Source: a virus
Taxonomy: Duplodnaviria > Heunggongvirae > Uroviricota > Caudoviricetes
Virus record (IMG/VR): IMGVR_UViG_3300013902_000267
Direction: 5' to 3' (one strand)
Length of the DNA stretch: 64,000 nucleotides
Both the position numbers and the translations under genes were made by a program. The notes under the pieces are model-generated. The model made no database searches, was not told the origin of the DNA, and saw nothing but the letters and a program-made list of their open reading frames with translations. Positions 1 to 64,000 of this stretch are shown piece by piece. Within the stretch, counting starts at the first letter, position 1. Every line of letters starts with the position of its first letter.

Positions 1-32
1 TATATATAAGATAGTAAGCTTATAGATTTTAT

Positions 33-103
33 TGGGATATAATGTAATGGTAACATGGAATACTCTGAATGTTCTCTTACTGGTTCGAATCCGGTTATCC
101 CAA
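33..103 (+). tRNA. tRNA-Gln (anticodon CUG)
   Basis: Hand-folded cloverleaf: acceptor TGGGATA/TATCCCA, D stem ATGT/ACAT, anticodon stem GAATA/TGTTC with loop CTCTGAA (U33, CUG, A37), T arm ACTGG-TTCGAAT-CCGGT. Confidence 0.8.
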
Positions 104-222
104 CATATTCGTAATTTTTATTTTTTATTTTTTTTATTTTTAAAGGATTTATACATAAAGAGAAAAGGTTAATAAGATTTATTTCTTATTAACCTTTATT
201 ATTTTATTTCTTAAAATAAATA

Positions 223-846
223 TTAATCTTCATCATCCCAATAATCATAATATTCATTTGGATCATAATTTAATTCTTTATCTTCCTTAAAATTATCAAT
301 CACCTTAGAATTTTCAACAAATTCTTTTACTTTTTCTATAATATCTGCATCGTTAATCATTATTTCTTGAGTGCCATCTGTTAACATTAAACCATCAATA
401 TTTATTTTATCGATTTTACATTCAGTTTCATCTGGATCATCAGGTTGATCATAATCATGTGAACGCATACCTGGCGTATAATCAACCCAACAATCAATGT
501 CTGCATTAAATGCTAAACTTACGCCATAATCTTCCATTGAACGTGTTAATATTGTTGCTGTTTCATTCTTTGGATCAACATCTGGTATAATATTACACAT
601 TAAACAATCGTCATCTTGATCATATTGCTCTATATATCCATTATCATTAAGAAGATCCATAATTAATGAATTAATTAATTCTTGTGGAAGTGATTCCATA
701 TCAGAAAGATCAATATCTCCATTTTCATCATAATACTTTGGATCAATATTAGATGATGTTATTATACCTTCATTAAGTGATTTCTTAAGTGCTGAAGCAA
801 TACCATTTACTAATGATTCATATAATGCTTTATTTTGTTTCTTCAT
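223..846 (-). CDS. acidic hypothetical protein with shared N-terminal leader motif (LYES..KK.LNE)
   Basis: Track ORF of 207 aa, very D/E-rich. Its N-terminal ~28 aa resemble those of the sigma factor (59148-60137) and the lysozyme (62683-63897). Confidence 0.6.
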   Translation of the reverse strand: MKKQNKALYESLVNGIASALKKSLNEGIITSSNIDPKYYDENGDIDLSDMESLPQELINSLIMDLLNDNGYIEQYDQDDDCLMCNIIPDVDPKNETATILTRSMEDYGVSLAFNADIDCWVDYTPGMRSHDYDQPDDPDETECKIDKINIDGLMLTDGTQEIMINDADIIEKVKEFVENSKVIDNFKEDKELNYDPNEYYDYWDDED

Positions 847-942
847 AATTTCTATTAAATGCTAAATTATTTTTTATATTTATCATTTTTAAAACTATTT
901 AAAATAATTAATCTATAATAATTAAAATAAAAGGTTTGTTTT

Positions 943-1518
943 ATGAGTACACGTTGTAATTTACAAATACAAGATAATATAGAAGGAGAACATATATTAT
1001 ATCGACACTGTGATGGCATGCCAGATTCTGCAGGTAATGAAATAAAGAATTTCCTTAATGACTATGTAAAGAATACTAATACAACATATAATTATGAAGA
1101 AATTTCTAAAGGTATTATAGAACAGTTAGGATTTGAAGACGAAGGTAAAGTAGCAAAAGATATAAACTATTTTTATGAAATTGTTGTGCATCCAAATACA
1201 ATATTCTATACATGTTGGCATGTACCTGTATTTGGCAATTATGATATTGATAGTTTGGAGGATTATCCTGATTGTGAAGAACTAGAATGTGAGGAATTCA
1301 ATAAGTGTAATATACGAAAAGAAACTATTAATAAATCAACAGATGATATTGTTGATTCTAAAGAACTATTAAAATATGTAGATAGAAGAAATAAATTTCT
1401 TGATGAACTTTTAGATGAAGTTGAATTAAACGGTGGTATATCAAGAGATAAAATTATGAATATGTTAAAAGTAACATATGATCAGGGGTATAATTATAAT
1501 AGAGTAGATAATATTTAA
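943..1518 (+). CDS. hypothetical protein
   Basis: Track ORF of 191 aa; long open frame in a stop-rich AT background. Confidence 0.55.
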   Translation: MSTRCNLQIQDNIEGEHILYRHCDGMPDSAGNEIKNFLNDYVKNTNTTYNYEEISKGIIEQLGFEDEGKVAKDINYFYEIVVHPNTIFYTCWHVPVFGNYDIDSLEDYPDCEELECEEFNKCNIRKETINKSTDDIVDSKELLKYVDRRNKFLDELLDEVELNGGISRDKIMNMLKVTYDQGYNYNRVDNI

Positions 1519-1530
1519 TTTATAATTGTT

Positions 1531-1710
1531 ATGAAAAAATATTTAGAGATTCATTTGAAATATGAATTACCAGAAGATTATGATATTGATATTATAAATG
1601 ATGGTATTGATAATAAAGAAACATGGTCTTATATATTAGATTTAATGACAGATAATGAAAATAGAGAAAGTAAGGATACATGTAAATATACAACAGTTAA
1701 GATATACTAA
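1531..1710 (+). CDS. small hypothetical protein (59 aa)
   Basis: ATG..TAA frame read by hand (MKKYLEIHLKYELPEDYD...). It fills the gap between neighbouring genes and is below the track cutoff. Confidence 0.35.
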   Translation: MKKYLEIHLKYELPEDYDIDIINDGIDNKETWSYILDLMTDNENRESKDTCKYTTVKIY

Positions 1711-1712
1711 AT

Positions 1713-2396
1713 ATGAAACATTACGATTCAATAGATAATATAAAATATAATACTGAATTAGTAGGAGAACAAGTATGGGCATTCAATAAATTAGATGGTC
1801 AGAATTTTTGTGCTAAATATTCTGTAAAGAAAAAGGAATTTACAAATTTTGGTTCAAGAAAATGTATGGTAGATGAGACATCAGAACAATTTGGTGATGC
1901 TGTACGTTATTTTAAATCACATAATTATTCATCTATATTAAGTAATATAGTTGAAAAACATAGAGTAAAGAAAGATATATTTTGTGGTGTTGATGAAATT
2001 ACATTTTTCTTCGAATGGTATGGAGAACATAGTTTTGCAGGATTTCATTCTGAAGAAGATAAAGATAATATGCATCTTGCATTAATTGATGTGTTCATCA
2101 AAAAGAAGGGATATATTGAACCAAAGATATATATGGATCTATTTAGAGATTGTGGAATAGAATTGCCGCAATTAGTTTATACGGGACCATTATCAAATGA
2201 TTTTATTAAAGATATTCAAGAAAATGACTGGACTGAACCAAATTGTAAATTTCCTTATGTAAAGGAAGGTGTTGTAATAAGGAGATCTACTATTTTAAAA
2301 GGACAACGAATGCCTAAAGTAAAAGTTAAAACAAAATGGTGGTTAACTGAATTACATAAAAGATATACAGAAGAAGAATGTAAATTATTAGAGTAA
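1713..2396 (+). CDS. ATP-dependent RNA ligase-like nucleotidyltransferase
   Basis: Ligase motifs in order: NKLDGQN (KxDG), FFFEWYGEHS, KEGVVIRR, PKVKVKTKWW. Confidence 0.65.
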   Translation: MKHYDSIDNIKYNTELVGEQVWAFNKLDGQNFCAKYSVKKKEFTNFGSRKCMVDETSEQFGDAVRYFKSHNYSSILSNIVEKHRVKKDIFCGVDEITFFFEWYGEHSFAGFHSEEDKDNMHLALIDVFIKKKGYIEPKIYMDLFRDCGIELPQLVYTGPLSNDFIKDIQENDWTEPNCKFPYVKEGVVIRRSTILKGQRMPKVKVKTKWWLTELHKRYTEEECKLLE

Positions 2397-2398
2397 TT

Positions 2399-2851
2399 AT
2401 GACAACAGGTGAATTAGACGAAATTGTAAAAGATATTATTAATATTTTTGGTAAACATATAAAGCTTGCAAGTTTATCAGAAAAATCATATGCAACAGGA
2501 CATGAAAATTATTATGATATAGTGTTTGAGAATACTACATCATTTACTTCACGAATGTTCGGTTATCAATATAGAAAGTTCCTTAATAATCTTGCAAGTT
2601 TAACTAATGGTGAAACAAGAAAAACAAATTCATATAAAGGATTTGTATATTATTGGTTTCCTGGATTTATTTACAAGAAAAATAATTTAAGAATTGAATT
2701 TGGAAGGAAAGGTTGGAATAGACATAGTGGTGATGATTCAACTACATGTTTTTATATGACGACTAATAACAAATATATTATTGAAGAAATTGTTAATAAT
2801 ATATTAAGAGATAGAGATATACGTATTTTAAAGAAGAATGATTATGAATAA
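2399..2851 (+). CDS. hypothetical protein
   Basis: Track ORF of 150 aa, translationally coupled to its neighbours. Confidence 0.5.
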   Translation: MTTGELDEIVKDIINIFGKHIKLASLSEKSYATGHENYYDIVFENTTSFTSRMFGYQYRKFLNNLASLTNGETRKTNSYKGFVYYWFPGFIYKKNNLRIEFGRKGWNRHSGDDSTTCFYMTTNNKYIIEEIVNNILRDRDIRILKKNDYE

Positions 2852-3491
2852 TAAACCAACATTAGTTGTTCCAAAAGGCAGACTATATAAAGGAATTAAA
2901 CATATGTTTAATTTATGTAATATTGATATGCCTGATGAGAATACTAGACAATATTATTTCCCTGATTGGAGTGATGATTGTGCATTATTTATAGCAAAAC
3001 CTAAAGCAATACCAGAATTAATTGCAAGTAAATTCTGTGAATTCAGTATGTGCGGATATGATATTATAAAGAATAGTGAATATGAAAATGATATAGAGCT
3101 CATTAAACACACAGGACTAAATAGAGTAAAAGTATGTTTAGCTTCACGATATAATATTGATGAATTGTGTCATATGAATAAACCAGTTATTTGTGCCACA
3201 GAATTTGATGTGTTAGCAAATCATTATTTTACAAAATTAGGAATTCCACATTATATATTAAATACAGCAGGTTCAACAGAAGGATATATTGATATTGGTG
3301 CAGATTGTATTATTGATGTTGTAGAAACAGGGAAAACACTTAAAGAAAATAATATTAATATATTAGATACACTGATTGATACTGATACATGTATATTTGA
3401 ACATGCATCATTAATGGATGCAATGTTACCATCAAATATACAAATAATTTATGATCAATGGATTAATAAGACATGGGAAACGAGAATGTAA
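2838..3491 (+). CDS. hisG: ATP phosphoribosyltransferase (HisG short form)-like
   Basis: N-terminal LVVPKGRL and C-terminal IDIGADCIIDVVETGKTLKENNI match HisG signature regions; length 217 aa. Confidence 0.6.
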   Translation: MIMNNKPTLVVPKGRLYKGIKHMFNLCNIDMPDENTRQYYFPDWSDDCALFIAKPKAIPELIASKFCEFSMCGYDIIKNSEYENDIELIKHTGLNRVKVCLASRYNIDELCHMNKPVICATEFDVLANHYFTKLGIPHYILNTAGSTEGYIDIGADCIIDVVETGKTLKENNINILDTLIDTDTCIFEHASLMDAMLPSNIQIIYDQWINKTWETRM

Positions 3492-3934
3492 AATATATAG
3501 TAGAATTTGATGGTAATGATGGCACAGGAAAAACTTATACGATAAAAGTATTATCAAAAGTTTTTTCTAACTGTATTTTTATAGATAGAGGATTATTCAG
3601 TAAAGCAACATTGCTATCAGACGAAAATGATGAAATGTATAAGTATATTGATGATAATATTGATATGAATAGAATTTATATTATATTGGATGATTATCCA
3701 GAACATTGTCAAATGCTTATAAAAAGAAGAGGAGATTCTATTGAAGAGAAATATCATACAATAGAAGATTTAGAGTATTATCGTAAACAATTTACAAACT
3801 TATATGGTTATTGTTGTAAAAAGAATTATGATAATGTTTATTTAGTTACACGATTATTACCAGATCATGTTCAGGTAATGATTGATATTATTAAGAAATT
3901 TACTAATTTTAATAAGGAAAATAATAATGAGTAA
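3473..3934 (+). CDS. P-loop nucleotide kinase (dNMP/thymidylate kinase-like)
   Basis: VEFDGNDGTGKTY resembles the ExxDGxGKsT P-loop of dTMP kinase-type enzymes. Confidence 0.5.
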   Translation: MGNENVKYIVEFDGNDGTGKTYTIKVLSKVFSNCIFIDRGLFSKATLLSDENDEMYKYIDDNIDMNRIYIILDDYPEHCQMLIKRRGDSIEEKYHTIEDLEYYRKQFTNLYGYCCKKNYDNVYLVTRLLPDHVQVMIDIIKKFTNFNKENNNE

Positions 3935-4577
3935 AATAATTATTGGTACCAGTAATCCAGGTAAGATTAGAGAAATTGCATCTATTCTTTCACCATTAGG
4001 ATATGAGATTGAACCGCATGCATTGGATGTTGATGAAACAGGAAAGACTATTAAAGATAATGCTATTATAAAAGCAAAAGCATATAGTAATGTATTTCCA
4101 GATACTTATGTTATTGCAGAAGATAGTGGATTAGTCGTTCCTAAATTGAATAATCTTCCTGGTCCGTATTCAGCAAGATTTCATGAAATTACAATAGATG
4201 ATAATTTGAATGTTATAAATGTTCCACATGAAGAATTTACTACGGATAAATCTGAACATGATAAACTTAATAATGAGAAGTTGTTGAAGTATATTAAAGA
4301 TATTCCGTTTGATGAGCGTGCAGCATATTTTGAAGTATGTTTTGTCATTGCAAAGAATGGAATTATTCAAGAAACATTTAGTGGTTATTCATATGGTTAT
4401 ATAGCAGATGAATTACGTGGAACAAATGGATTTGGTTATGATCCATTGTTTATTGGTGAGAATACATTTGGTAAGACATATGCAGAACTAGATTCTGCAA
4501 GAAAGAATTTAAAGAGTCACAGAAAGCAAGCATTGAAACAATTGGGCCTTTGGGTTTCACAGAATATAGAGAATTAA
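3927..4577 (+). CDS. rdgB: dITP/XTP pyrophosphatase (RdgB/HAM1 family)
   Basis: IIIGTSNPGKIREI, EDSGLVVPKLNNLPGPYSAR and GFGYDPLF motifs. Start placed at the internal ATG (MSKIIIG) of track ORF 3882-4577. Confidence 0.75.
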   Translation: MSKIIIGTSNPGKIREIASILSPLGYEIEPHALDVDETGKTIKDNAIIKAKAYSNVFPDTYVIAEDSGLVVPKLNNLPGPYSARFHEITIDDNLNVINVPHEEFTTDKSEHDKLNNEKLLKYIKDIPFDERAAYFEVCFVIAKNGIIQETFSGYSYGYIADELRGTNGFGYDPLFIGENTFGKTYAELDSARKNLKSHRKQALKQLGLWVSQNIEN

Positions 4578-4583
4578 TAATAT

Positions 4584-5075
4584 ATGAAGAAATTTATTTT
4601 TCCAGGTTCATTTGATCCTTTTACAAATGGGCATAAAGCAATAGTAGATCAGACATATAAATTGTGTGATGAATTTATTATAGCATTAGCGACAAACTTA
4701 AAGAAAGGAGAAGGACTTATTAAACGTCCTGAGCGTATTAAGTTAATTAAAGAGATTTTTAAAGATTATCCGAATGTAAAGGTAATTGATATGACAGATA
4801 CCTTGATTTCTGATTATTGTAAAAAGAATGGAGTTTCTTATATTGTTAGAGGTATCAGAAATTCGGAAGACTTTACATATGAAAAATCATTGGCAGCTAC
4901 TAACCATTATTTGGCAGGTGTAGAAACAATGTTGGTAATGGGTTTTTGCGAACCATATAATATTGATATTTCATCTACATTCGTTAGAGAATTGGTACAT
5001 TATAAATTACCTATTGGTGAGTTTGTTCCACCAGTTGTTGAACAATATATTAAAGATAATAATTTAACATGGTAA
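4584..5075 (+). CDS. coaD: phosphopantetheine adenylyltransferase (CoaD-like cytidylyltransferase fold)
   Basis: FPGSFDPFTNGH, VRGIRNSEDFTYE and ISSTFVRELV align with PPAT motifs; length 163 aa. Confidence 0.7.
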   Translation: MKKFIFPGSFDPFTNGHKAIVDQTYKLCDEFIIALATNLKKGEGLIKRPERIKLIKEIFKDYPNVKVIDMTDTLISDYCKKNGVSYIVRGIRNSEDFTYEKSLAATNHYLAGVETMLVMGFCEPYNIDISSTFVRELVHYKLPIGEFVPPVVEQYIKDNNLTW

Positions 5076-5938
5076 ATAAGATTCAAGAAGAAGATTTAAA
5101 AGCAGTTGAGTATTGTAAAACTGTATTATATCCTAAATGGAATATCAAAGATTTGTATTCTATAGATTTTGATACATTTAGAAAAATGCCGTTGGTTGTA
5201 GAAGGTGAAAGTAAAGAGATACGTGCATTGGATGATGATTATTGTATCATTTATTTTAAACCTACAATTTATTCATTTACATATAATAGAACTGGTATTG
5301 TAGAAGGAAGTAATATTCCACGTGTTCATGTAAGTAAAGTATTGTGTGAGTTACTTAAAGAAAATGGTATTAAACATGCATATCTAGATTATGGTGATGA
5401 ATTTGTATTAGCACGCATAATTAAAGATACACCTAATATTGAAGTTGTTGTAAAAGCAAATCATACAGGTACAAGTAAACATAGATATTTTGGTATGGGT
5501 AAATCACATGTAAGAATGTCACATCCATATTATTCGGGAATGAAAATTAAAGACATGGAACCATATCCAGCACCTATTGTAAGATTTGATTGGCGAAATC
5601 CATTTTGGGAACCAAATACACATAAGATGTTAGCTGATGAAGTTATGTGCGATGATCAAGCAGATTATTATATTGATGTTAAGAAAGCAAAGAAAACTGC
5701 AGCACTAACATTCAGTGTATTAAGTGATTTTCTTGCAAGTAAAGATATTGTTATTTATGATTTGTGTTTGTTTATATCAGAAGATGGTGAAACAGTATAT
5801 GGAGAAATTTCACCAGATTGTGGAAGATATAGACATTATGATTTAGGAAGTCTTGATAAGGATGTATGGCGTGCAGGAGGTTCATCAGATCAGGTATTGG
5901 AGAAGTGGAATTTACTGTATAAAATGATTACACAATAA
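5069..5938 (+). CDS. SAICAR synthetase (PurC)-like ATP-grasp-type ligase
   Basis: EGESKEIR near the N-terminus and GEISPDCGRYRH resemble the PurC GKxK and (D/E)xxPDxxR motifs; weak, made by eye. Confidence 0.45.
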   Translation: MVNKIQEEDLKAVEYCKTVLYPKWNIKDLYSIDFDTFRKMPLVVEGESKEIRALDDDYCIIYFKPTIYSFTYNRTGIVEGSNIPRVHVSKVLCELLKENGIKHAYLDYGDEFVLARIIKDTPNIEVVVKANHTGTSKHRYFGMGKSHVRMSHPYYSGMKIKDMEPYPAPIVRFDWRNPFWEPNTHKMLADEVMCDDQADYYIDVKKAKKTAALTFSVLSDFLASKDIVIYDLCLFISEDGETVYGEISPDCGRYRHYDLGSLDKDVWRAGGSSDQVLEKWNLLYKMITQ

Positions 5939-5940
5939 TT

Positions 5941-6177
5941 ATGAGAAAATACGAATGTGAGATTGAAGATTATCATGGACATTTCTTTCACCATCGGTTT
6001 GAAGCAAACGATGATAATGAAGCGTTGGATAAAGCAAATGACCATGGTTATAGATATTATGCTAATGATGATACTTTATATTATGTAGAAGGAGATTATG
6101 TTGATTATAGTAATATAAGTACAGATCATTATAAAGAGAATATAAAGAAGTACCATCAAATATGGACTTCAATTTAA
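5941..6177 (+). CDS. hypothetical protein
   Basis: Track ORF of 78 aa. Confidence 0.5.
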   Translation: MRKYECEIEDYHGHFFHHRFEANDDNEALDKANDHGYRYYANDDTLYYVEGDYVDYSNISTDHYKENIKKYHQIWTSI

Positions 6178-6189
6178 ATAGTATATTTA

Positions 6190-6225
6190 AAAGTCACTAA
6201 AATAAAAACTTTAGTGACTTTTTCT
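6190..6225 (+). terminator. rho-independent terminator
   Basis: AAAGTCACTAAA / TTTAGTGACTTT 12-bp hairpin followed by a T run. Confidence 0.6.
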
Positions 6226-6263
6226 ATTATTATATATGAATTATAATTTAAACTATAAGATAA

Positions 6264-6647
6264 ATGAATTTAATTACAAATATAAAGAAATCATACAAAC
6301 ATATACCATATACATTTAAACATTGGAAGATGGTATTGAAATTAGAGAAGAAATATATAGGCTATTATAAATATCCTTTTCATGATTTAGATAAATTGTT
6401 CATGTATATATTCTTCCCTTATTTAGGAACAAAGATAATTCAGAAAATTCATACAAAGTTTGCTAATCATCATTTACGTAAATATAAGAAACATATGAAT
6501 TTTGATGAAGCTATTCTTGATTGGGAATCTGCAAGGTTTACAAAACCTGATAAACCATTGGATGCGTGGGATACATATCAAAAATATTTTACGGAATTTT
6601 CAAATGAACTTTTACCTATATTTGAAAAATTTAACTTGAAACATTAA
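6264..6647 (+). CDS. hypothetical protein
   Basis: Track ORF of 127 aa. Confidence 0.5.
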   Translation: MNLITNIKKSYKHIPYTFKHWKMVLKLEKKYIGYYKYPFHDLDKLFMYIFFPYLGTKIIQKIHTKFANHHLRKYKKHMNFDEAILDWESARFTKPDKPLDAWDTYQKYFTEFSNELLPIFEKFNLKH

Positions 6648-6869
6648 AGACTTTATTTATATACGTTTATATAAAATACATAATGATTTTGTTTTAGAAG
6701 AACATTTATAAAAACTGTTTTAATAATTAGTGTAAAAGTGAGCACACAGAAAAAGAGAATTATGATAATTTCTGTAGAGCATGGATCAATACCAGCATTA
6801 TATAATGTACAGTTTATAGCAACGAATGTTCGAAATTTAAATTAACTATATGTCTAACATTCTTAATTT

Positions 6870-6939
6870 TTATTATTGGTAATAAGTGGCAAAACATGCT
6901 AGGAATAGTAAGTTATCGGTTCGAACCCGATATAATAAA
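6870..6939 (+). other. tRNA-like fragment (T arm plus acceptor only)
   Basis: ATCGG-TTCGAAC-CCGAT T arm and TTATTAT/ATAATAA acceptor pairing are present, but no acceptable D or anticodon arm could be folded. Confidence 0.25.
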
Positions 6940-7154
6940 GATAGAAAATGGATGATAGTTAATGATGCTAGATATAACGCTTATTATAGAAGTATTATAG
7001 GATTTGATTGAAGTGTGGATGTTTATTATACCTGTTCTATTTTTTAATAAAACAAATGTCCCTATAGATTGAAACATGGATTGAGATGAATATAATATGA
7101 TGTAATTTTAAGTTTGTTATATTTAGCATTAATTTTTTAATAAGAATTATTAAT

Positions 7155-7598
7155 ATGTATATGTTACGATTACAAGATTTACCAGATGGTGCAATAGTTC
7201 AATTATACTATAGGTCTTACGAAGAAGGATATGGACGTAGTAAACCAATGTTTAGAACATATATTATATCATTTAATGATAATACTATAATTTTTTCAAA
7301 TGTAGAATCTAAATACGAAGGTAATTTTAGTTTTTATTTAAATCAAACAGCACAATATATACATTTTGATCCAACAGACATAAATAATATTAATAATTTT
7401 GGATTTGATAAAAACTATATTATTGTATATGGAATTTATACATTTGATGATTCTAATAATAAAGTAAAAATGCCATATTCAATGAAAGGCAAGTATAAAA
7501 TGAACATATACAATACAAAATGTATATATCAAGAAGATATATCAAAAATTGCAGGGGATGAAATACAAGCTTACAATAGACGATACAAATATTATTAA
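7155..7598 (+). CDS. hypothetical protein
   Basis: Track ORF of 147 aa. Confidence 0.45.
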   Translation: MYMLRLQDLPDGAIVQLYYRSYEEGYGRSKPMFRTYIISFNDNTIIFSNVESKYEGNFSFYLNQTAQYIHFDPTDINNINNFGFDKNYIIVYGIYTFDDSNNKVKMPYSMKGKYKMNIYNTKCIYQEDISKIAGDEIQAYNRRYKYY

Positions 7599-8109
7599 TA
7601 TAAACATATTACCCGGTGCAAAATTTGAATGTACAATATATAAAGGCAACGGACATTATGAAAGTTCATATGGAACTATTATGAAATGCAATGATAGATT
7701 AGTATTAATGTTGTGTGGACTTTTGTTTTTTGGATATGACTATCATTCTTGGAATAGTATTCATACTTATAATAAAAAACATTATCTGTATTATAATTAT
7801 TATAAGAATGATAACGATAGTATGAAAATAAAAGGTATTGTATGGTATTTAGATTTTGAAAAATATCCAGATAATTTTGGATTGTCTCCAAAATTATTTG
7901 TTGTTACTGATATATGGTTTAATAATATACATATATATAAAAGTAATTATATGTTGAAGAAATACAAACCAAGTTTAAAACCAAATTATATACATGAAGC
8001 AAATGAAAATTGTAAATGTTTTAAATATTGCGGTGGTAGTGTATATTCATCGGAAAAGTTAGAGGAATATGCAGAAGTAATACCTAATAAAAATTATAAT
8101 TATGAATAA
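7549..8109 (+). CDS. hypothetical protein
   Basis: Track ORF of 186 aa; the true start may be a downstream ATG. Confidence 0.45.
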   Translation: MQGMKYKLTIDDTNIININILPGAKFECTIYKGNGHYESSYGTIMKCNDRLVLMLCGLLFFGYDYHSWNSIHTYNKKHYLYYNYYKNDNDSMKIKGIVWYLDFEKYPDNFGLSPKLFVVTDIWFNNIHIYKSNYMLKKYKPSLKPNYIHEANENCKCFKYCGGSVYSSEKLEEYAEVIPNKNYNYE

Positions 8110-9580
8110 TATTAAAGAAAATAATTTTTTCATTCCTAGAAAAATTGCTGTAGGATTTGTAAAAAGAGCAAATACATATTCAGGAAAGTTATCTTATATT
8201 ACTTATTATGATAATACTAATAAATTACGTAAGGACGTATCTTGGAATGGTTGGAGAGATAAAAATATAGAACCTGTATATACGGATAATATTCCAACAA
8301 CAGGTTTTATTATTAATAAACGTGCAGGAGGCGAAAAATGGGGATGGAACCAAAGAGCAACATATGCGCGTATATATGATCCAAGAGGGTTTGAATTTGA
8401 GATAACTATAGATAATCTTCTTTGGATTCTGGAATATACTAATTCAGAAAACAAGGAATTAAAAGGACAATTTGTATATAGTTGGTATGGAACTGAACTT
8501 GTACTTATGCCTATTGTTTCATCTGATTATGAAGAATCTAAACGTTTATCTGAACAACAATATAATAAAACATCGTTTAAAGAACGCGATTTAATTCCTG
8601 GAACACTTTATAAAATGAAAGGTAAGGAATTAAATGAATTGGTATATATTGGTAAAGTAAAAGTATCTACTGAATTCAATATGTCTTATGTTAATAAATT
8701 AGCATTTGTACCTATACAGGATTCTTGGAAGTTATATTCACATTATGATAAAAATATCAACAGATCTGATTTCTTTATATTTAAAAGTGTTTCGTCTGTT
8801 ATAGCAGAAATGCAACAAAATTATTTTAGTGACGATATTGTAAAAGAATATCTACATAGATTTGATATGTGCGCGTATTCATATAATTTCTGGAATAATT
8901 TTGGTAATTTCATTGATAAATTTGTTTCTGACCATCCATGTATAATGAATGATTATAAAAAACCATATAAGATAGAATATAATAGATATAGCACAGAGAA
9001 GAATAATTATAATAATATTATTGATAAATTCGAATATAATGGTATAAAGTTAGATTCATTAAGAATTATTCCTGAATGGTTAATCCAAACAGACAGAGAA
9101 CACATATTTTATGAAAATACAAGTGTATTAAAATCAGTTATATCCGATGATGGTAAATCCGTATTGATAAAAGATCAATATCCTACTATAGAAAAGATTA
9201 ATACATTTAATAGGATTGTATATAAACGAATGTATGATTTCATGAATATTGATTTAAATACAAATACATTTAATAAAATATGTGATCCCGGATTGTGGGA
9301 TGAATATAGAGGTCATCATTCTTGCGAAGTATCAAATATTATATATAAGCATCCATCAGAAACTACAGATGTTCAGAAAGCAAGAGAAATTAATACTCAG
9401 GTTTCATTAAATGATAACAGAACATTCTTATATTATATAACGAAGGATAATTATATATCTATATCATTACAGGAAATGATACGGAATCATCGTTATATGA
9501 AATTCGGTTTCTCGAATGGTATAGATGAGAATAAATGGGTAACATTAGATGTAATATTGTTACCAAAAAAGATTAAGTAA
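8102..9580 (+). CDS. hypothetical protein (492 aa)
   Basis: Track ORF; long open frame. Confidence 0.55.
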   Translation: MNNIKENNFFIPRKIAVGFVKRANTYSGKLSYITYYDNTNKLRKDVSWNGWRDKNIEPVYTDNIPTTGFIINKRAGGEKWGWNQRATYARIYDPRGFEFEITIDNLLWILEYTNSENKELKGQFVYSWYGTELVLMPIVSSDYEESKRLSEQQYNKTSFKERDLIPGTLYKMKGKELNELVYIGKVKVSTEFNMSYVNKLAFVPIQDSWKLYSHYDKNINRSDFFIFKSVSSVIAEMQQNYFSDDIVKEYLHRFDMCAYSYNFWNNFGNFIDKFVSDHPCIMNDYKKPYKIEYNRYSTEKNNYNNIIDKFEYNGIKLDSLRIIPEWLIQTDREHIFYENTSVLKSVISDDGKSVLIKDQYPTIEKINTFNRIVYKRMYDFMNIDLNTNTFNKICDPGLWDEYRGHHSCEVSNIIYKHPSETTDVQKAREINTQVSLNDNRTFLYYITKDNYISISLQEMIRNHRYMKFGFSNGIDENKWVTLDVILLPKKIK

Positions 9581-9657
9581 TTTTTTTATTTCAAAATAAT
9601 TATGTATCTTTGTATTGTTAATAAACAAAAAGTATAAACAATTAAAAATATATAATT

Positions 9658-10149
9658 ATGGCAACAAATAAAAAGAATACAGTTAAGAAGTATATGCTTT
9701 CCCAAAATTTACCTTTTGGTAATTTAAAAGCAGGCATGATTTTCTCTTATGATACTATTACAAAAACTGCGGTATTTCCAAATGGACAAGAGATCTCACC
9801 ATTTGATGTAACAGATAAGAATTTCGTTAAGTCTGTCGCAGATGTAAAGTTTAATGTAGGTGATTGTGTCATTTATCATACACGATTGTATAAGATTACT
9901 GATATTAACTATGTAACAGGTCGTTGTAAGCTTTTAGAGTTTTACGCAAATAAAGAGGTTGATTTTGTAAGTCATTCTGTATTGACAGCAGCACAAGTTT
10001 ATTGGTTTGTTAATTCGTCTGGAACTGTTTCATCATCATATATTGGCAAACAACCAGATGCAGACTTATGGAGAGCAAAAACAAAGAACATGTTTAATAC
10101 CAAGGAGGAGTGTCAGAAGTATAAGAATATTGTTCTTAAAAGTAAATAA
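9658..10149 (+). CDS. hypothetical protein
   Basis: Track ORF of 163 aa. Confidence 0.55.
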   Translation: MATNKKNTVKKYMLSQNLPFGNLKAGMIFSYDTITKTAVFPNGQEISPFDVTDKNFVKSVADVKFNVGDCVIYHTRLYKITDINYVTGRCKLLEFYANKEVDFVSHSVLTAAQVYWFVNSSGTVSSSYIGKQPDADLWRAKTKNMFNTKEECQKYKNIVLKSK

Positions 10150-10198
10150 AGAATATTTTTCAAATTTAAAATTTTAAATTAATATTTTATTTAACTCT

Positions 10199-10236
10199 TA
10201 AAGAGATTTGTAGTGATTACAAGTCTCTTTTTTCTT
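10199..10236 (+). terminator. rho-independent terminator
   Basis: AAGAGATTTGTA / TACAAGTCTCTT hairpin followed by a T run. Confidence 0.5.
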
Positions 10237-10269
10237 TTTAATAAATATATAAAATATAAAAGAAGTATT

Positions 10270-10863
10270 ATGCCAACAATGATGCCATTAATGGATAAAG
10301 ATACCGTAAGATATATAACATAGAATATTACACCAGAAGAAACTAAATATGTAGCTGATATAAAATCTACTATTGATGATACAAAGTGTGAACCAGAGAA
10401 ATGTGATGATGTTATATATCTTACTAAGATTATCGCTTTTTATACTAAATTTACAAATCTTGCAAATACAACACCTAATAATCAATATAAGATGCATATT
10501 CAAGATTTTATGTGGAGATTACAGCAATATAAGGAAGATATATTTGAAGTTGTTCAATCTATCATAGGAGTTTTAAATGGTTCCGATATTACAAAGATTG
10601 AATTACCTATAAGTGATAATCCATTAGAGATTATAAATGAATTAAAACAATGTGTACAAAATTGGTTTACACTTCATACAGATGATATTGAATATGAAGG
10701 CGCTAGATCATTAACTAGTTCATTCCTTTCTGTAATTCATAAGTTTGTTTACCTTTTTAGATTAGATAAATGCTCGACTGCTGATTATGGTCAGGATTAG
10801 AAATTACCAAATCCTGATGCAGGATTATGTGGAGTAAACGGAGCATATGCAGTAAATTTTTAA
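10270..10863 (+). CDS. late-module hypothetical protein (2 in-frame TAG)
   Basis: ATG upstream is in frame with track ORF 10492-10800. Only TAG interrupts the frame and it ends at TAA. Confidence 0.55.
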
Positions 10864-10874
10864 TATGATATAAT

Positions 10875-11828
10875 ATGAATCCTATAAATCAACCATCATC
10901 TAGAAATTACAATATCAATGGTAGTACAAGAAATAATGGGTTCTTATATAAAATTATGCCTTTATCATTTAATTTACAATAGAGAGGAAATGATTTTAAA
11001 GTTAAAAAATACAATAAGTGTAAATTTAATATCGGCGATAATGTAAGAGGATTGTGTTTGGAAGATAAGAAAGAACATTCAGGACGAATTACTAATATCT
11101 TATACAGTACAAATACAGAAGTTCCTTATTTAGTTTATATCATTGATAATAAGACAAGATAGAAATTATCATTAAACTTTAGTTCGCTAGAATTTAATAA
11201 TTCTAAAATTGATGAGTCATATGGGTTTGATGTTGCCATTAAACTATATGAAACATTAAATAAAGATAAATATAATAAATTAAAACTTTAGAATAGAATG
11301 GTAAATTCAATAAAAGTTTTACTTGAAGAATATTTTAATAATACAGAACAAATGGATATGTTGTTAAATGATTATTAGAAACAACAGAAAAAAGCAAGTA
11401 AAGCATATGATTCACGTCAAGAGTTTTTAAAATCAATATTAGGTAAAGTAACATATAACAAATATCAAAATAAAGGTATGTTTGCTCCTATTCCTTTATC
11501 TGCATTGCATTTAACATTCGAAGATTTTTATTATTTGTTTCCAGAGAATAATATTAAGATGAGACCAATGGATAATGAAGCAGGTGTAGAGAAAGTAAAG
11601 AAACTTATTGCACGTATTAATAAGGAATATCCTAATAACGGTATTAGATTGTTAGATAATGGTGTTTCTTATACATTAAGTTCAAATCTTGTATTTAAGA
11701 GATTAGATAATATAATTGATTTTTTATAGATAATTCAGAAAAATGTTTTGAGGATTTCATCTGATAAAACAAATCCAACAGTTAATTGGAAGGCGATGAT
11801 AAAGAAATTCAGAAATTATCTACGATAA
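10875..11828 (+). CDS. late-module hypothetical protein (about 6 in-frame TAG)
   Basis: ATG 10875 is in frame with track ORF 11478-11729 (603 nt apart). All intervening stops are TAG and the frame ends at TAA 11826-11828. Confidence 0.65.
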
Positions 11829-11861
11829 TCAAATAAGTAAAATAAATTAATTAAAATAATA

Positions 11862-12365
11862 ATGATGATAACTACAAACATAAGTAACATTCCAGACGCA
11901 TGGGATGGTTATTTTGAACAATAGGTTAATAAGTTCACGCCTTCTGTTGAAGTTCCTAAGCCTTGGAGACATCCGGTTGGACCTGAACCTATGATGAAAC
12001 CTTGCAAGCATCATAAGACATAGTTTATTATAAAACATAAACCTGCTACATTACCAAATGGACCAGAACATGGATGTAACGTATGTGATCCATATCATCC
12101 AAATTTGTATGATCATATGAATATGCCTTGTTTTAATCAACATAAACCATATGGTATCGCTACTAATAGATTAATGAGTCCATTTGAAGATGATGATAGA
12201 CCTGATTGGCATGAATTCCATGCTAAGAATCGTAAACCTATGATGTTTGAAGAAGTTATAGATGAAAATGGTTGTTCACATGGTCCTCATGGAACAATTA
12301 ATGTTAGACCAGTTGAACCTGCTGATGATGAAGCAGATGAGATTGAAGATGAAGTAACAGTTTAA
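11862..12365 (+). CDS. His/Cys-containing protein with acidic tail (2 in-frame TAG)
   Basis: ATG 11862 is in frame with track ORF 12105-12365; CKHHK, GCNVCDPYHP and GCSHGPHG motifs. Confidence 0.65.
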
Positions 12366-12398
12366 AATGAAAATTAATTAATGATAGAAATATAAATT

Positions 12399-13166
12399 AT
12401 GCAAACATCAAGTAAAGTTTCATACGATAATTGGAGTGATTGGAATTTAGGAAATTAGATAATGAATATAAGACCTGTTGGTACATATTGCTTCTGTGAA
12501 CATCATCATTGTCACCATCATCATCCTTGTGATTGTGTAGATTGTGAATTCTCAGAATCATATATTAAACCAGAATCTTGTTGTCATCATCATCCGCATC
12601 CACCAGTACCATGTCCACCACATCATTGTGATTGTCATGATCCACATTTATTTCCAATTGATCAAGATAATGATGGATTTGTAGAAAGTGATATGATTCA
12701 TAAACATCCAGAACCATATATTCCAGAACCATTACCAGGAGAAATTGGAGATAAAGAAGATGATACAACAAATAGAATGGAAGTAGGTGACGAAGTTGAT
12801 GATATTGATGATTCAACAAATTATTATGGTTCAAATTTAGTTGTAAGTATTCCTAAAGAAATTCAACCAGTAGAAACATCAGATGAAATTGATTCTATTT
12901 TAGATGAAGATACACAAGATGATATGGTAACTACTGATGAAGATGGTTATCATACATTAAGTGATGAAGTTCCAGCAGAAGAAGATAATTGGGAAACATC
13001 AAAAATGATTGATACTAATACATCTAAAATTATTGAAGAAACACCAGTTCCTGAATAGGAATTAAAGGAAGTTGAAACTATTCCATCTGTAGAATCAGTA
13101 GAAGAGAAACCCACACGTGGACGTAGAAGAGTTAATCGTGGAGGAAGACGTAAAAAAGAAGAATAA
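12399..13166 (+). CDS. His/Cys-rich putative metal-binding protein (2 in-frame TAG)
   Basis: ATG 12399 is in frame with track ORF 12462-13058. CFCEHHHCHHHHPCDCVDC...CCHHHPHPPVPCPPHHCDCHDPH; reads through TAG 13056 to TAA 13164-13166. Confidence 0.65.
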
Positions 13167-13188
13167 TTTTTATTCTATATATAATAGA

Positions 13189-13226
13189 AAAGAGACTTAG
13201 AACAAAAATACTAAGTCTCTTTTTAT
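13189..13226. terminator. bidirectional terminator between convergent genes
   Basis: AAAGAGACTTAG / CTAAGTCTCTTT hairpin flanked by A and T runs. Confidence 0.6.
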
Positions 13227-13262
13227 TTTTTATAAACATTCACATTTAATTTTACTATAAAA

Positions 13263-13889
13263 TTAAAGCATACATTCATCCCACCAGTCAGCGCGGAAAG
13301 TCATATCACAAGACATCAAATCTGTACTGTCATAATTAAGTGTAGGACCAGGTACACCTGTTGTAGGGAAAATGTAATAGAATACCCATTGCCAATATGG
13401 ATTACCAGCACGATCTTGCATAGTAATAGTCATTGATGGCGCCACGTAATCTTTCTTAAGGCCTTCACGACCTGTAAGAGGATCATAAATAAGGTCAACC
13501 CATTCACGAAGGAACTTATATGTGTAGTTCTCAGGTGAACCGTTATCATATGAAAGGTTAAGGTTAAAGTGTAATGTCAAGTCGACATTAGTTCTATCTG
13601 GTTTTGCACCAGCGAATGAACGTTGTGCAAATTTATACTTTTGCTCTGTTGCGTTAGCACCAAATGAAGTAGAAATCTGACCAACACTTTGTACACCTTC
13701 AAGAATAATATTCAAACGTTCATCATCTGTTGTATCAACCATACCTTGAGGACAACTTAATTGAACAGTAAACAAGTTCAAATATATAGGTTCCCATAAT
13801 GAGGTAGATACACGGCTATTTCTAAAATGTGATAATCCTAACAAACCTGGAGATTTCTTAGGTAAAGTAGGTCCATTTGTTACTGCCAT
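13263..13889 (-). CDS. tail tube protein (T4 gp19-like)
   Basis: IYLNLFTVQL near the N-terminus and a MTFRADWWDE C-terminus recall T4 gp19 PNLFQVEI ... TLALDYWE. TAG-free and visibly higher GC than its neighbours. Confidence 0.6.
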   Translation of the reverse strand: MAVTNGPTLPKKSPGLLGLSHFRNSRVSTSLWEPIYLNLFTVQLSCPQGMVDTTDDERLNIILEGVQSVGQISTSFGANATEQKYKFAQRSFAGAKPDRTNVDLTLHFNLNLSYDNGSPENYTYKFLREWVDLIYDPLTGREGLKKDYVAPSMTITMQDRAGNPYWQWVFYYIFPTTGVPGPTLNYDSTDLMSCDMTFRADWWDECML

Positions 13890-14042
13890 ATTATTATTAA
13901 AGTATATTTTATTTTATTTATCTGTGAAAAATAGGTAGATTAAATGTAGACAAAAATATTTTTTTATAGTATAAATTAAGAATTTAAAAAAAATAGAGAT
14001 AAATAATTAAGTTCAAAAAATAAATTTTAAATAAAGAAGAAA

Positions 14043-14216
14043 ATGAAGAAGATTTTATTTGTACTTGCTGCTGTTGTAACAATGAGTTTCGCTTCTTGTG
14101 GTAACAAGACTACTACATGTGGAACAGCAAATGATTCAACTGCAACAGATACTACAGTTGTTGATTCTACAGCTACAGATTCAACTGCAGCTGATTCTAC
14201 AGTTTGTCCTATGTAA
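14043..14216 (+). CDS. small lipoprotein with DSTA repeats (57 aa)
   Basis: MKKILFVLAAVVTMSFASC signal peptide plus lipobox, then a repeated (T/A)DSTA(T/A) motif. Below the track cutoff. Confidence 0.55.
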   Translation: MKKILFVLAAVVTMSFASCGNKTTTCGTANDSTATDTTVVDSTATDSTAADSTVCPM

Positions 14217-14389
14217 TTCATAAGACAAACTTTATTTTAGAGAAGATTATTGTGTAATTAAAATATAACCTAATATAAGGTTTATATTAAACTAATTTTA
14301 GAGATATACTAAATATATTCATTTATATTTGGTATATCTTTTTTTATTTAATAAATATTTAAAATTTATTTAACTGAATTATATAATAT

Positions 14390-15286
14390 ATGGCAACATG
14401 GAATCAAGCAGTTCAATAGATGGGTAAGTTTTATCAATAGAATATACATACATATCAAGGAGGTAAATCAGGACATGCGACAGGTGCTAGACGTTCTTAT
14501 TCATGTCCTTTAGTTGGACACAGTGTAGGAGATGATTGTTCAGGATTTACTTCTGCGTGTTTATAGTTATTTGGAGCATTTCCAGGCTCATATATTGTTT
14601 CATCTAGTGGTTTTGCATCAACATCTGGTGCAACAGCCGCATATTTAAGAAAAGCTGGATTTTCACCGTTAAGATATATTAGTTACTCATCTTTATAGCC
14701 ATATGATATTGTTGCAAGAAATGGACATGTTGAAGTATTTTGTGGTATGAAGGGAAGTTCACCAATGTCATACGCATGGGGAAATATTCATGATGGCATA
14801 AATGGACATGTTGGTATGCCATGTTGGTTTTCTAAACAGTCTTATTCTATTGTATGGAGAAATTCTGGTGTAAGTATAGATACACCATTAGATTTTTCTT
14901 CAGTGTCTGGCGGTTCATTACAACAATAGATGAATTCTGGATATGGTACAGGTGGAACATTAAATGGGTAGACAGGTTCATAGTTTAATTATACATCAAA
15001 TACATATCCTGTTCATGATGAATATGAAACTATTTCATCTGGTAATGGTTCAAAATCTGTATTTGAAATTGTAGGTGAAAATACATTACGTATGGCATAT
15101 ACAAATTCATCATATATACAACAATTAGATTCATCTAATTATTAGTTAAAAAATACTCGTATATATTCAACTAATGATGCATCTATAATATTAGATGAAT
15201 TATCAATACCATTAGATCCATTTGATACGAGTGTTAATACATTAGATTCAAGTGTTATTGATAATTCAGTTAAAACAAATAATTAA
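14390..15286 (+). CDS. NlpC/P60-type cell-wall peptidase (about 8 in-frame TAG)
   Basis: ATG 14390 is in frame with track ORF 14747-14929. DCSGFTSACL (Cys nucleophile) and NGHVEVF (His); ends TAA 15284-15286. Confidence 0.7.
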
Positions 15287-15292
15287 TAATAT

Positions 15293-16333
15293 ATGGCTGG
15301 CAAGAAATTACTTAATGGTGTTTATATAACAAAGAAAATAATGGAAGCTTTTAATCTTAAAGATTATCAGGCTGCTGGATTTGCTGGTTGTTTTATGGAA
15401 GAATCTGGTTGTGATCCCGGTGCATATAATGCCGCTGAAAAATCTGGAAGATTTAAAGGTTCATCAGCGAACGGTGCAGGTTATGGTGCAGGTCTTGCAT
15501 AGTGGTCTAATGCATGGAAACGGTAGATATAGAGATAGTTTAATAATTCAAGGCCTATAGAAAATTGGACATTAGATTAGCAAATAGCTATTGTTACTAA
15601 AGGCTGTTCATAGTCTTTTGTAAATTTATTAAGAAAATGTACATCAGTAGGTTAGTCTACAGATATTGTTTTAAGAGGATATGAAAATGGTTCTGCAGGT
15701 AAAGGTACTAAATTACGTTCATAGCAATCAATGAAAGCATATACGTGGTGTAAGACATCATATATGGCAGATGGTAGTAGACGTACGTTTAGTGATGGAT
15801 ATATTGGTGCATTAACATGTAGAACATCATGGGCTAATGCAGTTTTAAGTAAAATGGGATCAGTTAATCTTGCAGATTTATCCGGATTAGGAACAGAAGT
15901 AGGTGGAGGATTAGGTGATGATGGCTCTTTTGGTTCTACTGGTGGAGGAGGAACTGGAGATTCAAACGCATATCCTGTTCATGATGAATATGAAACATTT
16001 ACTGGACAAGGTGGAAATATATTTGCAAATGCAAAAGATAATGCATTTCAATTAGCTGCTGATGCATCAAAATCTAAATTTTCATCTAAAGATTCTGAAG
16101 CATCTAAGCATACACGTATATATTCTACAAATGATTCTTGTATTGTTTTAGATGAATTAAGTATACCATATGATCCAAATGATCCAACTATTGAATATGC
16201 AAATCAAAATGTAAAAGCGGAAGATGTTAAGAAAGATACATCTACTAATGCAAAAGATAATACTAAAGACACATCTACAAATAAAAGTACAAATAAATCT
16301 AATACTACAAAAAAGACAACTAAATCTAAATAA
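15293..16333 (+). CDS. lysozyme-like (phage tail lysozyme-type) peptidoglycan hydrolase (about 8 in-frame TAG)
   Basis: Track ORFs 15293-15502 and 15731-16333 are co-framed (438 nt apart) and joined only by TAGs. AAGFAGCFMEESGCDPGAYN ... GYGAGLA-TAG-WS motif. Confidence 0.7.
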
Positions 16334-16335
16334 TT

Positions 16336-19300
16336 ATGATTACAATAAATGGTATTAAATATTTAAAAAAAGGAGAGACATCAAATGATAAAACAATAAC
16401 GCATTATTATTATACAGATTCATTAAAGAAAACTTATAACATAATATATAATGGCAAAAATGCTAAATTATATACAGATACTAAAGTATACAAGGATTCT
16501 GATACAAATTAGATTATAAAGAAAGATTTCTTTAATTATACTATTGATTACGGAACAGGAAAATATGGAGGTGTTTGTTATTCAAAATCAGATGAAGATA
16601 AGATATTAGGTATGGTCGATTCTGATAGTAATATAGATGGAAGTTCTAATGGAGATTCTACAACTGATGGTGATAATAGTTCAAACTCTGGAAATAATTC
16701 TGATGATTCTGATAATAATGACGGTAATAGTTCAAATAATGGTAATGGAACAGGTGATGATACAAATGATTCTGATAGTAATGGATCTGGTAATAAAGAT
16801 ACTAATAATAAAGGTATATTTGAGGATTCAATGGGTAATAAAGATAAAGATAATCCTCGAAGTTCATTACCATTAGGAGCAGATATTAAAGATCCTGATG
16901 TTACAGGTTTTAGCATTGATGAAGTAACAGCGCCACATCCACGAGAAAACAATTGGTATAATAAAGGTTCTGTTTGTCCAATAATACGTATAAATGATCA
17001 TTATTTTTCTGATACTGAAATATAGCATTTTTCTATGGAAACTGGATATTATAAGAATTTTTATGATTATCAAGTATACCAAGCACCGTTAACAGGTGTT
17101 TTACCAACTATGAGGCTTATTGTTACAACAACAGATCCAGGTTTATTAAAGAAAGATTTTATAAAGCAAGGTGATAGATGTAATGTATTTTTCTAGAGTA
17201 ATCATTCTATGATTAAATCTATGAGATGTGATTTCAGAATTACTAATGTTGTAACAGATTAGTTAGATTAGACGTAGTATTAGAAATATCAAACATAGAT
17301 TATAACAGGTGAACTTTATGTCCCGGATTTAAGAAATGAAGAAACTCGTTATAATTTTAATGGTTCATCAAGAGATGCTATGATGGATTTGGCAAAGAGA
17401 TTAAGATTAAGTTTTTTCTTTTGTGATCCTGATGATACTAATGATAAAATGGTTTGGTGTAATTGTAAAACACCTGAAATGTTCATTCATGATTTAACAA
17501 CGCATGCATGGAAAAATTCTATATCATTCTTTGAATCTTGGATTGATCCACGTTATGGATTATCTTTTATGAATATTAATAGATTATTAGGTGAAGATGG
17601 ATTTGATGAATCAATAGATATGACATTCTGGACTAATACATTTATTAATAATAGATCAGTTGATGGAAAATCTGCAAATGAAACAGATACAGAATAGAAA
17701 AATAGTACACATATTCAAACAAAATGTTTTACTAATATTATTAATGATAATGAATCTGCTACAGTATATCATGTTAATAGTTGGAGATTGGTTAATAATG
17801 CATAGGAAATACAAGATTTTGTTGGATTGAATTGTAAAATGCAATATTCATCTGTTAATCCTGGATTATTATCAGATGAGAATAATAATCCAAATTATAG
17901 TGTAGAATTTTCATTATGTTTAAATAGAACTAAATTTGATCCAACTAAAAAGGATAATGATTTTTATGTATTATTAGGACCTGGTAGAAATATGACATAT
18001 GCGAGTGGCGATGCCGCCATGGGAACATCTGAAACACAATCTTCAAATAAAAATGAACCTGAACAAGTTACAAATCAAATGTCTGATGGTGATGCAGATG
18101 CAATGGATAGTACAGGAAATAATATGATGTCTTCTGGTAATACACATCAATTTTATGAAGTTGCTTATGAACATAATATGAGAAATTTACTATAGTTATA
18201 GAAATAGTATTTACTTGTAGAATTAAATGGTGCAAACTTAAGTATTGTTCGCGGTGAAAAAATGCCTATTGTATTAATGGATTTAAATAAAGCAGAACAA
18301 GCTATTAGAACTAGTCAAGCACGTACAAAAATAGAAGAATGTATGTATGAAGCTGAATCCGGTTGGTATATAATTGATGGTATTGAATGGGTTTTTGATC
18401 CTGATAATGATTAGGGACAAGGTACAAACTGGCGAACTAATGTGAAATTAGTTAGAAGAGAATGGCCAATACCATCAAAAATAAAAGATGCAAATGGTAA
18501 TACTGTTTCAAAAAATGTCGCAAATAGTATTGTTTTGGTAGATATTGGAAACGGACAATAGATAAGAATGGCTTATTATGATGCAGTAAAGAAATATAGT
18601 TAGGAAATAAAAAATGGTGATGTCAAAATATTAGGTGGAACAACATCTGAAGACGCAGTTGTAATTGGTCAGAAAAAACAAAACATATCTTCAACTAATG
18701 ATGAATAGAATTCAGATGATCTAGAAGAAAGTGGTAAATTATATACTGCAAATGGTGTAGAGACTGTAAGTGCAGTTAATTTTAATCTTGATTTAATGGA
18801 TCAATATGTAAAAGATTCTGATTATGTTGGTTAGTCTACAATACCTTTAACTGGTTTGAAAGATTTTATGAAAAATATTTATAAAACAATATTATCTGAA
18901 TCCGATAATAAATGTAAATTGGTATCTGGAAGACGGTGGGCAGTAGATGAATATGGTAATAAGGTAAATGGAAATGCGTTTGTAAAGAAATATGATTATT
19001 ATAAATGTATGAATGCTATAGGTGAAGTAATGTATTTTAAAAAAAATAATTCAAGTCATTTATATGGTGAAGCTATTGATATTATTAATAATGGTATAGA
19101 TTTTACTGAACTTATGACTAATGTAATAATGAAATCACCTGCGATATTAAAATTATTTTATGATAATGGTGTTTCTGCTTATATAGAGCAAGCAAAGGAT
19201 GATACAGGCGCAACTACTAAACATTACCATATTGGAACTGATACAATAAAACAACGAGAATTTTGGGAATCTGTTAAAGCTATATTAGGTTCTGATATGA

Positions 19301-19425
19301 TTCCAGGAACTATGATAACATTTATGAACTATATGACAAAAAATACATAGAGAACAACAGAATTCTCTGTAAGTAGTGAAATAGACGAAAACACATTACA
19401 AAAAAATAGTAATAATGATAAATGA
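16336..19425 (+). CDS. large tail/baseplate-associated protein with C-terminal M15-type peptidase (about 19 in-frame TAG)
   Basis: Track ORFs 16612-17025, 17380-17697, 17827-18195 and 18856-19350 all share the frame of ATG 16336. N/D/S/G-rich low-complexity region; SSHLYGEAIDI...HYHIGTD zinc-peptidase motif; ends TGA 19423-19425. Confidence 0.7.
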
Positions 19426-19429
19426 AAAT

Positions 19430-19460
19430 AAGGGAATAGATATTTGTAATCTATTCCCTT
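19430..19460. terminator. bidirectional terminator between convergent genes
   Basis: AAGGGAATAGAT / ATCTATTCCCTT perfect 12-bp hairpin. Confidence 0.6.
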
Positions 19461-19467
19461 TATTATA

Positions 19468-20433
19468 TTAAATATGTTTTCTTTTTAATATTTGAATAAA
19501 TTCATCTTCAGTTATTTGAGCACCTGCTGCACCTTCATGTCCTCCACCATGATAATATTCTTGAAGATATTTACCACAATGGAATTCATGTGTATCTGTA
19601 GGATTATACAATGAAATTGCCCACATACCATCAGGTAATCTCTTAAATACAATACCGTTTTTGATTTTATCTTTACATGTTTTAAATATCTGTGAATTTG
19701 TTGGTTTCTGAATAAACAAAGCACATGCAGATCGATTATCAAATCCTACAGTCCATGTAAAATCACCATATGAATTAATGAGGTTCTTATTGTTTCTATC
19801 AATAATCTCTGATTCTAACTTACCTAATTCTTTAAGTTTCCCTAGTTCACATGCTAATTCTTCTGGTTTTGCTTGATATATTATATAATATACATGATTA
19901 ATAATTTCACTTACATTTAAATCATATTTATTATTAACACCAATGTTTACATATCTACAAAAATCAAAATTAATATTCTCCGCATCATAACTCCAGCTAT
20001 CCCATGCAGACAATACTTTAAACAAATCCGGTATTCTTCCAATAAAATTATACAAATAGCTAAAAGCATTATATAATGCAGAATGATCGATTGTCCTTAA
20101 ACCCTGAATATCGTCAAAATGTAATTCTTTTGAACTATTAATCATAGGCGCATGATGGTCAAACCAATATAGTTTATCACCAAAATGTTTTTTCAGTTTA
20201 AGCATTGTTTCTGCTGTATCAAACGAAATATCTGATATATAAACATAATCATATACACCTATAATATCATTTTGAATATTTAAGTTCTCCATCCCATTAT
20301 AATCTTCACCTAATAGTGTGATCATATTTGGATGTATTCCTTTTTCAATTACAAGAAAATTATATATGATAGCCATCGAAAATAAACCATCATTATCTTC
20401 CTTGTGATATATAATTAAATATTTGTCATCCAT
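19468..20433 (-). CDS. DHH/DHHA1 phosphoesterase (NrnA-like)
   Basis: HKEDNDGLFS, DISFD, WFDHHAP and GGGHEGAAG motifs. Confidence 0.75.
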   Translation of the reverse strand: MDDKYLIIYHKEDNDGLFSMAIIYNFLVIEKGIHPNMITLLGEDYNGMENLNIQNDIIGVYDYVYISDISFDTAETMLKLKKHFGDKLYWFDHHAPMINSSKELHFDDIQGLRTIDHSALYNAFSYLYNFIGRIPDLFKVLSAWDSWSYDAENINFDFCRYVNIGVNNKYDLNVSEIINHVYYIIYQAKPEELACELGKLKELGKLESEIIDRNNKNLINSYGDFTWTVGFDNRSACALFIQKPTNSQIFKTCKDKIKNGIVFKRLPDGMWAISLYNPTDTHEFHCGKYLQEYYHGGGHEGAAGAQITEDEFIQILKRKHI

Positions 20434-20445
20434 TATATTATTAAT

Positions 20446-20631
20446 TTAATAATTAGTTTTCTGTTTCTCTAACATTTCTATTGCTTTTGCTTGTCTATCT
20501 ACTGTCTCTTGAAGTTGTTCACACTTATATTTGTAATAATGAGCTTCACCAGCTGCAATCAATATACAAACACATGTAAGTCCCAATATATAAATATCAA
20601 GCTTATTAAAAATCTTTTTTATTGTTTCCAT
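20446..20631 (-). CDS. small membrane protein
   Basis: Track ORF of 61 aa with one hydrophobic helix (IYILGLTCVCILIAAG). Confidence 0.5.
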   Translation of the reverse strand: METIKKIFNKLDIYILGLTCVCILIAAGEAHYYKYKCEQLQETVDRQAKAIEMLEKQKTNY

Positions 20632-20642
20632 TTAATATATAA

Positions 20643-21344
20643 TTATTTTGATAAAGTACAATTATTAAAGAAAGTACAATATGATATATTAACTATATCA
20701 TTATATATAATTGTATCAACAAGTTCATCATATCTCAAAAGAGATGCTATGAAATTTTTATTATTCTGAAATTTAACACCTGGTTGCAATATCTTCGTTT
20801 CATAATGCATCCATATATTAACATTATTAAACTTATTTTTTAATATATCTATATACTTATGATAATCATCAAATGTATTAAATACACCTTTAAATAATGT
20901 ATCTATTATGTTAATATCATTGAAATCAACACTATTTAATAAATTTAATTCATCTGTATTACATGTTTCATATATTACATTATTATCTTTATCATATGAT
21001 TTTGTATTATATAAAATAAGTTGTATATCCTTTTCAGTTGTATTAATTATTTTTATATTTCTAACTATCAACGGACATGATATAATATATGATATAGGAC
21101 ATAGTATGCAGTTCTTTTTAATATTACTATCAAATATTAATGTAACACCACCATCTGAATATTCTATATCATCTATATTATGAACAATATTAATGTTTAT
21201 ATTATAATCATTCTTTTGTTTCTTTAATTTCAGTATATCATCTTTCCATCTTTTGAATTCTAATTCTCTTTGTTCATTTAGAACCTTTGAACCAACAGAT
21301 TCATTATTTACTATGTTATCAAATTCTTCGTCAAATAAATTCAT
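20643..21344 (-). CDS. hypothetical protein
   Basis: Track ORF of 233 aa. Confidence 0.5.
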   Translation of the reverse strand: MNLFDEEFDNIVNNESVGSKVLNEQRELEFKRWKDDILKLKKQKNDYNININIVHNIDDIEYSDGGVTLIFDSNIKKNCILCPISYIISCPLIVRNIKIINTTEKDIQLILYNTKSYDKDNNVIYETCNTDELNLLNSVDFNDINIIDTLFKGVFNTFDDYHKYIDILKNKFNNVNIWMHYETKILQPGVKFQNNKNFIASLLRYDELVDTIIYNDIVNISYCTFFNNCTLSK

Positions 21345-21433
21345 ACCTTTTTAAAATTAATCAATAATTATATAGAAAAATGATGAAAAAGTTATATATT
21401 TTCTTAAAAATATTGATATTTTAACAATAAAAA

Positions 21434-21463
21434 ATGATTCCAGTAGAAGTATACTGGAATCAT
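21434..21463 (-). terminator. rho-independent terminator downstream of nrdD
   Basis: ATGATTCCAGTA / TACTGGAATCAT perfect 12-bp hairpin, followed by a T run on the minus strand. Confidence 0.6.
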
Positions 21464-21489
21464 TAAAATATTAAAATAAAATAGTTAAA

Positions 21490-21579
21490 TTAAATATTTT
21501 CTTTTGGTAAATAAACACGTGTCTTTTGTTCTTTCTGACGTCCATCAGACCAATTCGAAATTTTAGTTAAATCACAATA
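21490..21579 (-). CDS. nrdD: anaerobic ribonucleotide reductase NrdD, exon 6 (C-terminus after the glycyl-radical Gly)
   Basis: Minus-strand frame reads (Y)CDLTKISNWSDGRQKEQKTRVYLPKENI-TAA, completing RIIG|Y from exon 5. The 5' boundary is approximate. Confidence 0.6.
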   Translation of the reverse strand, partial: YCDLTKISNWSDGRQKEQKTRVYLPKENI

Positions 21580-21817
21580 TACCCGAACTTTCATTCTATT
21601 TTAAAGGGGTTAGACTATACCACTAACTTCTTGAGTTACATCTTGGTAGTCGTTGAGGGCTTTTATTTGTTTCGTATCAAATAACTATCCCTGCTGATTA
21701 TCCATTGTTATATCATTAGAATTTTTACACTTTGGTATCTAATGCTTTAGGAACTTCCAGCATATTCGATGTTTGCTATATATGTCACCATATATAGGGG
21801 CATTTAATTAAAAATTT
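21580..21817 (-). ncRNA. group-I-like intron 5 (ORF-less)
   Basis: About 238 nt interrupt the RIIG/Y glycyl-radical motif. Contains ACTACCAAG ... GGTATAGTCTAA, like the P7 region of T4-type group I introns. The exact splice sites are ambiguous. Confidence 0.5.
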
Positions 21818-22156
21818 ACCCGATTATTCTGTCATATAAACTTACATGAACTGATCCACACTTTGGACATACACTAAATGGTGTCTTTGAAATATATCCA
21901 CAATCTTCACATTTACAATTAGGAACATTAAATGTCCAATATTGACAACCATTCTCTGCCGCAAATTTCATAATGTGAACAATCTGTTTCTTAGACAAGT
22001 GCTCTGACAAATTGAGATGCGCTGCTGAACCACCATCCAAAAAATCTCCAATATAGTTCTTACCATGTAAGGTAATCTTATCAAAGATTGACAATGTTTT
22101 ATCATTTGGTTTGAATATGTAAGACGCATACAGGTTAGTGTCTGTTGGTACCCAAT
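21818..22156 (-). CDS. nrdD: NrdD exon 5
   Basis: (Y)WVPTDTNLYASYIFKPNDKTLSIFDKITLHG...LDGGSAAHLNL...CEDCGY...CPKCGS...YDRIIG; track ORF 21816-22094 extended upstream. Confidence 0.75.
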
Positions 22157-22191
22157 CAACTCTGTTACATGATTACATAATAATTTTAATA

Positions 22192-22479
22192 TTATTGTTG
22201 AATGTAATCTGATTTATTAATATATTCATTTAGATTTATTAAACCTGCATGAATTTTCCTATGACAATTTGAACATACACATACACATTTTTTTATTTCT
22301 TCATATAGTTTTTCTTTACCTCTCCCTCGATGTTTACCTATTGTAAAATCTTTTTCATTTGGATCTATATGATGAAAATCTATACAACATGGTTCATATT
22401 CACTACATATTATACATGGATTCTTTAATGAATATAACCATTCTGTTTTTCTTTTTTGTGAACGCTTATTTTTGTTCAT
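22192..22479 (-). CDS. HNH homing endonuclease (intron 4)
   Basis: CIICSEYEPCCIDFHHIDP...CSNCHRKIH HNH/zinc motif; track ORF of 95 aa. Confidence 0.7.
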   Translation of the reverse strand: MNKNKRSQKRKTEWLYSLKNPCIICSEYEPCCIDFHHIDPNEKDFTIGKHRGRGKEKLYEEIKKCVCVCSNCHRKIHAGLINLNEYINKSDYIQQ

Positions 22480-22612
22480 TATGTATTTCAGGATGTGCTT
22501 TTCTCATCTATTTCCTATATAATTTTCTACATTCTTTACATACTGCACGTCCTTTTTCAAACATTTCTATAGACAATTCTTTACCACATTTATTACATAT
22601 TTTTGTTGTCAT
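22466..22612 (-). CDS. Cys4 zinc-ribbon ORF, probable detached N-terminus of the intron-4 HNH endonuclease
   Basis: MTTKICNKCGKELSIEMFEKGRAVCKECRKLYRK-TAG-MRKAHPEIHNEQK. Overlaps the HNH ORF start in another frame at an A-run. Confidence 0.4.
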
Positions 22613-22911
22613 ATATATTAAATTATGTTTTATTATTTATCACCGGAACATGACAAAAATAACATAACCCAATTATATTAATAAACGCTTAATTATTTCT
22701 AATCAAGTCTCTATGTTACCATAGAGTTCGGACTATTGCATAGTTTTGTTTCACAACAAAACTCCTTTTTATTTAGTCTCTCAGGCTGCCCATAACATTG
22801 TTGTTATTGCTTGCCCCTCGTTATCCTTACTACCGGTACCTAAGGTAATAAAATGTAAGGAACTTCGAGTCAATTAAAAAAGGTTTTACATGGACATTGT
22901 TATTGTTGTCT

Positions 22912-23395
22912 ATCCATCTTCAGAATCCCAATTATAATTCTTTATTGCCAAACTTTCAGCTGGTATACATTCAGTATTGAACGTTAACTTATGACCGTTA
23001 AATGTACCTGCAGCTTCTTGATTCTTTTGCTTTATATATCCAAATATTGTTTGACAAAGTTTTTCATAATGAGGATTTACATTACAAGTAATTCCTAAGA
23101 ATTCTGCCATTTGATTAAGACCATTCAAACCAATTGTTAAATATTGCTTATTCAAATTAATAAACCCTGCTTTATATACAGGTAATAATCCTGCGTCATA
23201 CATATCCCAAAGAAGTTCATTATATGCTGTATGATATTTATATACTCTATCAAGAATATTACCAAAATATTCGCACATATCATCATAATGCTCTTCTACA
23301 TTTTCTTTTGTTACTCCAGATTTCTTAACACTGTTAAACCAGTCTTGAGTTATGCGACTAAGATTCAGGGTTATCACACTTTTACTTCCTGTTTG
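22912..23395 (-). CDS. nrdD: NrdD exon 4
   Basis: QTGSKSVITLNLSRI ... AESLAIKNYNWDSEDG; track ORF 22910-23377 extended upstream. The 5' boundary is approximate. Confidence 0.75.
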
Positions 23396-24623
23396 ACGTT
23401 TTCTCCATATATTTCTATATGGTCCGGGTCATATCTTATGTTTATTTAAATAATAAACATTGCACTATTTCGGCATTTAAAACGATTCGTTTCCTAAAAC
23501 GTTACTACGTATCAATAGTAGTCCTACTCCACCTGCTCATCACTTAGGGGATGACCTCCACACACATTAATAATTTTTATATGTTCTACCTATTAACATA
23601 TTCCTAAAATTATTCATTAAATAATTTTTATATTTACCGATTTTTAATTCTTCAATAGATTTGCCATTATTATATTGTTCTCTTAAATAAACAACTTCAT
23701 CTTTAGATAACAATGGTAACTTCTATTTACATTTATCAGTTCTAATAGGCATTTTTACATGCATATATGATTTTCCAAATAATATTTTATTAAATCCACT
23801 CCATGAATATAAATTACTATATTCTTTAAAAATATCATCTTCTTTTTCACCATTTACAAAATATCTTATTCTTATGTTTAATACTTCTTCATCAGATAAA
23901 TTCTTAGAATTTGCATGCATATTTCCTCTACGTGTTCTTCGATCTGATTTATAAAAATCATTTACTTTATCTGTATTATATTCTATACCAATTTCAGGTC
24001 TTGTATAATAATGCCAATATTTTGAAAATCCACTTTTTGACATTCTATCTTTATACATTTCATATACTTCTCCAAAAGTATATTTCATAGAATAACGTAT
24101 TTTTCTTAATTCTAATAATTCATTATCATTTAATATTGCTTTGGGATGCTCCTCCCCAACTTTTATTATAGTTGCAGAATGTCCACCCAATGTAGAATTA
24201 TATCCATTATTATAACTATCATATAATTTAATGTAATATATTTCTTTATTATCAGCTTCATCCTAATTAGGAACATTATCTTCTAATATTGAAAAATTTG
24301 ATTCATTAATATTATATTTTCTCATTGCTCTATATAATTTATAATCACTATGTTTCATATCATTTAAATGTTCTCTTACTCTTATATGATAATGATGTGT
24401 CTACCCAATATATACTTTTCCATTAGGAAATGATATTTTATAAATTGTAAATATTTTATTCATATATTATAAATGTAAAATTATAACATATTTATATTAA
24501 CTTGGCTCGGTATTACCATGCATATAGTTTCACAACTTATGTTTAGGCTTCACCGATGCATTAATATCGCTATATTAATACATTGCTTGATTAGCAATTA
24601 AGCACATAAAGGACCCAAGTTGA
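23396..24623 (-). mobile_element. group-I-like intron 3 with GIY-YIG endonuclease ORF
   Basis: Separates GNLG(I) from QTGSKSV. Structured flanks include GCCGAAATAGTGCAATG. Boundaries are good to about 10 nt. Confidence 0.6.
23567..24463 (-). CDS. GIY-YIG homing endonuclease (3 in-frame TAG)
   Basis: IYKISFPNGKVYIG-TAG-THHYHIRVREH...YNNGYNST; in frame with track ORF 23723-24190; ends TAA. Confidence 0.75.
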
Positions 24624-25408
24624 TCCCTAAATTTCCATTTGTGAAGTTGAATTCCTTTGTTTGTATCTTATTCTTAAGTCTGCAGTTATGTGTTATATTT
24701 CCATTAGGCATTAAGAAATATGGTTCAAGATTCTTATCGCAGAGTTCTACACAATAATAATCTTTTGGTTCATCAAGATTTACAACTTCAACCTTTGTAA
24801 TTTTTCTTATAACAATGTCTTGATCTACATCTTTAAAATCATTTCTAAACATACCCATATATTGTCCATACTCAAAGATAAGTTGATCTCCTGTTTGAAG
24901 CAAATATGCTTGCTTATCTTTAATCATCTTATCATCATCAATAATAGGGAATATATGATCCGGTGTAACTCTCATTACATTTCGTGATTCATCCGGATTA
25001 AAATCGTCTGGAGCGAAATAAATTCTTACTTCTTGAACTGCTTCTGCTTTTACAAACTTAGCATTTACCCATTCACCTGTACATTTACCTGTTGTACCAT
25101 TAAAATTCATATGATATACATTAATAATTTCATCCTTATGCTTTTCATATGCATTTTTAAATGACTCAACCATATATGCGTTTGAACCTGCGTTTTCTTC
25201 CATATTACAAGGTTCTACATACATGAATGGAGTATCACCATCGAAACAACAACTTGATAATGAATCAACTGTATCTGACATATATGTAAAGAATGAATGA
25301 CCTCTTGCATATTCATCCGCCACAAAATCTGCAGATTCCTTATCAAGGAATTCTCCATCCTTATATACTAATGCGAAACTTTCCCATTTATATTCTATAT
25401 AGTTCGTT
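24624..25408 (-). CDS. nrdD: NrdD exon 3 (includes the intein)
   Basis: ...FALVYKDGEFLDKESADFVADEYARGHSFFTYMSDTVDSLSSC [intein] CRLKNKIQTKEFNFTNGNLG; track ORF 24598-25425. Confidence 0.75.
24685..25248 (-). mobile_element. mini-intein (188 aa Hint domain, no endonuclease domain)
   Basis: Starts CFDGDTPFMYV, has block B VTPDH, and ends YYCVEL..PYFLMPNGNITHN followed by +1 Cys. Excision restores SLSSC-CRLKN. Confidence 0.75.
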
Positions 25409-26203
25409 ACACTATATACGTTCATAATAATGAACTGCTTTATGTTACCATAAAGATTAGACTATATCACAATCCTATAAATATAGGATTCTCCCCATTT
25501 CCACTCACTTGAGTGTACTTCCTTTCGGAATAGTCGTTGAACCTTATTATATAAATGAATATTTATGACCATAATATAATCTATTTGCATTTATCGATTT
25601 TACTAATCCTGATATACATGCAGTTCCTCCAATATTTTTAATAACTTCGGACATTGATGAATATATTATATTATTATCTAAACATTTTATTTTCTTTGGA
25701 AACGTTTTTCCCTTCATCGTATTACCAAATGTTTTAATAGAATATAATTCATTCTCTGATTGTGTGCACCATTCTAAATTATCTACTCTATTATCTGATC
25801 TATTACCATTTAAATGATTTACAAATGGTTTATTTTCAGGATTTGGTATAAATTCTTGAGCAACAAGTCTATGACATAAATATCTAGTTTTAATAGAATT
25901 TTGCATTAATGATATTCTTAAATAACCATCTAATGTATATTCTACTTTTAATGGTTTACCTTTATACGGACGTAATCCACCCCATCTACAAGGCACCATT
26001 CTATCTTTACTTCTGAAATTACCTAAATTACTAACTTCAAATGCGCCATCATATCCTGTTATACTTTTCCAAATTTCTTCCATAATATTCTCTTATATAA
26101 TCTTGGTTGCTGATTATCTAATAACTTCGCATATTTATTAGAGTTCCCAGCAGTTAAAGGAGTTTTTCAATAATAAATTACTTTATTATGCCGCAGATTG
26201 ATT
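25409..26203 (-). mobile_element. group-I-like intron 2 with HNH endonuclease ORF
   Basis: Interrupts TFPV / TNYIEY. Core GTGATATAGTCTAA and CGACTATTCCGAAAGGAAGT elements. Boundaries are approximate. Confidence 0.6.
25547..26083 (-). CDS. HNH homing endonuclease (I-HmuI-like, NUMOD4 + HNH)
   Basis: YDGAFEVSNLGNFRS and VNHLNGNRSDNRVDNLEWCT motifs; track ORF of 178 aa. Confidence 0.8.
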   Translation of the reverse strand: MEEIWKSITGYDGAFEVSNLGNFRSKDRMVPCRWGGLRPYKGKPLKVEYTLDGYLRISLMQNSIKTRYLCHRLVAQEFIPNPENKPFVNHLNGNRSDNRVDNLEWCTQSENELYSIKTFGNTMKGKTFPKKIKCLDNNIIYSSMSEVIKNIGGTACISGLVKSINANRLYYGHKYSFI

Positions 26204-26442
26204 TACGGGGAAGGTGATTATCGTACGAAGACGTTCCTTATTAAACCATATCATGAAGTCTTTCTGTAACCATGAAACACTTTCCCAACATGGTCTTGTT
26301 CCTTCTTCATCAGGAAATACAAATTCACCAAACATACCTTCAAAGAACGGTTTATCAAAATAAGAGAAATTTACAACATTTTTTCTTCTACATAAATCGT
26401 TACTTTATGTACGTTACTATTTGTAACTGCTCTATGATTTCC
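26204..26442 (-). CDS. nrdD: NrdD exon 2
   Basis: Minus frame reads NHRAVTNSNVHKVTIYVEEKNVVNFSYFDKPFFEGMFGEFVFPDEEGTRPCWESVSWLQKDFMIWFNKERLRTIITFPV. Antisense to track ORF 26272-26454. Confidence 0.6.
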
Positions 26443-27797
26443 ATAGACGATTAACGAATTTCACGTTAAAAGGGTTTGTTTAAACCGTTTAGACTATATC
26501 ACCAAATTTAATTTTCTTAAATTTGCACCTACACTTCCATAACACTTGTTATGTACTCTACTAACTCATTTAAAGTTTTCGATAGTCGTTGAACTTTTAT
26601 CCTTGTAGGATAATTAGCTGCGTATGATTACCCAATCTTTATCGTTTTTACAATCTGATAGCCGTTATACTATCTGCTACTATCTATGTTACCATGATAT
26701 GCTGTAGATAAAGCTCTAAGGGACTTCCCGCAATTCAAGGTGTTTATTAACGTCAGCACATGTAATTTCTCTTATAATTTAATTATTACCAAAATTATGT
26801 ATTTTATACATGTGACAATTTTTACAATATGTTATAAGATTATCTATGTTATTAAGTTCTTTATTTTTTATCGCTAAATTAAATAATTCATCAAAATTAT
26901 CAGTAGGATTTAATTCTGGATGTTCTGATAATAAATTATGAAATAATATTTTAAATGGAACTATATGATGAACTTGAAGATTTTCATGACAACCGCATAG
27001 CTAACAAGTATTATGATCTCTCTCTATAACTTCTGGAACTAATCGATTAAAATATGTTCTTATTTTATTACCTAATCTTGTAGTATCTGTTGTATATGGA
27101 ATATTAGTAATATTTAAACTATTTAATACTCTATTAATTACAGCTATTGTACAATTATATCTCCGTGCCAATTCTGTTTTTGATATTGACTATTCAATAT
27201 ATAAATTATATAATTTTTTATAATCATTAAAATCTTCTGGTATTTCTTTTTTATGATAATTCCACATAGATTCTGCAAAAGTACGTCTTTTAATCCCATT
27301 ATGTTTTAAATGACTTCTTATAGTAGTTGCTGAACAGTTAAATATTTTACCTATTTCTACTGTAGATTTACCATCATTATATAATTTTATTATTTCCTAA
27401 TCATTTGTATCATCATATTGTTCATAAACTTCATAATTAGTATTTTTTATATTATATTTTTTAAAATATCTATTAATAGTACCTTTATGACATTTATATA
27501 TTTCTGAAATTTCTTTCATTGTTAAACCATTATTAACATAATTTATTAAATCTTCTTTTTTAATTATTAATTTAGATTTTTCAATATTCCATTTTCTTAA
27601 ATATTCTTTAATATTTGCTAATGTTGTATTTCCTTCTTTAGCACACTATTTTCGTGTTAAACCTTTAATAACATAATTTTCATATAACCAATCTCTATCT
27701 TTTGTAAAATATCTATAATTAGACATAATTTCAGATATGTAAAATTACATACAGGATTATGTAATTTTTAATTTATTTTAGTTTATGCTGACTATAA
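26443..27797 (-). mobile_element. group-I-like intron 1 with HNH endonuclease ORF
   Basis: Separates INQPAASRG from NHRAVTN. Core GGTGATATAGTCTAAACGG and CAACGACTATCGAAAAC elements. Boundaries are approximate. Confidence 0.6.
26779..27726 (-). CDS. HNH homing endonuclease with repeated HTH modules (4 in-frame TAG)
   Basis: 948 nt from ATG to TAA when TAG is read through. RDHNTC-TAG-LCGCHENLQVHHIVPF ... YCKNCHMYKIH, plus three NUMOD-like HTH repeats. Confidence 0.75.
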
Positions 27798-28901
27798 TCC
27801 TCTGGAGGCCGCAGGTTGGTTAATTGAATACACGACCTATTGAAAGAATTGTTGAATACATGAACCAATAGTTCTTGTACCATCACCTATCTTAATAGGA
27901 TTCGTAAAATCTTTTATTGAACCTTCAACATCATATTGTGATAATTCTTTCTCATATGCTTCAAGTTCTTCATCTGTTAACTCTCTTTCTGAATTATAAA
28001 CAAGTTCATCACGAAGTTTGTTTAATTCGTCTGAACCAAAATCATGTTTTCTCAATGTATCTACATCTTTACACCAATAATTAGATTCATTAAGAAGTTT
28101 CCTATATTTAGGCCCAATCTTATAAAATTCTTTACTATGCAAATGATAATCTTCACCAAACTCTTTTCTTGCAAAATAATCAAAATAAACAAGAAATTCC
28201 GATGTTGCAACTGCACCTGCAAATTGAGCAGCAACTGCAAATACAAGATTTACATACATACCACAATAAGAATCAAGATTTTGTGGATGACATGAAAGAC
28301 CTCCTATTTTTTCTAAACCATTATGAAGGAATGGATACATAGTTATACTTGTGCAATACGGACTTATGGCACCAGCGAAGCTAGACTCATCGTTCTTATA
28401 TATAATATGGTTTTTTAAATCTTTTTGATATTGTTTTGCTTTAAAATTTGGATATAGTTCTTTAAGTTTCCTTGTAATCATACCTCTGCTTACAAGAATA
28501 TTATCAGCTTTATGAATTTCAGCATTTAATACACCGATATTCTTAGAAGAAACATTAGAATTATCATCTACAGTACTATTTGCAGTATTAGATGCATTCT
28601 TATATCTTTCAATAAATGCTTCCTTATTAGCAACCCATTCTCTAATTTCCTTTTTCTTGTTACGATAAAGAATAAATTCTTTCGCAACTTTAGGATAATC
28701 ATGAGAATACAAACTTGTTTCAATTTGATCCTGTATTTCCTCTACAGGAATACCATCATATGGTGTTATTGAGTTTGCAATATTAGCTATAGTATCTTTA
28801 GTATACTTAGTTTTCGTAGACTTAAACGCCTCACGAATCGCTCGTTTAACTGTCTAAACACTATAGTTCTCAAAACTACCATCACGTTTCGTTACCTTCA
28901 T
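27798..28901 (-). CDS. nrdD: NrdD exon 1 (ATP-cone plus N-terminal core; in-frame TAGs at 28854-28856 and 27837-27839)
   Basis: MKVTKRDGSFENYSV-TAG-TVKRAIREAF (ATP-cone) is in frame with track ORF 27837-28712. Continues through TAG 27837 to VVYSINQPAASRG. Confidence 0.8.
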
Positions 28902-28992
28902 ACTTAGTTTTCTTTCTATTTTATTTTTGGTAAAATATTTATTCTCGACTATGAGAATTTTTCAAAATATTATTTTATATATTATATAAAAA

Positions 28993-29030
28993 AATGCAAA
29001 TGAAGTCTTATAACAAACATCATTTGCATT
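28993..29030 (-). terminator. rho-independent terminator
   Basis: AATGCAAATGA / TCATTTGCATT perfect 11-bp hairpin, followed by a T run on the minus strand. Confidence 0.5.
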
Positions 29031-29038
29031 AAAATATT

Positions 29039-29758
29039 TTAATTATTTTTAAAAATTTTTTCTTTCCAATAATTAAAGTCAATATCTTTGATTTGATATT
29101 GAATTAAATTTCCAGTTAATACATCAGAAAGTTTTACAGGTTTATAATCATTTCCATCAACACCAACATCATATGTCATTGCTTTTTCTTTTAATTTCTT
29201 AGCAATATTTGCATCTGTACCTGTATATGTTTCAACATTCTTTGGTGTATGCAGATGTCCATGTATATTGAACTTTCCTAAAAATTGACCATCACAATGT
29301 GGATAATGTGAAACTGTAAATTGAAGAATTATTTTATCTTTATAATCGTCATATATTTGTACAATAAGTTCTGTACTCCAATATACTTTACTATTCTCAT
29401 TATATGGCATCATATTCCTTCTTTGCAATACATTCTTTACATCATGATTTCCAATAATATTATAAATCTTTTCAGCATTAATATTATTAACCATTTCATC
29501 ATATGTACTTACATTACTAAATATAAAATCACCACAATTTATAAGTATTGGATTAACGCATTCAGATAAAGTTTCATTAAGATTATCAAATAAAACTTTA
29601 TTCATTTCTTGTACATCTTTAAATGGTCGATTACAATATTTTATTATATTTGCATGATTTGCATGTATATCACTAGTAAAAAATATTCTATTTATATCAG
29701 ATACTTTAAACTTTAATATATGCGGCCCCATTACTACTGTTTTCTTTTCTTGCTTCAT
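29039..29758 (-). CDS. calcineurin-like metallophosphoesterase
   Basis: FFTSDIHANH, CGDFIF, IIGNHD and IHGHLH motifs. Confidence 0.7.
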   Translation of the reverse strand: MKQEKKTVVMGPHILKFKVSDINRIFFTSDIHANHANIIKYCNRPFKDVQEMNKVLFDNLNETLSECVNPILINCGDFIFSNVSTYDEMVNNINAEKIYNIIGNHDVKNVLQRRNMMPYNENSKVYWSTELIVQIYDDYKDKIILQFTVSHYPHCDGQFLGKFNIHGHLHTPKNVETYTGTDANIAKKLKEKAMTYDVGVDGNDYKPVKLSDVLTGNLIQYQIKDIDFNYWKEKIFKNN

Positions 29759-29761
29759 TAT

Positions 29762-30016
29762 TTACCAAAATCCCCTTTTATAATCTTCATATTCTACATA
29801 ACATCTTTCTACATTCCTAAATAGAATTTTAAAATAACGTGGAAGTTCATCATACATTAATGCTAAACATTGATCTACACTTAATGGATCAACTATATAT
29901 TCATGTCCAGATAATTCCCAACATTTAGTTATAAGTTTTGCTTCACTTTCAACATAATCACACATAAATGGAGCAATCCATATATTACCAGAGTTCTTAA
30001 TTGTTACAATTCTCAT
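29762..30016 (-). CDS. hypothetical protein
   Basis: Track ORF of 84 aa. Confidence 0.5.
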   Translation of the reverse strand: MRIVTIKNSGNIWIAPFMCDYVESEAKLITKCWELSGHEYIVDPLSVDQCLALMYDELPRYFKILFRNVERCYVEYEDYKRGFW

Positions 30017-30018
30017 TA

Positions 30019-30822
30019 TTACATATTTCTAAATGAAGTTTTTGGATCAAAACCTGCATTTATAATTTTTGTTTTATTATCAGGTAAGCATTCAGGTTCT
30101 TTCTTTGTTTCCCAAAGAAAATTCTCTATATCTATATAAACATTCTGTTCATTCGTTATTCTACTTCTATTTGAACCTAATACATCAAACTTTTGTTTTA
30201 CAAATATAGGATTAATTGTTAATCCTGCATTACCATCAAGATAGTGAGAAATATCATCTGATTCATTAGCATACATAAAAGTAGGTGATTCAAGCTTTCT
30301 GAATATATCTGGATTCTCTATTTTCCAACTTTGTTTTTCAAATTCAAATTTAGGAATATACCACCTACTATTTCTATCATACAATTTATCAATATGAAGC
30401 TTTTCTCTTAATCCATTTTTCTTACAATATTCATCAAATTTACATTGGACCTTATTATAAATTTTATCCCACAAATTCTTATCATGTACATATTCTTCAG
30501 CAACTGGTATAGGATTTAATTCAATAGGGACATATGTATTTCTTGTAATTTTATGCATAATTACATAAAATGGACATATATAGATATAAGGATAAAATCC
30601 ACATACAATAGATTCCATCCATGCTACATAATCTTCTTTAAATCCATATGTATGAAAATAAAGATGTCCATAATCATGAATTTCCTTTATAATAGATTTA
30701 TATTTTTTATCATCTTTATCTATTTGTATAGGATTACGTACATAGGTAATACTTTCATCTGGTTTACCAAGAATAAATCCAAATGAATCATAAAAATCCT
30801 TATATTTTGATACTATTTTCAT
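30019..30822 (-). CDS. hypothetical protein
   Basis: Track ORF of 267 aa. Confidence 0.55.
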   Translation of the reverse strand: MKIVSKYKDFYDSFGFILGKPDESITYVRNPIQIDKDDKKYKSIIKEIHDYGHLYFHTYGFKEDYVAWMESIVCGFYPYIYICPFYVIMHKITRNTYVPIELNPIPVAEEYVHDKNLWDKIYNKVQCKFDEYCKKNGLREKLHIDKLYDRNSRWYIPKFEFEKQSWKIENPDIFRKLESPTFMYANESDDISHYLDGNAGLTINPIFVKQKFDVLGSNRSRITNEQNVYIDIENFLWETKKEPECLPDNKTKIINAGFDPKTSFRNM

Positions 30823-30827
30823 AATGA

Positions 30828-31280
30828 TTAAACTTTCATTTCTTTGTTAGATTCTGCAATATAAAGTTTCATATGTGTAAATATCATATATCCCCTATAT
30901 ACAGTATCTAAATTTTCATTTTCGTAAAAATGCTTTACTGCATTCTTCCTTTGTTCTTCACGTATTTCATCTATTCCTCTCCATTGAGATTCAGACCTAT
31001 ATGTATATTCATTAAATTTAAATCCATATGAATATTGTTCATATAAATCATTATTTAGTTTTCGAACGTGATTATATATATTTTCCCAAAGTTTCTTATC
31101 TATCCGTTTATTTGCATTCATAAAAAGATAAATCATGTCATAATTATCTTCTATATATGTAGCAAATGTTTCTTTAATATATGGCTGAAATTCTTCATAT
31201 GGATGATGTTTCTTTGGACGACCTCGTTTTCTTTTAACCGGTTGTTCAATAATTTCTTCAGTATCTTTAATTTCTTCCAT
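30828..31280 (-). CDS. hypothetical protein
   Basis: Track ORF of 150 aa. Confidence 0.5.
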   Translation of the reverse strand: MEEIKDTEEIIEQPVKRKRGRPKKHHPYEEFQPYIKETFATYIEDNYDMIYLFMNANKRIDKKLWENIYNHVRKLNNDLYEQYSYGFKFNEYTYRSESQWRGIDEIREEQRKNAVKHFYENENLDTVYRGYMIFTHMKLYIAESNKEMKV

Positions 31281-31282
31281 TT

Positions 31283-31477
31283 TTACTTTGCAAACTTTAA
31301 TTTCATAATAAGTTCATCCACTAATTCACCTGGAACATCATTCACTTTAATATATTGATTATCAAACTCAGACCATACACATGTGCATTCAGTCCACTTC
31401 AATACATCAATTAACTTTTGAACCATATCCTTTGAAAGTGATACTTGATTATTATTTCCTTTAAGTGTAAAATCCAT
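31283..31477 (-). CDS. hypothetical protein
   Basis: Track ORF of 64 aa. Confidence 0.45.
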   Translation of the reverse strand: MDFTLKGNNNQVSLSKDMVQKLIDVLKWTECTCVWSEFDNQYIKVNDVPGELVDELIMKLKFAK

Positions 31478-31598
31478 TATCGTTTTAATTTAAGTTATTA
31501 ATATACATATATTACTTTAAAAATATTGATTTGTTTACTCATATAAAATAAAAAATCTCTAATAATCTTTCAAAATTATTAGAGATAAAAATATAAAA

Positions 31599-32393
31599 TT
31601 ACTTTCCAAGAATTAAATTAGGAATTCCGTGACTACCAACATATGTTTTTGGTAGTTCTCCTGTCCATTTTTCAATTGCCATTTTTTGAATAAGCAAAGG
31701 TGTAAGAGACTGTTCTTTCAACTTATTTGCTTTAGCTTCTGCTTCTGCAAGAACAATCTTTTTCTTTGCTTCTGCTTCTGCCACGCGTATCTCATTGCTG
31801 ACTCGCATTTCATCTTGTATAGCTTTGTTTTTAGCATTAATAGCTTCTTCATAAGATTTCGGATAACCAATACCTGGTGTTAGTTGCTGAAGAATAAAAT
31901 GTTCTTTTGCAAATGATTTTCTAACTCTATCCTCAAATGATTTATCAACTGATTCTCGATTTGATACAATCTGATCTGCTGTATACTTGTTGAATTCAAT
32001 ACGAGCAGCGTCTCTAATATATACATATAATGTATTCTTTACAATATCATCAAGTTGCTTACGATATTTCTTAAATATAATAGGCGATTTCCCATCTTCT
32101 ATTTTTACAAGAACTGCTGGATCAACTGTAAATTTTGTTCCATCTTTACTGTTTACTTCAAATGATGGATAATCTACTGTCTGAATATATGTAGGATATT
32201 CAAATACGTCATTCGTAAATGGACAATACCATTTAACGCCTGTACATAGACTTACTTCACCCACACCCTTATCATCACCATAAAGATTTACATAAATACC
32301 TTCACACCCTGCGTCTATCCTCTCATACCAGCAAGATGTCAAACTCATACATGCTATAATAGCAACAATAAAATTCAATAGAATTTTCTTCAT
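31599..32393 (-). CDS. SPFH/band-7 family lipoprotein
   Basis: Signal peptide with lipobox (ACMSLTSC), an SPFH-like core, and the Ala/Glu coiled coil RVAEAEAKKKIVLAEAEAKANKLKEQ typical of HflK/C and prohibitin proteins. Confidence 0.65.
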   Translation of the reverse strand: MKKILLNFIVAIIACMSLTSCWYERIDAGCEGIYVNLYGDDKGVGEVSLCTGVKWYCPFTNDVFEYPTYIQTVDYPSFEVNSKDGTKFTVDPAVLVKIEDGKSPIIFKKYRKQLDDIVKNTLYVYIRDAARIEFNKYTADQIVSNRESVDKSFEDRVRKSFAKEHFILQQLTPGIGYPKSYEEAINAKNKAIQDEMRVSNEIRVAEAEAKKKIVLAEAEAKANKLKEQSLTPLLIQKMAIEKWTGELPKTYVGSHGIPNLILGK

Positions 32394-32418
32394 ATAAAAT
32401 TATATTTTAAATAGTTAA

Positions 32419-32670
32419 TTAATGTTGTATATTCTTATTCATTTCTTTTTGTCTCTTCATATATCTAATATAAAAATCATTATAATATCGCAATACAATA
32501 ATACAGCAATATATAGTAAATAATATAACAAATAACGCTACAATATTTAAAATCGTAGATGTTACAGAAAGTAATGTAGGTATTGCATATCCAAACATTA
32601 CAACCAGCAGAATAATAAATCCTGATGTTACTGTATAAATTCCTAATTTTCTAAGTGGATTATGATACAT
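32419..32670 (-). CDS. small membrane protein (2 TM helices)
   Basis: Track ORF of 83 aa with two long hydrophobic segments. Confidence 0.5.
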   Translation of the reverse strand: MYHNPLRKLGIYTVTSGFIILLVVMFGYAIPTLLSVTSTILNIVALFVILFTIYCCIIVLRYYNDFYIRYMKRQKEMNKNIQH

Positions 32671-32779
32671 AGTTTTAATTTTTATAATTATAATTTTATA
32701 TAATTATTTATTACATTTGTCTACTTTTAATATAAAGAAAAGAGAATAACAAGTTAATGTTATTCTCTTCAATATAAAA

Positions 32780-34816
32780 TTACTTTTCAATCATCTTAAT
32801 AGATCTCTTAACGAATTTCGCTAAATCTTCACCTTGAAGCAAACCATACTGCAACAATGCAATATCAATCAACTCGTGAATATGATTATCTGTATGTGCA
32901 TGATTATTGATGATTTCTTTCTTCTTCTCTAGGACTTTATCAAGTTCTTCCTTAATAGGTTTCTTTGCATCATCATTTTCTGCGTTTTCAAGGCGTGAAT
33001 TAATGTCTTTAACTTGTTCATTAATTTCATTAATTGCAGGTCCAATTTCTTTTTCTGCAATCTTAATAATTTTCTTAACAACCTTTGAATCTGCATTAAT
33101 TACAAATTTAATATTTGCATTATCCTCAAGATACATACCAGCATTATTAAGCATAGACATTTCTTTCATACGACGGAAGAACTCATCTGCGATAATAGTA
33201 ATAGGCAAAGCATCCTTGCCATCTTGCTTAACCTGGAATTGATGTGTAATCTTAGGAAGATTCAAATCAATACAATCAAACAAAGAAATAAGCATACTAA
33301 TAATATTATCAGAAATTGGTTTAACTTTCTTTGTATCATCTTCTTTCTGAATAAGTTCCTCTGGTACTGCAGAGTCAATTCTCTTAAATGTTACATTCTT
33401 ATCCTGAAGTTTCATCTCGAATGTATGAACTTCAAATGCACCATATTGACTATTAAACAACAAGATGTTATATCCATATTCCTTCAATGCTTCAATATAT
33501 GTATATTGTGTAGCAGTATCATATGTATAAAGATATACAATCTTTCCATTCTTATCTTTCTGTGTCTCTAATACCTTATCATAATATTCATCAAAAGTAT
33601 ACATCTTATTATCTGTATCAACAAGAAGAATAATATCCTTTGCCTTGTCAAAAATATTAGGCTCCGTTACAACACCAAGGTTAATAAATGTTTTAATCGT
33701 CTCCCATTTCTTTTCATATGTTTCACGATCTTTCTTCATAAGAGTTCTCAATGAACTCATTACCTTATTTGTAATATGTGAACTAATCTTCTTAACATTC
33801 GCATCATTCTGAAGAACTGATCTTGAAACATTCAAAGGAATATCAGGGGAATCAATCACACCATGAAGAAGACTCAAATAATCTGGCAATACACCATCAA
33901 CATCATCTGTAACGAATACGCGGTTACAATACAAATTCAAATGTCTACGTTCAAAAATAGGATGTTTTTGATCGAATGCTGGGAAATAAAGAATACCCTT
34001 AAATGTAAATGGTGTATCAATATTAATATGAATCCAGAAAAGAGGGTCAGGTCTACCAGGAAATGTATCCTTATAAAACTTAATATAATCTTCATCTTTA
34101 AGTTCTGATGCAGACTTCAACCACAATGGTTCATCTCTTGTAATCAAATTTTCTGTAGGCTCTGGATATGTAACTTCACCTGTAGACGCATCTGTTGTAG
34201 GTGCAGGAATATCTTTAAGATAAATCTTTACAGGAAGATATTCAGCATATTTCTTAAGAAGTTCAGAAAGTTTTGAATTATTTACATATTCCTTATACTC
34301 ATCAGAAATATGCATAATTACATCTGTACCAACAGTTTCTTTATCATCATCTACAAGAGTAAATTCTGTTGTTCCTTCACAAGTCCAACGACATGCTGTT
34401 GAACCTTCCTTATAACTCTTTGTGACAATCTCAACCTTTGAACTCACCATGAAACTTGAATAGAATCCAAGTCCAAAATGTCCAATAATCTGAGTATCTT
34501 TATATTTCTCAAGAAAATCATTAGCACCCGAAAATGCAATCTGATTAATATACTTCTCTACTTCATCAGCAGTCATACCGATACCCATATCAGATACAGT
34601 AATAGTATTATCTTCATGATTAATAGATACTGTAACTTTCAAATCATCGGGATTTGCATTATACTCATTTGCGCTAATAACCTTAACAAGTTTCTCTGTT
34701 GCATCAACTGCATTACTAACAATCTCACGGATAAAAATATCCTGATCGTTGTACATGAACTTTTTTATCAATGGAAAAATATCCTAACTAGTAACTCCAA
34801 TATTACCTTTTTGCAT
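32780..34816 (-). CDS. htpG: HSP90-family chaperone HtpG (1 in-frame TAG at 34784-34786)
   Basis: EIVSNAVDA, DMGIGMT and IGHFGLGFYS GHKL motifs. Start extended to MQKGNIGVTS-TAG-DIFPLIKKF, in frame with track ORF 32780-34771. Confidence 0.85.
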
Positions 34817-34893
34817 ATTTAATTATCAATAAAATTTTTATTTAATTATTATACTCTAATATAAGTTAATTGTTTGAATTATTTTAAAATAAA

Positions 34894-34924
34894 AAAGGGT
34901 ATAACCTTTAGAGTTATACCCTTT
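34894..34924 (-). terminator. rho-independent terminator
   Basis: AAAGGGTATAAC / GTTATACCCTTT perfect 12-bp hairpin, followed by a T run on the minus strand. Confidence 0.55.
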
Positions 34925-35057
34925 AAAAATTAATAGTATGTTTTTAATAATTATTCAAAATCTAAAAGTCCAATAAAATCTCCGCTTTAAATTAACCTCC
35001 AATAACACAGGGACATTCATTACTCATTAATCATCCAATTAATCTATAATACTATTT

Positions 35058-35076
35058 TCATCTCATTTTCAACTCC
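35058..35076. repeat. 19-nt direct repeat copy 1 (TCATCTCATTTTCAACTCC)
   Basis: Repeats at 35127-35145 with one mismatch, inside an ORF-free 570-bp region. Confidence 0.6.
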
Positions 35077-35126
35077 TAAACTTATATCAAACTTTTATTT
35101 TAAAATAAAAATCTTTATAAAAATTA

Positions 35127-35145
35127 TCATCTCATTTTCAATTCC
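35127..35145. repeat. 19-nt direct repeat copy 2 (TCATCTCATTTTCAATTCC)
   Basis: See copy 1; the spacing is 69 bp. Confidence 0.6.
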
Positions 35146-35495
35146 AATATATTACTTCATAATCTTCAAATTAACTTTCTTGGGTATAATACTACTGTAC
35201 TATTAAAATAAAGTTTCAATAATACCTTCCTAATAAACTGAAATAACTAATAAATAGTATCTAATTTATGTTTTTACTTGATTTATGGGATTATCAGAAA
35301 TATGTATATTGTTTATTCTTAAATATATTTAATCGTTCATATTCTATTATATATTACTACAACTATACATATATTCATATCATATTTCTAATTATAAATA
35401 TCTATTGATACTTATCTGATAAAGGAAATGGTCATAAAATCATAATGGTTTAGCCTATAGATTCAGTTATACTATTATTTTTTATATTATATCTT

Positions 35496-35921
35496 TTACT
35501 TATTAGTACTATCCTCTTTATTATTTTGAGCAATATCTTCATTCATCATTCGATAAATACGCTCAGGTGATTCATTGAATGTTGCAGACTCAATTGTCTC
35601 ATTATTAAAGTAAATAGTTGATACATACTTTCCAGATTCCTCTGTTTGAGAAATAACAGAAATAATATCTGTATTTACAATCATTACAGAATTATCGTCA
35701 TTCGAATGAAGCTTCAAAAAATCTGTATTACCAAAATCAATAATATTTTGATAAATTTTCTCGGGTGTTTCATTCACTGTAATACTATCAATATTATCAT
35801 CATCAAAATATACAGTTGTTACTTTATCTTCTGTACATACAATACTAATCTTATTAATACGTATAATAATAACACTGTTATCTTCCTTTGAATGAAGTTT
35901 CAAAAACTTATTTGTTGACAT
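35496..35921 (-). CDS. hypothetical protein with internal tandem domain duplication
   Basis: FLKLHSKEDNSVIII...ETPEKIYQNI repeats as FLKLHSNDDNSVMIV...ESPERIYRMM. Confidence 0.5.
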   Translation of the reverse strand: MSTNKFLKLHSKEDNSVIIIRINKISIVCTEDKVTTVYFDDDNIDSITVNETPEKIYQNIIDFGNTDFLKLHSNDDNSVMIVNTDIISVISQTEESGKYVSTIYFNNETIESATFNESPERIYRMMNEDIAQNNKEDSTNK

Positions 35922-36016
35922 ATTTGTTATTTAGTTTATATTACTTTATTAAATTCAAATTACAATAATCATATAATGTAAATTAGATAAAGTCTATAAT
36001 TTATTTAAAATATTTT

Positions 36017-36421
36017 TTACTTACAAGGAATCCAATTAAACTCCATAGAAAATACTTGCAATCCTGGTTCATACTTAATATGATACATTTTGCAATCATT
36101 TCTATTTAATGTAAATATAGTTCCTTGTGGTCCTTCTACTTGCTTAAGAATTAATACATTAAGAAGTTGACTTTTTGATGTATAAATAAACTTCTTACAT
36201 ATATATTTCTTAACTATTTCTCTTGATCCACAAACTGACTTTTGCCTAAGCATATACTTTTGTCCAATAACAAACTTTTTGTTAACAAGAGCTTTTGCAT
36301 TATTCTTTGCCTCTTGTTTTGATAATTCAACAATAGGTTCAATTAATGCGTCTTGCTCTTGTTCTTGCTTAGTCTTTAGTTCAGATTTTTTTGGACTCGC
36401 TTCCATCAAAAAAAATCCCAT
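36017..36421 (-). CDS. hypothetical protein
   Basis: Track ORF of 134 aa. Confidence 0.45.
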   Translation of the reverse strand: MGFFLMEASPKKSELKTKQEQEQDALIEPIVELSKQEAKNNAKALVNKKFVIGQKYMLRQKSVCGSREIVKKYICKKFIYTSKSQLLNVLILKQVEGPQGTIFTLNRNDCKMYHIKYEPGLQVFSMEFNWIPCK

Positions 36422-36438
36422 AACTATATATACTAAAA

Positions 36439-37560
36439 TTACTTTTTATCTGTATCTGTCAATGATACTTCAAGTTGACGTGCAAATTCACGCAAATGAT
36501 GCTCATATTCTTTTCGCTCCTCTGCACCACGTTCATGAATATTCTTAACTTCCTGAATAGTCTGAATAAGTTCCTGAGTTGTGTCCTTAAGTGTATCAAG
36601 TTTAATAACCGATTCCTCACTTGCCTTTGCAACATTAACAGAATTCATATGCAATGCCTTTGCATTTTCACGAAGGATCTTATTCGTTGTATCAGTAATT
36701 CTTTGTTGTGCCTCAATAGAATTTTTCTGATTATTCATAATGATACTAATAGAAATCTGATTCTTCCACAACGGTAAAACATTATTTACAATATTATCAG
36801 ACTTATCTGCAATTGCAATATTATTTTGCTGAGTTGCTCTAATCTGAAGAAGATTCTGCGTCAATACATATTCAGTTGTCTCCATATCAACAACCTTCTT
36901 CTGGATCTGATTCAAGAAATTCTGAGTATCATTAATCTCATACATTTCATAATCATTTGCATGTGCCTTCATATTTTCAAGTTCATCCTTTACTGCTTGC
37001 TCACGAATTTTAGCAGCCAAAATCAACTCTCGTATTTGCTCAATATATGATACATTAGCATCAAAAATAACATTAAGTGTTGAGTTATCTCTCAATGCAA
37101 CAGTACGTGCTTGGTCAATCTTTTCACCAATCTTAGATACACTATCCTTAATAGTATCATATTTTGTCATAATAGACTCAACAGAAGTCATCATCTTTCC
37201 AATAATAGGGAAATTACGCCAAAACTTCTTCCATCGTGTATTAGTATTAATCTCATCAATATCAATAAGATTAAGTTGTCCAAGAAGTTCATTTGTCAAC
37301 TGAACAACAACAGATGAATTATCGCCACGAACAGAATTCAAAAGGTTATCACCATTTCGAGAAATAACAGAGCTAAGTTCCTTACCATATGATGTAACAG
37401 TTGTCATATCATGTCGATCAAGTTTCTCTGTCTTTTGTAGATACTTTTGCTTTTCATCAGCAGACATAACAGCAATACGCTGATCATAGTTATACTGATT
37501 TTGAGTAAGGGTTTCTACTTGTCCCTTCTCATTAAACATTGCTACTTTTGTATTATCCAT
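36439..37560 (-). CDS. TelA-like (toxic anion resistance family) protein
   Basis: 373-aa all-helical protein. By-eye resemblance to the TelA/KlaA family (N-terminal ..TSYGKEL.., long coiled regions); not verified. Confidence 0.5.
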   Translation of the reverse strand: MDNTKVAMFNEKGQVETLTQNQYNYDQRIAVMSADEKQKYLQKTEKLDRHDMTTVTSYGKELSSVISRNGDNLLNSVRGDNSSVVVQLTNELLGQLNLIDIDEINTNTRWKKFWRNFPIIGKMMTSVESIMTKYDTIKDSVSKIGEKIDQARTVALRDNSTLNVIFDANVSYIEQIRELILAAKIREQAVKDELENMKAHANDYEMYEINDTQNFLNQIQKKVVDMETTEYVLTQNLLQIRATQQNNIAIADKSDNIVNNVLPLWKNQISISIIMNNQKNSIEAQQRITDTTNKILRENAKALHMNSVNVAKASEESVIKLDTLKDTTQELIQTIQEVKNIHERGAEERKEYEHHLREFARQLEVSLTDTDKK

Positions 37561-37633
37561 TAACTTTAGTAATTTAAAATTATTAATTAAAATTTACATT
37601 AATATATATAATAACTTATTAAAAATGTTTAAT

Positions 37634-38197
37634 TTACCAACCACATTTTTCAGTTATTAACTTTAATTTGTCTTTCTCCTCTTTTTTCAATGCATCAACT
37701 TCTTCTTTTACCATATGTGGATCATCATATATTTGAATTTTAGGTAAAACTTTTTTATTCTTATTACGACCCCACATTTCATTTAGATATTTGCTATATT
37801 TAGACATCGCTTCAAATCTATAATCAGGTGCATATCTATTATTATTTGTTGCAATATAATATAATTCTTCCTTTTTCTTATCAACGAAATCTTCTAATGT
37901 TTTGTTATTACCTATATATCTTTCCAATAATCTATAATTAAAAGATGTATTTTGAATATTATCCGGAGTAATAGTATTTGCAAGAATTTTTTTACGTTCT
38001 CTATCAATAACAATATATCTAAGTTCACATACGTTAAGTTCTTCGATAAAATTATCACAAACAGACTTATCATCAAATTCTTCTGCTTGTTCATTATCTG
38101 AATTTTGTGGAATACCGTAATTATTGATAGATCTAATCTTATCTATATAAATAACTACATATCTCTTATGCCATAAATATCTTCTATAATTATTCAT
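37634..38197 (-). CDS. hypothetical protein
   Basis: Track ORF of 187 aa. Confidence 0.5.
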   Translation of the reverse strand: MNNYRRYLWHKRYVVIYIDKIRSINNYGIPQNSDNEQAEEFDDKSVCDNFIEELNVCELRYIVIDRERKKILANTITPDNIQNTSFNYRLLERYIGNNKTLEDFVDKKKEELYYIATNNNRYAPDYRFEAMSKYSKYLNEMWGRNKNKKVLPKIQIYDDPHMVKEEVDALKKEEKDKLKLITEKCGW

Positions 38198-38202
38198 AAT
38201 AA

Positions 38203-38982
38203 TTAAACTTTATCTTGACTAAATATATTATATGAAATATTAAATTCTTTCTCGTTATTTGTTATATTTTTAATAGTACCGAATTCATCTATCATAAATC
38301 CAGCTCTACAATCCAAACATGCATATGTTTCTCTAAATATAGGTGTTTCTTGTTGTTGTGTATGTCCAAATATCTGATAATAAATATCATCTAATTTATT
38401 ATCTTCATATTGTAATTCGCATTCATCAGCCCAAAGTATTGAACCGTATTTAGAATACCCTCCACGTGCATATCCTACATAATCAAAAACTTTTGCTAAC
38501 TTTTGATTATCATGTTTCCGTATAAGTTCATTTAAATATGTAATAGAATCATAAATATTCTTATGTTTTATTTCACCTACATATTCGTTTTTCCATTGAT
38601 TACCAATACATGAATGACTAAATGTTACCATACAATCATTTATCATTCTGTATGTAACTACTTTAAAATATTTTATATTATCAATAAACAATTTACGATA
38701 TTCATCAGCATGCTCATAATCATATCGCGATCTAGATAAAAATTTCTTGCTGATATATTGTATATCATGATTTCCTAATAATAGTGTTACTTTATCAATA
38801 TTTTTAGATTTAAAATCAAGAATTTCTTTGAAATTACTTATAGCATCATCTATAGTTATTCCTTCATATCTATATGGATCCAAATAATCACCTAAGAATA
38901 TAATTTCATCACATTCTTGATTCACACATTCTTTCCAAAATGTACGTCCATGAATATCCGGTATAATTATAATTTTACTCAT
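38203..38982 (-). CDS. Ser/Thr-phosphatase-like metallophosphoesterase
   Basis: IIPDIHGR, FLGDYLDP, LLGNHD and IFGHT motifs. Confidence 0.7.
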   Translation of the reverse strand: MSKIIIIPDIHGRTFWKECVNQECDEIIFLGDYLDPYRYEGITIDDAISNFKEILDFKSKNIDKVTLLLGNHDIQYISKKFLSRSRYDYEHADEYRKLFIDNIKYFKVVTYRMINDCMVTFSHSCIGNQWKNEYVGEIKHKNIYDSITYLNELIRKHDNQKLAKVFDYVGYARGGYSKYGSILWADECELQYEDNKLDDIYYQIFGHTQQQETPIFRETYACLDCRAGFMIDEFGTIKNITNNEKEFNISYNIFSQDKV

Positions 38983-39035
38983 TAAATAAAATACTTTTAT
39001 AAATTATATTCATTAGATGATTATTTGTTTGATAA

Positions 39036-40082
39036 TTATTCAGATACATTATCTTTCATAACTTCATGATATTGTTCCTTTGCATATTCTTGCATATCAG
39101 GAACGTCATCTGTTTCATCAATAATTTCAATATTGAGTATTGTTTCGATAACATCCTCCAATGTTACAATACCTCTAAACGTTCCATATTCATCAGTAAT
39201 TGCAGAAATATGTTCATGATTCTTTACCATATCATTAAATATATCTGATACATCTGTAGTATCAATATAGTTATGAATATCATGGACATAATCAGAAATC
39301 TTAATATCCTCCTTTGTTAAATCCAATTCATTCTTAAGAATATAACCACTACAATAGTTATTCATATTCATACAAGGAATACGAGAGAATGTATCACCAT
39401 TAGAAAGATATTTATATAAATCTGTATCTTTATGAACTGTTATATAATCCGCAATAGTTTCAACAACAGTTGCAGGCGTCATAATATCTTCAGCTTTATA
39501 TTGATTAAGTTTCAATATACGTTGAATAATCATATTCTCTTTCTTATCAATTACTCCCTCTTTTGCACCTTCATCTGTCATTGCAATAATCTCTTCACGT
39601 GAAATAGCAACAGCATTATCATTACTAATAAGACGTGTTACAAAATTAAGAATCTTAACCAGTGGATATGTAATATAAATCATTATATTAATTACACGAG
39701 TAACATACAATGTAATATTTTTCCAATAATTTGCACCTATAGTTTTTGGTAAAATCTCAGCAAACATAAGAATCAATACTGTAAATATTGCTGATATGAT
39801 ACCTATAAATGAAGCGCCATCAATACCTTGTTCAACTGCATATGCTGATGCAGCTGAACCAACAATAGATGCACCTACTGTATTTGCAATAGTATTAATA
39901 ATAAGGATAGCAGACAATGGTTTATCCATATTTTCCTTAAAATTTCTTAATATATCTGCCCCAGATTTTCCTTTAAGTGTAGATACAAAAGACATAGGTG
40001 TAGAAGACAAACATGCTTCACATAACGAGCAAATTGCTGATACCACAATGGCAATCAACATATAAATTATAATTGTTTCCAT
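39036..40082 (-). CDS. CNNM/CorC-HlyC family membrane protein (DUF21 + CBS pair)
   Basis: N-terminal multi-TM DUF21-like region, then IMTPATVV and ISAITDEYGTFRGIVTLEDVIETI CBS-pair motifs. Confidence 0.75.
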   Translation of the reverse strand: METIIIYMLIAIVVSAICSLCEACLSSTPMSFVSTLKGKSGADILRNFKENMDKPLSAILIINTIANTVGASIVGSAASAYAVEQGIDGASFIGIISAIFTVLILMFAEILPKTIGANYWKNITLYVTRVINIMIYITYPLVKILNFVTRLISNDNAVAISREEIIAMTDEGAKEGVIDKKENMIIQRILKLNQYKAEDIMTPATVVETIADYITVHKDTDLYKYLSNGDTFSRIPCMNMNNYCSGYILKNELDLTKEDIKISDYVHDIHNYIDTTDVSDIFNDMVKNHEHISAITDEYGTFRGIVTLEDVIETILNIEIIDETDDVPDMQEYAKEQYHEVMKDNVSE

Positions 40083-40087
40083 TTAGC

Positions 40088-40396
40088 TTAATCTTTTTTA
40101 TAATAATCATTCAGCCAATCACATTTTTTAAGATAATGGATATATTCACCATTACGGAATGATCCCTCTAAATATTGTGTATCATCCCATGTTTCTTCAT
40201 GTGTATAACCTGTCTGAAGACTATGACATAATACTCTTACATCATTACATTCATCTTCATTGAAATCAGTTAATAATGTAAATACCATATCACCTTCACC
40301 ACCACCATTACGGAATGTATAACCAGTTTTCAGATATTGAGGACGAGACCAGAAATCTGAATGATTCATAGGATAGAATTGTACTTTATTACTCAT
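40088..40396 (-). CDS. hypothetical protein
   Basis: Track ORF of 102 aa. Confidence 0.5.
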   Translation of the reverse strand: MSNKVQFYPMNHSDFWSRPQYLKTGYTFRNGGGEGDMVFTLLTDFNEDECNDVRVLCHSLQTGYTHEETWDDTQYLEGSFRNGEYIHYLKKCDWLNDYYKKD

Positions 40397-40434
40397 AATT
40401 ATTTTATTTTTAATTGTTTAATATACCATATTAA

Positions 40435-40698
40435 TTAGAATGGCAGTTCAGATTCAATAACACCTGGCTCTCCTAATGGGAGAAAATCCATACATGTATT
40501 AGTATTAAATACACGATCAAATGCATACATTACAGAAAACTTTACAAACTCATCCTTATCAACAATAAGATCTGATGTTTCCTGCTGAATATATGATGCT
40601 TCTGCAACTAATGTATTTAATGTATCATTATCAGTTAATTCTTTATTAAAACGATTCTTATATTCGTTTTTAATCATTTCTATTAATGTTGTATTCAT
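40435..40698 (-). CDS. hypothetical protein
   Basis: Track ORF of 87 aa. Confidence 0.5.
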   Translation of the reverse strand: MNTTLIEMIKNEYKNRFNKELTDNDTLNTLVAEASYIQQETSDLIVDKDEFVKFSVMYAFDRVFNTNTCMDFLPLGEPGVIESELPF

Positions 40699-40730
40699 AT
40701 TTCTTATTTTTTATAATTGAATTATTACAT

Positions 40731-40742
40731 CACAAAGATACA
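40731..40742 (-). promoter_or_regulatory. conserved promoter core (gene-sense TGTATCTTTGTG; TAnnTTTG -7-like)
   Basis: One of 5 copies of the ACAAAGATACA motif (plus-strand spelling), each upstream of a minus-strand start codon. Confidence 0.45.
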
Positions 40743-40810
40743 CATATTTTTTAAAACAAAAAAATGATGATACTATATTTTTCAATATAATACCATCATT
40801 TAATATTTAA

Positions 40811-41974
40811 TTATTGTTCGTCAATATAACTATTTGAATCATCATTATCAATATTTTCAGATTGTTCATCTTCAATATTAGTTATACTCTTTAATATATT
40901 ATCTTTATATTTTTTATTTATACATTTATTTAATATATATGGTTCCATAGTTTCCGATCTACTAAACATAAATCCATTTGATTCATATAAATTTGAATTC
41001 TTTTTACATAAAGCAGATATTCTAGAAAATGCAACACCTGTTATCTTTTCCGCATCTTTTAATTTATTACATTTATATAACAATTTTCCGTTTAAATTAA
41101 ATACATTTACTCCTTTTTGTGTTAATAATATATCTTTATTTTTATAATTTACACAATAATTATATATTTCATTAGTCCATTTTCTAGTTAATGTAGGTAA
41201 CTAATATTTTATTATATAATTTTCATAATAATATTTAAAAATAGTTCTTGCTTTCTTAGATGATATAATATAATAACCAAAATTTTTTGTTTTATCTTCT
41301 ATAAAAATATTTGATGTTTTATCCTATAATATTTCTTCAAATCTTTGTTTTATATATAATAGTGTTTCATATGTTCCTACACAACTTATATATAAACGTT
41401 TACTTTTATGTCTATTTTCATTATATACTCCTATAGAACCATCTCCATCTATTACACCTATAATAAAGCAATCCTTATATATAGTTTCTAATATTGGTGG
41501 TATATATACATTCGTTTTCTATTTAGTAATATTAAAATTTTTATATAAATCATTCACTATCTACTCAGATAAAATATGAAAACTTACATTTTTAAATTTT
41601 TTATTATTTAAAATATTATAACCATAATATAATTTATATGTTGATGATATATTATATTTCAACTATTTTAAAAAATTCTCATCTTTTATTGATAATTTTA
41701 TATTCAAATTTTTATTTGTTTTATCTATAGAACCATCGGCAGCTATAAACCCTGCATAGTAAGAATTTATCGGATTTATTAATGAAAAATAATTATCATT
41801 AACATTATAAATACGTTCTCCTTTAATATTTTTCTTTAGTTGTAAATTATATACCTTTTTCCAATATGTTAAATTCTTACAAATTTTACCGGTAATTTCT
41901 TTTGATGCAACCTATTCTGAAATATTTTTATTATTTGCATAATCTATAATTTCCTATAATATATTTTTATCCAT
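40811..41974 (-). CDS. LAGLIDADG homing endonuclease (7 in-frame TAG)
   Basis: Two LAGLIDADG motifs (YYAGFIAADGSI, FIIGVIDGDGSIG). ATG 41974 is in frame with track ORF 40811-41083 (891 nt) and all internal stops are TAG. Confidence 0.75.
40860..40887. repeat. 28-nt perfect direct repeat copy A (GATTGTTCATCTTCAATATTAGTTATAC)
   Basis: Identical to 42066-42093. Encodes ITNIEDEQS at the C-termini of both the LAGLIDADG ORF and the RNA ligase. Confidence 0.7.
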
Positions 41975-42043
41975 TTATTAAAAAATATTTTATATATTTA
42001 TATAAAATATGGAAGCATTTAAACTTAAATGCTTCCATAAATA

Positions 42044-43555
42044 TTAATTAGTTTCATTTTCTGATGATTGTTCATCTTCAATATTAGTTATACCTGCATC
42101 TAATTCTTTTTCTTCCTTATTAACAAAACGATAGCACTTCAATTTGAATGCACGAGGTATCATATCATCTATTTTAATTACAACACCTTCATGTGGAACT
42201 TTATTATTACATTCAGGTGATAACATTTCCATATAAAAATTCTTATCACTTGACATCTTATTCCAAAAATTTTCGTGCCAATGATTAGTTATATCAAGCT
42301 CAGGATACAAATCTTTAGCTTTACCATAATAATATTCAATTACAGGTGTTAATTCATGTTGAATACACCATACTTGTACTTCTCGTGGTGAAAATTCATG
42401 TACATCTCCATCAACATTTGTTAAAGTAATACGATATATCATTATCTTAAAATGCTTTCCATATGTATACTCTTCACCAGACTTTAAAGGTACACATCCA
42501 TAATCATATCCCTTTTGTATATAATTATTATTTGGAAGATAACCTACAATTTCTGCATAAATCATCATTCCCTTTATCATGTGTGGCTTTAATACATTAA
42601 ATGCTTCACCCCATATATCAAAATTATAGAATCCCTTATGATATACATTACCATTTTTTTCAGATTCCTTCATTATATACTGGTTTTTTATAACAGTTCT
42701 TGATGAATATAAATAATCATAATCATTAAATTCATAACCTGTTAAAAATTTCGCAATTTTCTGCTTTATAGTTAATTGTTTCTTACATAAAACATAACCA
42801 ACACAAAGAGAAGTACCGTGCCATTTAGAACTTATATGTATATAATCATTAGGTTGAACAACAAATGGAACCTTCTTAACAAGTGCAGTGTCGTAATGGA
42901 ACCTAAATTGTTCTGGTATAACTCTGTTAAATCTCTTTAACTTTCGTTGTCTTCTCTTATATCTAGATTGATCACCTCCAGTTTTATTTCTCTTTATAAA
43001 TATCTTTGGTATAAATTTCTTTGATAACCAAAATGATTTACCATTATGTTCAATAGTATCAAACCATGTTCCATCCTTTATATCATTCTCATTAACTTCT
43101 ATATTAAAATTATCTAATATAAAATTAAGAACTACTTGTAATTCTATCAAGAAACCATCTGATACACCATTAGGTAAAAATACTTTTTCAACTTCTCCAG
43201 TAGATGGATCAATTTTATCCATTGTTGCTCGTAGTCTAATGGACTTCACTCTACCATTATCATCAAATAACCCAGTTTTATTAGGATTACTATTCATTTC
43301 ATTTTTACGATATAAATTAGCATATCTTAAAAATTCAGGATTTATTTGTGTACTTGATGGAAAGAATACATATTTTCCTGGTTGTGAATCCTTACTTACT
43401 ATAACATTATAAATTGTATCTCCACCTATTCTACAACACTTTAACTTGTTAACTTCAGGATTAGGATGTGGAGAGAAATCCTCTTCCTTGATATAAATTA
43501 CACGTGAAACATAATTAGGGTGTAATTCACTTTCCTTCGACTTAATAAACTTCAT
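42044..43555 (-). CDS. ATP-dependent RNA ligase (503 aa)
   Basis: ISSKWHGTS (KxHG nucleotidyl-lysine motif), IYAEIVGY, HEGVVIKID and FKLKCYRF motifs. Confidence 0.7.
   Translation of the reverse strand: MKFIKSKESELHPNYVSRVIYIKEEDFSPHPNPEVNKLKCCRIGGDTIYNVIVSKDSQPGKYVFFPSSTQINPEFLRYANLYRKNEMNSNPNKTGLFDDNGRVKSIRLRATMDKIDPSTGEVEKVFLPNGVSDGFLIELQVVLNFILDNFNIEVNENDIKDGTWFDTIEHNGKSFWLSKKFIPKIFIKRNKTGGDQSRYKRRQRKLKRFNRVIPEQFRFHYDTALVKKVPFVVQPNDYIHISSKWHGTSLCVGYVLCKKQLTIKQKIAKFLTGYEFNDYDYLYSSRTVIKNQYIMKESEKNGNVYHKGFYNFDIWGEAFNVLKPHMIKGMMIYAEIVGYLPNNNYIQKGYDYGCVPLKSGEEYTYGKHFKIMIYRITLTNVDGDVHEFSPREVQVWCIQHELTPVIEYYYGKAKDLYPELDITNHWHENFWNKMSSDKNFYMEMLSPECNNKVPHEGVVIKIDDMIPRAFKLKCYRFVNKEEKELDAGITNIEDEQSSENETN
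42066..42093. repeat. 28-nt perfect direct repeat copy B
   Basis: See copy A. Confidence 0.7.
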
Positions 43556-43657
43556 ACTAGATTTAATTTTATTTTCCTATGTCATTCTTTAGTTCGAGTC
43601 TCCACTACTCACGTATCACCAGATTATTTTTTAATAGGAAAATAATCAAACCTATTA

Positions 43658-43930
43658 TTAATATTTAGAAAACTGTTCATTCAGAACAGATAATTCTTTT
43701 TCTTTCTTAAAAATTAGCTTATCTAGGAAATCATCCATCATTCTCATTTCATCTTGATTTAGAATAATGTCAATATATGGTTTTCCATAATGATATGTTT
43801 GATAATCACTTTTCATTATCCATTCAATATCATGCAACTTTTTTAATTCTTTACATGCGGATATAATACCTTTAGTCTTTAATATTCTTTCATGTAAAGA
43901 ATTAATTTTTTTTAAAGTATCTTCATTCAT
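43658..43930 (-). CDS. hypothetical protein
   Basis: Track ORF of 90 aa. Confidence 0.5.
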   Translation of the reverse strand: MNEDTLKKINSLHERILKTKGIISACKELKKLHDIEWIMKSDYQTYHYGKPYIDIILNQDEMRMMDDFLDKLIFKKEKELSVLNEQFSKY

Positions 43931-43933
43931 AAT

Positions 43934-44425
43934 TTAAAATAGTTTAACGGACGCATTAGTATCCATTCTTTCCTTCATACCATTATTATAATAATCAGCC
44001 AAAATTTCAGCTTTAATTTTAGGTGACAATACTTTCCGTACTACATAATCATAATTAAAATTAAAGAATTCATTTATAGCTATTACCATTTCATATGCAG
44101 ATAATGTCTTCACCTCTGCTAATTTATTTTTCATGTAATAGAAGATTTTCCCTGTTTCTTCCTTAGGTATTTTTGGAACGACGAATGTAGATGTATCAAC
44201 TTTATATTGTTCTGCAAATGGAGATTCTATCCATATGCTATATAATTTTTCTGCTGTATCTTTCCTTTCATGCAACAAGACTATATCATCTGTCATCGCA
44301 TAATCATACTAATCTGCGACTAAAGGAGATACAGTCATTGTTTGACTTGAAAGATCTGCATTATAGTCTGAACTCGCAAAATACCCATCATTACTAAGCA
44401 TCTTCTATGTATTAATTCTTGCCAT
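43934..44425 (-). CDS. hypothetical protein (2 in-frame TAG), possibly a helicase accessory factor
   Basis: ATG 44425 is in frame with track ORF 43934-44296 (129 nt) and only TAG intervenes. Confidence 0.55.
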
Positions 44426-44491
44426 ATAATGTTTGATATTTTTTCTTTTACTATAATTATATGATAAAAATAGCAAATTGTTTATAATATT

Positions 44492-46000
44492 TTACATAGA
44501 AAATAAATCTTGTGCTTGTATTTGTGTTTCAGTTAATCCTAATTGCGGAGTACTCATAGAATCAGATGCACCGGGACGAATACCAACAGATGAAGAATAA
44601 TTATTTGAATTATTATGTTGGTAATTATTATCTCCTTTATGCTTATCTTTTACTAATCCATCCAATGAAACATTCTCAGGAATAATATTTTCCTCAAGAT
44701 TCTCTTCAATTCTTAAATATGTAGGATTAAAATCAAATTTCTTCTTATCTCCCATGTGTCCAGAATTACGTATTGCTACTGCTTTCAAATAATATGTATT
44801 ATCTACACGCATTAAAGATGACTGAATAATACCGAACAAACTATCAACAGTTGCGATAAGACCTCCAGATTCTGAAACGTTACTCATACCAATATCAGTA
44901 GAATCATATGCAGTTCTATTTGTCTGTGTTAATGATACAACACACCAATTATTTCTCTGAGCCATCGCACGAACATCCTCGCAGATAGATTTAATCTTTA
45001 AATATGTACTTTCAGAATTTGGATTCTTTGCGTCTTTCATAATATTAACATAATCAATGAAAATGTTCTTAAACTTAAATGGTTTATCTTCTGTAGATAA
45101 CTCTTCTTCTTGCTTAAGTAAGAATGACTCAATATCATAAACAGTTGCAGATGATGTAGGGAACTCTTCTATAATAAACTTACCTGGATTAATAAGTGAA
45201 TTCATATAAAATTCCTTCATTTTCTGCATCATAAGATTTGTGTCTGATGCATACTTATCATATTCTTCAATTGGAATATTAAAAAGATTTGAACCTATAC
45301 GTTGTGCTACAAGCTGATAAGCCATCTCCAATGTAATATATGCAGAATTCTCACCATTTCTTACAGAATTCGCACATAGGTTACAAAGCCACATAGATTT
45401 ACCAACTTTAGGTGACCCCATAAATACATTAAGAGTCTTATTTGCCCATCCGCCTTTCAAACATTGATCAACAAAATTATAACCTGTTTTCCTTGTTTCA
45501 AGTTCAGTTTGTTTATGATTAATTGGGTCAAAGAAATCATGTCCTTTAGAATTATTTAATGTAAAATTAGTTTCACTCTGAAATAATGATTTTATATGTT
45601 GTACAATTTCTGCACAATTTTCAAATGTAACTTCAGATTCTGTTGTCTTTACATATTCAATAACTCTTCGGAGACCTGTCATTAAATTCTACCATTCGCC
45701 AAATGCTACTGTATTCTGTTCCAACCATTCATCTGTATATTGACTAACCATATCACGAGTTTGCCATAATGTATGAATTTGATCTTCTGTTACTTTATCA
45801 TCTTTAGCTGCTAATCTAATAAGATCTATTGTTTGTTGCTCAGTTGGTTCTGCTCTAAAATCTAATATATGCGGTTTAACCACATCAAATATAATTTTTA
45901 ATGCAGGATTAGTAAAATATCTTCCTTTAAAAGACTATACAAGATTTAAATTCTTAATTATATAAAAGAATATGACGTTTTCAAGATACGTATTATTCAT
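44492..46000 (-). CDS. DnaB/gp41-like replicative helicase (2 in-frame TAG)
   Basis: Track ORFs 45689-45883 and 44492-45682 are co-framed and joined by TAG 45689-45691, extended to ATG 46000. Walker A GSPKVGKS and a RecA-like core (LTQTNR). Confidence 0.75.
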
Positions 46001-46125
46001 AAATAAATTATTCTACCTTTGTTTTAATTTATAGTGAGTAAAAGTATTAAAGTTTATTAGCAATTCAAAAATTAAGAAAATTATATATAGTTTTGTAAAA
46101 CTATAAAAATTTCTCAATTTTTATA

Positions 46126-46938
46126 TCATTTTATTGGAATTTTTGATGTTTTTTCAAAGATTTTTCTATTGTTTTCATCATTAAGTATATACCCACTGTG
46201 AATAACAAATTTATCTCTATCAAACTCCCCATATTCATCTGATTTCATATGAACAGTTTCCTTATATACAAATCTTCCATATTTCTTTCCATCATCAAAT
46301 GTATTCCAATCAATATCAGTTGATTCTTTCAAAATATCTATAAGTTCATCTGCTTTCTTTGATGTACATTCCTTATGTGACAAATAAGTTCTTACTGTTT
46401 GTTGCTTGCTGTTTCTTATACAATCAAGTTGTCTATATAAGAACCATGTATAAACATCATTATATGATGGAACATTCCATGCTTTACAATCGAACTCATG
46501 TAATTTTATATTATTAATAATATCAATAAGTTCAGATTTACTGAATTGCTCTTTACATGTTCTATTAATTGCTTCAATAATCATTAATTGATTAAACTTA
46601 GATGTTGCCATTGATGCACATAGTGGTAATATTTTCTCCAATCTATAACCAAAAAATGAATCTGTTTCTGGTGTATCAAAATCCGTAATAACAAGAGATA
46701 TTTCATCTGACTGGACATATGCGAATTTACATCCTTGTATACATTCACATAAATATCTTGCGGTTTCATTCATAATATTAATGAATGTATCATCAAATGG
46801 TTTCTTGAAATATTTTTTAATGGTTGATGAAAATGATCTACCGTCTAACATAACCATTACATAACTATTTGGCATTAACTTATAATCTGTTAAACCACGA
46901 AGATATAGCATTCTATCTTCAATATTCTTAAATTTCAT
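46126..46938 (-). CDS. Thg1-like tRNA 3'-5' nucleotidyltransferase
   Basis: MVMLDGRSFSSTIKKYFKKPFDDTFINIMNETA...AYVQSDEISLVI matches Thg1-family motifs. Start placed at MKFKNIEDR. Confidence 0.75.
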   Translation of the reverse strand: MKFKNIEDRMLYLRGLTDYKLMPNSYVMVMLDGRSFSSTIKKYFKKPFDDTFINIMNETARYLCECIQGCKFAYVQSDEISLVITDFDTPETDSFFGYRLEKILPLCASMATSKFNQLMIIEAINRTCKEQFSKSELIDIINNIKLHEFDCKAWNVPSYNDVYTWFLYRQLDCIRNSKQQTVRTYLSHKECTSKKADELIDILKESTDIDWNTFDDGKKYGRFVYKETVHMKSDEYGEFDRDKFVIHSGYILNDENNRKIFEKTSKIPIK

Positions 46939-47025
46939 AATTATACAAATATAATAAAAGGATATTATCAAATAAATCAAATATTTGGTAATATCCTCAT
47001 GTTATTAAAAATTAAATATTCATTA

Positions 47026-47262
47026 TTAATATACAAATTGAATCTTTGATTCAGCCATATTTGTGATACGCCATGAGAACATAGTACCACTCATTTGCTC
47101 AGTTACCTTGTGTTCACAATTTGTAACATTTGTAGCCTCAACAAGATGCACTTCCTTAATTTTCTTAGGCTTACCATTATCTGGATTTTCTCCATCAATA
47201 ACAACAGTACACATATAGAACTTATTGCCTTCTGATGGTTGCATTACTTTCATGTCTTCCAT
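47026..47262 (-). CDS. hypothetical protein (DUF4494-like by eye)
   Basis: Track ORF of 78 aa. Confidence 0.5.
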   Translation of the reverse strand: MEDMKVMQPSEGNKFYMCTVVIDGENPDNGKPKKIKEVHLVEATNVTNCEHKVTEQMSGTMFSWRITNMAESKIQFVY

Positions 47263-47457
47263 AAATTAAACAATTAAATTTGATTTTTTACTTCTTGCTT
47301 ATCCTTCTTAGTTTTAGTTTTTAAATTAATTATTTTTAAAAACCTATGTTTCTTGTTTCATAGACACACTACTTTTTAGTATAGTTATTATTTATAACTT
47401 CTGTCATCCATAGTTAGTATCTCCACAAGCGTAAATTCGGTAAAACTCAACCCTATT

Positions 47458-47772
47458 TTAAACTATTAAATTTAATTTTTTCTCTTCTTGCTTATCATTT
47501 TTATTCTTCATATTCTTTCTACTTTCAAAAAGTTTCTTATCATATGGACTTAATTCCCTACAATTAGCACATATAAAAACTTTCAATGGAACTTGTGTAG
47601 TTTCTGAACCTTGACCAATAAGCATGCCAGGAACTTTCTTAAAAATAATACCAGGTATAAAAACCTCACATCCACAATTTGGACATACTTCTGAAGGATA
47701 ATCTAACGGATTTACCGCTGGCATATTTGCATTAGTACCAGCGGCATTTCCAAATAGTTTGCTATTTTCCAT
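47458..47772 (-). CDS. zinc-ribbon protein
   Basis: CPNCGC...CANCRE Cys4 pattern; track ORF of 104 aa. Confidence 0.5.
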   Translation of the reverse strand: MENSKLFGNAAGTNANMPAVNPLDYPSEVCPNCGCEVFIPGIIFKKVPGMLIGQGSETTQVPLKVFICANCRELSPYDKKLFESRKNMKNKNDKQEEKKLNLIV

Positions 47773-48881
47773 TAGTCAACTTTATTTTCTTCTTTTTCTG
47801 CATCAGCTGCAGCTTCTTCAGCCTCACGACGTGCAATAACAGCATCACGTTCATCAGATGGTACATCTGACAAAATTACACGATTCTTCTCAATCTTATG
47901 TACATATACCTGTACATTTGCACCTGCAGGAATTTCATTATTTCTCATTGCCTCGCGAGTCTCATCCTTTACAAGTGTCTTATGCAACATACCTGTAATA
48001 AACTCGTCAAGCTCGACGAACACACCAAATGAGGTTGTACCTGTTACTTTACCCTCAAATACATGGTCCTTATCATTCTCCAACAAATCCTCAAGTTCAC
48101 GAAGCTTGACTGGAAGCATTGTTCTCAAGAACTTCTTACGTGATACAACAAAACCATAATTTGGATCATAAGATTCAATCATAACCTCAAACTTAGTACC
48201 AACCATGCTCTCAAAATCAGTTACACGGTTAGCTGCTGCCATTGAACCAGGCATAAATGCCTTAACCGTATTCATAATATCAACAACAAATCCACCCTTA
48301 TTAGTAGACAAAATTGTTGCGTAATATGCCTTAGACTTCTTGGTAATCTGTTCCTTCATCTCTCTCTCAAGAGTTTCAACATAACCATTCCAGATAGACG
48401 CTTTCTCAACATCACCCTCTGTAATCTTAGCATTCAAATCCATACCAAGAAGTTGTTCCTTAAACTTAGGGTCCTTCAATGCGGTTACAAACATATCCTT
48501 ATCCATTGTCTTATCATCACCGACATTGAACTGATTAAAGAACTGATGTTCCTTATTAAGATCAACGATAACATTGTTAGAACCACCATTAATTGTCAAC
48601 ATCAATGTATCATCATCAATAGGATCAATATCAGAAATATGCACAAGTGCATTCTTAATAAGTTCCTTACTACCAATTACATGAACATTTGCATATGCAT
48701 CATACAAATCCTGTGCATAAGATTCATGACTATAAACTTTCTCGTTATTCTTTGTCTTAATATTCTTATTTACCTTAAGTGAAGTACCATTCCATCCATC
48801 ATCATATGGACTCCAATCAAATGAACCCGGTGTTGGTTCGCCCCATTCATAACGTTGGGTCAACTCATTAAATTTCGCCAT
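47772..48881 (-). CDS. ribosomal protein S1-like multi-S1-domain RNA-binding protein
   Basis: FEGKVTGTTSFGVFVELDEFITGMLHKTLV S1 motif, further S1-like repeats, and an N-terminal FDWSPYDDGW like Bacteroidota RpsA. Confidence 0.7.
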   Translation of the reverse strand: MAKFNELTQRYEWGEPTPGSFDWSPYDDGWNGTSLKVNKNIKTKNNEKVYSHESYAQDLYDAYANVHVIGSKELIKNALVHISDIDPIDDDTLMLTINGGSNNVIVDLNKEHQFFNQFNVGDDKTMDKDMFVTALKDPKFKEQLLGMDLNAKITEGDVEKASIWNGYVETLEREMKEQITKKSKAYYATILSTNKGGFVVDIMNTVKAFMPGSMAAANRVTDFESMVGTKFEVMIESYDPNYGFVVSRKKFLRTMLPVKLRELEDLLENDKDHVFEGKVTGTTSFGVFVELDEFITGMLHKTLVKDETREAMRNNEIPAGANVQVYVHKIEKNRVILSDVPSDERDAVIARREAEEAAADAEKEENKVD

Positions 48882-48950
48882 TAAATATTCGTTTTTAAAA
48901 AATTAAACTTAAAATTATCAAAAATTAAAAATTATTAAATATTAAATTAA

Positions 48951-49829
48951 TTACTGTTGTACTGTTGAAAGAACAGTAAATGATGTTTGATCAGTTGATT
49001 CAATTCTTACCTTTTGCTTTGAATCATTAGGTAATGTAATAATAATACTCTCTGCATCACCTTTAAGATTTACTGCTGTAAAGAAATTACTTCTGTAAAT
49101 AGGTATTGCATTTTCTGCACCTGTACCATCTTTCAAGAAACCAAGCAAATAATCATAAGATTCATTTGTATCATCATACGCATAAAGTGCCCATTTGCCT
49201 GTACCTTCATCAATCTTTGTATAGAACTTAATAATATCTTTCTTTGCATCTGTAACAAAAATAGAAGAAATATTAGTAAGATTCTTCAATACATTCATTG
49301 AAATCTCAAATGACATAGGATTTGCAATAACATTAATTCTATCAAAGAAAAGTTCATCTGATACTTGTTCAAACTCAGATATATTGCAATCCTTTACCTT
49401 CATTGTATTTGTACGAGATTTAAGTCTAATAGACTGTGCATGGAACTCATCTCCTACATGTCCCTTATAAACATCAAAATCTACATTCAATTGAAAATCT
49501 GTATCCTTGAAAATATCGATAACGGAAATAAATCGTGGAAGAATCATAAAGATACCAATCTTAATTCTTACATTATATTTCTCATTCCATTCATCAAGAG
49601 AATATGCAACATTATCATTATCTCTGATATTCAAAATTTCCAATCCAGCATTTTCAAAAGAAATCTTTGCATATTTAACTACAGTATGATCTGCAGTAAA
49701 ACCCTTTGAAACAAAGCATTGTTCTTTCAAATCACATTCTATGAGAAGTGAACTTTGGATTTCCTTAAAGGCTTTCAACCATGTAGAAAATCCTGCAGTT
49801 GTTCCTTTATTCTTAAATACTAAATTCAT
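48951..49829 (-). CDS. hypothetical protein (possible sliding-clamp-like)
   Basis: Track ORF of 292 aa. The clamp idea rests only on size, beta-rich composition and the replication neighbourhood. Confidence 0.4.
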   Translation of the reverse strand: MNLVFKNKGTTAGFSTWLKAFKEIQSSLLIECDLKEQCFVSKGFTADHTVVKYAKISFENAGLEILNIRDNDNVAYSLDEWNEKYNVRIKIGIFMILPRFISVIDIFKDTDFQLNVDFDVYKGHVGDEFHAQSIRLKSRTNTMKVKDCNISEFEQVSDELFFDRINVIANPMSFEISMNVLKNLTNISSIFVTDAKKDIIKFYTKIDEGTGKWALYAYDDTNESYDYLLGFLKDGTGAENAIPIYRSNFFTAVNLKGDAESIIITLPNDSKQKVRIESTDQTSFTVLSTVQQ

Positions 49830-50134
49830 TATTAAATTATGTTAAAATTAAACGTTTATAATTATTAGATATTTAACTTAATAACAACATATACAAACTT
49901 TATAATATATGTGAAGTTAACCTAAGAAACTATATTATAATATAGAAGATAATTATCTAAATCTTATCTTATCTTTTTTTTAAAAATATAAATTAATTTA
50001 AATTCTATATGCATAATTTATAAACTAAATTCTTCCAATGACTTAAATTTATAAATACATAATGTATATAAAATAAATATATTCATATTTTAATATTTTA
50101 TTTATTATATTGATTAACTTATAAAAAGTTTATA

Positions 50135-51157
50135 TTAAATTCTTGAAAAATTTTTAATAATTGAATTTATACGTTTTGTATGTTTTAATTGTTGTTGTGT
50201 AGTTGGCCATTTAGTATATCCTCTGCTAAACCATGTATGAACAGCAATTAAATTTGTATCATAAAATTCATTTTTAATATCATTGCTATATATCGCTGAT
50301 GTTAATCCCGATAAATCAAATGTACAATTATTTTTTACAAAATCTGAATCATATAAATCTGTACCAAACAAATAATATATAGGTGTATCAGATAAAATTA
50401 CTAATGCTTGCTACAATATATAATATGGTTCAAAATTAGGTTCTTCTTCATCTTTATAACTATATGGAATTTGATGGGGTTCAATTTTATTATCAGGATC
50501 ATCTCTTACTGTTTTACAATAAGGTGTCTCATGATTTGGTAAATCAACTCTTGTTTCTCGAAATATCTTTGCATTAGAAATCATTTTCATTGATTCTCCA
50601 TTCATATACTTATATAAATCTTTATCTTTATTGTTTATTAATTTATTGATAAATTCTTTATATAAAGTATTAGGATTTTTCTCAAATTCGTTTGATATAT
50701 ATGTAATTATATTATTAAAAGAAATATTTTTATCTCTTAATAATTTAATATTCCAAAAACTTAAAAAAGTATTAATCATAAAACGACTATGATTCCTATG
50801 ACAAAATACCCCACCATCTTGAGGACCTGCTATACAACAACCACTTTGTACAAAATTCTTAAATTCTTTTATTAAAGATTCAAAATCATTAATAAAACAA
50901 TCCTCATCTATATAAATTACATAATCAAAATTTTTATTAGATAACATATAACTAAACATTAATAAAAATGCATCTAACCCATAAAATGGCTTGTTATCTT
51001 TTATACCTGGAATAACCCAAAAATTTTGAATAGGTATATATTCTATATATGTCTTTAATGACGGTATTAACAATGAACTAGGTAAACATATTGAATTTGT
51101 TACAAAGCATACTTTATTCTATGATAACCATGTTTTAATCTCTACTATATTATCCAT
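50135..51157 (-). CDS. glycosyltransferase-like protein (2 in-frame TAG)
   Basis: Track ORFs 50411-51073 and 50135-50371 are co-framed and joined by TAG 50411-50413, extended to ATG 51157. YIDEDCF DxD-like motif. Confidence 0.55.
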
Positions 51158-51209
51158 TTAAATAAAATTAAATTATTGTATATATTTTACTTTAAATTAA
51201 TAATAAAGT

Positions 51210-51518
51210 TTACAATGTTGATATATTAAAGCCACAATAACTCAATAAAATTACTATACGGATAAAATCTTGCATTTTAACATTTTCAAAATCTTTAACT
51301 TGCTCAAGATGTATCTTTAATAATTTTATATCTAATGGTTTATTTTCCTTATATAGTTTATATACATAATCATAACATATTTCAAAAAGTTCTTTTTCAC
51401 TTTTAGGCATATCACCATTAAGAATAGTATTCTTCATTTCTAAAGAATAATGGTCAAAGTCCATTTTCTCAAGGGACTTTGACCATTCATTAAAATCTTG
51501 TTTATTTGTTGTGTTCAT
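51210..51518 (-). CDS. hypothetical protein
   Basis: Track ORF of 102 aa. Confidence 0.5.
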   Translation of the reverse strand: MNTTNKQDFNEWSKSLEKMDFDHYSLEMKNTILNGDMPKSEKELFEICYDYVYKLYKENKPLDIKLLKIHLEQVKDFENVKMQDFIRIVILLSYCGFNISTL

Positions 51519-52227
51519 AATACTTTCTATACTCTTTGTATAATTTATCTATAATCAATTGGTTATCTAAATTTTCAATATGAATTTCATTTACCATTGC
51601 ACATAATTTCCATAATTCATATTGATTAATACCAGATTTTTCATAATCATGATACCATGTAGTTTCAGGAAACATCCATCCATCATCCTCGCCAATACCA
51701 AATATATGAATATCATTATGTAATTTATCTATAATTAATGATACACCACCATATGATTGACAATGACTATTATATGTAAAATGGTAAAGTCTTATAGAAG
51801 CTTCATCATAAAACCCTTTATCATAACAACCAAATGAATCCATCATATTACCTAAATAACACGGATCATAATCATATTCATATTTAACTTCTGCTAAATC
51901 ATTATACCAACGTGGTTGTCGATTTTTAATAACACCTATTTGAATAAGTTTATCTTCAATATCCTTATTATAAGGCCAATATTGCCATAAACAATTGCAT
52001 CCATAATGAGTTAATTCAGCAAATTTATATATATCATTCTGAATACATTCAAAGAATGGTGCATATTGCGTTTTATCTATATTATTTTCTTCAAAATATT
52101 TAAGATCATAACCACAACAACTACCATCTGCATCGGCAAGTAAATCTTCTTTCTGTTTATCAGATAATTCAGTTTTATTAAATATATATGGTAACCATTC
52201 AGAGCCTTTATTATAATCTAGAATCAT
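51502..52227 (-). CDS. hypothetical protein
   Basis: Track ORF of 241 aa. Confidence 0.5.
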   Translation of the reverse strand: MILDYNKGSEWLPYIFNKTELSDKQKEDLLADADGSCCGYDLKYFEENNIDKTQYAPFFECIQNDIYKFAELTHYGCNCLWQYWPYNKDIEDKLIQIGVIKNRQPRWYNDLAEVKYEYDYDPCYLGNMMDSFGCYDKGFYDEASIRLYHFTYNSHCQSYGGVSLIIDKLHNDIHIFGIGEDDGWMFPETTWYHDYEKSGINQYELWKLCAMVNEIHIENLDNQLIIDKLYKEYRKYYEHNK

Positions 52228-52478
52228 ATGGTACCTCCTTTCTTTATTAATATAGGTTTATAATAATCCTGAAAAAATTCAGGACATGCTAAAGGATTAA
52301 ATTCATTAGCTTTACGTAAATCTATATTTTCCCTTACATTTTTACAAAAAGGTTTAAGTACAGAAATTATATCATCTTCAAATATCTTTTCGCCTGTATT
52401 AATATCAACTAAACCAGTCCATGCAACATCTGATCTTTCAGATACCCATTGATTATTTTTATTTAGCCATGTTCTCAT
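52224..52478 (-). CDS. hypothetical protein
   Basis: Track ORF of 84 aa. Confidence 0.5.
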   Translation of the reverse strand: MRTWLNKNNQWVSERSDVAWTGLVDINTGEKIFEDDIISVLKPFCKNVRENIDLRKANEFNPLACPEFFQDYYKPILIKKGGTI

Positions 52479-52600
52479 TGTATAATTATCTTTTAGTTTT
52501 ACATTTAATTATACAAGATATTGAATAGAACAATAAATATATATATTCTATCCAATATCAGGCAGCCAGTTTCATTTATAGTTTGAAACAAACTTTTTAT

Positions 52601-52738
52601 TTATCGTACATCACCAGTAAAAATTGCCCATATAAACTGAAGTACCATTCCGATAACTCCAAATACTACAGGAATAATTACACATGCAAGTGCAAATACA
52701 GCAATCGCTATGATGATACCAAGTAAAAACATTATCAT
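52601..52738 (-). CDS. small membrane protein (45 aa)
   Basis: MIMFLLGIIIAIAVFALACVIIPVVFGVIGMVLQFIWAIFTGDVR, read by hand. Preceded by a promoter-motif copy. Confidence 0.4.
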   Translation of the reverse strand: MIMFLLGIIIAIAVFALACVIIPVVFGVIGMVLQFIWAIFTGDVR

Positions 52739-52783
52739 AATCTTTATATTTAAATTGTTAATATTTATGTTTATTATTTACAT

Positions 52784-52795
52784 TACAAAGATACA
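52784..52795 (-). promoter_or_regulatory. conserved promoter core (gene-sense TGTATCTTTGTA)
   Basis: Motif copy 46 nt upstream of start codon 52738. Confidence 0.45.
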
Positions 52796-52834
52796 TAATA
52801 TTTTCCTAAATAAAAAATATATTACCTAAAATTA

Positions 52835-53368
52835 TTAAGAATTTAAATAATTATGAAATGAACCATCATCAGAATCTCCAATAAGATTGTTCAATACATG
52901 CCAATACTCAAGATAACGCTTTGCTTTCTCCATATCCTGTGTTTCTTTCTCCTTATGGTCAGATCTCCAAATATACTTAAATGAATTCAACTTACAGAAA
53001 TCCATTGTTGCTTGTTTTCCAAATGTCTGAAGCATAGCTTCTATACATTGTAAGCCATTACCACCAGCGCCATAATGATTTGGATGTTCAACAACATTCA
53101 AATTCTGTGTACTAAAAATAGGATTTAATTTTGTCTTATGTAATTGTAAATGTGCAGGTTCATCCTTAAATACAATCTTCTCATAATTCAACGGTTCTCT
53201 ATTCTATTCAGCTACATTATCACTAATAGGTTCACCACATTTCTCGTCATTATCTGTTGCAACTTCATCGGTTCTATTAGAAACAAATACAATATCTTTA
53301 TCATCCTTTGTACGTGTAGGTTCACCATATACAGGTTCCTATGTACGAGTTTCCTTATTATAACTCAT
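52835..53368 (-). CDS. DUF3310-like phage protein (2 in-frame TAG)
   Basis: HPNHYGAGGNGLQCIEAM...FCKLNSFKYIWRSDHK...MEKAKRYL pattern. ATG 53368 is in frame with track ORF 52835-53191. Confidence 0.6.
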
Positions 53369-53413
53369 ATTATATCAATTAGTTTTCATTTATAATTATA
53401 CAGTAAAAATAAA

Positions 53414-53884
53414 TCATTGTTTAATAGATTTTAACGAAATTAATGTAGTTCCAGATAAATCTATTAAATCTTTTTCTTTTGATGAAAAATCTAATATATG
53501 TTGTGTATGAGTTTCTTTAATTATACCATCGTTTTCCTATATAGGTTCAGGTTCAATTAAATAAGATAACTATTCATTATTATCTTTTTTATGTATCATA
53601 TATAATGTATTCTGTTCTAACGCATCTTCTATTGAAAGTTCTTTAGTTGAACCATCAGCAAAATATGTTACGCTTGGTATTGGTGCATCTAAATCATAAT
53701 ACGTCTAAATAATATCATATTTAGACGTATCTATATCATTTATACTTTTAATATTAGTTAAATCATCTTCATCATTATTTTCATCTACAATATCTGACGT
53801 AATATCATTAACTCCTGTAAATTTTACTAATAGACAAAGAATAACAAAAAAACCTATACTTATTGATATTACTGGATCTATCAT
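53414..53884 (-). CDS. membrane-anchored hypothetical protein (3 in-frame TAG)
   Basis: 471 nt from ATG to TGA when TAG is read through; N-terminal TM helix ISIGFFVILCLLV. Confidence 0.5.
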
Positions 53885-53913
53885 AATCTCTTATTTTATT
53901 AAATTAATAATTA

Positions 53914-54147
53914 TTATTTACTCTCAAAATTAATAGTTGATACATCTTCCACTTTTTCTTTTAAACTATCAACTGTTATTGTATGTGTATTCTGTTGCTC
54001 TTGTAATGAGTCTACAATGAATTCCTGTGTTTGCTTAATATGCTTTAGCTTCTCTTCATAATCAATACGGAGACGATTTGCAATTACAAGCATCATTATA
54101 AATCCTAATACAAATAAAACAATAAATACTGTTACTATTATATTCAT
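53914..54147 (-). CDS. small membrane protein
   Basis: Track ORF of 77 aa with an N-terminal TM helix. Confidence 0.5.
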   Translation of the reverse strand: MNIIVTVFIVLFVLGFIMMLVIANRLRIDYEEKLKHIKQTQEFIVDSLQEQQNTHTITVDSLKEKVEDVSTINFESK

Positions 54148-54264
54148 ATTATTTTCTAATTAAAATTTTACTTTTTATTTATAGTATATTAAATCAATAA
54201 AGTTTATATATTAAAATAAAAAATGGATAGATAGTTAAACGAAAAAACTATCTATCCATCATAA

Positions 54265-55302
54265 TTATGCTTGATACGAATACTTGTCAAACAATGATTC
54301 AATATTAGAGGGATGCACAGCATTTATGCCGATTTCATTGCATTTTTTCAATGTATCATGGAAATCATCTATAAGACATACATCCTTAACATTCCACTTC
54401 ATTTTATGAGCAAACTGCTCAATAAAAACGTGCTTATAATTTTTATTTCCGACAAACATTCGGTTCTCAACAGGAATCTCTGGGAAATATTTATCAAGCC
54501 ATTCATTCTTCTCATTCCACGCTATTGAATTAGCACATGCAGTCACAATATAAACATTCTTCATGTCATAATGTTTCTTAACAAAATCAATGATATGTTT
54601 AACAGGCTTCAAATTTTTAAATAGTTCGCTACTTACAAAATCTGAATTTCCGTTAATATCAAGTTTTGCCTTGCCATAACAAGCTAATGTACCATCCATG
54701 TCAAGAAGTAAATACTTATTGGTAAAATAATCAACGCGAATGAATTCATCTACCAATGGGATGTACTTATTCTTACATGCTTCAATACGTAAATTTTTCT
54801 TATAAATATCTTCAATTGGAACTTTACGAGTTCTTCCTTGAAGTCTATTTATACAAACTTCTACAGGAGTATCAAAGAATATACAAGTAATCTTATCTAC
54901 ATTTTTATTTCTTAAATAATCTATAATACTAAGATTATAATGATTATTAATTCCACCGCCGTCAAGAATAACATTACAATTAATCTTTGAACTATCTGCA
55001 ATAGCAAAAATTATTTTTCGTGTTATTTGAACCGACTCTTCATGAACAACTTCCGGATGTTCATCAGTATAACCTTTTAACAATGGTTTAATTTCATCAG
55101 CAGAAATTACTATTGTTTCATTTATACAAAGATTATCTTCAATTGTCTGAATAATTTTATCTAAATTACATTCATCAAATGGTTTATCTAAAATAGATGT
55201 TAACCATTCAATGAGATGCAAAATATTTGGATAATTCTCTTGAAGATATGTACTTTTACCAGATGCAGGCAAACCGAGGAAGTACGAGAACTTACTGATC
55301 AT
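54265..55302 (-). CDS. polynucleotide 5'-kinase / 3'-phosphatase (T4 Pnk-like)
   Basis: N-terminal P-loop GLPASGKST, GRTRKVPIEDIYKKN (compare T4 KRGTKAVPIDVL), and a C-terminal HAD domain LLLDMDGTLA ... IDDF. Confidence 0.7.
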   Translation of the reverse strand: MISKFSYFLGLPASGKSTYLQENYPNILHLIEWLTSILDKPFDECNLDKIIQTIEDNLCINETIVISADEIKPLLKGYTDEHPEVVHEESVQITRKIIFAIADSSKINCNVILDGGGINNHYNLSIIDYLRNKNVDKITCIFFDTPVEVCINRLQGRTRKVPIEDIYKKNLRIEACKNKYIPLVDEFIRVDYFTNKYLLLDMDGTLACYGKAKLDINGNSDFVSSELFKNLKPVKHIIDFVKKHYDMKNVYIVTACANSIAWNEKNEWLDKYFPEIPVENRMFVGNKNYKHVFIEQFAHKMKWNVKDVCLIDDFHDTLKKCNEIGINAVHPSNIESLFDKYSYQA

Positions 55303-55327
55303 AACTAAAATATAATTTAATTTTTAA

Positions 55328-56911
55328 TTAGTCAACAGTTCCATCAAGAAGTTTATGAACTGCATCTTGACGAGTCTTTCGGATTTCAGCAAGTGTAAAC
55401 TCTCTTACTAACTTACCATCTTCAAAAACAGTCTTCAATTCATTCTTATCTGATGCTTCCTCTTCAGGCGTTACACGATCAACTGGTACATACTTACCAT
55501 TACCATCTTTTACAACCATAAGAAGTCCACGATGTGATTTCTTTGGCATACCGCATACTGTTTTAGGATCCTTATAAATTTCTATAGGTTTGCCATTAAC
55601 TTTACACCATGTAGACTTACAGGCTATGCCTAAAGAATCTCTGGATCGTACATTATAAGTAAAGCTTCCTATACCTTCAATAAGGTTAGTTGCTGCGAAA
55701 CCCTTATCTTCAAGTTGAGAATATGTATCCTTTTGGCGTTTCATATTAATTGAGTCTCCATAAAGAAGTCCAATATGTGGATCAAGAATTTTATATCCTT
55801 TTTCATTAAATGTTCCACCGAACGTATTCCAAAGAAATTCATAAGAACCCATCTTTACAAATGGATCTTCTGCTTCCGGATCACCACAAATAATTTTAAC
55901 AGGATCACCACTATCAGGACGAATTACTACACGCCCATTACGAGACATAATTTGTTCTTTATACTTAGGAACAATCTTTGTCAAGAAATACCAATAATCA
56001 TAACCATCTGCAACAATTGAAATAATACCATCTGGAAATTCATCAAGCATATTCTTAAAATAAACTTCATCATTTGGCTTACCTGTTTCATCTGTTGCAT
56101 TAGAGCACTCAATAGAATGTTCAGTAGCTGGAACAGTTGCAGCTATCAATTCTTTTTTAGGATCTGCATTATAATAATACTCAATCATCTTAATTGCTGG
56201 AACTGTTTCAGAACCACAAAAAGAAGTAAGATGTGCCATACCAGAAACAATAGATGCTTCAAATGAACTCATTCCTCTCATAGAGAAATCATGACATAGA
56301 AATGCAAGATTAGACATATCGTTAGGATTATAAAAACCAGTTTTCATAGCATGTCTAACAAGTTCACGTTTAAATACATCAGCTGTTGTTGCAGAAGTAA
56401 TTGGAAGCCAAAGGACATTTGAAGTCAAAGACTCCAAATAATTTGTGAGCCAAGCAAAATCAGGATGTGTATTTGTGATTGTTAAAATAGGGCATCCGAT
56501 TGGACAATATGAACCTTCAGGAAGTGCCTTAATACGAATAGGAAGATAACCAAGTTTATGCAATGCAATAATATGATCAACCCCTACTTTCTTTGCAACT
56601 GCTTCTCCTAGAAATGTAGTTGTCAAATCTGTATAAGTTTTTCGTACAGTATCTTCATCAAGATTAAAGAAATAATTATTAAATGTATTAATAAGATACT
56701 TCTTAATAAAATACTGAATACCAAACACAACTGCTCCCTCTGTAGCTTCCGGAAAATATTTATTACTACGAGGAGTAAAGTTACTGAAAAGTTGCGTCAT
56801 TCCCTTAGGGTACATACAGTGATGACCAAGCTTGTAGCCATCTGTCATAAGCATTGCATTAAGAAGTATGTCTTCTACCAATACATGCTGTGAATCTTTT
56901 ACGTTTGTCAT
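55328..56911 (-). CDS. nadV: nicotinamide phosphoribosyltransferase (NAMPT/NadV)
   Basis: LMTDGYKLGHHCMYPKG, VIRPDSGDP and LLYGDSIN motifs; 527 aa. Confidence 0.85.
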   Translation of the reverse strand: MTNVKDSQHVLVEDILLNAMLMTDGYKLGHHCMYPKGMTQLFSNFTPRSNKYFPEATEGAVVFGIQYFIKKYLINTFNNYFFNLDEDTVRKTYTDLTTTFLGEAVAKKVGVDHIIALHKLGYLPIRIKALPEGSYCPIGCPILTITNTHPDFAWLTNYLESLTSNVLWLPITSATTADVFKRELVRHAMKTGFYNPNDMSNLAFLCHDFSMRGMSSFEASIVSGMAHLTSFCGSETVPAIKMIEYYYNADPKKELIAATVPATEHSIECSNATDETGKPNDEVYFKNMLDEFPDGIISIVADGYDYWYFLTKIVPKYKEQIMSRNGRVVIRPDSGDPVKIICGDPEAEDPFVKMGSYEFLWNTFGGTFNEKGYKILDPHIGLLYGDSINMKRQKDTYSQLEDKGFAATNLIEGIGSFTYNVRSRDSLGIACKSTWCKVNGKPIEIYKDPKTVCGMPKKSHRGLLMVVKDGNGKYVPVDRVTPEEEASDKNELKTVFEDGKLVREFTLAEIRKTRQDAVHKLLDGTVD

Positions 56912-57106
56912 AAAATAATTTGTTTAAATTTTAATTTGATTACAATAATAATTTGTTTGTTTAATTATCTTGTAATCATTATTTATATATATTATTAATT
57001 AAATTGTTTATAAAATTCATATTAAAAAAATAACATCCTATTTTCACAAACAAGATGTTAATAATTCAAAGACATATTTATTTGAAAATTAAGTTGCGAA
57101 ATTAAT

Positions 57107-57652
57107 TTATGCAGCCTGTCGAACTTCCCAATCAATAATATCAACAACATACTTTTCTTTGTTGATAGAAATTGACTTAATATTTTTAAGTGAAAGTGTT
57201 CTATACTCAATAACAGAAGTACTTGCCTTTTTCTTTGGCATGAATCTCTTCATATACACTTCATCTTCTGCAGAAATCTTCTCACCATTAAGAATAATAT
57301 TATTCTTTGAATAATTATTAGGAATGTAAATCAAACATACATTACCTGTACTAATATATTGCATAACAACATTCTTTACAAGATGACGGCGATTTGTATC
57401 TGTTGCCTTATAATCCTCACCAAGAATCTTACTCATTGTCTTTTCATAATCCTGTCCAAAATGGAAAGTAACTGAGAAATCTGTGCGTGGTTGAAATCCA
57501 TCCTTAATATGTTCCTTAGGAAGACCATCTGTATTAAACTTATTCAACTTAATATCAGACTCACCATATACAGTGACATACTTACCGTTGCACTTTGCGT
57601 TAGACATAAGCTCGATAAACTCATCTACTGTTGTAATAATATTGTTGTTCAT
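57107..57652 (-). CDS. hypothetical protein
   Basis: Track ORF of 181 aa, preceded by the promoter/leader cassette. Confidence 0.5.
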   Translation of the reverse strand: MNNNIITTVDEFIELMSNAKCNGKYVTVYGESDIKLNKFNTDGLPKEHIKDGFQPRTDFSVTFHFGQDYEKTMSKILGEDYKATDTNRRHLVKNVVMQYISTGNVCLIYIPNNYSKNNIILNGEKISAEDEVYMKRFMPKKKASTSVIEYRTLSLKNIKSISINKEKYVVDIIDWEVRQAA

Positions 57653-57697
57653 ATTCTTTATATTTTTAATTGTTCAACTTAATTGTTTTATTAACAA

Positions 57698-57709
57698 TAC
57701 AAAGATACA
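57698..57709 (-). promoter_or_regulatory. conserved promoter core (gene-sense TGTATCTTTGTA) plus conserved leader
   Basis: TTATTAACAATACAAAGATACA is identical at 59021-59042 and 61889-61910; 46 nt to the start codon. Confidence 0.5.
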
Positions 57710-57746
57710 TGTTTTATTTCAAATAAAAAAATATTAGAAGAAAAAA

Positions 57747-57887
57747 TTAAATATTTTCTCTTAAAAATTTATCGATAAGTTTTTTAACACTATTACATTT
57801 ATATTGTGTTTCTACATAACTACCTGTCCAATCAGTATGAACATGAAAATTCTCAAGAAACCAGTTTGCAATCTTTTCTTTATCCAT
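57747..57887 (-). CDS. small hypothetical protein (46 aa)
   Basis: MDKEKIANWFLENFHVHTDWTG... read by hand; its start overlaps the stop of the upstream gene. Confidence 0.3.
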   Translation of the reverse strand: MDKEKIANWFLENFHVHTDWTGSYVETQYKCNSVKKLIDKFLRENI

Positions 57888-57888
57888 A

Positions 57889-58188
57889 TCAATAATCTTC
57901 TGCATCTCGTGAAACTCTCATATTCTTTAAATCATTAATGAGTTTTTCACACTCTTTTAACAATACATATATAGTAGAAATAATTATCACTATAATAAAT
58001 AATAATATTCCTAATGCTATATAAAACCCTGAATCTTCATAATTAGAAATAAACTTAAAACATGTAATTATATATGTAAAAGTAAATGGTATTACTAAAC
58101 ATAAAATCCAATTTATTATATGTCTCCATACATGTTTCTCTATATATTCGTTTCTCTCTTTATGTGATTTAAACCATTTATTTTCCAT
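57889..58188 (-). CDS. membrane protein
   Basis: Track ORF of 99 aa with two hydrophobic helices. Confidence 0.5.
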   Translation of the reverse strand: MENKWFKSHKERNEYIEKHVWRHIINWILCLVIPFTFTYIITCFKFISNYEDSGFYIALGILLFIIVIIISTIYVLLKECEKLINDLKNMRVSRDAEDY

Positions 58189-58229
58189 ATTTCCTATTTC
58201 TTTTTTACATCATCAATAGTTAGAATACG

Positions 58230-58415
58230 TCACTTTTTAATATAAAATTTCTTTATAGATGGAGATTCCTGTATTTCTTCAAATAATGAACATGGACTAA
58301 ACCAATTATGTACAGTCTTAGCATATTCCATTGCTGTCTCTTCTGAATCGCAAACTGCAGATAATTCACGATTATATTCGTCACATGTACGATAAACTTC
58401 TACAACTTCTTTCAT
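58230..58415 (-). CDS. hypothetical protein
   Basis: Track ORF of 61 aa. Confidence 0.45.
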   Translation of the reverse strand: MKEVVEVYRTCDEYNRELSAVCDSEETAMEYAKTVHNWFSPCSLFEEIQESPSIKKFYIKK

Positions 58416-58434
58416 AATTATATGTAATTTAAAA

Positions 58435-58623
58435 TTAATTATTCAAATGTATATCATTAATACATAAAGGGATAAAAATATAAAATATATTTTCTATATA
58501 TAATGATAAAATCAAATTCCATAAATTATCTATAGTTAACATATTATAATACCAAAATCCCAATATAGTTAGTACGCTACCTATGATAGAACATAAAATA
58601 GTAAATTTATATATTTGTTTCAT
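58435..58623 (-). CDS. small membrane protein
   Basis: Track ORF of 62 aa, hydrophobic. Confidence 0.45.
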   Translation of the reverse strand: MKQIYKFTILCSIIGSVLTILGFWYYNMLTIDNLWNLILSLYIENIFYIFIPLCINDIHLNN

Positions 58624-59009
58624 TCTTTAATTTTTCTACCTAAAATATTTTTTAACATCCATACCAACATATTAAATGCAACCAATAATTTATTTTCTGT
58701 ATCATCAGTCTCTTCTGAATGAACTATATTATCACCTTTCATATTTTCAAGTTTCACCGAATAACTATCAATAACCATATAATATTCTGTACTCATAGTC
58801 AAATCTTCAATACGACGGTATAAATCTTGAAGAGTATATGTATAATAACCTAATTTATACTTAACTAATTGTTCACAATAATCTTTGTGCATATTTACAT
58901 TATATTGATTTTTACCAATATAAATTAATGAAGCATCTGAAATATCAAGTCCAAGCTTCACCAATATATCCATATTATCTTTTGATAATGTAATTGTATT
59001 CTCTTTCAT
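58620..59009 (-). CDS. hypothetical protein
   Basis: Track ORF 58620-59030 trimmed to MKENTITL, because the promoter motif occupies 59031-59042. Confidence 0.5.
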   Translation of the reverse strand: MKENTITLSKDNMDILVKLGLDISDASLIYIGKNQYNVNMHKDYCEQLVKYKLGYYTYTLQDLYRRIEDLTMSTEYYMVIDSYSVKLENMKGDNIVHSEETDDTENKLLVAFNMLVWMLKNILGRKIKE

Positions 59010-59030
59010 ATATATAATTTTTATTAACAA

Positions 59031-59042
59031 TACAAAGATACA
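59031..59042 (-). promoter_or_regulatory. conserved promoter core (gene-sense TGTATCTTTGTA)
   Basis: Motif copy 22 nt upstream of ATG 59009. Confidence 0.5.
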
Positions 59043-59147
59043 TATTTTATTTTAAATAAAAAAGAGATATAACAAAATAATCTGTTATACCTCTTATAAA
59101 ATATATCTTAAAATAATAAAAAATTACATAATATATTGTAAAAGCAT

Positions 59148-60137
59148 CTATGTTTCCTCATCAGCTTTTAATTTTGGATATGCAGCTCTAAGTATCTGTA
59201 ATACACGTGTTTCTGTCATTCCATGTTCTTCTGCAACTTGCCATGTATTCTTTTCACCACGTCCATTAATACCATAGCAATCACATACAATTTCACCATC
59301 TCTTTCACCAAGAACTCTCTTTACATTATCTTCAAGTTCTCTTTCAAGATCAGCGTTATTAAGATTACTATCAGGGTCTTTAAATGTCCTATTAGCTGTT
59401 ACATCACCTAATGTTGTTTTAGAATCATCATCATCCCCGTATGATTTATCCAAACTATTTGCACGTGTATTTGCTTCCATTGTTTGTGCAAATGTTTCAT
59501 ATTTCAAATCTGGATGTTTCTTTACGAGAACATTATAAATATCATCAATATCAGGTTCATAACCATTCTTATTATATAATTGATCCTTGATACGAGCGGC
59601 TTCACGAGCAATACTACCCATATTACGGGGAACTGCCATATGTCCACCTACCTCATCAACAGCAGTCATAATTTCTCTACGAATATACCAAATAGCATAA
59701 GAAACAAAACGTACATCTTTACCTGGCAAACTTGGATCATATGTATCTGCTGCTTGCATAAGTCCTATATTTCCATATTGAATCATATCTTCCTTTGGTA
59801 TATTAATATTTTTATACTTATTGACAACAGAAATAACAAATGGAAGATTTGCGGACACCAACTTATTCTTTGCCTTTTCAATTTCTCTCTTATTATCAGA
59901 ATGTTGAATAATATCAGCAAGTTTCACTTCATCTGCATGTGATAATTGTTTTTTCTTATTAATAGCATGTAAATATGCAATAGTAGACTTTGCTGTATTT
60001 TCATCCTGTGTAATAGCAAAATCATCATGCAAATCCATATGCATTCCATTATTAGCTTCATTGAGTTTCTTTCTAATAGTCTTAGAAACATTTCTCATGA
60101 TACTTTCATACAATGTCTTCTTTTCATTTAACTTCAT
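59148..60137 (-). CDS. sigma-70 family RNA polymerase sigma factor
   Basis: Region 2 LPFVISVVNKYKN...YGNIGLMQAADTYDP...FVSYAIWYIRREI and region 4 WQVAEEHGMTETRVLQILRAAYPKL. The N-terminus carries the shared leader motif. Confidence 0.8.
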   Translation of the reverse strand: MKLNEKKTLYESIMRNVSKTIRKKLNEANNGMHMDLHDDFAITQDENTAKSTIAYLHAINKKKQLSHADEVKLADIIQHSDNKREIEKAKNKLVSANLPFVISVVNKYKNINIPKEDMIQYGNIGLMQAADTYDPSLPGKDVRFVSYAIWYIRREIMTAVDEVGGHMAVPRNMGSIAREAARIKDQLYNKNGYEPDIDDIYNVLVKKHPDLKYETFAQTMEANTRANSLDKSYGDDDDSKTTLGDVTANRTFKDPDSNLNNADLERELEDNVKRVLGERDGEIVCDCYGINGRGEKNTWQVAEEHGMTETRVLQILRAAYPKLKADEET

Positions 60138-60189
60138 ATCTTGATAAAAATTATTTCAATATTTTAAATATTTATCTTAAAATAAAAAT

Positions 60190-60216
60190 AGAGAATAGTT
60201 ATCGCAACTACTCTCT
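60190..60216 (-). terminator. rho-independent terminator
   Basis: AGAGAATAGTT / AACTACTCTCT hairpin (one mismatch), followed by a T run on the minus strand. Confidence 0.5.
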
Positions 60217-60231
60217 ATTTATAATTATCTA

Positions 60232-60789
60232 TTATTCTATATTTAATATTTGTTTAATCTTTACTATGTCATCCTGTGTTATACCTGAATAACTATCTAT
60301 TTTTATAAAGTTATCCTGTTGATATGTCATCATATCATCATCGTCATCTACTATACAATAATCTATTCTTAATTCATCATCTTTAAATTTAAAATAATCT
60401 TCATCATAAAATTGTTTATAGTTTCGCACATTTGTATTTCCGCTATACATAAGGAAATAATGAATTTCATTTCCTCTTATTGAGTGTTCATCATGATATT
60501 TTGGTGTTATACCTACTATATATTTAATTAAACATTTCAAATCTTTATACTTATCAAACGCATATTTTGTTGCTTCTAATGAAATCTCTCTCCATGACGA
60601 TGATATAACTAATCTTACATTATAATTCTCACATAATTGTTCTATAAGTTTTACTGCATTTTTGTCTACAAAATGATCACCATTTTCTTCATTTATATAT
60701 TTCTTTCCTTCCTTTGTAAAACACCAATTCGCATATTGTTCAGAATTCAAAACACCGTCTATGTCTAAAAATAATATTTTTATATTCAT
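60232..60789 (-). CDS. HAD-superfamily phosphatase
   Basis: ILFLDIDGVLN motif I, SSSWR, and a late VDDDDD acidic motif. Confidence 0.6.
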   Translation of the reverse strand: MNIKILFLDIDGVLNSEQYANWCFTKEGKKYINEENGDHFVDKNAVKLIEQLCENYNVRLVISSSWREISLEATKYAFDKYKDLKCLIKYIVGITPKYHDEHSIRGNEIHYFLMYSGNTNVRNYKQFYDEDYFKFKDDELRIDYCIVDDDDDMMTYQQDNFIKIDSYSGITQDDIVKIKQILNIE

Positions 60790-60792
60790 TTA

Positions 60793-61116
60793 TTAATCTT
60801 CATCAAAATTATCATATATTGAAATCTTATTCTTCCTACGTTCTTTCTTAGGTTCTATACAAGGAAAACAATACTCTCCTACATGCTTTATATATCTTTC
60901 ATTCGTATATGTTGGTTCACCTTTAAAATTAAAATTCCGTTGTTCACCATATGCAATATGTTTCTTTTTCTTCCATTTAACAACTTTATCTTTCTGTACT
61001 TCTATATCTTGTAAATCCTTATGTTTATTCTTTACTTTAAATTTTTTATCACATTCTACTACAAAACTAGATGAACCCTTATTTACTTTATGTGTTTGAT
61101 GATAACTTCTTGACAT
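60793..61116 (-). CDS. hypothetical basic protein
   Basis: Track ORF of 107 aa. Confidence 0.5.
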   Translation of the reverse strand: MSRSYHQTHKVNKGSSSFVVECDKKFKVKNKHKDLQDIEVQKDKVVKWKKKKHIAYGEQRNFNFKGEPTYTNERYIKHVGEYCFPCIEPKKERRKNKISIYDNFDED

Positions 61117-61132
61117 AATATAAATTTTTTAT

Positions 61133-61444
61133 TTATAATCTTTCTATATTTATAACTTTATCTGCTAATAATGGTTTTAATGTTTTATTAAACGTGTTTT
61201 CACTTATAGAAATTTTTTTATATCTTAATTTATATTCTCGTGTATTACTTTCAAAAGGATTATTTACTTCATATTTTAATTCAGAAGCAAAATATATTGT
61301 ATAATATATATTTGGTCTAACAGAATCATATGTTCTACTTATATTCTTTTCTATATATACAATGGATTTAATAGGTAAAATTATATTACTACATTTTATA
61401 TATTCTATATTATTTCCTTTACTATGATTTTTAAATTTTATCAT
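61133..61444 (-). CDS. hypothetical protein
   Basis: Track ORF of 103 aa. Confidence 0.5.
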   Translation of the reverse strand: MIKFKNHSKGNNIEYIKCSNIILPIKSIVYIEKNISRTYDSVRPNIYYTIYFASELKYEVNNPFESNTREYKLRYKKISISENTFNKTLKPLLADKVINIERL

Positions 61445-61448
61445 TTTA

Positions 61449-61853
61449 CTAAATATATCTTAAATCATCTGCATAATCGCACATATCTAAAAATTCATTT
61501 TGAAGTTCACTATCTATAATAGTAAATGCTCTGACTTCATCATATGATTTCTTGTCTGGAATAACATCACACCAATCTGCATCCACATCATATACTTTAT
61601 GCGTCGCTGTAGACATAACACGAATCATTGTTTTTTCTTTATATTCTTGTGTATATCCTAACGGTCCATATTCGTTAACTAATACTGTTTTCTTAAATGG
61701 CTTCATAATACATACAAGTCTTGTATTCATTTCATCTTTCTCACATGAATACATTCCTGGTATAAGCAATACTCTTTTACCTGTTGTTACATTTATATTA
61801 TATTCACAGTTACTTCTGAGAAATATCAAATCACCAATATTAAAGCACATCAT
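61449..61853 (-). CDS. hypothetical protein
   Basis: Track ORF of 134 aa, preceded by the promoter/leader cassette. Confidence 0.5.
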   Translation of the reverse strand: MMCFNIGDLIFLRSNCEYNINVTTGKRVLLIPGMYSCEKDEMNTRLVCIMKPFKKTVLVNEYGPLGYTQEYKEKTMIRVMSTATHKVYDVDADWCDVIPDKKSYDEVRAFTIIDSELQNEFLDMCDYADDLRYI

Positions 61854-61898
61854 AATTCTTTATATTTTTAATTGTTTATATTCTTATTTTATTAACAA

Positions 61899-61910
61899 TA
61901 CAAAGATACA
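61899..61910 (-). promoter_or_regulatory. conserved promoter core (gene-sense TGTATCTTTGTA) plus conserved leader
   Basis: 46 nt to start codon 61853. The leader ACAATTAAAAATATAAAGAAT is shared with the 57652 gene. Confidence 0.5.
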
Positions 61911-62091
61911 CATTATTTTTGATATAAAAAAGAAAACATAAAGAAATATCAATTTTTATAGTAAAAACAATTAAAATTCTATAGAAATCTTATTAAATTT
62001 TATAATATTTTTTAAACAAGTATAGATAAGAAAAGTCTACCATGACTTACATCATAATAGACTTATAGTACATCTTTAAAAATAATATCTG

Positions 62092-62187
62092 TGGATATAG
62101 ATGGACTCGAACCACCATGTATCTGCCCTAGAATTATGATACAAACTAACATCATATTAGTCGCGTTTACCATTTCGCCATATATCC
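62092..62187 (-). tRNA. type-II (long variable arm) tRNA, Ser(UGA)-like, with a non-canonical anticodon loop
   Basis: Acceptor GGATATA/TATATCC, Ser-like D arm TGGCGAAATGGTAAACGC, anticodon stem ACTAA/TTAGT with loop TATGATG (A33, U37), a 26-nt variable hairpin TGTATC..GATACA, and T arm GGTGG-TTCGAGT-CCATC. Confidence 0.55.
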
Positions 62188-62193
62188 ATATAG

Positions 62194-62266
62194 CAGGCCT
62201 GATGAGATTCGAACTCACAACAACATGATTAAAATTCGTGTGCTCTACCAATTGAGCTACAGGCCC
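62194..62266 (-). tRNA. tRNA-Lys (anticodon UUU)
   Basis: GGGCCTG acceptor, GCTC-AATTGGTA-GAGC D arm, anticodon loop ATTTTAA, and T arm GTGAG-TTCGAAT-CTCAT. Confidence 0.85.
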
Positions 62267-62322
62267 AAAGTTCTATTTTAAATTTCCACGCAATAGAACT
62301 CCGAAGATTTGTAGATCTGTGT

Positions 62323-62472
62323 TCATGGTACTTAATCTAATGCTTGTTTTTAATACTGACGTGTTAACCTCTTCACCAAATCCCCGATTAAATAATATGT
62401 AATAGAGGGGATTCATGGGTTCGAACCATGGATAATCAGTAAAATCATGATATATCACGAATGACACCATGA
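62323..62472 (-). ncRNA. tRNA-like element with closed acceptor stem and open anticodon stem (YrlA / Y-RNA-like topology)
   Basis: Minus strand reads ACTGA-TTATC-CATGG TTCGAAC CCATG-AATCCCC-(21 nt)-GGGGATT-TG-GTG AAGAGGTTAA CAC-G-TCAGT. The flanks TCATGGT (62466-62472) and ACCATGA (62323-62329) pair 25 nt out on each side. Confidence 0.55.
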
Positions 62473-62682
62473 CAATCTACGTTAACTGTAATACTAAAGC
62501 TCTTGACTCAATGCTAACGCTAAAATCTAGGATTCTGTTTATGCTAAATGTAATCAAGCTAATGCTTTAGTCAATTTACATATGTTATATATGATATTAT
62601 ATTCAAAGTCTATTATTCATATCAAAAATATTTTTAAGAAATAAATATCATAAATGAATCGATAACATTTATTATATAATAT

Positions 62683-63897
62683 ATGAATAAGAATTATAAC
62701 AAACTATATGAAGAAATGATGTCAGATATTTCAGTTATCGTTAAAAAGAAAATAAATGAAGCATATGACAATCAGCTTCTCGAAGAATATGGTGCAAAGG
62801 ATATGTTTAATGATATTATGAAAGAAGCATCAAAAGAAGGTAAAATCTTTTATAAGCATCTTAAATAGTTTATAATTTATATCATCAAAAAATTACAAGA
62901 GACAGATCAATATAAAAAAGCTGAAAAACTTATGAATGCGTATGTTCAGAAAGTACAGAAATATATTGATGAACATAAGAAGATTACTCCGAGACGTATG
63001 TTGAAAATTACTGTTGCTGTATTGACAATGTATGGAGGTGTTTCAATGATACAAGATTGTAAATAGATGATTAAATCTTTATAGGGTAATGTTGAAACTT
63101 ATGAATAGAAAGTAGAAAATGTACCGGATGAAAAGCAACAAGAAGTAATAGTAGAAGAACCTGAAGATTTTGTTGTTGAAGTTAAAGATGAAGCAAAAGA
63201 AAAATTAAGTGTCAAGAAAGTATCTACTGAAGATATTAATAATACACCTGAAAAGAAATTTAAGGAAGACAAGAATTTCAATTTTAAGTCAAGCAACGAG
63301 GCTCGCGAATTTATTAAACATCATGAGTTATGCTTACTTTACCCTTATTACGCAAAACCCGAAGAGGAAGCAAAAGGAATGGTAACTATTGGTTATGGTC
63401 ATGTTGTATTGGAATCAGATGGTGAATTATACAAGAAAGTATAGCAATTAAAAAAGAAAGGCTTAATTAAACAATCATTTGTTACAAAAAATGGTAAAAC
63501 TATTTTAAACCCTAATCATTGTAAAACCATTATAACAAAGACTGACGCAGATAAATTATTTTAGAAAGATATTAAGATTGCTGAATAGCGTGCATATAGA
63601 ACTATACAAAATATGCCTACTGATGATGATAATGTTAAATATTATATGTTATATAATCAAAAAATAAGAGATGGTTTAACATCATTATGTTATAATGCTG
63701 GATAGCTTAAACATGAAAAATATACATTCATAACAAAAGGTCTTGCAAAATCTAGATATGATTATCAAGCATAGAAAATAAATGCAGGTGATTATAATGT
63801 ATCCTTTAAATATTTCAAGAATATTAAAGATAATCCTAACAGAAGAAATGAGGAATATAAGTTATTCTTTATGAACGCAAATAAGTCTATGTCATAA
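62683..63897 (+). CDS. membrane-anchored GH24 (T4-type) lysozyme with long N-terminal extension (9 in-frame TAG)
   Basis: Track ORF 62683-62868 continues in frame through TAGs to TAA 63895-63897. TM helix ITVAVLTMYGGVSMI; HHELCLLYPYY...GMVTIGYGHVV...TKTDADKLF lysozyme motifs. Confidence 0.75.
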
Positions 63898-63922
63898 TAA
63901 AAAATAAATTTTAATTAAATAT

Positions 63923-64000
63923 ATGAAAAAATTATTTGAAGCAAAATAGAAGCCATTAGTTGTTTATAATCCTGCTGATATTTTCATGAAATATAATATG
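63923..64000 (+). CDS. hypothetical protein, 5' partial at window edge (1 in-frame TAG)
   Basis: ATG AAA AAA TTA TTT GAA GCA AAA TAG AAG CCA..., open to the end of the window. Confidence 0.35.

Follow-up and report, generated by a model that had tools for sequence, protein, structure and literature searches.

The codon TAG, which encodes Gln in the Prevotella megaphage Lak-B7, is distributed bimodally over genes, and we consider it probable that its use is partitioned along the transcription programme, TAG being kept out of early genes and tolerated in late ones. The analyzed window of 64,000 nucleotides is 100% identical to positions 139512-203511 of Lak-B7 (MK250026.1). It contains 58 TAG-free genes out of 81, compared to 34.8 expected if TAGs were spread across all Gln-type codons and to a maximum of 47 in 5000 permutations. 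In the whole genome 358 of 568 genes are TAG-free (125-155 expected), and a runs test of TAG status along the genome yields z = -9.4.

Reading the window with code 15 increases the long-ORF coverage from 71% to 86%. At 62 aligned sites, the Lak-C1 counterparts of the window TAGs are TAG (24 sites), CAA (13) and CAG (5), each other codon occurring at most four times, and the TAG at nrdD codon 370 corresponds to CAA in the uninterrupted Lak-A1 gene. The host of Lak-B7 uses the standard code. The window contains an ordinary tRNA-Gln(CTG) gene but no suppressor tRNA gene within its 64,000 nt; the phage-encoded suppressor tRNA(CUA) lies outside it, at Lak-B7 414053-414125, with no recognisable promoter motif upstream, and has U1-A72, G2 and G3 in common with both phage tRNA-Gln genes. 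Lak-B7 also carries an RF2-like release factor gene, which contains no TAG.

TAG counts and gene functions in the window

TAGs were counted mechanically for each gene, with only TAA and TGA as stops. The main features are as follows.

33..104 (+): ordinary tRNA-Gln(CTG)
943..10149 (+): array of 15 TAG-free genes, including RNA ligase, HisG, Ham1-like, CTP_transf-like and SAICAR synthase genes
10270..13166 (+): operon of four genes with 2, 5, 2 and 2 TAGs, late-type motif upstream
13263..13889 (-): tail tube (phrog_45, 3e-11), TAG-free in Lak-B7, late-type motif
14390..19425 (+): TAG-dense late operon of three genes, TAG being 0.47-0.57 of Gln-type codons
14390-15286 (+): its first gene, 8 TAGs
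15293-16333 (+): its lysozyme-domain gene (PF18013), 8 TAGs
16336-19425 (+): its third gene, 1029 aa, 19 TAGs
23567..24463 (-): GIY-YIG-type homing endonuclease ORF in the split nrdD region, 3 TAGs, own late-type motif
26779..27726 (-): HNH homing endonuclease ORF with HTH repeats (HNH_2, 4e-6), 4 TAGs
27783..28901 (-): nrdD exon 1 (ATP-cone and NRDD), TAG at codons 16, 355 and 370, late-type motif at 28936-28942
29039..32393 (-): TAG-free genes, including Metallophos and Band_7/SPFH
32780..34816 (-): htpG/Hsp90, single TAG at codon 11 (34786-34784)
35496-40698, 46126-49829 and 54265-59009: other TAG-free blocks (TelA, CNNM, Thg1, S1, NT5C, NAMPT)
40811..41974 (-): LAGLIDADG-type ORF, 7 TAGs, late-type motif 27 nt upstream
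44492..46000 (-): DnaB-like helicase, TAG at codons 22 and 104
59124..60137 (-): sigma-70-family factor (regions 1.2, 2, 3 and 4), one TAG at codon 330 of 337 (59150-59148)
62683..63897 (+): membrane-anchored lysozyme (phrog_7; PF00959 at residues 225-367), 9 TAGs, late-type motif 42 nt upstream

The dependence of TAG use on gene class, noticed in the first-pass annotation, is real, and its counts were reproduced with small corrections. The heavy users (16336-19425, 14390-15286, 15293-16333, 62683-63897 and the LAGLIDADG, HNH and GIY-YIG ORFs) have exactly the numbers of TAGs reported there, and the light users with one to three TAGs are htpG, nrdD exon 1, the helicase, 43934-44425, 50135-51157, 52835-53368 and 53414-53884, as listed. 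No TAG was found in the plus-strand genes at 943-10149, the tail tube, NAMPT, Thg1, S1, DHH, Band_7 (labeled SPFH), CNNM (labeled CorC) and both Metallophos genes, again in agreement. The sigma factor had been called TAG-free and has one TAG, located just past region 4 and aligned to AGA in Lak-C1, the tail beyond it being conserved. In nrdD exon 1 the two reported TAGs are present and a third, at 27794, had been missed; the operon at 10270-13166 had been omitted from the list. The second RNA ligase, also called TAG-free, has a TAG at 43579 in its ORF, which probably precedes the actual start codon; in public gene calls the gene begins 10 codons further downstream. The final TAG of the ORF 61446-61853 directly adjoins its stop codon.

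Domain matches upheld the functional labels of the tail tube, lysozyme, HNH_2, HSP90, NRDD with ATP-cone, DnaB_C, Sigma70, NAMPT, Thg1, S1, DHH, Band_7, CNNM and Metallophos genes, while the GIY-YIG match is marginal and the LAGLIDADG_3 match faint. The membrane-anchored lysozyme, with five of its nine TAGs inside the lysozyme domain match, is likely an endolysin. Two hydrolases had been proposed at 14390-16333: a lysozyme domain was found in the second, and the hydrolase label of the first was not confirmed. Function checks did not confirm a glycosyltransferase at 50135-51157 or any function of 16336-19425, and the operon at 10270-13166 has no match in Pfam or PHROG.

Upstream motifs and conservation of TAG status

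Two classes of motifs are found upstream of the genes. The early-type motif, TGTATCTTTG, matches the Bacteroides sigma-A-type TAnnTTTG, the -7 consensus in Bacteroides (PMC4747536); genome-wide it stands 25-65 nt upstream of the ATG of TAG-free genes, and the window contains six copies versus 0.40 expected. The late-type motif, ATAAATA, resembles the T4-type late promoter (T/A)ATAAATA (PMC1524935) and has a genome-wide positional peak 26-44 nt upstream of ATG; the heptamer as such is rarer than expected in the window (68 vs 105).

9603..9612 (+): early-type motif, upstream of the last gene (9658-10149) of the TAG-free array
40733-40742, 52786-52795, 57700-57709, 59033-59042 and 61901-61910 (-): other copies of the early-type motif
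10241..10247 (+): late-type motif, 29 nt upstream of the operon at 10270-13166
14351-14357 and 62641-62647 (+): late-type motif
13915-13921, 24489-24495, 28936-28942, 41995-42001 and 60169-60175 (-): late-type motif

Directly behind the early-type motif, 43 of 45 Lak-B7 genes are TAG-free (0.23 TAG per 1000 codons), whereas 86 of 112 genes directly behind the late-type motif contain TAG (12.5 per 1000 codons). The association is strong both in Lak-B7 (Fisher p = 5e-18) and in Lak-C1 (p = 5e-16), which is what a suggested genome-wide correlation of TAG counts with promoter class was to reveal. With the motif classes extended along operons, TAG was absent from 133 of the 143 genes in early-type units (0.71 TAG per 1000 codons) and from 77 of the 218 in late-type units (12.6). 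As to whether the TAG-free set equals the early regulon, the early-type set lies mostly within the TAG-free set but is not equal to it; both motifs are missing immediately upstream of 410 of the 568 genes.

TAG status agrees in 430 of 470 pairs of Lak-B7 and Lak-C1 orthologs (odds ratio 106), and the odds ratio is 123 for pairs with less than 70% amino acid identity. That the TAG-free status thus persists across Lak clades speaks for selection against TAG in these genes. Orthologs of the genes at 943-10149 in Lak-C1 and Lak-A1 are likewise TAG-free, down to 29-60% amino acid identity. Gln codons of Lak-B7 correspond to TAG in Lak-C1 at 6 of 1470 aligned sites in TAG-free genes versus 190 of 1601 in TAG-bearing ones. 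Among homing endonucleases, all three TAGs of the GIY-YIG ORF are kept in Lak-A1, and the Lak-C1 ortholog of the HNH ORF also has four TAGs.

Tracking of TAG status by motif class and its conservation across clades support the timing switch proposed in the first-pass annotation. Genes behind host-type (Bacteroides sigma-A-like) promoters would presumably be expressed first, and purifying selection would keep them TAG-free and hence translatable by host ribosomes; genes behind the T4-late-like promoter (virion parts, cell-wall hydrolases and homing endonucleases) would tolerate TAG and have accumulated it. TAG-bearing genes therefore cannot yield a full-length product before the suppressor tRNA becomes active. 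Each TAG may multiply the yield by the suppression efficiency, so that the lysins with 8-19 TAGs would be locked most tightly, and abundant or enzymatic proteins (tail tube, major capsid protein, replisome genes, htpG, nrdD) would bear zero TAGs or one N-proximal TAG. We infer the early and late assignments from motif resemblance and gene function, and likewise the moment of suppressor action. The very uniform early-type motif could instead be recognised by the sigma-70-family factor that the phage itself encodes and hence be middle, not immediate-early. The TAG pattern shows where TAG is tolerated and falls short of proving its use as a switch.

Exceptions and alternative explanations

The tail tube, htpG and nrdD had been singled out earlier as exceptions to the timing switch. 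The tail tube has no TAG among eight Gln-type codons (P = 0.028) despite its late-type motif, and its 99%-identical orthologs in Lak-C1 and Lak-A1 have one TAG, at codon 71, which is CAG in Lak-B7. The codon-11 TAG of htpG, inside a conserved N-terminal segment, the codon-16 TAG of nrdD (28856-28854), within the ATP-cone, and the codon-22 TAG of the helicase are all kept in Lak-C1 and Lak-A1. The htpG and nrdD TAGs are part of a genome-wide bias, which also covers the major capsid protein and replisome genes: in 16 of 24 single-TAG genes with verified starts the TAG falls within the first 30 codons, versus 4.6 expected.

A possible though less probable explanation is that TAG is a passive by-product without a regulatory role: with the suppressor present, AT-biased CAG-to-TAG mutation fills the genes expressed at that time, selection only purges TAG from pre-suppressor genes, and timing is set by promoters alone. 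CAG is depleted in TAG-rich genes (CAA/CAG of 8.0 vs 3.0 in TAG-free genes) and has thus been converted there. Given the first-position T/C bias of Leu codons (TTG/CTG of 16-20), the TAG share of 0.46 among Gln-type codons of TAG-rich genes does not exceed a crude neutral estimate; AT mutation pressure alone could produce as much, and therefore positive selection for TAG is not demonstrated. Moreover, recoding of the window lysins (0.41-0.57) is not higher than that of other late genes, N-proximal TAGs are no better conserved than others (13/25 vs 234/382), and lost ones are not replaced by a nearby TAG (3/11 vs 2.0 expected). The clustering in the first 30 codons would nevertheless be left unexplained, unless N-proximal TAGs are the least costly. 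Even as by-products TAGs would physically block translation without the suppressor, with the same functional consequence, and the two explanations are hard to tell apart by sequence alone.

Expression level could matter instead of timing, if inefficient suppression made highly expressed genes avoid TAG and let weakly expressed ones drift towards it. The most abundant virion proteins fit this, the major capsid protein using TAG at one of its 27 Gln-type codons (P = 9e-5 at the TAG share of the late class) and the tail tube at none. However, it fails to explain why some 140 genes in early-type units, many of them small, are almost completely devoid of TAG, and why TAG status follows motif class so sharply, which makes it unlikely as the main driver; expression level is probably a modifier within the late class. 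Recent arrival of the TAG-free genes from standard-code organisms, too late for TAG to build up, is very improbable: many of them are metabolic (HisG, SAICAR synthase, NAMPT, Thg1, HtpG-like), but these genes lack TAG in all three of Lak-A1, Lak-B7 and Lak-C1 despite divergence to 29-60% identity, roughly half of the Gln-type sites aligned in them retain a Gln codon in Lak-C1 but hardly any (6 of 1470) become TAG, and they stand behind a conserved phage-wide promoter motif. We give still less credence to a gene-calling artefact, in which unrelated short ORFs or non-coding DNA are chained across TAG. A few N-terminal TAGs, at 43579 and in the Lak-B7 genes 42854-43291, 341913-342806 and 484251-484946, are probably upstream of true starts, but lengths are conserved among orthologs, as are domain matches that run across TAGs, public gene calls concur, TAG aligns to Gln codons, and the segments upstream of N-terminal TAGs diverge in a coding-like manner (70, 48 and 129 differences at codon positions 1, 2 and 3).

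Comparison with known systems

Phage T4 relies on the host sigma for its early promoters and then on gp55 to read late TATAAATA promoters, and it expresses its intron homing endonucleases late. Lak phages similarly have the short (A/T)ATAAATA at a fixed distance upstream of virion, lysozyme and homing-endonuclease genes, and they share gp23, gp32, PolB and gp19-like tube core genes with T4. Unlike T4, they overlay a translational lock, TAG, on promoter class, and unlike the minimal factor gp55, the sigma factor encoded here is a complete member of the sigma-70 family that includes regions 2, 3 and 4. In amber switches protein is made only with tRNA(CUA) present, and expression is shut off most cleanly by a nonsense codon close to the start; compared with classical amber mutants and engineered switches, the Lak system is natural and genome-wide, with graded numbers of TAGs in more than 200 genes.

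The core finding is already published (Devoto 2019; Borges 2021/22). In Lak phages TAG was reported to encode Gln, being unused over extensive stretches of the genome and employed in structural-protein regions, and tRNA(CTA) and RF2 to be encoded, tRNA(TTA) being universal (PMC6784885, PMC8346664). The window is Lak-B7 itself, from the same genome family, and nothing here differs in kind from these reports; the word "promoter" is absent from the text of Devoto 2019 (PMC6784885) and Crisci 2021 (PMC8346664).

Borges et al. described early genes as keeping to standard code and genes for structure and lysis as using alternative code, with the code-change machinery in standard code and the intron homing endonuclease preferentially recoded in Agate phages (bioRxiv 10.1101/2021.08.26.457843). 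In contrast to that description, the Lak-B7 lysins show no more recoding than other TAG-rich genes do, and TAG is almost absent from the tail tube and major capsid protein genes, whereas crAss-like phages preferentially recode a tail tube family. Lak replication genes, reported as "mostly in alternative code" in the same preprint, which does not contain the term "N-terminal", typically have one or two TAGs near the N-terminus in Lak-B7. Our analysis adds gene-by-gene statistics, conservation of TAG status at the ortholog level, the two upstream motif classes and the position bias within genes.

Decoding of TAG and its distribution among genes

The window (GC content 27%) is 100% identical to positions 139512-203511 of Lak-B7 (MK250026.1), a megaphage from baboon faeces with a genome of 550,702 bp. 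Lak phages, assigned to Prevotella hosts in the literature (Devoto et al. 2019, PMC6784885; Borges et al., 10.1101/2021.08.26.457843), are a published case of genetic code 15, with TAG read as glutamine (PMC6784885; PMC8346664; 10.1101/2021.08.26.457843). ORFs of at least 100 amino acids cover 86% of the window with TAG as a sense codon versus 71% without. Among 62 TAG sites of the window compared with the related megaphage Lak-C1, the counterpart is TAG at 24, CAA at 13 and CAG at five, every other codon occurring at most four times. Codon 370 of nrdD is TAG in Lak-B7 and CAA in the uninterrupted gene of Lak-A1, another related megaphage, and the lysozyme domain match of the gene at 62683-63897 contains five TAGs. 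TAG inside conserved genes is decoded as glutamine.

The following genes are relevant to decoding:

Lak-B7 414053-414125, outside the window: suppressor tRNA(CTA), anticodon CUA
Lak-B7 291031-292167: RF2-like gene with a GGQ motif and SPY replacing SPF, TAG-free
Lak-B7 345556-345628 and Lak-C1 254126-254198: tRNA whose anticodon, TTA, would pair with the stop codon TAA

The suppressor tRNA resembles the tRNA-Gln genes of the phage in having U1-A72, G2 and G3, and is present in two copies in Lak-C1. In the window there is no suppressor tRNA, the only tRNAs being tRNA-Gln(CTG), tRNA-Lys and one odd tRNA. Near the suppressor tRNA, Rfam matched no family except tRNA itself, so no ribozyme was detected there. 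About 87% of Lak-B7 stop codons are TAA and about 13% TGA; the tRNA(TTA) has been reported from all Lak phages, without any indication that TAA is recoded (PMC8346664).

A mechanical tally with TAA and TGA as the sole stops reproduced all TAG counts listed in the first-pass annotation, which had described TAG usage as dependent on gene class: 19 in 16336-19425, eight each in 14390-15286 and 15293-16333, nine in 62683-63897, and seven, four and three in the LAGLIDADG, HNH and GIY-YIG ORFs, respectively. One to three TAGs occur in each of htpG, nrdD exon 1, a helicase and four smaller genes; the plus-strand array 943-10149, the tail tube gene and the metabolic genes listed as TAG-free indeed have none. 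The corrections were minor: the sigma factor, stated to be TAG-free, has one TAG (codon 330 of 337), and nrdD exon 1 contains, besides the two TAGs noted, a third at 27794. The sigma factor would be intact under either code, since its single TAG follows region 4; the tail past this TAG is conserved in Lak-C1. The minus-strand ORF 61446-61853, which has an early-type motif (see below) upstream, carries a TAG as its last sense codon, directly before the stop codon, so that its product differs by one glutamine between the two readings. For the second RNA ligase, translation probably begins downstream of the TAG at 43579. The operon 10270-13166, absent from the earlier list, has two, five, two and two TAGs in its genes. 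Public gene calls on the same DNA give identical code-15 lengths.

The function labels of the first-pass annotation largely agreed with Pfam and PHROGs, three being left unconfirmed: hydrolase for 14390-15286, any function for 16336-19425 and glycosyltransferase for 50135-51157. Neither 14390-15286 nor 16336-19425 had a Pfam, PHROG or PDB sequence match, and an AlphaFold single-sequence model of residues 834-1004, made in the same search for function, was unusable (pLDDT 38). By eye, 14390-15286 has a DCSGF motif resembling NlpC/P60, with no family match. Its product and that of 15293-16333 have different N-terminal domains and a common C-terminal module, YPVHDEYET...TRIYSTND...LDELSIP.DP.

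Density of TAG in gene groups of the window
Gene group; number of genes; TAG per 1000 codons
Tail tube and putative cell-wall hydrolase genes; 5; 19.3
Homing-endonuclease ORFs; 4; 11.9
Operon 10270-13166; 4; 11.8
nrdD, helicase, htpG; 5; 4.0
All remaining genes; 63; 1.0

In the window, 58 of the 81 genes are TAG-free versus 34.8 expected, the maximum among 5000 permutations being 47. For the whole of Lak-B7, a simple codon-usage caller that scored TAG as neutral gave 568 genes covering 89% of the genome. The 1376 in-frame TAGs make up 27% of Gln-type codons (TAG, CAA and CAG) and are confined to 210 genes; 358 genes are TAG-free, while 125 would be expected by gene length or 155 if TAGs were spread over Gln-type codons. 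The distribution over genes is strongly uneven (chi-square 1607, 541 df), and TAG-bearing genes cluster along the genome (runs test z = -9.4). Gene-level bimodality is also seen in phAss-1 (OQ749652), an unrelated code-15 phage, in which 80 of 120 genes are TAG-free versus 38 expected.

Codon usage differs as well, TAG-rich genes of Lak-B7 using more A-ending codons than TAG-free ones (AAA/AAG 3.6 versus 2.0, GAA/GAG 6.2 versus 4.3, CAA/CAG 8.0 versus 3.0). This split might reflect the use of host tRNAs early and of the phage's 33 tRNAs late.

Upstream motifs and selection on TAG status

By contrasting upstream regions of TAG-free and TAG-rich genes, we found two mutually exclusive motifs: TGTATCTTTGTAT, preceded by TTTTTATTT, and ATAAATA, often in the form AATAAATA. 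Within TGTATCTTTGTAT, TATCTTTG matches TAnnTTTG, the -7 consensus of Bacteroides promoters (PMC4747536), and TTTTTATTT lies about 21 nt upstream of this core, in place of a clear -33 TTTG. There are 56 copies of TGTATCTTTG genome-wide versus about two expected by a rough estimate from base composition. In the window, this early-type motif occurs six times (0.4 expected) and precedes TAG-free operons; genome-wide, 45 genes have it 25-65 nt before the start codon, and 43 of them lack TAG altogether (0.23 TAG per 1000 codons for the set). The other motif, ATAAATA, is the T4-type late promoter sequence, (T/A)ATAAATA (PMC1524935). Its positions peak sharply 26-44 nt before start codons, and 86 of the 112 genes behind it contain TAG (12.5 per 1000 codons). 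Within the window, the following have the late-type motif upstream:

10270, first coordinate of the operon 10270-13166
tail tube gene
14390, first coordinate of the TAG-dense gene 14390-15286
GIY-YIG ORF
LAGLIDADG ORF
nrdD exon 1
sigma factor gene
62683, lysozyme gene

The late-type motif precedes 61 of 130 TAG-rich genes versus 27 of 358 TAG-free genes. The genome-wide tally of TAG against promoter class, which the first-pass annotation had proposed as a check, thus showed a strong association (Fisher p = 5e-18), repeated in Lak-C1 (p = 5e-16). When the motifs were propagated down co-directional operons, early-type units comprised 143 genes, 133 of them TAG-free, and late-type units comprised 218 genes with 12.6 TAG per 1000 codons; long TAG-poor genes in the late-type units are a mixed group by eye, including some metabolic enzymes. 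With motif class as a proxy for timing of expression, the data fit the idea that early genes are TAG-free and late structural and lysis genes are TAG-bearing. The upstream region of the suppressor tRNA has neither motif, and the same holds for every tRNA of the phage.

From their sequences, we infer that the two motifs are early and late promoters. A T4-like late programme is plausible in Lak phages, as they have T4-like gp23, gp32, PolB and tail-tube genes. The uniform early-type motif could be read by the phage's own sigma-70-family factor rather than by that of the host; the sole sigma factor examined is a full-length sigma-70-type protein.

Two further observations concern these regions. 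In the window, ATAAATA occurs 68 times versus 105 expected and AATAAATA 18 times versus 37, so that both are under-represented yet concentrated at a fixed upstream distance, which looks like avoidance of spurious promoter sites. A third motif, (T)ATATAAT, is found throughout Lak-B7 25-38 nt upstream of starts that have neither of the other two, 33 of its 97 occurrences falling within one interval of 12 nt; copies in the window include those upstream of 44425 and 34816. The motif may be a middle-type or -10-like promoter, and its genes do not differ in TAG use from the group they belong to.

We compared the whole genome of Lak-C1, which yielded 470 alignable orthologue pairs. TAG status agrees in 430 of them, 285 being TAG-free and 145 TAG-bearing in both phages (odds ratio 106, p = 3e-75); for pairs with less than 70% amino acid identity the odds ratio is 123. 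Lak-B7 CAA or CAG codons correspond to TAG in Lak-C1 at six of 1470 aligned sites in TAG-free genes versus 190 of 1601 in TAG-bearing genes. Together with the conserved status, this argues that TAG-free genes are not merely young or foreign and that TAG is kept out of them. Judged from these alignments, selection maintains the TAG-free state across Lak clades.

In late, TAG-rich genes CAG is depleted (CAA/CAG 8 versus 3) and TAG accounts for 46% of Gln-type codons, a share that AT pressure could reach given the strong T-over-C bias at first codon positions. The lysozyme and putative hydrolase genes of the window have TAG shares of 0.41-0.57, compared with 0.46 for all TAG-rich genes. What the pattern proves is the set of places that tolerate TAG; that TAG acts as a switch is what we infer from it.

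Single N-proximal TAGs and abundant virion proteins

In 31 of the 47 Lak-B7 genes with a single TAG, this codon is among the first 30, versus 11.4 expected from the positions of Gln-type codons; the bias is absent from genes with more than five TAGs. In Lak-C1 the corresponding numbers are 26 of 53 versus 9.7, while in phAss-1, where starts are unverified, the excess is weak (eight of 21 versus 4.0, p = 0.02). This position bias is solid. Examples in Lak-B7 are:

54828-56831, minus strand: major capsid protein (Pfam Gp23, 3e-32), single TAG at codon 11
gp32: TAG at codon 21
PolB: TAGs at codons 7 and 185
5'-3' exonuclease: TAG at codon 28
Mre11-like nuclease/phosphoesterase: TAG at codon 9
DinG-like helicase: TAG at codon 30
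DnaB-like helicase: TAG at codon 22, kept in Lak-C1 and Lak-A1

Replication genes of Lak-B7 thus typically belong to an N-proximal low-TAG class, which refines their published description as "mostly in alternative code". The N-terminal TAGs of htpG and nrdD, singled out earlier as exceptions, turned out to be genuine coding sequence and part of this genome-wide bias. Alignments of htpG to TRAP1 structures start at the codon-11 TAG, and the next ATG is a conserved internal methionine; the codon-16 TAG of nrdD is within the ATP-cone, which begins at residue 1. Both TAGs are kept in Lak-C1 and Lak-A1.

N-terminal TAGs could also be produced by ORFs called too far upstream, and a few cases are indeed such artefacts. 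As a general explanation this fails: in 30 of 42 pairs of orthologues the start codons line up; the segments preceding the TAG (544 codons) have 70, 48 and 129 differences at codon positions 1, 2 and 3, thus diverging mainly at third positions as control N-termini do; homology of htpG and nrdD extends over the TAG; and with orthologue-verified starts only, the single TAG is within the first 30 codons in 16 of 24 Lak-B7 genes versus 4.6 expected. At the other end of genes, TAG might be a true stop of early genes followed by a back-up stop. In single-TAG genes seven TAGs lie at most ten codons before the stop versus 4.1 expected, which is not a significant excess, and TAG-rich genes are depleted of them; with the conserved tail of the sigma factor as a further argument, this explanation was rejected. 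A special nucleotide context after sense TAG was likewise dropped, the bias towards A at +4 being similar to that after CAG and hence not distinctive. The N-proximal position itself may have been selected as a cheap gate, or it may just be the site where a TAG does least harm. N-proximal TAGs are no better conserved at the site level than other TAGs, and those that are lost have no nearby replacement.

The tail tube gene, of T4 gp19 type (phrog_45), has the late-type motif 32 nt upstream. Its description as a TAG-free exception holds for Lak-B7 and not for the 99% identical orthologues of Lak-C1 and Lak-A1, which have one TAG at codon 71, where a single C/T difference makes CAG in Lak-B7. The gene has no TAG among eight Gln-type codons (P = 0.03), and the major capsid gene has one among 27 (P = 9e-5), its codon-11 TAG being conserved in Lak-C1. 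TAG thus seems to be kept to a minimum in the most abundant virion proteins, which fits incomplete suppression. In crAss-like phages, by contrast, a tail tube family is preferentially recoded (10.1101/2021.08.26.457843).

Timing of expression, the published picture and interrupted genes

In the proposed mechanism, genes with the host-type motif would be made first, under the standard code, and TAG-bearing genes would give full-length protein only after tRNA(CUA) competes with the host RF1. Each extra TAG would lower the yield, so that lysins and homing endonucleases with 7-19 TAGs would be locked tightly; in proteins that are abundant or enzymatic, one TAG at most would be expected. We put forward only tentatively that the single N-proximal TAG is a distinct low-cost gate, by which one TAG within the first 30 codons makes translation depend on the suppressor while sacrificing the least yield and giving the least truncated product, that the many TAGs of lysins and homing endonucleases impose a steep, high-order dependence on it, and that the number and position of TAGs form a graded translational timer over promoter class.

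The gene-class dependence noted in the first-pass annotation is real, well observed and correctly interpreted, and it is already known from Devoto et al. 2019 and Borges et al. Lak phages leave TAG unused over large stretches of the genome and employ it in structural regions, and they encode tRNA(CTA) and RF2 (PMC6784885). Borges et al. proposed the timing model and described Lak late genes, Lak replication genes and an intron endonuclease as being in alternative code (10.1101/2021.08.26.457843). Four secondary points appear to be new: two motif classes that predict TAG status, evidence at the orthologue level that selection keeps TAG out of early-type genes, an almost complete lack of TAG in the capsid and tail-tube genes, and N-proximal placement of single TAGs. 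The word 'promoter' is missing from the texts of PMC6784885 and PMC8346664, and 'N-terminal' from Borges et al., which does not by itself prove novelty.

Recoded phages must alter the code reading of the infected cell within minutes. Recoding as a clock for lysis and assembly is a proposal, and Lak phages are uncultured. The published picture is unchanged and made sharper and more testable by the two motifs, the selected TAG-free status and the N-proximal single-TAG class; the motifs and the N-proximal TAG genes provide specific sequences for Bacteroides or Prevotella reporters, metatranscriptomes and metaproteomes.

The GIY-YIG and LAGLIDADG homing-endonuclease ORFs have a late-type motif of their own. 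The T4 intron endonucleases, which are expressed late, offer a parallel. The nrdD gene (21816-28901, minus strand) is in several pieces, separated by ORFs of HNH, NUMOD4/HNH_3-like (25547-26083, TAG-free) and GIY-YIG type; no Rfam group I intron model matched this region at the gathering threshold. The interruptions vary by clade: in Lak-A1 the first part is uninterrupted and 691 aa long, and the second part in Lak-C1 measures 599 aa.

No gene was called in several intergenic gaps, which measure 400-830 nt (for example, 34817-35495 and 61854-62682); large, highly expressed intergenic regions have been reported in Lak genomes (PMC6784885). At 62092-62187 (minus strand), adjoining the tRNA-Lys, there is a 96-nt tRNA-like gene (Rfam tRNA, 45 bits) that default ARAGORN does not call. 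When introns are permitted, the program reports an Asn(GTT) tRNA that contains a 4-nt 'intron' and whose extra arm is very long; visual inspection gives TGA (Ser-like) for the anticodon loop. Lak tRNAs with enigmatic introns have been reported (Devoto et al. 2019, PMC6784885). Finally, the best Lak-C1 match of the LAGLIDADG ORF (40811-41974, minus strand) is the neighbouring RNA-ligase gene (42044-43585, minus strand), with 92% identity over partial length, and the ORF may therefore be fused to, or inserted beside, a duplicated piece of RNA ligase.

Follow-up and report, generated by a model that had tools for sequence, protein, structure and literature searches.

Pentostatin is produced by PenA (a HisG homologue), the HisI, HisE, and HisA enzymes of primary metabolism, PenC (a SAICAR-synthetase homologue), and a short-chain dehydrogenase (SDR), and the equivalents for adechlorin are AdeA, AdeC, and AdeK (PMC11611020, PMC12648386, PMC13055916). 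In the pentostatin, coformycin, and adechlorin systems of actinomycetes (PenA-PenB-PenC, CofA-CofB, and AdeA/AdeC/AdeK), a pathway-specific HisG homologue channels ATP or dATP together with PRPP into HisE, HisI, and HisA, and a protein of the SAICAR-synthetase fold then takes a histidine-pathway intermediate. The locus described here resembles these systems in both respects, and its PurC-fold protein, E, is likened to PenC and CofB by fold and role, not by sequence. The preliminary description had stated that its genes form no known pathway together; this was wrong in part, since a HisG homologue and a SAICAR-synthetase homologue linked through HisI, HisE, and HisA match the published pentostatin/coformycin logic, and the combination has precedent.

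The window, a DNA stretch of 64,000 nt, comes from the AT-rich (26% GC) Prevotella megaphage Lak-B7/B8 (100% amino-acid identity). The five overlapping or abutting plus-strand genes previously described at 2838-5938 were all found, encoding in order HisG, the kinase-like protein B, RdgB/Ham1, PPAT/CoaD, and E. Three pairs of genes overlap by 19, 8, and 7 nt, and the remaining junction is a 6-nt gap. The stop codon of all five genes is TAA, and none has an in-frame TAG; Lak TAG recoding therefore leaves their boundaries unchanged. Co-occurrence in related phages, a check that the preliminary description had proposed, was confirmed, with the cassette order kept in 15/15 Lak-A/B/C genomes. An RNA ligase and a 150-aa ORF lie upstream in the same tight block (1713-2851) and were present in Lak loci only.

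Table 1. Coordinates of the cassette genes and flanking features in the window.
Feature	Position	Strand	Length	Remarks
Rnl-type RNA ligase	1713-2396	+		Pfam RNA_ligase E = 2.1e-8; phrog_548 E = 2.9e-12
150-aa ORF	2399-2851	+	150 aa	overlaps HisG start; only weak Cas6-like matches (Pfam 0.011, PADLOC 1.8e-4)
ORF A, HisG	2838-3491	+	217 aa	
ORF B, kinase-like P-loop protein	3473-3934	+	153 aa	
ORF C, RdgB/Ham1	3882/3927-4577	+	216 aa	length from ATG 3927
ORF D, CoaD/PPAT	4584-5075	+	163 aa	
ORF E, PurC-fold protein	5069-5938	+	289 aa	
78-aa ORF	5941-6177		78 aa	3' of E
Terminator-like hairpin	6189-6222	+		13-bp stem, then T-rich tail; directly past the 78-aa ORF

Formal family searches upheld the earlier assignments of HisG, RdgB, and CoaD. 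HisG scored 106.6 bits against TIGR00070 (cutoff, 75.75; Pfam HisG, E = 2.1e-24), and its translation contains the PRPP-loop motif IIDVVETGKTL. No HisG_C regulatory domain was found in the phage protein, which by its sequence is a short-form ATP phosphoribosyltransferase predicted to perform the committed step from ATP (or dATP) and PRPP to PR-ATP. Ham1 scored 157.5 against TIGR00042 (cutoff, 145.35; Pfam Ham1p_like, E = 6.4e-48). Translation from ATG 3927 yields MSKIIIGTSNPGK, the canonical RdgB N-terminus; TTG 3882 is an improbable start codon. SNPGK, AEDSGL, SARF, FGYDP, and SHR, motifs of the catalytic site, are present in the translation, and Ham1 is predicted to be an active noncanonical purine NTP pyrophosphatase, unlike KomB, which is an inactive sensor (bioRxiv 2024.12.20.629578). 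PPAT scored 132.5 against TIGR01510 (cutoff, 103.3), with the motifs GSFDPFTNGH and ISSTFVR in its translation. B alone had no Pfam or NCBIfam family match, and its earlier description as dNMP-kinase-like held at the level of the fold. A profile of 12 B homologues matched thymidylate kinase 2pbr (E = 3.7e-9), and the AF2 model (pLDDT, 74.9) has a nucleoside/NMP-kinase fold with Foldseek matches to dNK, deoxyadenosine kinase, TMPK, and AK. Walker A (DGNDGTGKT) and DRG motifs are retained in the protein, which is modeled as a truncated nucleoside/NMP-kinase-like P-loop protein.

E had been introduced as a PurC-like ligase of the SAICAR-synthetase type, of which the PurC fold stood and the enzyme activity did not. 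E exceeded the Pfam SAICAR_synt threshold (39.6 vs 20 bits) but reached only 26.7 against 189.9 for the purC equivalog model TIGR00081. The best PDB matches of its AF2 model (pLDDT, 85.5) were PurCs (2z02, Foldseek E = 2.5e-18; TM, 0.67-0.79). Like canonical PurC, E has this overall fold, the glycine-rich loop, and aligned counterparts of the GS..KR, D.CR, and LDKD motifs. Unlike canonical PurC, it carries invariant C233, F235, and G245 at the Lys, Glu, and Asp positions conserved in five solved PurCs ('DfKlE' becomes 'DLCLF' and 'aDE' becomes 'fGE'), and it is encoded beside histidine-pathway genes instead of pur genes. Across 22 members, drawn from phages and six bacterial phyla, 87 alignment columns are invariant; HSGTSKHRY and VRFDWRNP are invariant motifs specific to this 'VRFDWRNP' family, which is discrete (360 matching clusters in 1.84e9 representatives). 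With these three positions replaced, the equivalog model failed, and a separate conserved family in evidence, E was rejected as a SAICAR synthetase. Aspartate, previously named among the inputs, is an unlikely substrate, and the view that the cassette consists of single steps taken from host pathways fails for this gene, which is not the PurC of the purine pathway.

The neighborhood of E was compared across 19 non-Lak, nonduplicate loci with E at least 45% identical to that of Lak. Ham1 lay within 1.3 kb of E in 19/19 loci, HisG within 2 kb in 17/19, and B close to E in 15/19, and a HisA-HisI-HisE fusion stood beside E in 9/19. HisG, B, Ham1, and E are neighbors in huge phages, giant-virus contigs, CPR bacteria, a Woesearchaeote, Myxococcota, and Bdellovibrionota. 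In other organisms, HisG is fused to E, B, Ham1, or HisA/I/E, and E to HisG, HisA, HisI, HisE, B, or Ham1. B is fused at the N-terminal side of E in P0046 and about eight further clusters, to Ham1 in L055 and L005, and to both HisG and E in giant-virus contigs, where it is placed between them. Ham1-E fusions occur in P0124, P0127, P0128, P0129, P0132, and P0135, the first four described as E and Ham1 with or without B or HisG. P0162 and P0203 are HisA-HisI-HisE-HisG-E fusions, and a single 1228-aa phage protein (L065) combines B, E, HisA, HisI, HisE, and HisG. Because synteny is conserved and fusions are many outside Lak, a joint function is assigned to the four proteins, which very probably serve one pathway. 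The earlier proposal of a joint function, in which ATP and PRPP are made into an unusual purine nucleotide, is thus strongly backed for HisG, B, Ham1, and E, but not for PPAT (0/19 loci).

The same data bear on the idea that the cassette is five independent auxiliary metabolic genes sharing an early operon, with feedback-resistant HisG serving histidine, PurC purines, PPAT CoA, RdgB pool cleaning, and a dNMP kinase the recycling of host DNA. Each protein does come from a housekeeping superfamily, many such genes are known in huge phages, and PPAT shows this pattern. Nevertheless, an association found across phyla and virus realms with recurrent fusions, an E without the PurC Lys/Glu/Asp positions that fails the purC model, and CPR loci where the first four histidine steps adjoin E and no later histidine genes were seen in annotated loci largely refute this idea, which we consider very improbable. 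Separate auxiliary genes, an option left by the preliminary description, are rejected for the four module genes and stay plausible for PPAT.

PPAT adjoins E in Lak loci only and is a Lak-specific insert or passenger in the operon, outside the conserved module. Jumbo phages of Caulobacter, Brevundimonas, Campylobacter, and Microcystis carry homologues but lack the module. Identity of PPAT between Lak clades is 96-100%, as high as that of E, which is one point in favor of the E product being a precursor of modified nucleic acid, an RNA cap, or a dinucleotide cofactor. B would then lift the product to a di- or triphosphate for incorporation, or PPAT would adenylylate its 5'-phosphate to a dinucleoside pyrophosphate, with Ham1 policing the pool. 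In a 453-kb phage, the CoA genes CoaB and CoaC are situated about 3 kb away from the module, and enzymes acting on RNA ends are found repeatedly in its vicinity (RNA ligase in Lak, RtcB and Thg1 in L067, Tpt1 in L003, and CCA-adding enzyme in L014 and L016). However, every non-Lak module lacks PPAT, which itself scores above the CoaD equivalog cutoff; the RNA-repair neighbors vary by locus, with none fused to the module, and DNA modification fits poorly with CPR, myxobacterial, and giant-virus carriers. A precursor role was therefore judged improbable.

The module has the same families and order as the first four steps of histidine biosynthesis (HisG-HisE-HisI-HisA). The TIM barrel of the bacterial fusions belongs to the HisA type and not to the HisF type (TIGR00007, 153 bits vs 38 for HisF), and HisIE exceeds its NCBIfam equivalog cutoff. 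Unlike histidine biosynthesis, the module has the PurC-fold E in the place of HisF, and neither HisF/H/B/C/D nor PurH was seen in annotated module loci. CPR bacteria and viruses that carry the module are not expected to make histidine. None of HisA, HisI, and HisE is encoded in Lak genomes. E is likely to act on PRFAR or a neighboring histidine-pathway intermediate.

The reading that we favor, at a probability of roughly 0.4, is that E makes a coformycin-type nucleotide from PRFAR, that this nucleotide is phosphorylated by B, and that Ham1 removes (d)ITP, with an anti-deaminase effect. HisG, B, Ham1, and E would be the phage-encoded share of a pathway branching off early histidine biosynthesis. 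The short HisG, without a histidine-sensing domain, would commit ATP (or dATP) and PRPP to PR-ATP, which HisE, HisI, and HisA would carry to PRFAR. For these steps Lak would borrow Prevotella host enzymes, much as the pen cluster depends on primary HisI/E/A, and in CPR bacteria, some phages, and other carriers they are encoded within the module, as the adechlorin cluster has its own HisA copy (AdeK). E would then divert PRFAR from HisF, with PurC-like motifs kept at the aminoimidazole-ribotide-binding region and the PurC Mg-ATP residues lost. By analogy with CofB and PenC, to our knowledge the sole PurC homologues that use PRFAR, E may close a 1,3-diazepine ring to give an IMP-resembling nucleotide, although a diazepine product is proposed only tentatively. 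B would alter the phosphorylation state of this product, and Ham1 would clear (d)ITP or the product triphosphate so that neither is incorporated into nucleic acids.

Several features set the module apart from pentostatin-type systems. It has no short-chain dehydrogenase partner, and no reductase equivalent to PenB/CofA was conserved in or near the module at the loci examined, so that a true coformycin (8-hydroxy) product would be without its last enzyme. Its constant partners are instead the small kinase-like P-loop protein and the predicted active Ham1 ITPase, often fused. Its carriers are phages, giant viruses, CPR/DPANN, and predatory bacteria, with no actinomycete among 45 GTDB loci or in protein searches. 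In a second E subfamily, a HAD phosphatase always comes next, in BGC-like clusters that include P450 and aminotransferase genes, which fits a nucleotide product releasable as a nucleoside. The kinase subfamily probably keeps the product as a nucleotide, and the HAD-linked subfamily may release the nucleoside.

The main alternative, purine interconversion or salvage, is rather unlikely and draws on the same front end. ATP would reach PRFAR via HisG/E/I/A, and E would split PRFAR without HisF, either with ammonia to AICAR and an imidazole-glycerol-phosphate-like fragment or by ring re-closure to IMP. This deaminase-independent route from adenine nucleotides to AICAR/IMP, with B and Ham1 tuning the phosphorylation state of IMP/ITP-type species, would rebalance purine pools in organisms or viruses without de novo purine synthesis. 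The carriers, mostly CPR bacteria, a DPANN archaeon, viruses, and predatory bacteria, agree with this, as does Ham1 being an ITP/XTPase. PurA, which scores as a true adenylosuccinate synthase (TIGR00184, 443 bits; cutoff, 396), adjoins 4/19 loci as well as L020 and L045, and L003 contains a GMP-reductase-like gene. The amidase fused to E in L045 and the glutamine amidotransferase beside E in L041, both divergent members, could be sources of ammonia, the part that HisH plays for HisF; they hint at ammonia-dependent, HisF-like chemistry, against the coformycin-type reading. The housekeeping neighbors at CPR loci (PurA, CCA-adding enzyme, and M28 peptidase) also favor salvage over the coformycin-type reading, being a setting that suits core nucleotide metabolism better than the making of an inhibitor. 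A further point against the coformycin-type reading is that B and Ham1 would be opposed if both acted on one product. Conversely, salvage would spend PRPP and two pyrophosphates where one deaminase suffices, an AT-rich phage has no gain from destroying adenine nucleotides, this chemistry is known for no PurC-fold enzyme, and the absence of PurH and later histidine genes from annotated module loci and the BGC-like setting of the HAD-linked subfamily both count against it.

Under the coformycin-type reading, the phage would benefit by protecting adenine nucleotides from deamination, countering immunity by ATP, dATP, or dAMP deaminases (Cad1, RADAR, and Kongming). Deaminase-based immunity exists, and the Cad1 studied came from a Bacteroidales contig (PMC11645235, PMC9994260, bioRxiv 2024.12.20.629578). 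A putative counter-defense role of this kind in Lak is rather doubtful. If it holds, it would resemble phage counters to nucleotide-based immunity such as T5 Dmp against Kongming and NAD+ reconstitution, in which a few metabolic enzymes oppose a nucleotide-targeting defense (bioRxiv 2024.12.20.629578), but would proceed by inhibitor synthesis and (d)ITP clearance, not by precursor depletion or cofactor resynthesis. Whatever its use in the phage, the four-gene module very probably forms one conserved, uncharacterized pathway that draws ATP into early histidine biosynthesis and probably yields an unusual purine nucleotide, which may block deaminases.

The Lak cassette is contained in a 13-gene block without in-frame TAG, and the adjoining genes are heavy in TAG; genes of this block may be expressed early. 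The hairpin at 6189-6222, one of three terminator-like sites observed within 800-7200 (0.6 expected), is probably the end of the transcription unit. Endonuclease V, an inosine-repair nuclease, is encoded between B-Ham1 and E in a phage of 229 kb. This locus, the GMP-reductase-like gene of L003, the HAD-linked subfamily, and the TAG-free block fit the coformycin-type reading thematically.

The preliminary description of five plus-strand genes at 2838-5938 was borne out by the ORF coordinates, and their products are referred to here as A (HisG), B (a small kinase-like P-loop protein), C (RdgB/Ham1), D (PPAT/CoaD), and E (a protein of PurC fold). Adjacent genes overlapped by 7-19 nt or were separated by a 6-nt gap, and the TTG listed at 3882 for gene C is probably not its start. 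Each of the five genes stops at TAA and is free of in-frame TAG; therefore, the reassignment of TAG in Lak phages has no effect on the gene boundaries of the cassette. The strong hairpin with a T-rich tail behind gene E probably terminates the unit. A sigma-70 promoter scan, with a model not built for Bacteroidota promoters, returned 60 sites compared with 60.2 in shuffled sequence. The window belongs to a Prevotella Lak megaphage. The HisG-like and PurC-like proteins were 100% identical to their counterparts in Lak-B7/B8 (~550 kb), and each of the 15 Lak-A/B/C genomes in the phage collection carries the cassette with its gene order unchanged.

Coordinates of the cassette genes and of other features in the window
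Feature	Position	Strand	Remark
tRNA-Gln(CTG)	33-104	+	
TAG-free block	931-10149	+	13 consecutive genes, cassette included, without in-frame TAG
Rnl-type RNA ligase	1713-2396	+	Pfam PF09414, phrog_548; just upstream of the cassette
150-aa ORF	2399-2851	+	directly after the RNA ligase; overlaps the HisG start
A (HisG)	2838-3491	+	ORF
B	3473-3934	+	ORF
C (RdgB/Ham1)	3927-4577	+	ATG start yields canonical RdgB N-terminus
D (PPAT/CoaD)	4584-5075	+	ORF
E (PurC fold)	5069-5938	+	ORF
Strong hairpin + T-rich tail	6189-6222		end of the unit
TAG-bearing genes	10195-19425	+	next eight genes, 2-19 in-frame TAG each; 16330-19425 has 19
tRNA-Lys(TTT)	62193-62266	-	

Protein E passed only the broad Pfam family SAICAR_synt (39.6 bits; cutoff, 20) and failed the purC equivalog TIGR00081 (26.7 bits; cutoff, 189.9). 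Its AF2 model (pLDDT, 85.5) showed a PurC fold, and the top 38 PDB matches were all PurC or PAICS. In the E. coli PurC, the Lys and Glu of the DfKlE motif and the Asp of the aDE motif function in Mg-ATP binding and phosphoryl transfer, and the GS..KR, D.CR, and LDKD motifs of PurC bind aminoimidazole ribotide. Alignment with five solved PurCs showed that Lys, Glu, and Asp are replaced in E by C233, F235, and G245, respectively, and that motifs aligning with the three ribotide-binding motifs are kept. The replacements were invariant in an alignment of 22 diverse E-family members (87 invariant columns), and equivalent replacements occurred in every E subfamily. We infer from these residues that E has kept its ability to bind an AICAR-like ribotide but no longer ligates aspartate with ATP. 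The earlier label of a SAICAR-synthetase-like protein holds for the fold, but E is not a SAICAR synthetase. De novo purine synthesis by PurC together with PurA was rejected, since the ligase residues are missing from E and no pur gene beyond PurA is found with it.

Of the 480 proteins matched by E in a sequence search, the 120 best were 52-100% identical to it and came from huge phages and from assemblies of Myxococcales, Armatimonadetes, Blastocatellia, Peribacteria, and Clostridia. When 1.84 billion cluster representatives were scanned in full with HMMER, only 360 matched the E family (E <= 0.001). Canonical PurCs, being nearly universal, would yield far more clusters, indicating that the E family is discrete. 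Its members are labeled in databases as 'SAICAR synthase', 'SAICAR synthetase', or 'hypothetical'.

Among the other cassette proteins, A, C, and D retained their proposed assignments on formal search. A (217 aa) scored 106.6 bits against the hisG equivalog TIGR00070 (cutoff, 75.75), matched Pfam HisG (E = 2.1e-24), and contains the PRPP-loop motif DVVETGKTL. The C-terminal histidine-binding regulatory domain (HisG_C) had no match in A by Pfam profile search, and no HisZ-like gene was found in the cassette or in the annotated module loci; by its sequence, A would be a short-form HisG (HisG-S). C scored 157.5 bits against TIGR00042 (cutoff, 145.35), and the catalytic motifs AEDSGL, SNPGK, FGYDP, and SHR were all present in the translation. 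In KomB-type sensors, His occupies the position of the catalytic Asp (bioRxiv 2024.12.20.629578); C keeps this Asp, and an inactive Ham1 sensor of the Kongming type was therefore rejected. D scored 132.5 bits against TIGR01510 (cutoff, 103.3) and carries GSFDPFTNGH and DISSTFVR, which correspond to the T/HxGH and ISxTxxR motifs. Searches of PHROGs and PADLOC were uninformative for A, B, C, and E.

The proposal that B is dNMP-kinase-like holds at the level of the fold. B on its own had no family match in profile searches, and the Pfam Thymidylate_kin score was below the cutoff in every B homologue scanned. A profile of B homologues matched the thymidylate kinase 2pbr (E = 3.7e-9) but has a deletion of ~50 residues in the NMP-binding region, and Walker A and DRG were invariant in the family. 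The AlphaFold model of B (pLDDT, 74.9), whose alignment was built from B-E fusion proteins in databases, resembled deoxynucleoside, thymidylate, and adenylate kinases.

Loci carrying E homologues numbered 45 in a GTDB genome scan and 16 in an IMG/VR contig scan. The carriers included CPR bacteria (Saccharibacteria, Falkowbacteria, Uhrbacteria, Vogelbacteria, Peribacteria, and Parcubacteria), a Woesearchaeote, Myxococcales, Polyangiaceae, Bdellovibrionota, Oligoflexia, Planctomycetia, Acidobacteriota, Bradyrhizobium, Devosia, and a Nostocales cyanobacterium, and, beyond Lak, other huge phages and contigs labeled as giant-virus MAGs. Co-occurrence was counted by tblastn in 19 non-Lak, nonduplicate loci whose E is >= 45% identical to Lak E. 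Ham1 lay within 1.3 kb of E in 19/19 loci, and HisG and B were near E in 17 and 15 of the 19, respectively; a HisA-HisI-HisE fusion was near E in nine and PurA in four. Pfam and NCBIfam profiles supported the composition of these fusions (HisIE, 192 bits; cutoff, 187), and their TIM-barrel domain was of the HisA type (153 bits) rather than the HisF type (38 bits).

The same genes were also fused to one another in many combinations: B with E (protein cluster P0046 and approximately eight others), B with Ham1 (loci L055 and L005), HisG with B and E (giant-virus proteins of ~800 aa, and L063), and E+Ham1, E+Ham1+B, E+Ham1+HisG, and HisG+E+Ham1 (P0124, P0127, P0128, and P0129). In P0162 and P0203 the order was HisA-HisI-HisE-HisG-E, and a 481-kb phage (L065) encodes B, E, HisA, HisI, HisE, and HisG in one protein of 1228 aa; E and HisG were fused to HisA-HisI-HisE in L065, P0162, P0203, and P0222. 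These data, which are about as strong as comparative evidence gets, indicate that HisG, B, Ham1, and E would act in one pathway with HisE, HisI, and HisA. For these four core genes, the conserved synteny and fusions essentially exclude the alternative of the preliminary description, a collection of independent auxiliary metabolic genes. Lak genomes encode none of HisA, HisI, and HisE; therefore, Lak must borrow these steps from Prevotella.

In the GVMAG-named IMG/VR contigs L056, L057, L059-L062, and L064, single proteins of ~780-800 aa combined HisG, a P-loop domain, and E with an extra N-terminal region of ~100-140 residues without a family assignment, and no HisA, HisI, or HisE was found within 6 kb of the fusion gene. 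A divergent seven-gene operon was observed in a Candidatus Peribacteria locus (L045, 5185-13025); it comprises MazG/HisE-HisI, HisG, HisA, an additional PurC-like protein, E fused to a domain of the formamidase family, PurA, and a P-loop protein, and may represent an ancestral form of the chemistry or an alternative to it. Several phage-collection records (H16-H23 and H39-H53, including Listeria LM 4-x, Staphylococcus SA 13xx Kay, Acinetobacter MD-2021a, and human fecal 'Bacteriophage sp.') contained seemingly ordinary bacterial his operons, suggesting bacterial contamination or mis-binning.

The joint function proposed for all five genes did not extend to PPAT, which adjoined E in 0/19 non-Lak loci (tblastn) and is a Lak-only insert in the cassette. 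Stand-alone PPAT genes occurred in Caulobacter, Brevundimonas, Campylobacter, and Microcystis jumbo phages. Synthesis of N1-cyclic ADP-ribose from PR-ATP (the HisG product) by HisG and PPAT was rejected on the grounds that PPAT is confined to Lak and is an ordinary CoaD. A product serving as a modified nucleic-acid or cofactor precursor, possibly via the Lak PPAT, is weakly supported and in our view improbable. On a 453-kb phage contig (L067), CoaB (DFP) and CoaC (Flavoprotein) were located at 10754-12063, ~3 kb downstream of an E-Ham1-B module; this echo of the Lak PPAT may be a coincidence or a link of the module to CoA-type cofactors in huge phages.

The statement that these genes form no known pathway was incorrect for HisG and the PurC-like protein, because the biosynthesis of pentostatin, coformycin, and adechlorin, which inhibit adenosine deaminase, is described as following the same gene logic (PMC11611020, PMC12648386, PMC13055916). 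Those pathways start with a dedicated HisG homologue (PenA/AdeC), for which reviews give dATP as the PenA substrate, continue with the HisI, HisE, and HisA of primary metabolism or with an extra HisA that was recruited (AdeK), pass the intermediate to a SAICAR-synthetase homologue (PenC/CofB/AdeA), and end with a short-chain dehydrogenase (PenB/CofA) (PMC11611020, PMC12648386, PMC13055916). Similarly, the module couples an enzyme of SAICAR-synthetase fold to a dedicated HisG, as seen in 17 of the 19 loci and in HisG-E fusions, and genetic evidence (adjacency in 9/19 loci, and fusions) ties it to HisE, HisI, and HisA and putatively to PRFAR. Ren et al. 2020 are said to have found that CofB cyclizes PRFAR to 8-ketocoformycin-5'-phosphate, ammonia, and 4-phosphoerythronate, reportedly with no need for a phosphorylated intermediate, which would fit an enzyme that, like E, lost the ligase residues. 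Unlike those pathways, the module has as constant partners the small kinase-like protein and a Ham1 ITPase predicted to be active. No actinomycete E homologue was found in the GTDB scan (45 loci) or in a protein search seeded with the Nostocales homologue, and we found no paper that connects phages, giant viruses, or CPR bacteria with the module or with chemistry of the coformycin type. The module is a branch off histidine biosynthesis with a PurC-fold enzyme, whose partners and carriers differ from those of the known pathways. By analogy, the product of E may be a coformycin-type diazepine nucleotide, a tentative reading to which we assign a probability of roughly 0.4.

A real gap in the diazepine reading is the absence of a conserved reductase. 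No short-chain dehydrogenase equivalent to PenB/CofA, which reduces the 8-keto intermediate, was conserved in the annotated module neighborhoods, and only isolated reductase-like genes were seen (Sacchrp_dh/adh_short-like in L020 and GMP-reductase-like in L003). Because of this gap and three further observations, the main rival is that E splits PRFAR without HisF to AICAR or IMP, providing deaminase-independent purine interconversion in organisms that do not make purines. First, the module in CPR loci lies amid housekeeping genes (bona fide PurA, CCA-adding enzyme, and peptidase), a setting that looks like core purine metabolism. Second, an amidase is fused to E, or an amidotransferase lies beside it, in divergent members, hinting that E, like HisF, might draw on ammonia. 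Third, the additional PurC-like protein of the Peribacteria operon keeps the ligase Lys, Glu, and Asp. We consider PRFAR splitting possible but doubtful.

For the diazepine reading, the following route is proposed. Going by family function, the phage HisG, lacking the histidine-sensing domain, would convert ATP or dATP and PRPP to PR-ATP, and HisE, HisI, and HisA, whose tie to the module is genetic, would carry PR-ATP to PRFAR. The fusions and the PurC fold suggest that E would then divert PRFAR, and by analogy the product would be a coformycin-type, IMP-like diazepine nucleotide. B might alter its phosphorylation state, and Ham1 might clear (d)ITP or the triphosphate of the product. The phage would benefit if adenine nucleotides were shielded from immune systems that rely on deaminases. 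RADAR produces ITP and dITP from ATP and dATP (PMC9994260), Cad1, an effector of type III CRISPR, turns ATP into ITP (PMC11645235), and the Kongming alarm signal is dITP (bioRxiv 2024.12.20.629578). The Cad1 protein studied came from a contig of Bacteroidales, the order of Lak's host (PMC11645235).

An endonuclease V (an inosine-repair nuclease) was encoded inside the module in a 229-kb phage, and RNA-repair genes adjoined the module in three huge phages. RNA-repair genes are typical counter-defense functions. These neighbors and the TAG-free block fit a counter-defense role. The complete proposal, that the module makes from ATP, via PRFAR, a ring-expanded, cell-retained coformycin-like nucleotide serving as a transition-state inhibitor of adenine-nucleotide deaminases and, in Lak, counters Cad1, RADAR, or Kongming together with the ITPase, which would clear the (d)ITP signal or toxin, is nevertheless unlikely as a whole. 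A bacterial defense system was not supported, with no PADLOC match and housekeeping contexts in CPR. RNA-end repair neighbors in other huge phages were RtcB and Thg1 (L067) and Tpt1 (L003), and a CCA-adding enzyme neighbored the module in two CPR loci (L014 and L016).

A second E subfamily (35-42% identity) was found in Bradyrhizobium (L033-L035, L037-L039, and L049), Nostocales (L041), Acidobacteriota (L031-L032), and an alphaproteobacterial MAG (L042). A HAD phosphatase lay beside E throughout this subfamily, directly downstream in all loci but L042. Two loci were annotated: the neighbors were aminotransferase, cytochrome P450, and class-I aaRS-like genes in Bradyrhizobium L038, and SAH-hydrolase-like, glutamine amidotransferase, and PhoD genes in Nostocales L041. 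Judged from gene content, these loci look like uncharacterized nucleoside natural-product clusters, suggesting that the kinase-linked variant keeps the nucleotide in the cell and the phosphatase-linked variant releases a nucleoside.

If confirmed, the pathway would give a function to a highly conserved family now labeled 'SAICAR synthetase' or 'hypothetical' and spread over megaphages, giant viruses, CPR bacteria, DPANN archaea, and predatory bacteria. Pentostatin/coformycin-type chemistry would then reach beyond the antibiotic clusters of actinomycetes and fungi. A product inhibiting deaminases would be of high interest as a virus-made small molecule that disarms nucleotide-deaminase immunity, a new kind of counter-defense; we found no earlier report of a virus synthesizing such an inhibitor. 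Even with a different product, the module would represent a fourth fate for PRFAR and would explain the retention of HisG, HisE, HisI, and HisA in organisms unable to make histidine. Viral and CPR annotations of 'PurC' and 'HisG' should not be taken as purine or histidine biosynthesis.

With regard to the Lak setting, the distribution of in-frame TAG fits a Lak-type reassignment confined to some genes. The TAG-bearing genes, which become fragmented in standard ORF lists, are possibly late ones, and expression before the code switch would fit the TAG-free block. No TAG-suppressor tRNA was found in the window. The 150-aa ORF upstream of HisG gave weak Cas6-like matches (Pfam Cas6_I-A, E = 0.011; PADLOC Cas6, E = 1.8e-4), was kept only in Lak phages (78% identity between clades), and may encode an RNA-processing protein. 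The coding strand and GC skew switched from plus to minus at ~20 kb of the window and back at ~62 kb, and the GC content was low throughout (22-32%).

Follow-up and report, generated by a model that had tools for sequence, protein, structure and literature searches.

The Lak megaphages (Devoto et al. 2019, PMC6784885; Crisci et al. 2021, PMC8346664) have been described as having low coding density under the standard code (code 11), TAG decoded as glutamine, a suppressor tRNA with the anticodon CTA and a phage release factor 2 (RF2), along with regions that lack TAG and structural regions that are rich in it. The same reassignment of TAG to Gln is found in crAss-like phages, which use it in structural and lysis genes, carry suppressor tRNAs and infect standard-code Bacteroidota (Borges et al. 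2021, bioRxiv 10.1101/2021.08.26.457843); there it has been validated by metaproteomics (PMC9523058).

The stretch of DNA analysed here (the window, 64,000 nt) is an exact substring of the genome of Prevotella phage Lak-B7 (MK250026.1, bases 139512–203511; 100% identity). It is 99.5–100% identical to other Lak-B genomes and ~82% identical to Lak-A and Lak-C. An earlier sequence-only reading had proposed a recoding of the Lak type (code 15), and the window has proved to be Lak sequence itself. The observations behind that reading held in each detail checked, and the tests that it put forward all favour the recoding. That Lak phages recode TAG to Gln is already known (Devoto 2019; Crisci 2021; Borges 2021), since the whole set of conclusions has been published for them, B7 included. 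Beyond this literature we add a codon-substitution test at the level of the window, a tally of tail-lysozyme alignment columns and an intron-split allele of the CUA tRNA in Lak-B1, B3, B6 and B9. We are highly confident that TAG is a sense codon for Gln (genetic code 15) in part of the genes of this Lak-B7 stretch.

Re-calling the genes with code 15 in place of code 11, a check that the sequence-only reading had put forward, raised both coding density and gene length. Density rose from 56.7% to 94.7% in the region 10270–19425, from 72.1% to 87.2% in the window and from 61.7% to 89.4% in the Lak-B7 genome, where the mean ORF length increased from 170 to 283 aa. Reading TGA as sense (code 4) brought almost no gain (the window went from 72.1% to 74.3% and the genome from 61.7% to 63.8%), in keeping with the earlier view that no read-through of TGA or TAA is needed. 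With TAA as sense the apparent density was 81%, but the mean gene length barely increased (191 aa); such a gain in density is expected because the commonest trinucleotide stop is removed in DNA of 27% GC. All 580 ORFs called in the genome end in TAA (505) or TGA, 1383 TAGs lie in frame, and a genome-wide search for an excess of TAG near the 3′ ends of genes found none.

The eleven code-11 fragments said to fall into shared reading frames are all present, with exact coordinates, in the mechanical ORF list. They join through TAG, as had been claimed, into seven plus-strand genes, and the same holds for an eighth at 62683–63897; all start at ATG and all end in TAA except for 16336–19425, which ends in TGA.

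10270–10863, plus strand: gene without assigned function, 197 aa; ATG to TAA, two in-frame TAGs (10321 and 10798)
10875–11828, plus strand: gene without assigned function, 317 aa; ATG to TAA on TAG read-through, five in-frame TAGs
11862–12365, plus strand: His/Cys/Pro-rich gene, 167 aa; ATG to TAA, two in-frame TAGs
12399–13166, plus strand: His/Cys-rich, acidic gene, 255 aa; ATG to TAA, two in-frame TAGs
14390–15286, plus strand: 298-aa gene; ATG to TAA, eight in-frame TAGs
15293–16333, plus strand: phage tail lysozyme (PF18013), 346 aa; eight in-frame TAGs, ending in TAA
16336–19425, plus strand: large virion-type protein, 1029 aa; 19 in-frame TAGs, ending in TGA
62683–63897, plus strand: GH24 phage lysozyme with an N-terminal hydrophobic segment, 404 aa; nine in-frame TAGs, ending in TAA

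The 2609 internal codons of the seven genes include 46 TAGs and not one TAA or TGA. In the other two frames of the same DNA, TAA or TGA occurs at 10% of codons, a rate at which the chance of 2609 stop-free codons is P ~1e-120. The longest gene, 16336–19425, has no TAA in its coding frame and 42–88 in the others, and relatives have a syntenic gene of ~1000 aa. The earlier estimate of about 19 TAGs in this gene is exact, and the five reported within 13 codons lie at 17260, 17269, 17275, 17281 and 17296. Among the Gln positions within genes, TAGs cluster no more than chance predicts (genome-wide z = −0.1; P = 0.51 in 16336–19425); the five-TAG cluster is nothing special, the stretch being simply Gln-rich. 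Taken together the seven genes contain 51 CAA, 7 CAG and 46 TAG, which makes TAG 44% of the Gln-like codons.

Pfam and PHROG searches gave no match for the products of 10270–10863 and 10875–11828, and a Pfam search gave none for that of 14390–15286. A DCSGF motif, seen on inspection of the translation, marks the last as a possible cysteine peptidase, and its translation has a C-terminal module (YPVHDEYET...TRIYSTND..LDELSIP) in common with that of the tail lysozyme at 15293–16333. The PF18013 match in the tail lysozyme (37.8 bits, residues 12–150) covers all eight TAGs, which thus lie in the catalytic domain, and the PF00959 match in 62683–63897 (27.9 bits, residues 225–366) crosses five; the product of the latter gene also matches T4 lysozyme (E 7e-5). 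The C-terminal motif SHLYGEAID...HYH of the 1029-aa protein appears, on inspection, to be LAS-type metallopeptidase-like.

Of the codons changed relative to Lak-A1, 55% are synonymous when read in the fused frame and 11% and 6% in the other two; purifying selection acts through the TAG-containing frames. The partners of TAG in these codon alignments include TAG (42), Gln codons (30), Lys (6), Glu (3) and Ser (3); CAA or CAG makes up 30 of the 51 non-TAG partners. The Gln partners are mostly CAA, two substitutions away from TAG; the single-step neighbours TAT/TAC (Tyr), TGG (Trp) and TCG (Ser) are never partners, and TTG (Leu) is one twice. The log-likelihood for the identity of TAG is −91.8 for Gln and −196.4 for Lys, the next best. 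When ordinary Gln codons change in these alignments, it is likewise Lys and Glu that most often take their place. The interchange of TAG with CAA and CAG is seen again in three more distant Lak-like contigs, and in relatives at 60–82% identity TAG positions are either kept or swapped with CAA/CAG. These exchanges show TAG to behave as an equivalent of Gln.

In wider protein families the picture is more mixed. The motifs to which attention had been drawn are all present: GAGLA-TAG-WS (15500–15502), RDHNTC-TAG-LCG (27003, in the minus-strand HNH ORF) and YIG-TAG-T (24403, in the minus-strand GIY-YIG ORF). The TAG at 15500 occupies the Gln position of the GLAQW motif in the tail lysozyme; this column is Q in 97 of 121 PF18013 homologues (80%), with no K, E, L, W or Y in any of them, and three homologues verified as standard code all have Q there. 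Pooled over the eight TAG columns of the family, Q reaches 21.7% against a background of 5.1%, a 4.3-fold enrichment that is the strongest of any residue. The column tally thus shows Gln enriched in PF18013 as it is in the Lak relatives. At most TAG columns the distant homologues are variable and not Gln, and E, D, K or L prevails in many of the homologue columns aligned with TAG. The proposal that TAG stands where related families usually have Gln is firm for the GLAQW motif only; elsewhere the few solved homologues differ. I-TevI has Ser at the YIG-x column, T4 lysozyme N, R and M at the GH24 columns, TRAP1 K at the HtpG column, and NrdD has Q at one column but I at another; the match found for the HNH ORF (26779–27726) is too weak to give a residue.

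No tRNA(CUA) was found within the 64-kb window. The Lak-B7 genome has one outside it, at 414053–414125, and also an RF2 gene outside it, at 291031–292167, so that the genome search suggested earlier has turned up both a CUA tRNA and a release factor. The tRNA forms a canonical cloverleaf (Rfam tRNA model, 61.7 bits), is kept in 11 of 15 Lak records and has the same acceptor stem (U1–A72, G2–C71, G3–C70) as the tRNA-Gln genes of the phage. In overall similarity it is no closer to tRNA-Gln than to tRNA-Glu (68% to each), and what points to Gln is the acceptor stem together with the codon-substitution pattern. The D loop (AGUGGUC) and T loop (GUUCGAGUC) are ordinary, unlike those of tRNA-Pyl. The RF2 ORF contains an SPY motif and scores 402 bits against TIGR00020 prfB (cut-off 370) and 216–236 bits against RF1 models (cut-offs 400–423); none of its 12 Gln codons is TAG. 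A six-frame pattern search of the genome for the GGQ motif gave no second class-I release factor or RF1. A tRNA(UUA) is also present in the genome, which is puzzling since TAA is the main stop.

The suppressor locus takes two forms in Lak-B. Lak-B2, B4, B5, B7 and B8 have the intron-less tRNA(CUA), adjoining a TAG-rich GIY-YIG endonuclease gene, and Lak-B1, B3, B6 and B9 have a different tRNA at the same site, split by a 245-nt group-I-like intron. The intron sits between anticodon positions 35 and 36, and splicing would yield a CUA anticodon. The published table (Devoto et al. 2019, PMC6784885; Crisci et al. 2021, PMC8346664) gives no CTA suppressor for Lak-B1, and 13 of 51 Lak genomes are reported to lack one for TAG. 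We put the chances that the split gene is a functional CUA suppressor at about even; if it is, some of these 13 genomes would be explained. That RNA self-splicing would then gate a genetic-code switch during infection is much less likely.

TAG is unevenly spread: 361 of the 580 ORFs in the genome lack it, against 158 expected under an even spread. Within the window a block with no TAG directly adjoins the region with 46, and TAG-using genes recur further along.

931–10149, plus strand: TAG-free block readable in the standard code, no TAG in 12 ORFs; directly upstream of the TAG-rich region; products (Pfam) include RNA ligase, HisG-like, Ham1, cytidylyltransferase and SAICAR-synthetase-like proteins
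13263–13913, minus strand: tail-tube-like ORF without TAG (PHROG 45 'tail tube', E 4.5e-11), inside the TAG-rich block
23567–24466, minus strand: GIY-YIG endonuclease ORF, three in-frame TAGs; I-TevI match E 8e-5
26779–27726, minus strand: HNH homing-endonuclease-like ORF with HTH domains, four in-frame TAGs, between nrdD pieces
27783–28961, minus strand: first piece of nrdD (anaerobic ribonucleotide reductase), three in-frame TAGs; NrdD matches E 1.8e-13
40811–41974, minus strand: LAGLIDADG endonuclease ORF, seven in-frame TAGs; a TAG-free block lies on its low-coordinate side

In the window TAG is also used in an HtpG/HSP90 homologue, a sigma-70-like factor and a helicase-like gene, besides nrdD and the three homing-endonuclease ORFs. 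The fusion of what the sequence-only reading called fragmented late ORFs thus stands; the word late is interpretation, and TAG is not confined to late genes, as nrdD, HtpG and the sigma factor show.

These features suggest how the code might change during infection. The roughly three-fifths of called ORFs that lack TAG, the RF2 gene among them, could therefore be translated by the host's standard-code machinery at entry. The phage would supply an amber-suppressor tRNA (CUA) with its tRNA-Gln-like acceptor stem, probably charged with Gln by glutaminyl-tRNA synthetase, and its own RF2, which would terminate at TAA and TGA only. As the two build up, host RF1 may be out-competed and TAG-containing genes translated at full length, in what would be an early-to-late temporal switch; here this set would comprise the tail-associated cell-wall hydrolases (14390–19425), the GH24 lysozyme (62683–63897), the homing endonucleases, nrdD and others. 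The gene content fits such a switch imperfectly: TAG is present in nrdD, HtpG, the sigma factor and the helicase-like gene and absent from the tail-tube-like ORF.

If the TAGs were true stops, the region would consist of decaying pseudogenes or of short independent ORFs co-framed by chance. Code 11 does yield only short ORFs there (50–200 aa), and for the majority of the proteins Pfam and PHROG give no match. This view has next to no chance of being right, refuted as it is by the frame (2609 codons free of TAA and TGA, against an expected 10% per codon), by selection (a synonymous share of 0.55 in frame against 0.06–0.11 off frame), by the PF18013 and PF00959 domains that run across eight and five TAGs and by the conservation of TAG or its exchange with CAA/CAG in the relatives at 60–82% identity. 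It is very improbable that TAG is sense but encodes another residue (pyrrolysine, Lys, Glu, Leu, Ser, Trp or Tyr). ARAGORN labels the tRNA 'tRNA-Pyl', a name that it gives any CUA tRNA; Lys (6) and Glu (3) follow Gln among the partners of TAG, and E, D, K or L dominate many homologue columns that line up with TAG. However, Gln leads Lys and Glu by ~100 log-likelihood units, Lys and Glu also lead among the substitutes for ordinary Gln codons, and the sole strictly conserved TAG column is 80% Gln and free of K, E, L, W and Y. Of the single-step neighbours the Tyr, Trp and TCG codons are missing and TTG occurs twice; CAA, at two steps, dominates. Pyrrolysine decoding of UAG was rejected on the 30 Gln against 6 Lys partners and on the ordinary D and T loops of the tRNA.

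There is a slim chance that TAG is suppressed only partially, as an inefficient regulatory read-through in which most ribosomes halt and full-length product is rare. The host presumably retains RF1, and the TAG share of Gln-like codons slips from 0.50 at the 5′ end to 0.36 at the 3′ end of genes, as if early stops were cheaper, a weak trend (chi-square P = 0.10). Against this, with 19 TAGs to pass, even a read-through of 90% at each would leave 16336–19425 with less than 15% of its product at full length, and TAG makes up 44% of the Gln-like codons in the seven genes and is in frame 1383 times genome-wide. The base after TAG is the same as that after CAG, and there is therefore no special read-through context; a phage-borne RF2 fits termination without any need for RF1.

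The supE-type amber suppressor of E. coli is likewise a tRNA-Gln(CUA) that inserts Gln at UAG in competition with RF1, but it is a weak, mutational suppressor whose genome still uses TAG as a stop. Lak-B7 needs no TAG stop: 580 of 580 ORFs end in TAA or TGA and its 1383 sense TAGs show no 3′-end enrichment. With respect to the code-15 Lak megaphages the locus is the same genome, and the recoding itself is no different in substance. The crAss-like phages share the TAG-to-Gln reassignment, but their recoded genes form one contiguous late module, whereas the TAG-using modules of Lak are scattered and include replication-type genes; moreover, Gln at TAG has been shown in crAss-like phage proteins (PMC9523058), whereas in Lak the recoding is read from the sequence. 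The Jade and Agate phages (Borges et al. 2021), with TGA-to-Trp recoding, RF1 and TrpRS, differ from Lak-B7 in both the stop codon and the amino acid. They nevertheless follow the same logic, a phage release factor that spares the recoded stop combined with a suppressor tRNA, and just as their code-change genes are written in the standard code, the RF2 gene of Lak-B7 is free of TAG.

A megablast search of phage records with window positions 10000–25000 gave a full-length match to Prevotella megaphage Lak-B7 (MK250026.1) with 100.0% identity. For this segment, identity was 99.5–100% to the remaining eight baboon Lak-B genomes and ~82% to Lak-A1, A2 and C1. The complete Lak-B7 record is 550,702 bp long and contains the window as an exact substring at 139512–203511; the G+C content is 27%.

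The sequence-only reading had proposed that TAG is read as glutamine (code 15) and that the fragmented ORFs of the region 10270–19425 are pieces of intact genes. All eleven of the ORF fragments that it named are present in a mechanical ORF list. Once TAG is treated as sense, these pieces join into seven genes on the plus strand, and the same holds for an eighth gene at 62683–63897, every one of them starting at ATG:

10270–10863, plus strand, 2 in-frame TAG, ATG to TAA
10875–11828, plus strand, 5 in-frame TAG, ATG to TAA
11862–12365, plus strand, 2 in-frame TAG, ATG to TAA
12399–13166, plus strand, 2 in-frame TAG, ATG to TAA
14390–15286, plus strand, 8 in-frame TAG, ATG to TAA
15293–16333, plus strand, 8 in-frame TAG, ATG to TAA, phage tail lysozyme (PF18013)
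16336–19425, plus strand, 19 in-frame TAG, ATG to TGA
62683–63897, plus strand, 9 in-frame TAG, ATG to TAA, GH24 lysozyme (PF00959)

The 2609 internal codons of the seven genes include 46 TAG and no TAA or TGA, while TAA or TGA makes up 10% of codons when this DNA is read in its two other frames; the chance of such open frames is near 1e-120. The Pfam matches run through the interrupted positions, PF18013 covering residues 12–150 and all 8 TAG of gene 15293–16333, and PF00959 covering residues 225–366 and 5 of the TAG of gene 62683–63897. When the seven genes are compared with Lak-A1, 55% of the changed codons are synonymous in the fused frame as against 11% and 6% in the other frames. A PHROGs search with six of the recoded proteins gave no matches. 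The three TAG-containing motifs quoted in the sequence-only reading lie where it placed them, as does the run of five TAG within 13 codons at 17260–17296. This run was considered as a special gate and rejected: when TAG is permuted over the Gln positions within genes, no clustering emerges (z = −0.1), and the run is thus just a Gln-rich stretch.

The adjacent plus-strand genes 14390–15286 and 15293–16333 share a C-terminal module, YPVHDEYET ... TRIYSTND..LDELSIP..DP. By inspection only, the DCSGF motif of gene 14390–15286 suggests that it may encode a peptidase, and the C-terminal motif SHLYGEAID...HYH of gene 16336–19425 is typical of LAS metallopeptidases. On these motifs, 14390–15286, 15293–16333 and 16336–19425 may be three consecutive virion-borne cell-wall enzymes.

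Re-calling genes with a simple greedy ORF caller raised coding density under the TAG-sense code at every scale.

Coding density under the standard bacterial code (code 11), with TAG as sense and with TGA as sense
Region 10270–19425: code 11, 56.7%; TAG sense, 94.7%; TGA sense, 60.8%
Window: code 11, 72.1%; TAG sense, 87.2%; TGA sense, 74.3%
Whole genome: code 11, 61.7%; TAG sense, 89.4%; TGA sense, 63.8%

Mean ORF length rose with it, from 170 aa under code 11 to 283 aa with TAG as sense, genome-wide. The small gain with TGA as sense (61.7% to 63.8% for the genome) agrees with the earlier observation that no read-through of TGA or TAA is needed. The code-15 ORF set ends in 505 TAA and 75 TGA, and its in-frame TAG show no excess toward gene 3′ ends genome-wide. 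Together with the density, this leaves no sign of TAG acting as a stop. A special read-through context was also rejected, since the +4 base is similar whether it follows TAG or CAG, which indicates a dinucleotide effect.

The identity of the inserted amino acid was assessed from codon alignments of 10,255 window codons with Lak-A1, counting TAG pairings in both directions. TAG is paired with TAG 42 times, with Gln codons 30 times, with Lys 6, Glu 3, Ser 3 and Leu 2 times, and once each with six other residues. The majority of the Gln partners are CAA, two substitutions away from TAG, and none of TAT/TAC, TGG and TCG, each a single step from TAG, is a partner in this alignment. Under a likelihood model built from the substitution spectrum of each amino acid in the same alignments, Gln gives a log-likelihood of −91.8 and the next best, Lys, −196.4. 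Three Lak-like contigs that are more distant show the same interchange at the TAG columns of the lysozyme, with patterns such as TAG/TAG/TAG/CAA and TAG/CAA/CAA/CAG.

As an outgroup, 145 hits of the tail-lysozyme profile among 1.8 billion representative proteins were aligned to the profile. Of 121 sequences at the GLA-X-W column, 97 have Q, 23 have S and one has A, and in the distant hits Q pooled over the 8 TAG columns reaches 21.7% against a background of 5.1%, a 4.3-fold enrichment and the highest of any residue. The Q residues of the closest Lak-like proteins in this collection (P0001–P0013) were rejected as evidence: their own DNA has TAG at these positions, which had been rendered as Q in the translations of the collection ('translates_to_query: no'), making the argument circular. 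DNA codons and verified standard-code homologues were used instead: three distant homologues have an identical translation under table 11, and all three have Q in the motif. The Lak-like loci L016, L017 and L019 are tied to such pre-translated proteins.

The statement that TAG lies where the families usually have Gln is well supported for the lysozyme motif only. Among solved homologues, Ser occupies the YIG-x column in I-TevI, N, R and M occupy three of the GH24 TAG columns in T4 lysozyme, and TRAP1 carries K where HtpG has its TAG. In NrdD structures one TAG column is Q and another is I; the HNH match was too weak for use, and the tail lysozyme matched no solved structure even at E = 1. Most TAG columns are variable among distant homologues, and it is the substitution spectrum that carries the general conclusion and supports the reading of TAG as Gln in Lak-B7.

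Genome-wide, 361 of 580 ORFs are free of TAG, compared with 158 expected if the 1383 TAG were spread evenly over Gln-like codons. Within the window, the block 931–10149, encoding RNA ligase, HisG-like, Ham1, cytidylyltransferase and SAICAR-synthetase-like proteins, has none, nor do the DHH, metallophosphatase, SPFH, TelA, CNNM, S1, NT5C and NAMPT genes. TAG is used in the tail/cell-wall-hydrolase block, the GH24 lysozyme, three homing-endonuclease ORFs, nrdD and a helicase-like gene, and once each in HtpG and a sigma-70-like factor. The description of the users as late ORFs thus holds as a tendency but not as a rule, given TAG in nrdD, HtpG and the sigma-70-like factor and its absence from a tail-tube-like ORF (13263–13913, minus strand; PHROG 45, E 4.5e-11) in the middle of the TAG-rich block, an exception to the use of TAG by structural genes. 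Among 135 genes with well-defined starts in the whole Lak-B7 genome, TAG accounts for 0.50 of Gln-like codons over the first tenth of the gene but 0.36 over the last tenth, a weak downward trend (P = 0.10).

The nrdD gene (22886–28961, minus strand) is itself broken into pieces by inserted ORFs:

26779–27726, minus strand, HNH ORF
25547–26092, minus strand, NUMOD4/HNH-like ORF with no TAG
23567–24466, minus strand, GIY-YIG ORF

The stretch 24598–25590 includes an intein-like insert (CFDGDT...ITHN then C) at the SSCC/CRL active-site motif. No group I intron reached the Rfam gathering score in 22886–28961.

Searches of the window and the complete genome for the decoding apparatus found the following tRNA genes, the first three being the only ones in the window:

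window 33–104, tRNA-Gln(CUG)
window 62193–62266, tRNA-Lys(UUU)
window 62092–62187, minus strand, odd class-II-like tRNA with a long variable arm (45.3 bits, Rfam tRNA model; missed by ARAGORN)
Lak-B7 414053–414125, tRNA(CUA), a canonical cloverleaf with loop CUCUAAA (61.7 bits, Rfam tRNA model)
Lak-B7 345556–345628 (46756–46828 of locus L007), tRNA(UUA), ochre-suppressor type

The tRNA(CUA) has the acceptor stem UGGGG.../...CCCCA (U1–A72, G2–C71, G3–C70) of the phage's two tRNA-Gln genes; in E. coli these three pairs are identity elements for glutaminyl-tRNA synthetase. Overall tRNA similarity was uninformative as to the amino acid, being 68% to both tRNA-Gln(CUG) and tRNA-Glu. The odd tRNA of the window, which adjoins tRNA-Lys(UUU), was rejected as a suppressor on its anticodon loop, UAUGAUG, an odd one with no U at position 33; its counterpart in Lak-B1 is listed as 'Undet NNN pseudo' (Crisci 2021, PMC8346664). 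The tRNA(UUA) is present despite TAA being the main stop (505/580 ORFs).

A six-frame search with a class-I GGQ-motif pattern found one release-factor gene, an RF2 ORF at Lak-B7 291031–292167. With TIGR00020 prfB it reaches 402 bits (cut-off 370); it falls far under the RF1 cut-off, has SPY instead of the SPF motif of RF2, and has no TAG among 12 Gln codons. The mechanism would combine a phage suppressor tRNA-Gln(CUA) with a phage RF2, many genes, RF2 included, being written without TAG.

Two further genes lie near the suppressor. A GIY-YIG homing-endonuclease ORF with 8 in-frame TAG (Lak-B7 413268–414029; locus L009 14868–15629) ends 24 bp upstream of it, and a tmRNA (Lak-B7 415981–416390; L009 17581–17990), barely over the gathering score of 47 for Rfam RF00023 at 47.3 bits, lies ~1.9 kb downstream and is kept in Lak-B1 (locus L023 4207–4616).

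The 73-nt tRNA(CUA) is present in Lak-B2, B4, B5, B7 and B8 and in the A and C genomes, and is missing from B1, B3, B6 and B9; Lak-B1 has no CTA suppressor in the published Table S5 (Crisci 2021, PMC8346664). In Lak-B1 the syntenic site has ~406 bp in place of an 877-bp segment of Lak-B7 (413262–414138; L009 14862–15738) that comprises the GIY-YIG ORF and the tRNA. The joint presence or absence of the two among Lak-B genomes suggests a mobile cassette. Lak-B1, the one of these four genomes whose sequence was analysed at the site, has a different, split tRNA gene:

Lak-B1 (MK250020.1) 412033–412350 (L023 2039–2356), tRNA gene with a 245-nt insert in the anticodon loop

Overall, the insert is a weak match to the group I model of Rfam (15.7 bits, E about 0.1), but its segments CAGAGACUAUAUACGG and AUGAAAUAGUCC do align to the conserved core, and there is a P1 helix, CUCU/GGAG. 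In P1 the U–G pair falls immediately behind U35 of the exon, and G is the last base of the insert. Splicing by group I rules is predicted to give a perfect cloverleaf with anticodon CUA. The intron placement of ARAGORN is one base off, violates both group I rules and yields CGA, a 'Ser' tRNA without a long arm. Three IMG/VR contigs carry intron-bearing copies, which are identical and so allow no covariation test; a search of IMG/VR for an intron-less copy of the B1-type tRNA, which would fix the splice junction, gave no match.

A tRNA-Leu(UAA) gene (Lak-B7 290203–290946; locus L006 41203–41946), 85 bp upstream of RF2, also appears to contain two group-I-like introns, the first, of 309 nt, within the D loop and the second, of 348 nt, between positions 34 and 35. 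Both are preceded by U and have a terminal G, their removal leaves a perfect 87-nt class II tRNA, and the first scores 40.5 bits (E 9.5e-9) against the group I model RF00028.

Thus, the identity of the window with Lak-B7, the coding density, the Gln-like substitution spectrum, the tRNA(CUA) and RF2 support the proposed Lak-type recoding of TAG to Gln. Through stop-codon recoding, part of the genome would be unreadable to the host until the phage's suppressor tRNA and release factor are installed, and recoding probably sets when lysis and virion genes are expressed. For annotation, the standard bacterial code shatters about one-third of Lak-B7 genes and hides structural proteins.

The main finding is a correct rediscovery, with the mechanism as published, and its value is confirmation, not discovery. 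The description of fifteen Lak genomes, B7 included, reported that coding density under code 11 stays below 70%, that TAG is decoded as Gln (code 15), that there is a CTA suppressor tRNA and, in every genome, an RF2, and that large regions are free of TAG and structural genes lie in TAG-rich ones (Devoto 2019, PMC6784885). Q was the aligned residue in 75–85% of consensus cases, and TAG and TTA suppressors were reported in 38 and 51 of 51 genomes, respectively, with no evidence of TAA recoding (Crisci 2021, PMC8346664). Recoding has been proposed to time late and lysis gene expression, the recoded modules of Lak being scattered and including replication genes (Borges 2021, bioRxiv 10.1101/2021.08.26.457843). 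The putative intron-split suppressor allele, not seen in these three studies, is a modest lead: it may help to explain the 'missing' suppressor tRNA of some recoded phage genomes, such genes being under-counted by tRNA finders without long-intron support.

Follow-up and report, generated by a model that had tools for sequence, protein, structure and literature searches.

A shared C-terminal module on adjacent predicted cell-wall hydrolases of Lak megaphages as a possible tag for loading enzymes onto the tail hub

Background

Two adjacent genes of a tailed phage (Caudoviricetes; IMG/VR record IMGVR_UViG_3300013902_000267), at positions 14390-16333 of the 64,000 nucleotides of DNA that were analysed as a whole and are here called the window, raise the question of what a C-terminal module is for when it is shared by two predicted cell-wall hydrolases whose catalytic heads differ. 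Lysins that are part of the virion are well known, as are fusions of hub proteins with hydrolases. In phage T4 the gp27 hub trimer carries gp5, a spike protein with an inserted lysozyme domain that digests murein as the tail penetrates; an OB-fold domain and a triple beta-helix hold this insert. Diffocin CD1368, the hub of Staphylococcus phage phi812 (with its Peptidase C51 domain), Tal gp59 of 80alpha and gp16 of NF5 are cases of covalent fusion. Some cargo effectors of type VI secretion systems (T6SS) that ride on VgrG are marked by shared MIX-type motifs, and payloads of eCIS/PVC machines carry disordered packing signals. A transferable tag on separate hub-adjacent enzymes was found neither in the Lak-phage papers nor in the phiKZ structural atlas, nor was one found there for hub-hydrolase systems; g1, g2 and g3, the genes described below, likewise go unmentioned in these papers.

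Results and discussion

Identity of the phage, genetic code and gene layout

The window belongs to the Prevotella megaphage Lak-B: from base 13000 to base 20000 it shows 100% identity with Prevotella phage Lak-B4/B7/B8, against approximately 81% with Lak-A and Lak-C. The Lak records, of approximately 550 kb, were assembled from gut metagenomes and are unannotated. Lak phages use genetic code 15, in which TAG encodes glutamine, and Devoto et al. place their structural genes in TAG-rich regions (PMC6784885); a tail sheath is also encoded by Lak phages (PMC8346664). Both genes of interest (g1 and g2) are fragmented under the standard code and are open only if TAG is a sense codon, all in-frame stops being TAG (8 in g1 and 8 in g2). 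Standard-code ORF calls, which break both genes, were therefore rejected in favour of translation with TAG as glutamine, which restores them. Position 14390 is then the first base of the ATG of g1 and position 16333 the final base of the stop codon of g2, and the translation contains exactly the peptides quoted in the original prediction. The genes g1, g2 and g3 follow one another on the plus strand, downstream of two smaller genes:

13263..13889, minus strand: gp19-family tail-tube-like protein, 208 aa (PHROG and weak Pfam matches)
14043..14216, plus strand: small predicted lipoprotein, 57 aa (signal peptide and ..FASC lipobox-like site)
14390..15286, plus strand: g1, 298 aa (translated with TAG as Gln)
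15293..16333, plus strand: g2, 346 aa (translated with TAG as Gln; PF18013 match)
16336..19425, plus strand: g3, 1029 aa, the proposed partner (hub fold by structure model)

The richest genes of the window in TAG are g1, g2 and g3 (2.7, 2.3 and 1.8 per 100 codons, respectively). The product of the divergently transcribed gene at 13263..13889 matches phrog_45, a tail tube family (E=3e-11), phrog_32623 (E=7e-23) and, weakly, Pfam Phage_T4_gp19; this gp19-family protein is a candidate tube initiator, and its predicted identity marks the neighbourhood as one of tail and baseplate genes. A tail role for g1, g2 and g3 is supported by their TAG richness, by the adjacent gp19-like tube gene and by the tail sheath of Lak phages. 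An opposite-strand gene of approximately 210 aa occupies the position of the gp19-like gene in two other loci (L003 and L041), a likeness of place and length.

A conserved module joined to unrelated heads

Comparison of g1 with g2 by BLASTP gives one significant alignment (g1 aa 204-297 with g2 aa 225-315; 38 of 94 residues identical, or 40%, with 60% positives; E=1e-17) and none outside this C-terminal stretch, so that the original prediction of adjacent hydrolases with distinct heads and a paralogous C-terminal module holds on formal alignment. Recent whole-gene duplication was rejected as the source of the similarity, the heads being unrelated. The two blocks that had been noticed by eye, YPVHDEYET and RIYSTND..I.LDELSIP on either side of a variable stretch, are both present in each protein:

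14999..15229, plus strand: module in g1, aa 204-280 (BLASTP E=1e-17; HMM match 1e-55)
15005-15031, plus strand: block 1 of g1, YPVHDEYET (BLASTP alignment)
15155-15211, plus strand: block 2 of g1, TRIYSTNDASIILDELSIP (conservation)
15965..16192, plus strand: module in g2, aa 225-300 (alignments and conservation)
15971-15997, plus strand: block 1 of g2, YPVHDEYET (alignments)
16112-16168, plus strand: block 2 of g2, TRIYSTNDSCIVLDELSIP (alignments)

The plan of the module is block 1 (YPVHDEYET, then G..GNIF), a variable spacer and block 2 (TRIYSTND..I.LDELSIP); the fuller motifs read YPVHxEYxT-x-G-x-GGNIF and HTRIYSTND-x-x-I-x-LDELS-IP, and the universal core is HTRIY-x5-6-I-x-LDELS-IP. Distant members keep only block 2 in full (KHTRIY-x5-6-[IV]-x-[LV]-D-E-[LM]-S), with block 1 shrunk to Y-[EQ]-T-F-x-S-I-Y. 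Across relatives the conservation of both blocks equals or exceeds that of the catalytic cores, and no other 15-residue window in the g1 family is as conserved as block 2 (0.83). Because the similarity is retained in the Lak-A and Lak-C orthologues and in remoter relatives, it is not due to chance.

Modules within one genome can be more alike than they are to orthologues elsewhere (76% between A and C of L004; 60-66% in L023), which would be expected if the tags follow a common partner and equally if tandem copies undergo gene conversion. In a contig of 511 bp (P0008) a g2-type head is joined with a module of the g1 type; it was set aside as evidence of recombination because the junction lies in YPVHDEYET, where the Lak-B paralogues are identical at 26 of 27 nucleotides, and it may be an assembly chimera.

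The catalytic heads

The lysozyme-like label originally given to g2 is upheld by Pfam. Its layout is a Phage_lysozyme2 muramidase-type head (aa 12-150), a Gly-rich linker (approximately aa 196-224), the shared module and a basic low-complexity tail of K, T, S and N (aa 311-346; nt 16223-16330). The head matches PF18013 at E=7.3e-13, covering positions 6-137 of the 140 in the model and scoring 49.3 bits where 28.2 would pass the curated Pfam threshold. Relatives match the family as well, and the PHROG match is a tape-measure protein; PF18013 is a family of phage tail lysozymes.

The NlpC/P60-type label given to g1 draws on sub-threshold Pfam matches and a D-C...H pattern. The protein consists of a putative papain-like (NlpC/P60-like) head (approximately aa 1-180), a Gly/Gln-rich linker and the shared module. 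Its head scores 15-16 bits against ELLD (PF25309), for which the Pfam cut-off is 27 (E=0.01-0.02); Amidase_6 appears, also sub-threshold, in three of nine relatives (E=0.001), and a profile search of PDB with the g1 head gave no match. Despite these sub-threshold scores, the invariance of the D-C...H pattern makes the head plausibly a papain-like amidase: D49-C50, H113 and E115 are the same in all 9 g1 homologues (40-76% identity), and these would be its catalytic residues.

Is the module a folded domain?

Searches with the module recovered no known family. The C-terminal parts of g1 and g2 have no Pfam match at E<=1, LysM, SH3b and PG_binding_1 included; there is no PHROG family match; and the module profile gave chance matches only among PDB sequences, one to a nanobody (E=0.03) being rejected as such. 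AlphaFold2 modelling of aa 216-317 of g2 from an alignment of 23 sequences, which is shallow and may itself lower the confidence, yields a mean pLDDT of 58, a pTM of 0.26, one short helix and no strands, and Foldseek found no match for this low-confidence model, a negative that says little about the fold and is no proof of disorder. The module is therefore probably not a folded domain, a part of the original prediction that the model does not bear out; it would instead be a set of conserved linear motifs, and an unstructured prediction without known fold or family fits a peptide that becomes ordered on a partner.

These results bear on the alternative that the module binds peptidoglycan or the envelope and holds the heads on their substrate, its linkage to the hub described below merely reflecting that these are tail lysins. 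The position of the module, C-terminal to catalytic domains as in many modular lysins, and the basic low-complexity tails that follow it speak for wall binding, but LysM, SH3, PG_binding and all other Pfam and PDB families are missing at E<=1, and a globular fold, such as wall-binding domains have, is made less likely by the low-confidence model taken together with the build of the module, a pair of short invariant motifs whose spacer varies freely. We regard this alternative as quite improbable.

A gp27-like hub next to, or fused with, the module

Sequence methods did not identify g3, and a profile search recovered 52 homologues, most of them full-length. The AlphaFold2 model built from these 52 homologues comprises a confident beta domain (aa 1-95), a disordered linker rich in D, N, S and G (aa 98-205), a moderately confident core (aa 210-720) and a confident C-terminal region (aa 800-1000). 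In Foldseek g3 matches 1k28_D (E=1.5e-10), the core (approximately aa 210-720) being gp27/VgrG-like, and g3 is, according to this model, a gp27-like baseplate hub. Its C-terminal domain (approximately aa 840-1000), which carries S-x-H-x-x-G-x-A-x-D ... H-x-H, is a predicted peptidase of the LAS type (Hedgehog/DD-peptidase fold; Peptidase M15). Homology of the tag with part of the hub was rejected, since the best hhalign match between the module and g3 profiles, to a hairpin at aa 796-811 (LEESGKLYTANGVETV), is not significant (E=0.58).

The module is linked to the hub in 36 of 36 hub-homologue loci, the genes that carry it ending within 17 nt upstream of the hub gene in 33 and being fused to it in 3; most of these loci were ascertained through the module, and the seven lineages retrieved through distant hub homologues alone have the same arrangement in every case (7/7). 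The fusions (P0063-P0066 and P0129) consist of a T4-type lysozyme, a Gly-rich linker, the module core (HTRIYKYSEASIKLDELSLP), a low-complexity linker and the hub core, and four fragments (P0073, P0075, P0096 and P0128) run from the module core into the start of the hub core. In the fusions head and module stand in place of the N-terminal beta domain of Lak g3, on a similarly long flexible linker. Because the parts occur both fused and as separate proteins, the separate enzymes and the hub are likely to act in one complex. Gene order and fusions point to the g3 hub as the partner, in the sense of functional linkage rather than of contact through the tag itself.

We consider it fairly probable that the module serves as a loading tag, through which interchangeable peptidoglycan hydrolases are brought to the tail hub. 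Recruitment to the hub complex is the simplest account of the tag because it is the sole element common to the separate enzymes and their most constrained one. That the fusions keep the module between their lysozyme and the hub core is compatible with wall binding, but wall binding alone would leave the separate hub-adjacent enzymes without an element for incorporation into the virion. The tag is kept in fusions though the head is already tethered, and its role may therefore exceed attachment and extend to trimerisation, subunit contact or wall binding.

Distribution of the module and exchange of heads

Among 50,697 deposited phage genomes the module occurs in the Lak records alone, in exactly two copies each, and scans of metagenomes and viromes added approximately 30 loci. 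The module genes number two per locus in Lak-A, Lak-B and Lak-C, three adjacent ones in more divergent Lak-like contigs and one in one lineage; the order of the second and third varies by lineage. Three unrelated head families occur in the Lak-like loci: the g1-like amidase, Phage_lysozyme2 and a Tae4-like amidase. The last, present in L003, L004, L005, L011, L023 and L041 and absent from Lak-A, Lak-B and Lak-C, was recognized when a profile of 8 relatives matched PDB 4hz9 (E=1.7e-11), with C29 and H102 invariant.

When 1.84 billion cluster representatives were searched exhaustively with HMMER, 61 matches to the module were returned, approximately 50 of them credible; this search was more productive than word-indexed protein searches, which gave 15 and 22 matches, mostly fragments cut at TAG codons. 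In all credible matches the module is C-terminal to a head, the additional heads being a T4-type lysozyme (PF00959) and a few unclassified ones. In total, at least four unrelated head types carry the module in related uncultivated huge phages. The original idea of a docking module for different heads is thus supported, indirectly, by this variety and by hub adjacency and hub fusions. Searches of INPHARED by tblastn, with the module of Lak, a lysozyme-plus-tag protein from a distant relative and a distant hub as queries, found no cultured phage with the module: they matched Lak MAGs, a single uncultured record and, through the head alone, ordinary endolysins. Judged by these searches, the tag occurs only in huge phages that have not been cultivated.

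The number of tagged genes also bears on a possible role of the module in oligomerisation, in which three tags, belonging to one enzyme or to different ones, would intertwine as a trimeric beta structure at the hub axis, so that the enzymes form a central spike or plug and contact with the hub is secondary, by analogy with the C-terminal helix of gp5. A gp27-like hub has three-fold symmetry, many relatives have exactly three tagged enzymes, a chain that folds only on oligomerising would be expected to look unstructured as a monomer model, and a tag kept in cis-fusions would be present in three copies per hub trimer. Against this, the number of tagged genes varies (one, two or three), and the module, with a conserved core of approximately 20 residues, lacks the repeat pattern of a triple beta-helix. 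Oligomerisation as the primary role of the module therefore seems unlikely to us.

The upstream lipoprotein

The small predicted lipoprotein that precedes g1 has acidic (T/A)VVDS-type repeats and zero TAG codons, and it may belong to the hydrolase cluster: homologues lie at the same position directly upstream of the hydrolases in Lak-A and Lak-C, L003, L004, L005, L041 and the distant L039 and L044. The conserved position of this gene could be read as part of a lysis cassette in which g1 and g2 are endolysins released late, their shared tail has a regulatory or export-related role and the lipoprotein is spanin-like, and the T4-type lysozyme heads of distant relatives do resemble annotated endolysins of cultured phages. 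Inspection of the g1 and g2 translations, however, reveals no holin-like or membrane-anchor segment; g2 belongs to the PF18013 tail-lysozyme family and matches a tape-measure protein in PHROG; and hub fusions would place head and tag in the virion. Taken together with the strict placement of these genes beside the hub gene, the tail-lysozyme match and the fusions make a lysis cassette the least likely explanation and, in our judgement, a very improbable one.

Proposed mechanism of loading and comparison with known systems

Under the preferred reading, that of a loading tag, g1 and g2 would be peptidoglycan hydrolases carried at the tail tip of the virion of a contractile-tailed megaphage, and both would consist of a catalytic head and a C-terminal tag of approximately 75-95 residues, joined by a flexible Gly-rich linker. 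During baseplate assembly the tag would bring the enzymes to the trimeric gp27-like hub (g3) or to the hub complex, with block 2, probably a beta-hairpin, becoming ordered upon binding. Contraction of the sheath would drive the hub complex through the outer membrane into the periplasm, where the Gly-rich linker would give the heads reach to the murein. The predicted cargo of the hub complex comprises a muramidase, one or two papain-like amidases and a metallopeptidase, whose joint action would open the murein locally for the tail tube.

A bolder and rather doubtful extension is that the tag is a portable loading signal, such that any enzyme ending in HTRIY...LDELS-IP is recruited to the three-fold hub. 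Up to three hydrolases (a muramidase and two amidases) would then occupy three equivalent sites beside the hub peptidase to form a mixed murein-cutting tip, the heads having been swapped repeatedly by recombination at the tag, and the upstream lipoprotein would be a periplasmic immunity or superinfection-exclusion factor.

The proposed device resembles that of T4 in its gp27-fold hub with a lysozyme, in the local digestion of murein to be expected during contraction-driven penetration, and in the T4-type lysozyme (PF00959) that serves as the head in distant relatives. Unlike gp5, the tagged enzymes are separate small proteins without OB fold or beta-helix: the PF18013 match of g2 begins so near the N-terminus (aa 12) that no OB domain could precede it, and the region after the head is short, predicted to be unstructured and free of beta-helix repeats. 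Also unlike T4, there are two or three different enzymes with a short tag predicted to be disordered, and the hub itself carries a predicted peptidase. By analogy, T6SS and eCIS machines likewise combine diverse cargo enzymes that bear a short conserved or disordered element with the VgrG/gp27-type hub of a contractile machine, and one family of tagged heads is homologous to the T6SS effector Tae4. The tag nevertheless has no sequence relationship to MIX or eCIS signals and is C-terminal here, and a phage tail differs from T6SS in that its cargo acts on the cell being entered rather than on a competitor.

Conclusions

Tail-borne murein hydrolases are expected biology; the new elements are a transferable tag common to several enzymes, the set of multiple enzymes itself and the recognition of the hub protein of Lak phages. 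The confinement of the tag to uncultivated huge phages limits near-term work to recombinant proteins. If the proposal is correct, a peptide of approximately 20-90 residues may be a handle for placing foreign cargo on contractile tails, and functions would be assigned to three previously unannotated Lak genes, the baseplate hub included. It would also explain how the tail tip of a megaphage gains a set of enzymes directed against different bonds of the murein.

Baseplate hub and its variants

The gene directly downstream of the tagged lysozyme gene (16336-19425, + strand) encodes the Lak baseplate hub, in which a gp27-like core is extended by an N-terminal beta domain and a disordered, D/N/S/G-rich linker of ~108 residues, and which ends in a putative LAS-type peptidase domain (SxHxxGxAxD...HxH). 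Among distant homologues, the place of the hub's additions is taken by an N-terminal T4-type lysozyme in P0063-P0066 and by an N-terminal coiled coil in P0050; P0061 carries an additional, C-terminal Peptidase_M15_3 domain. Residues 796-811 of the hub (18721-18768) form a predicted beta-hairpin, LEESGKLYTANGVETV, similar in form to the core of the tag shared by the two hydrolases, HTRIYSTNDSCIV; profile-profile comparison of the two was not significant (E=0.58).

In P0008 (short metagenomic contig from ENA, 511 bp), a module of the type found in the putative amidase is joined onto the C-terminus of a lysozyme of the window's type, with the junction inside YPVHDEYET, where the Lak-B paralogues (15005-15031 versus 15971-15997) are identical at 26 of 27 nucleotides; P0008 arose by recombination of one tag paralogue with the other, or else it is a chimera made during assembly. 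In a close Lak-like variant, L042 (positions 1-700 of a 3152 bp contig, Logan ERR4058315), only the terminal portion of the Phage_lysozyme2 head is present, followed by the module, which runs straight into the hub core; the hub lacks the N-terminal beta domain, and stop codons lie upstream. A deletion or a fusion could account for L042, as could misassembly.

TAG usage and neighbouring genes

TAG-containing genes are concentrated at 10270-19425, and most others in the window have no or very few TAG codons. Cumulative GC skew (1-64000) peaks at ~20,000, reaches its minimum at ~62,000 and follows the change of coding strand. No TAG-suppressor tRNA was found within the 64,000 nucleotides.

Genes and tRNAs outside the hub cluster
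33-104, tRNA-Gln(CTG)
8102-9580, +, 492-aa protein, strong phrog_2475 match (E=2e-62)
12399-13166, +, 255-aa protein, His/Cys/Pro-rich N-terminal part
13263-13889, -, gp19-family tail-tube-like gene, divergent from the hub cluster
62193-62266, tRNA-Lys(TTT)

The 492-aa protein gene, just ahead of the TAG-using block, has no TAG codons, and phrog_2475 is a phage family of unknown function. The tail-tube-like gene also has none, despite its place inside this late block. The 255-aa protein, also kept in Lak-A and Lak-C, matches no family. Its N-terminal part is exceptionally rich in His, Cys and Pro (CFCEHHHCHHHHPCDCVDCEF...CCHHHPHPPVPCPPHHCDCHDPH), its middle is acidic and its end (RGRRRVNRGGRRKK) is basic. 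The protein looks metal-binding.

Small predicted lipoprotein upstream of the hydrolases

Directly 5' of the tagged hydrolase genes lies a gene for a small predicted lipoprotein that is kept even in distant T4-like loci; its product carries acidic (T/A)VVDS-type repeats, and the copy in the window contains no TAG codons.

Small predicted lipoprotein (57-64 aa across loci; signal peptide, ..[FT][AV][SA]C site)
Window, 14043-14216, +
Counterparts in related clusters:
L001, 4070-4243
L003, 1079-1255
L005, 9295-9489
L041, 2424-2615
L039, 4926-5102
L044, 1259-1435

This protein may act in the periplasm against tail lysins, as an immunity or superinfection-exclusion factor comparable to T4 Spackle; alternatively, it may be a spanin.
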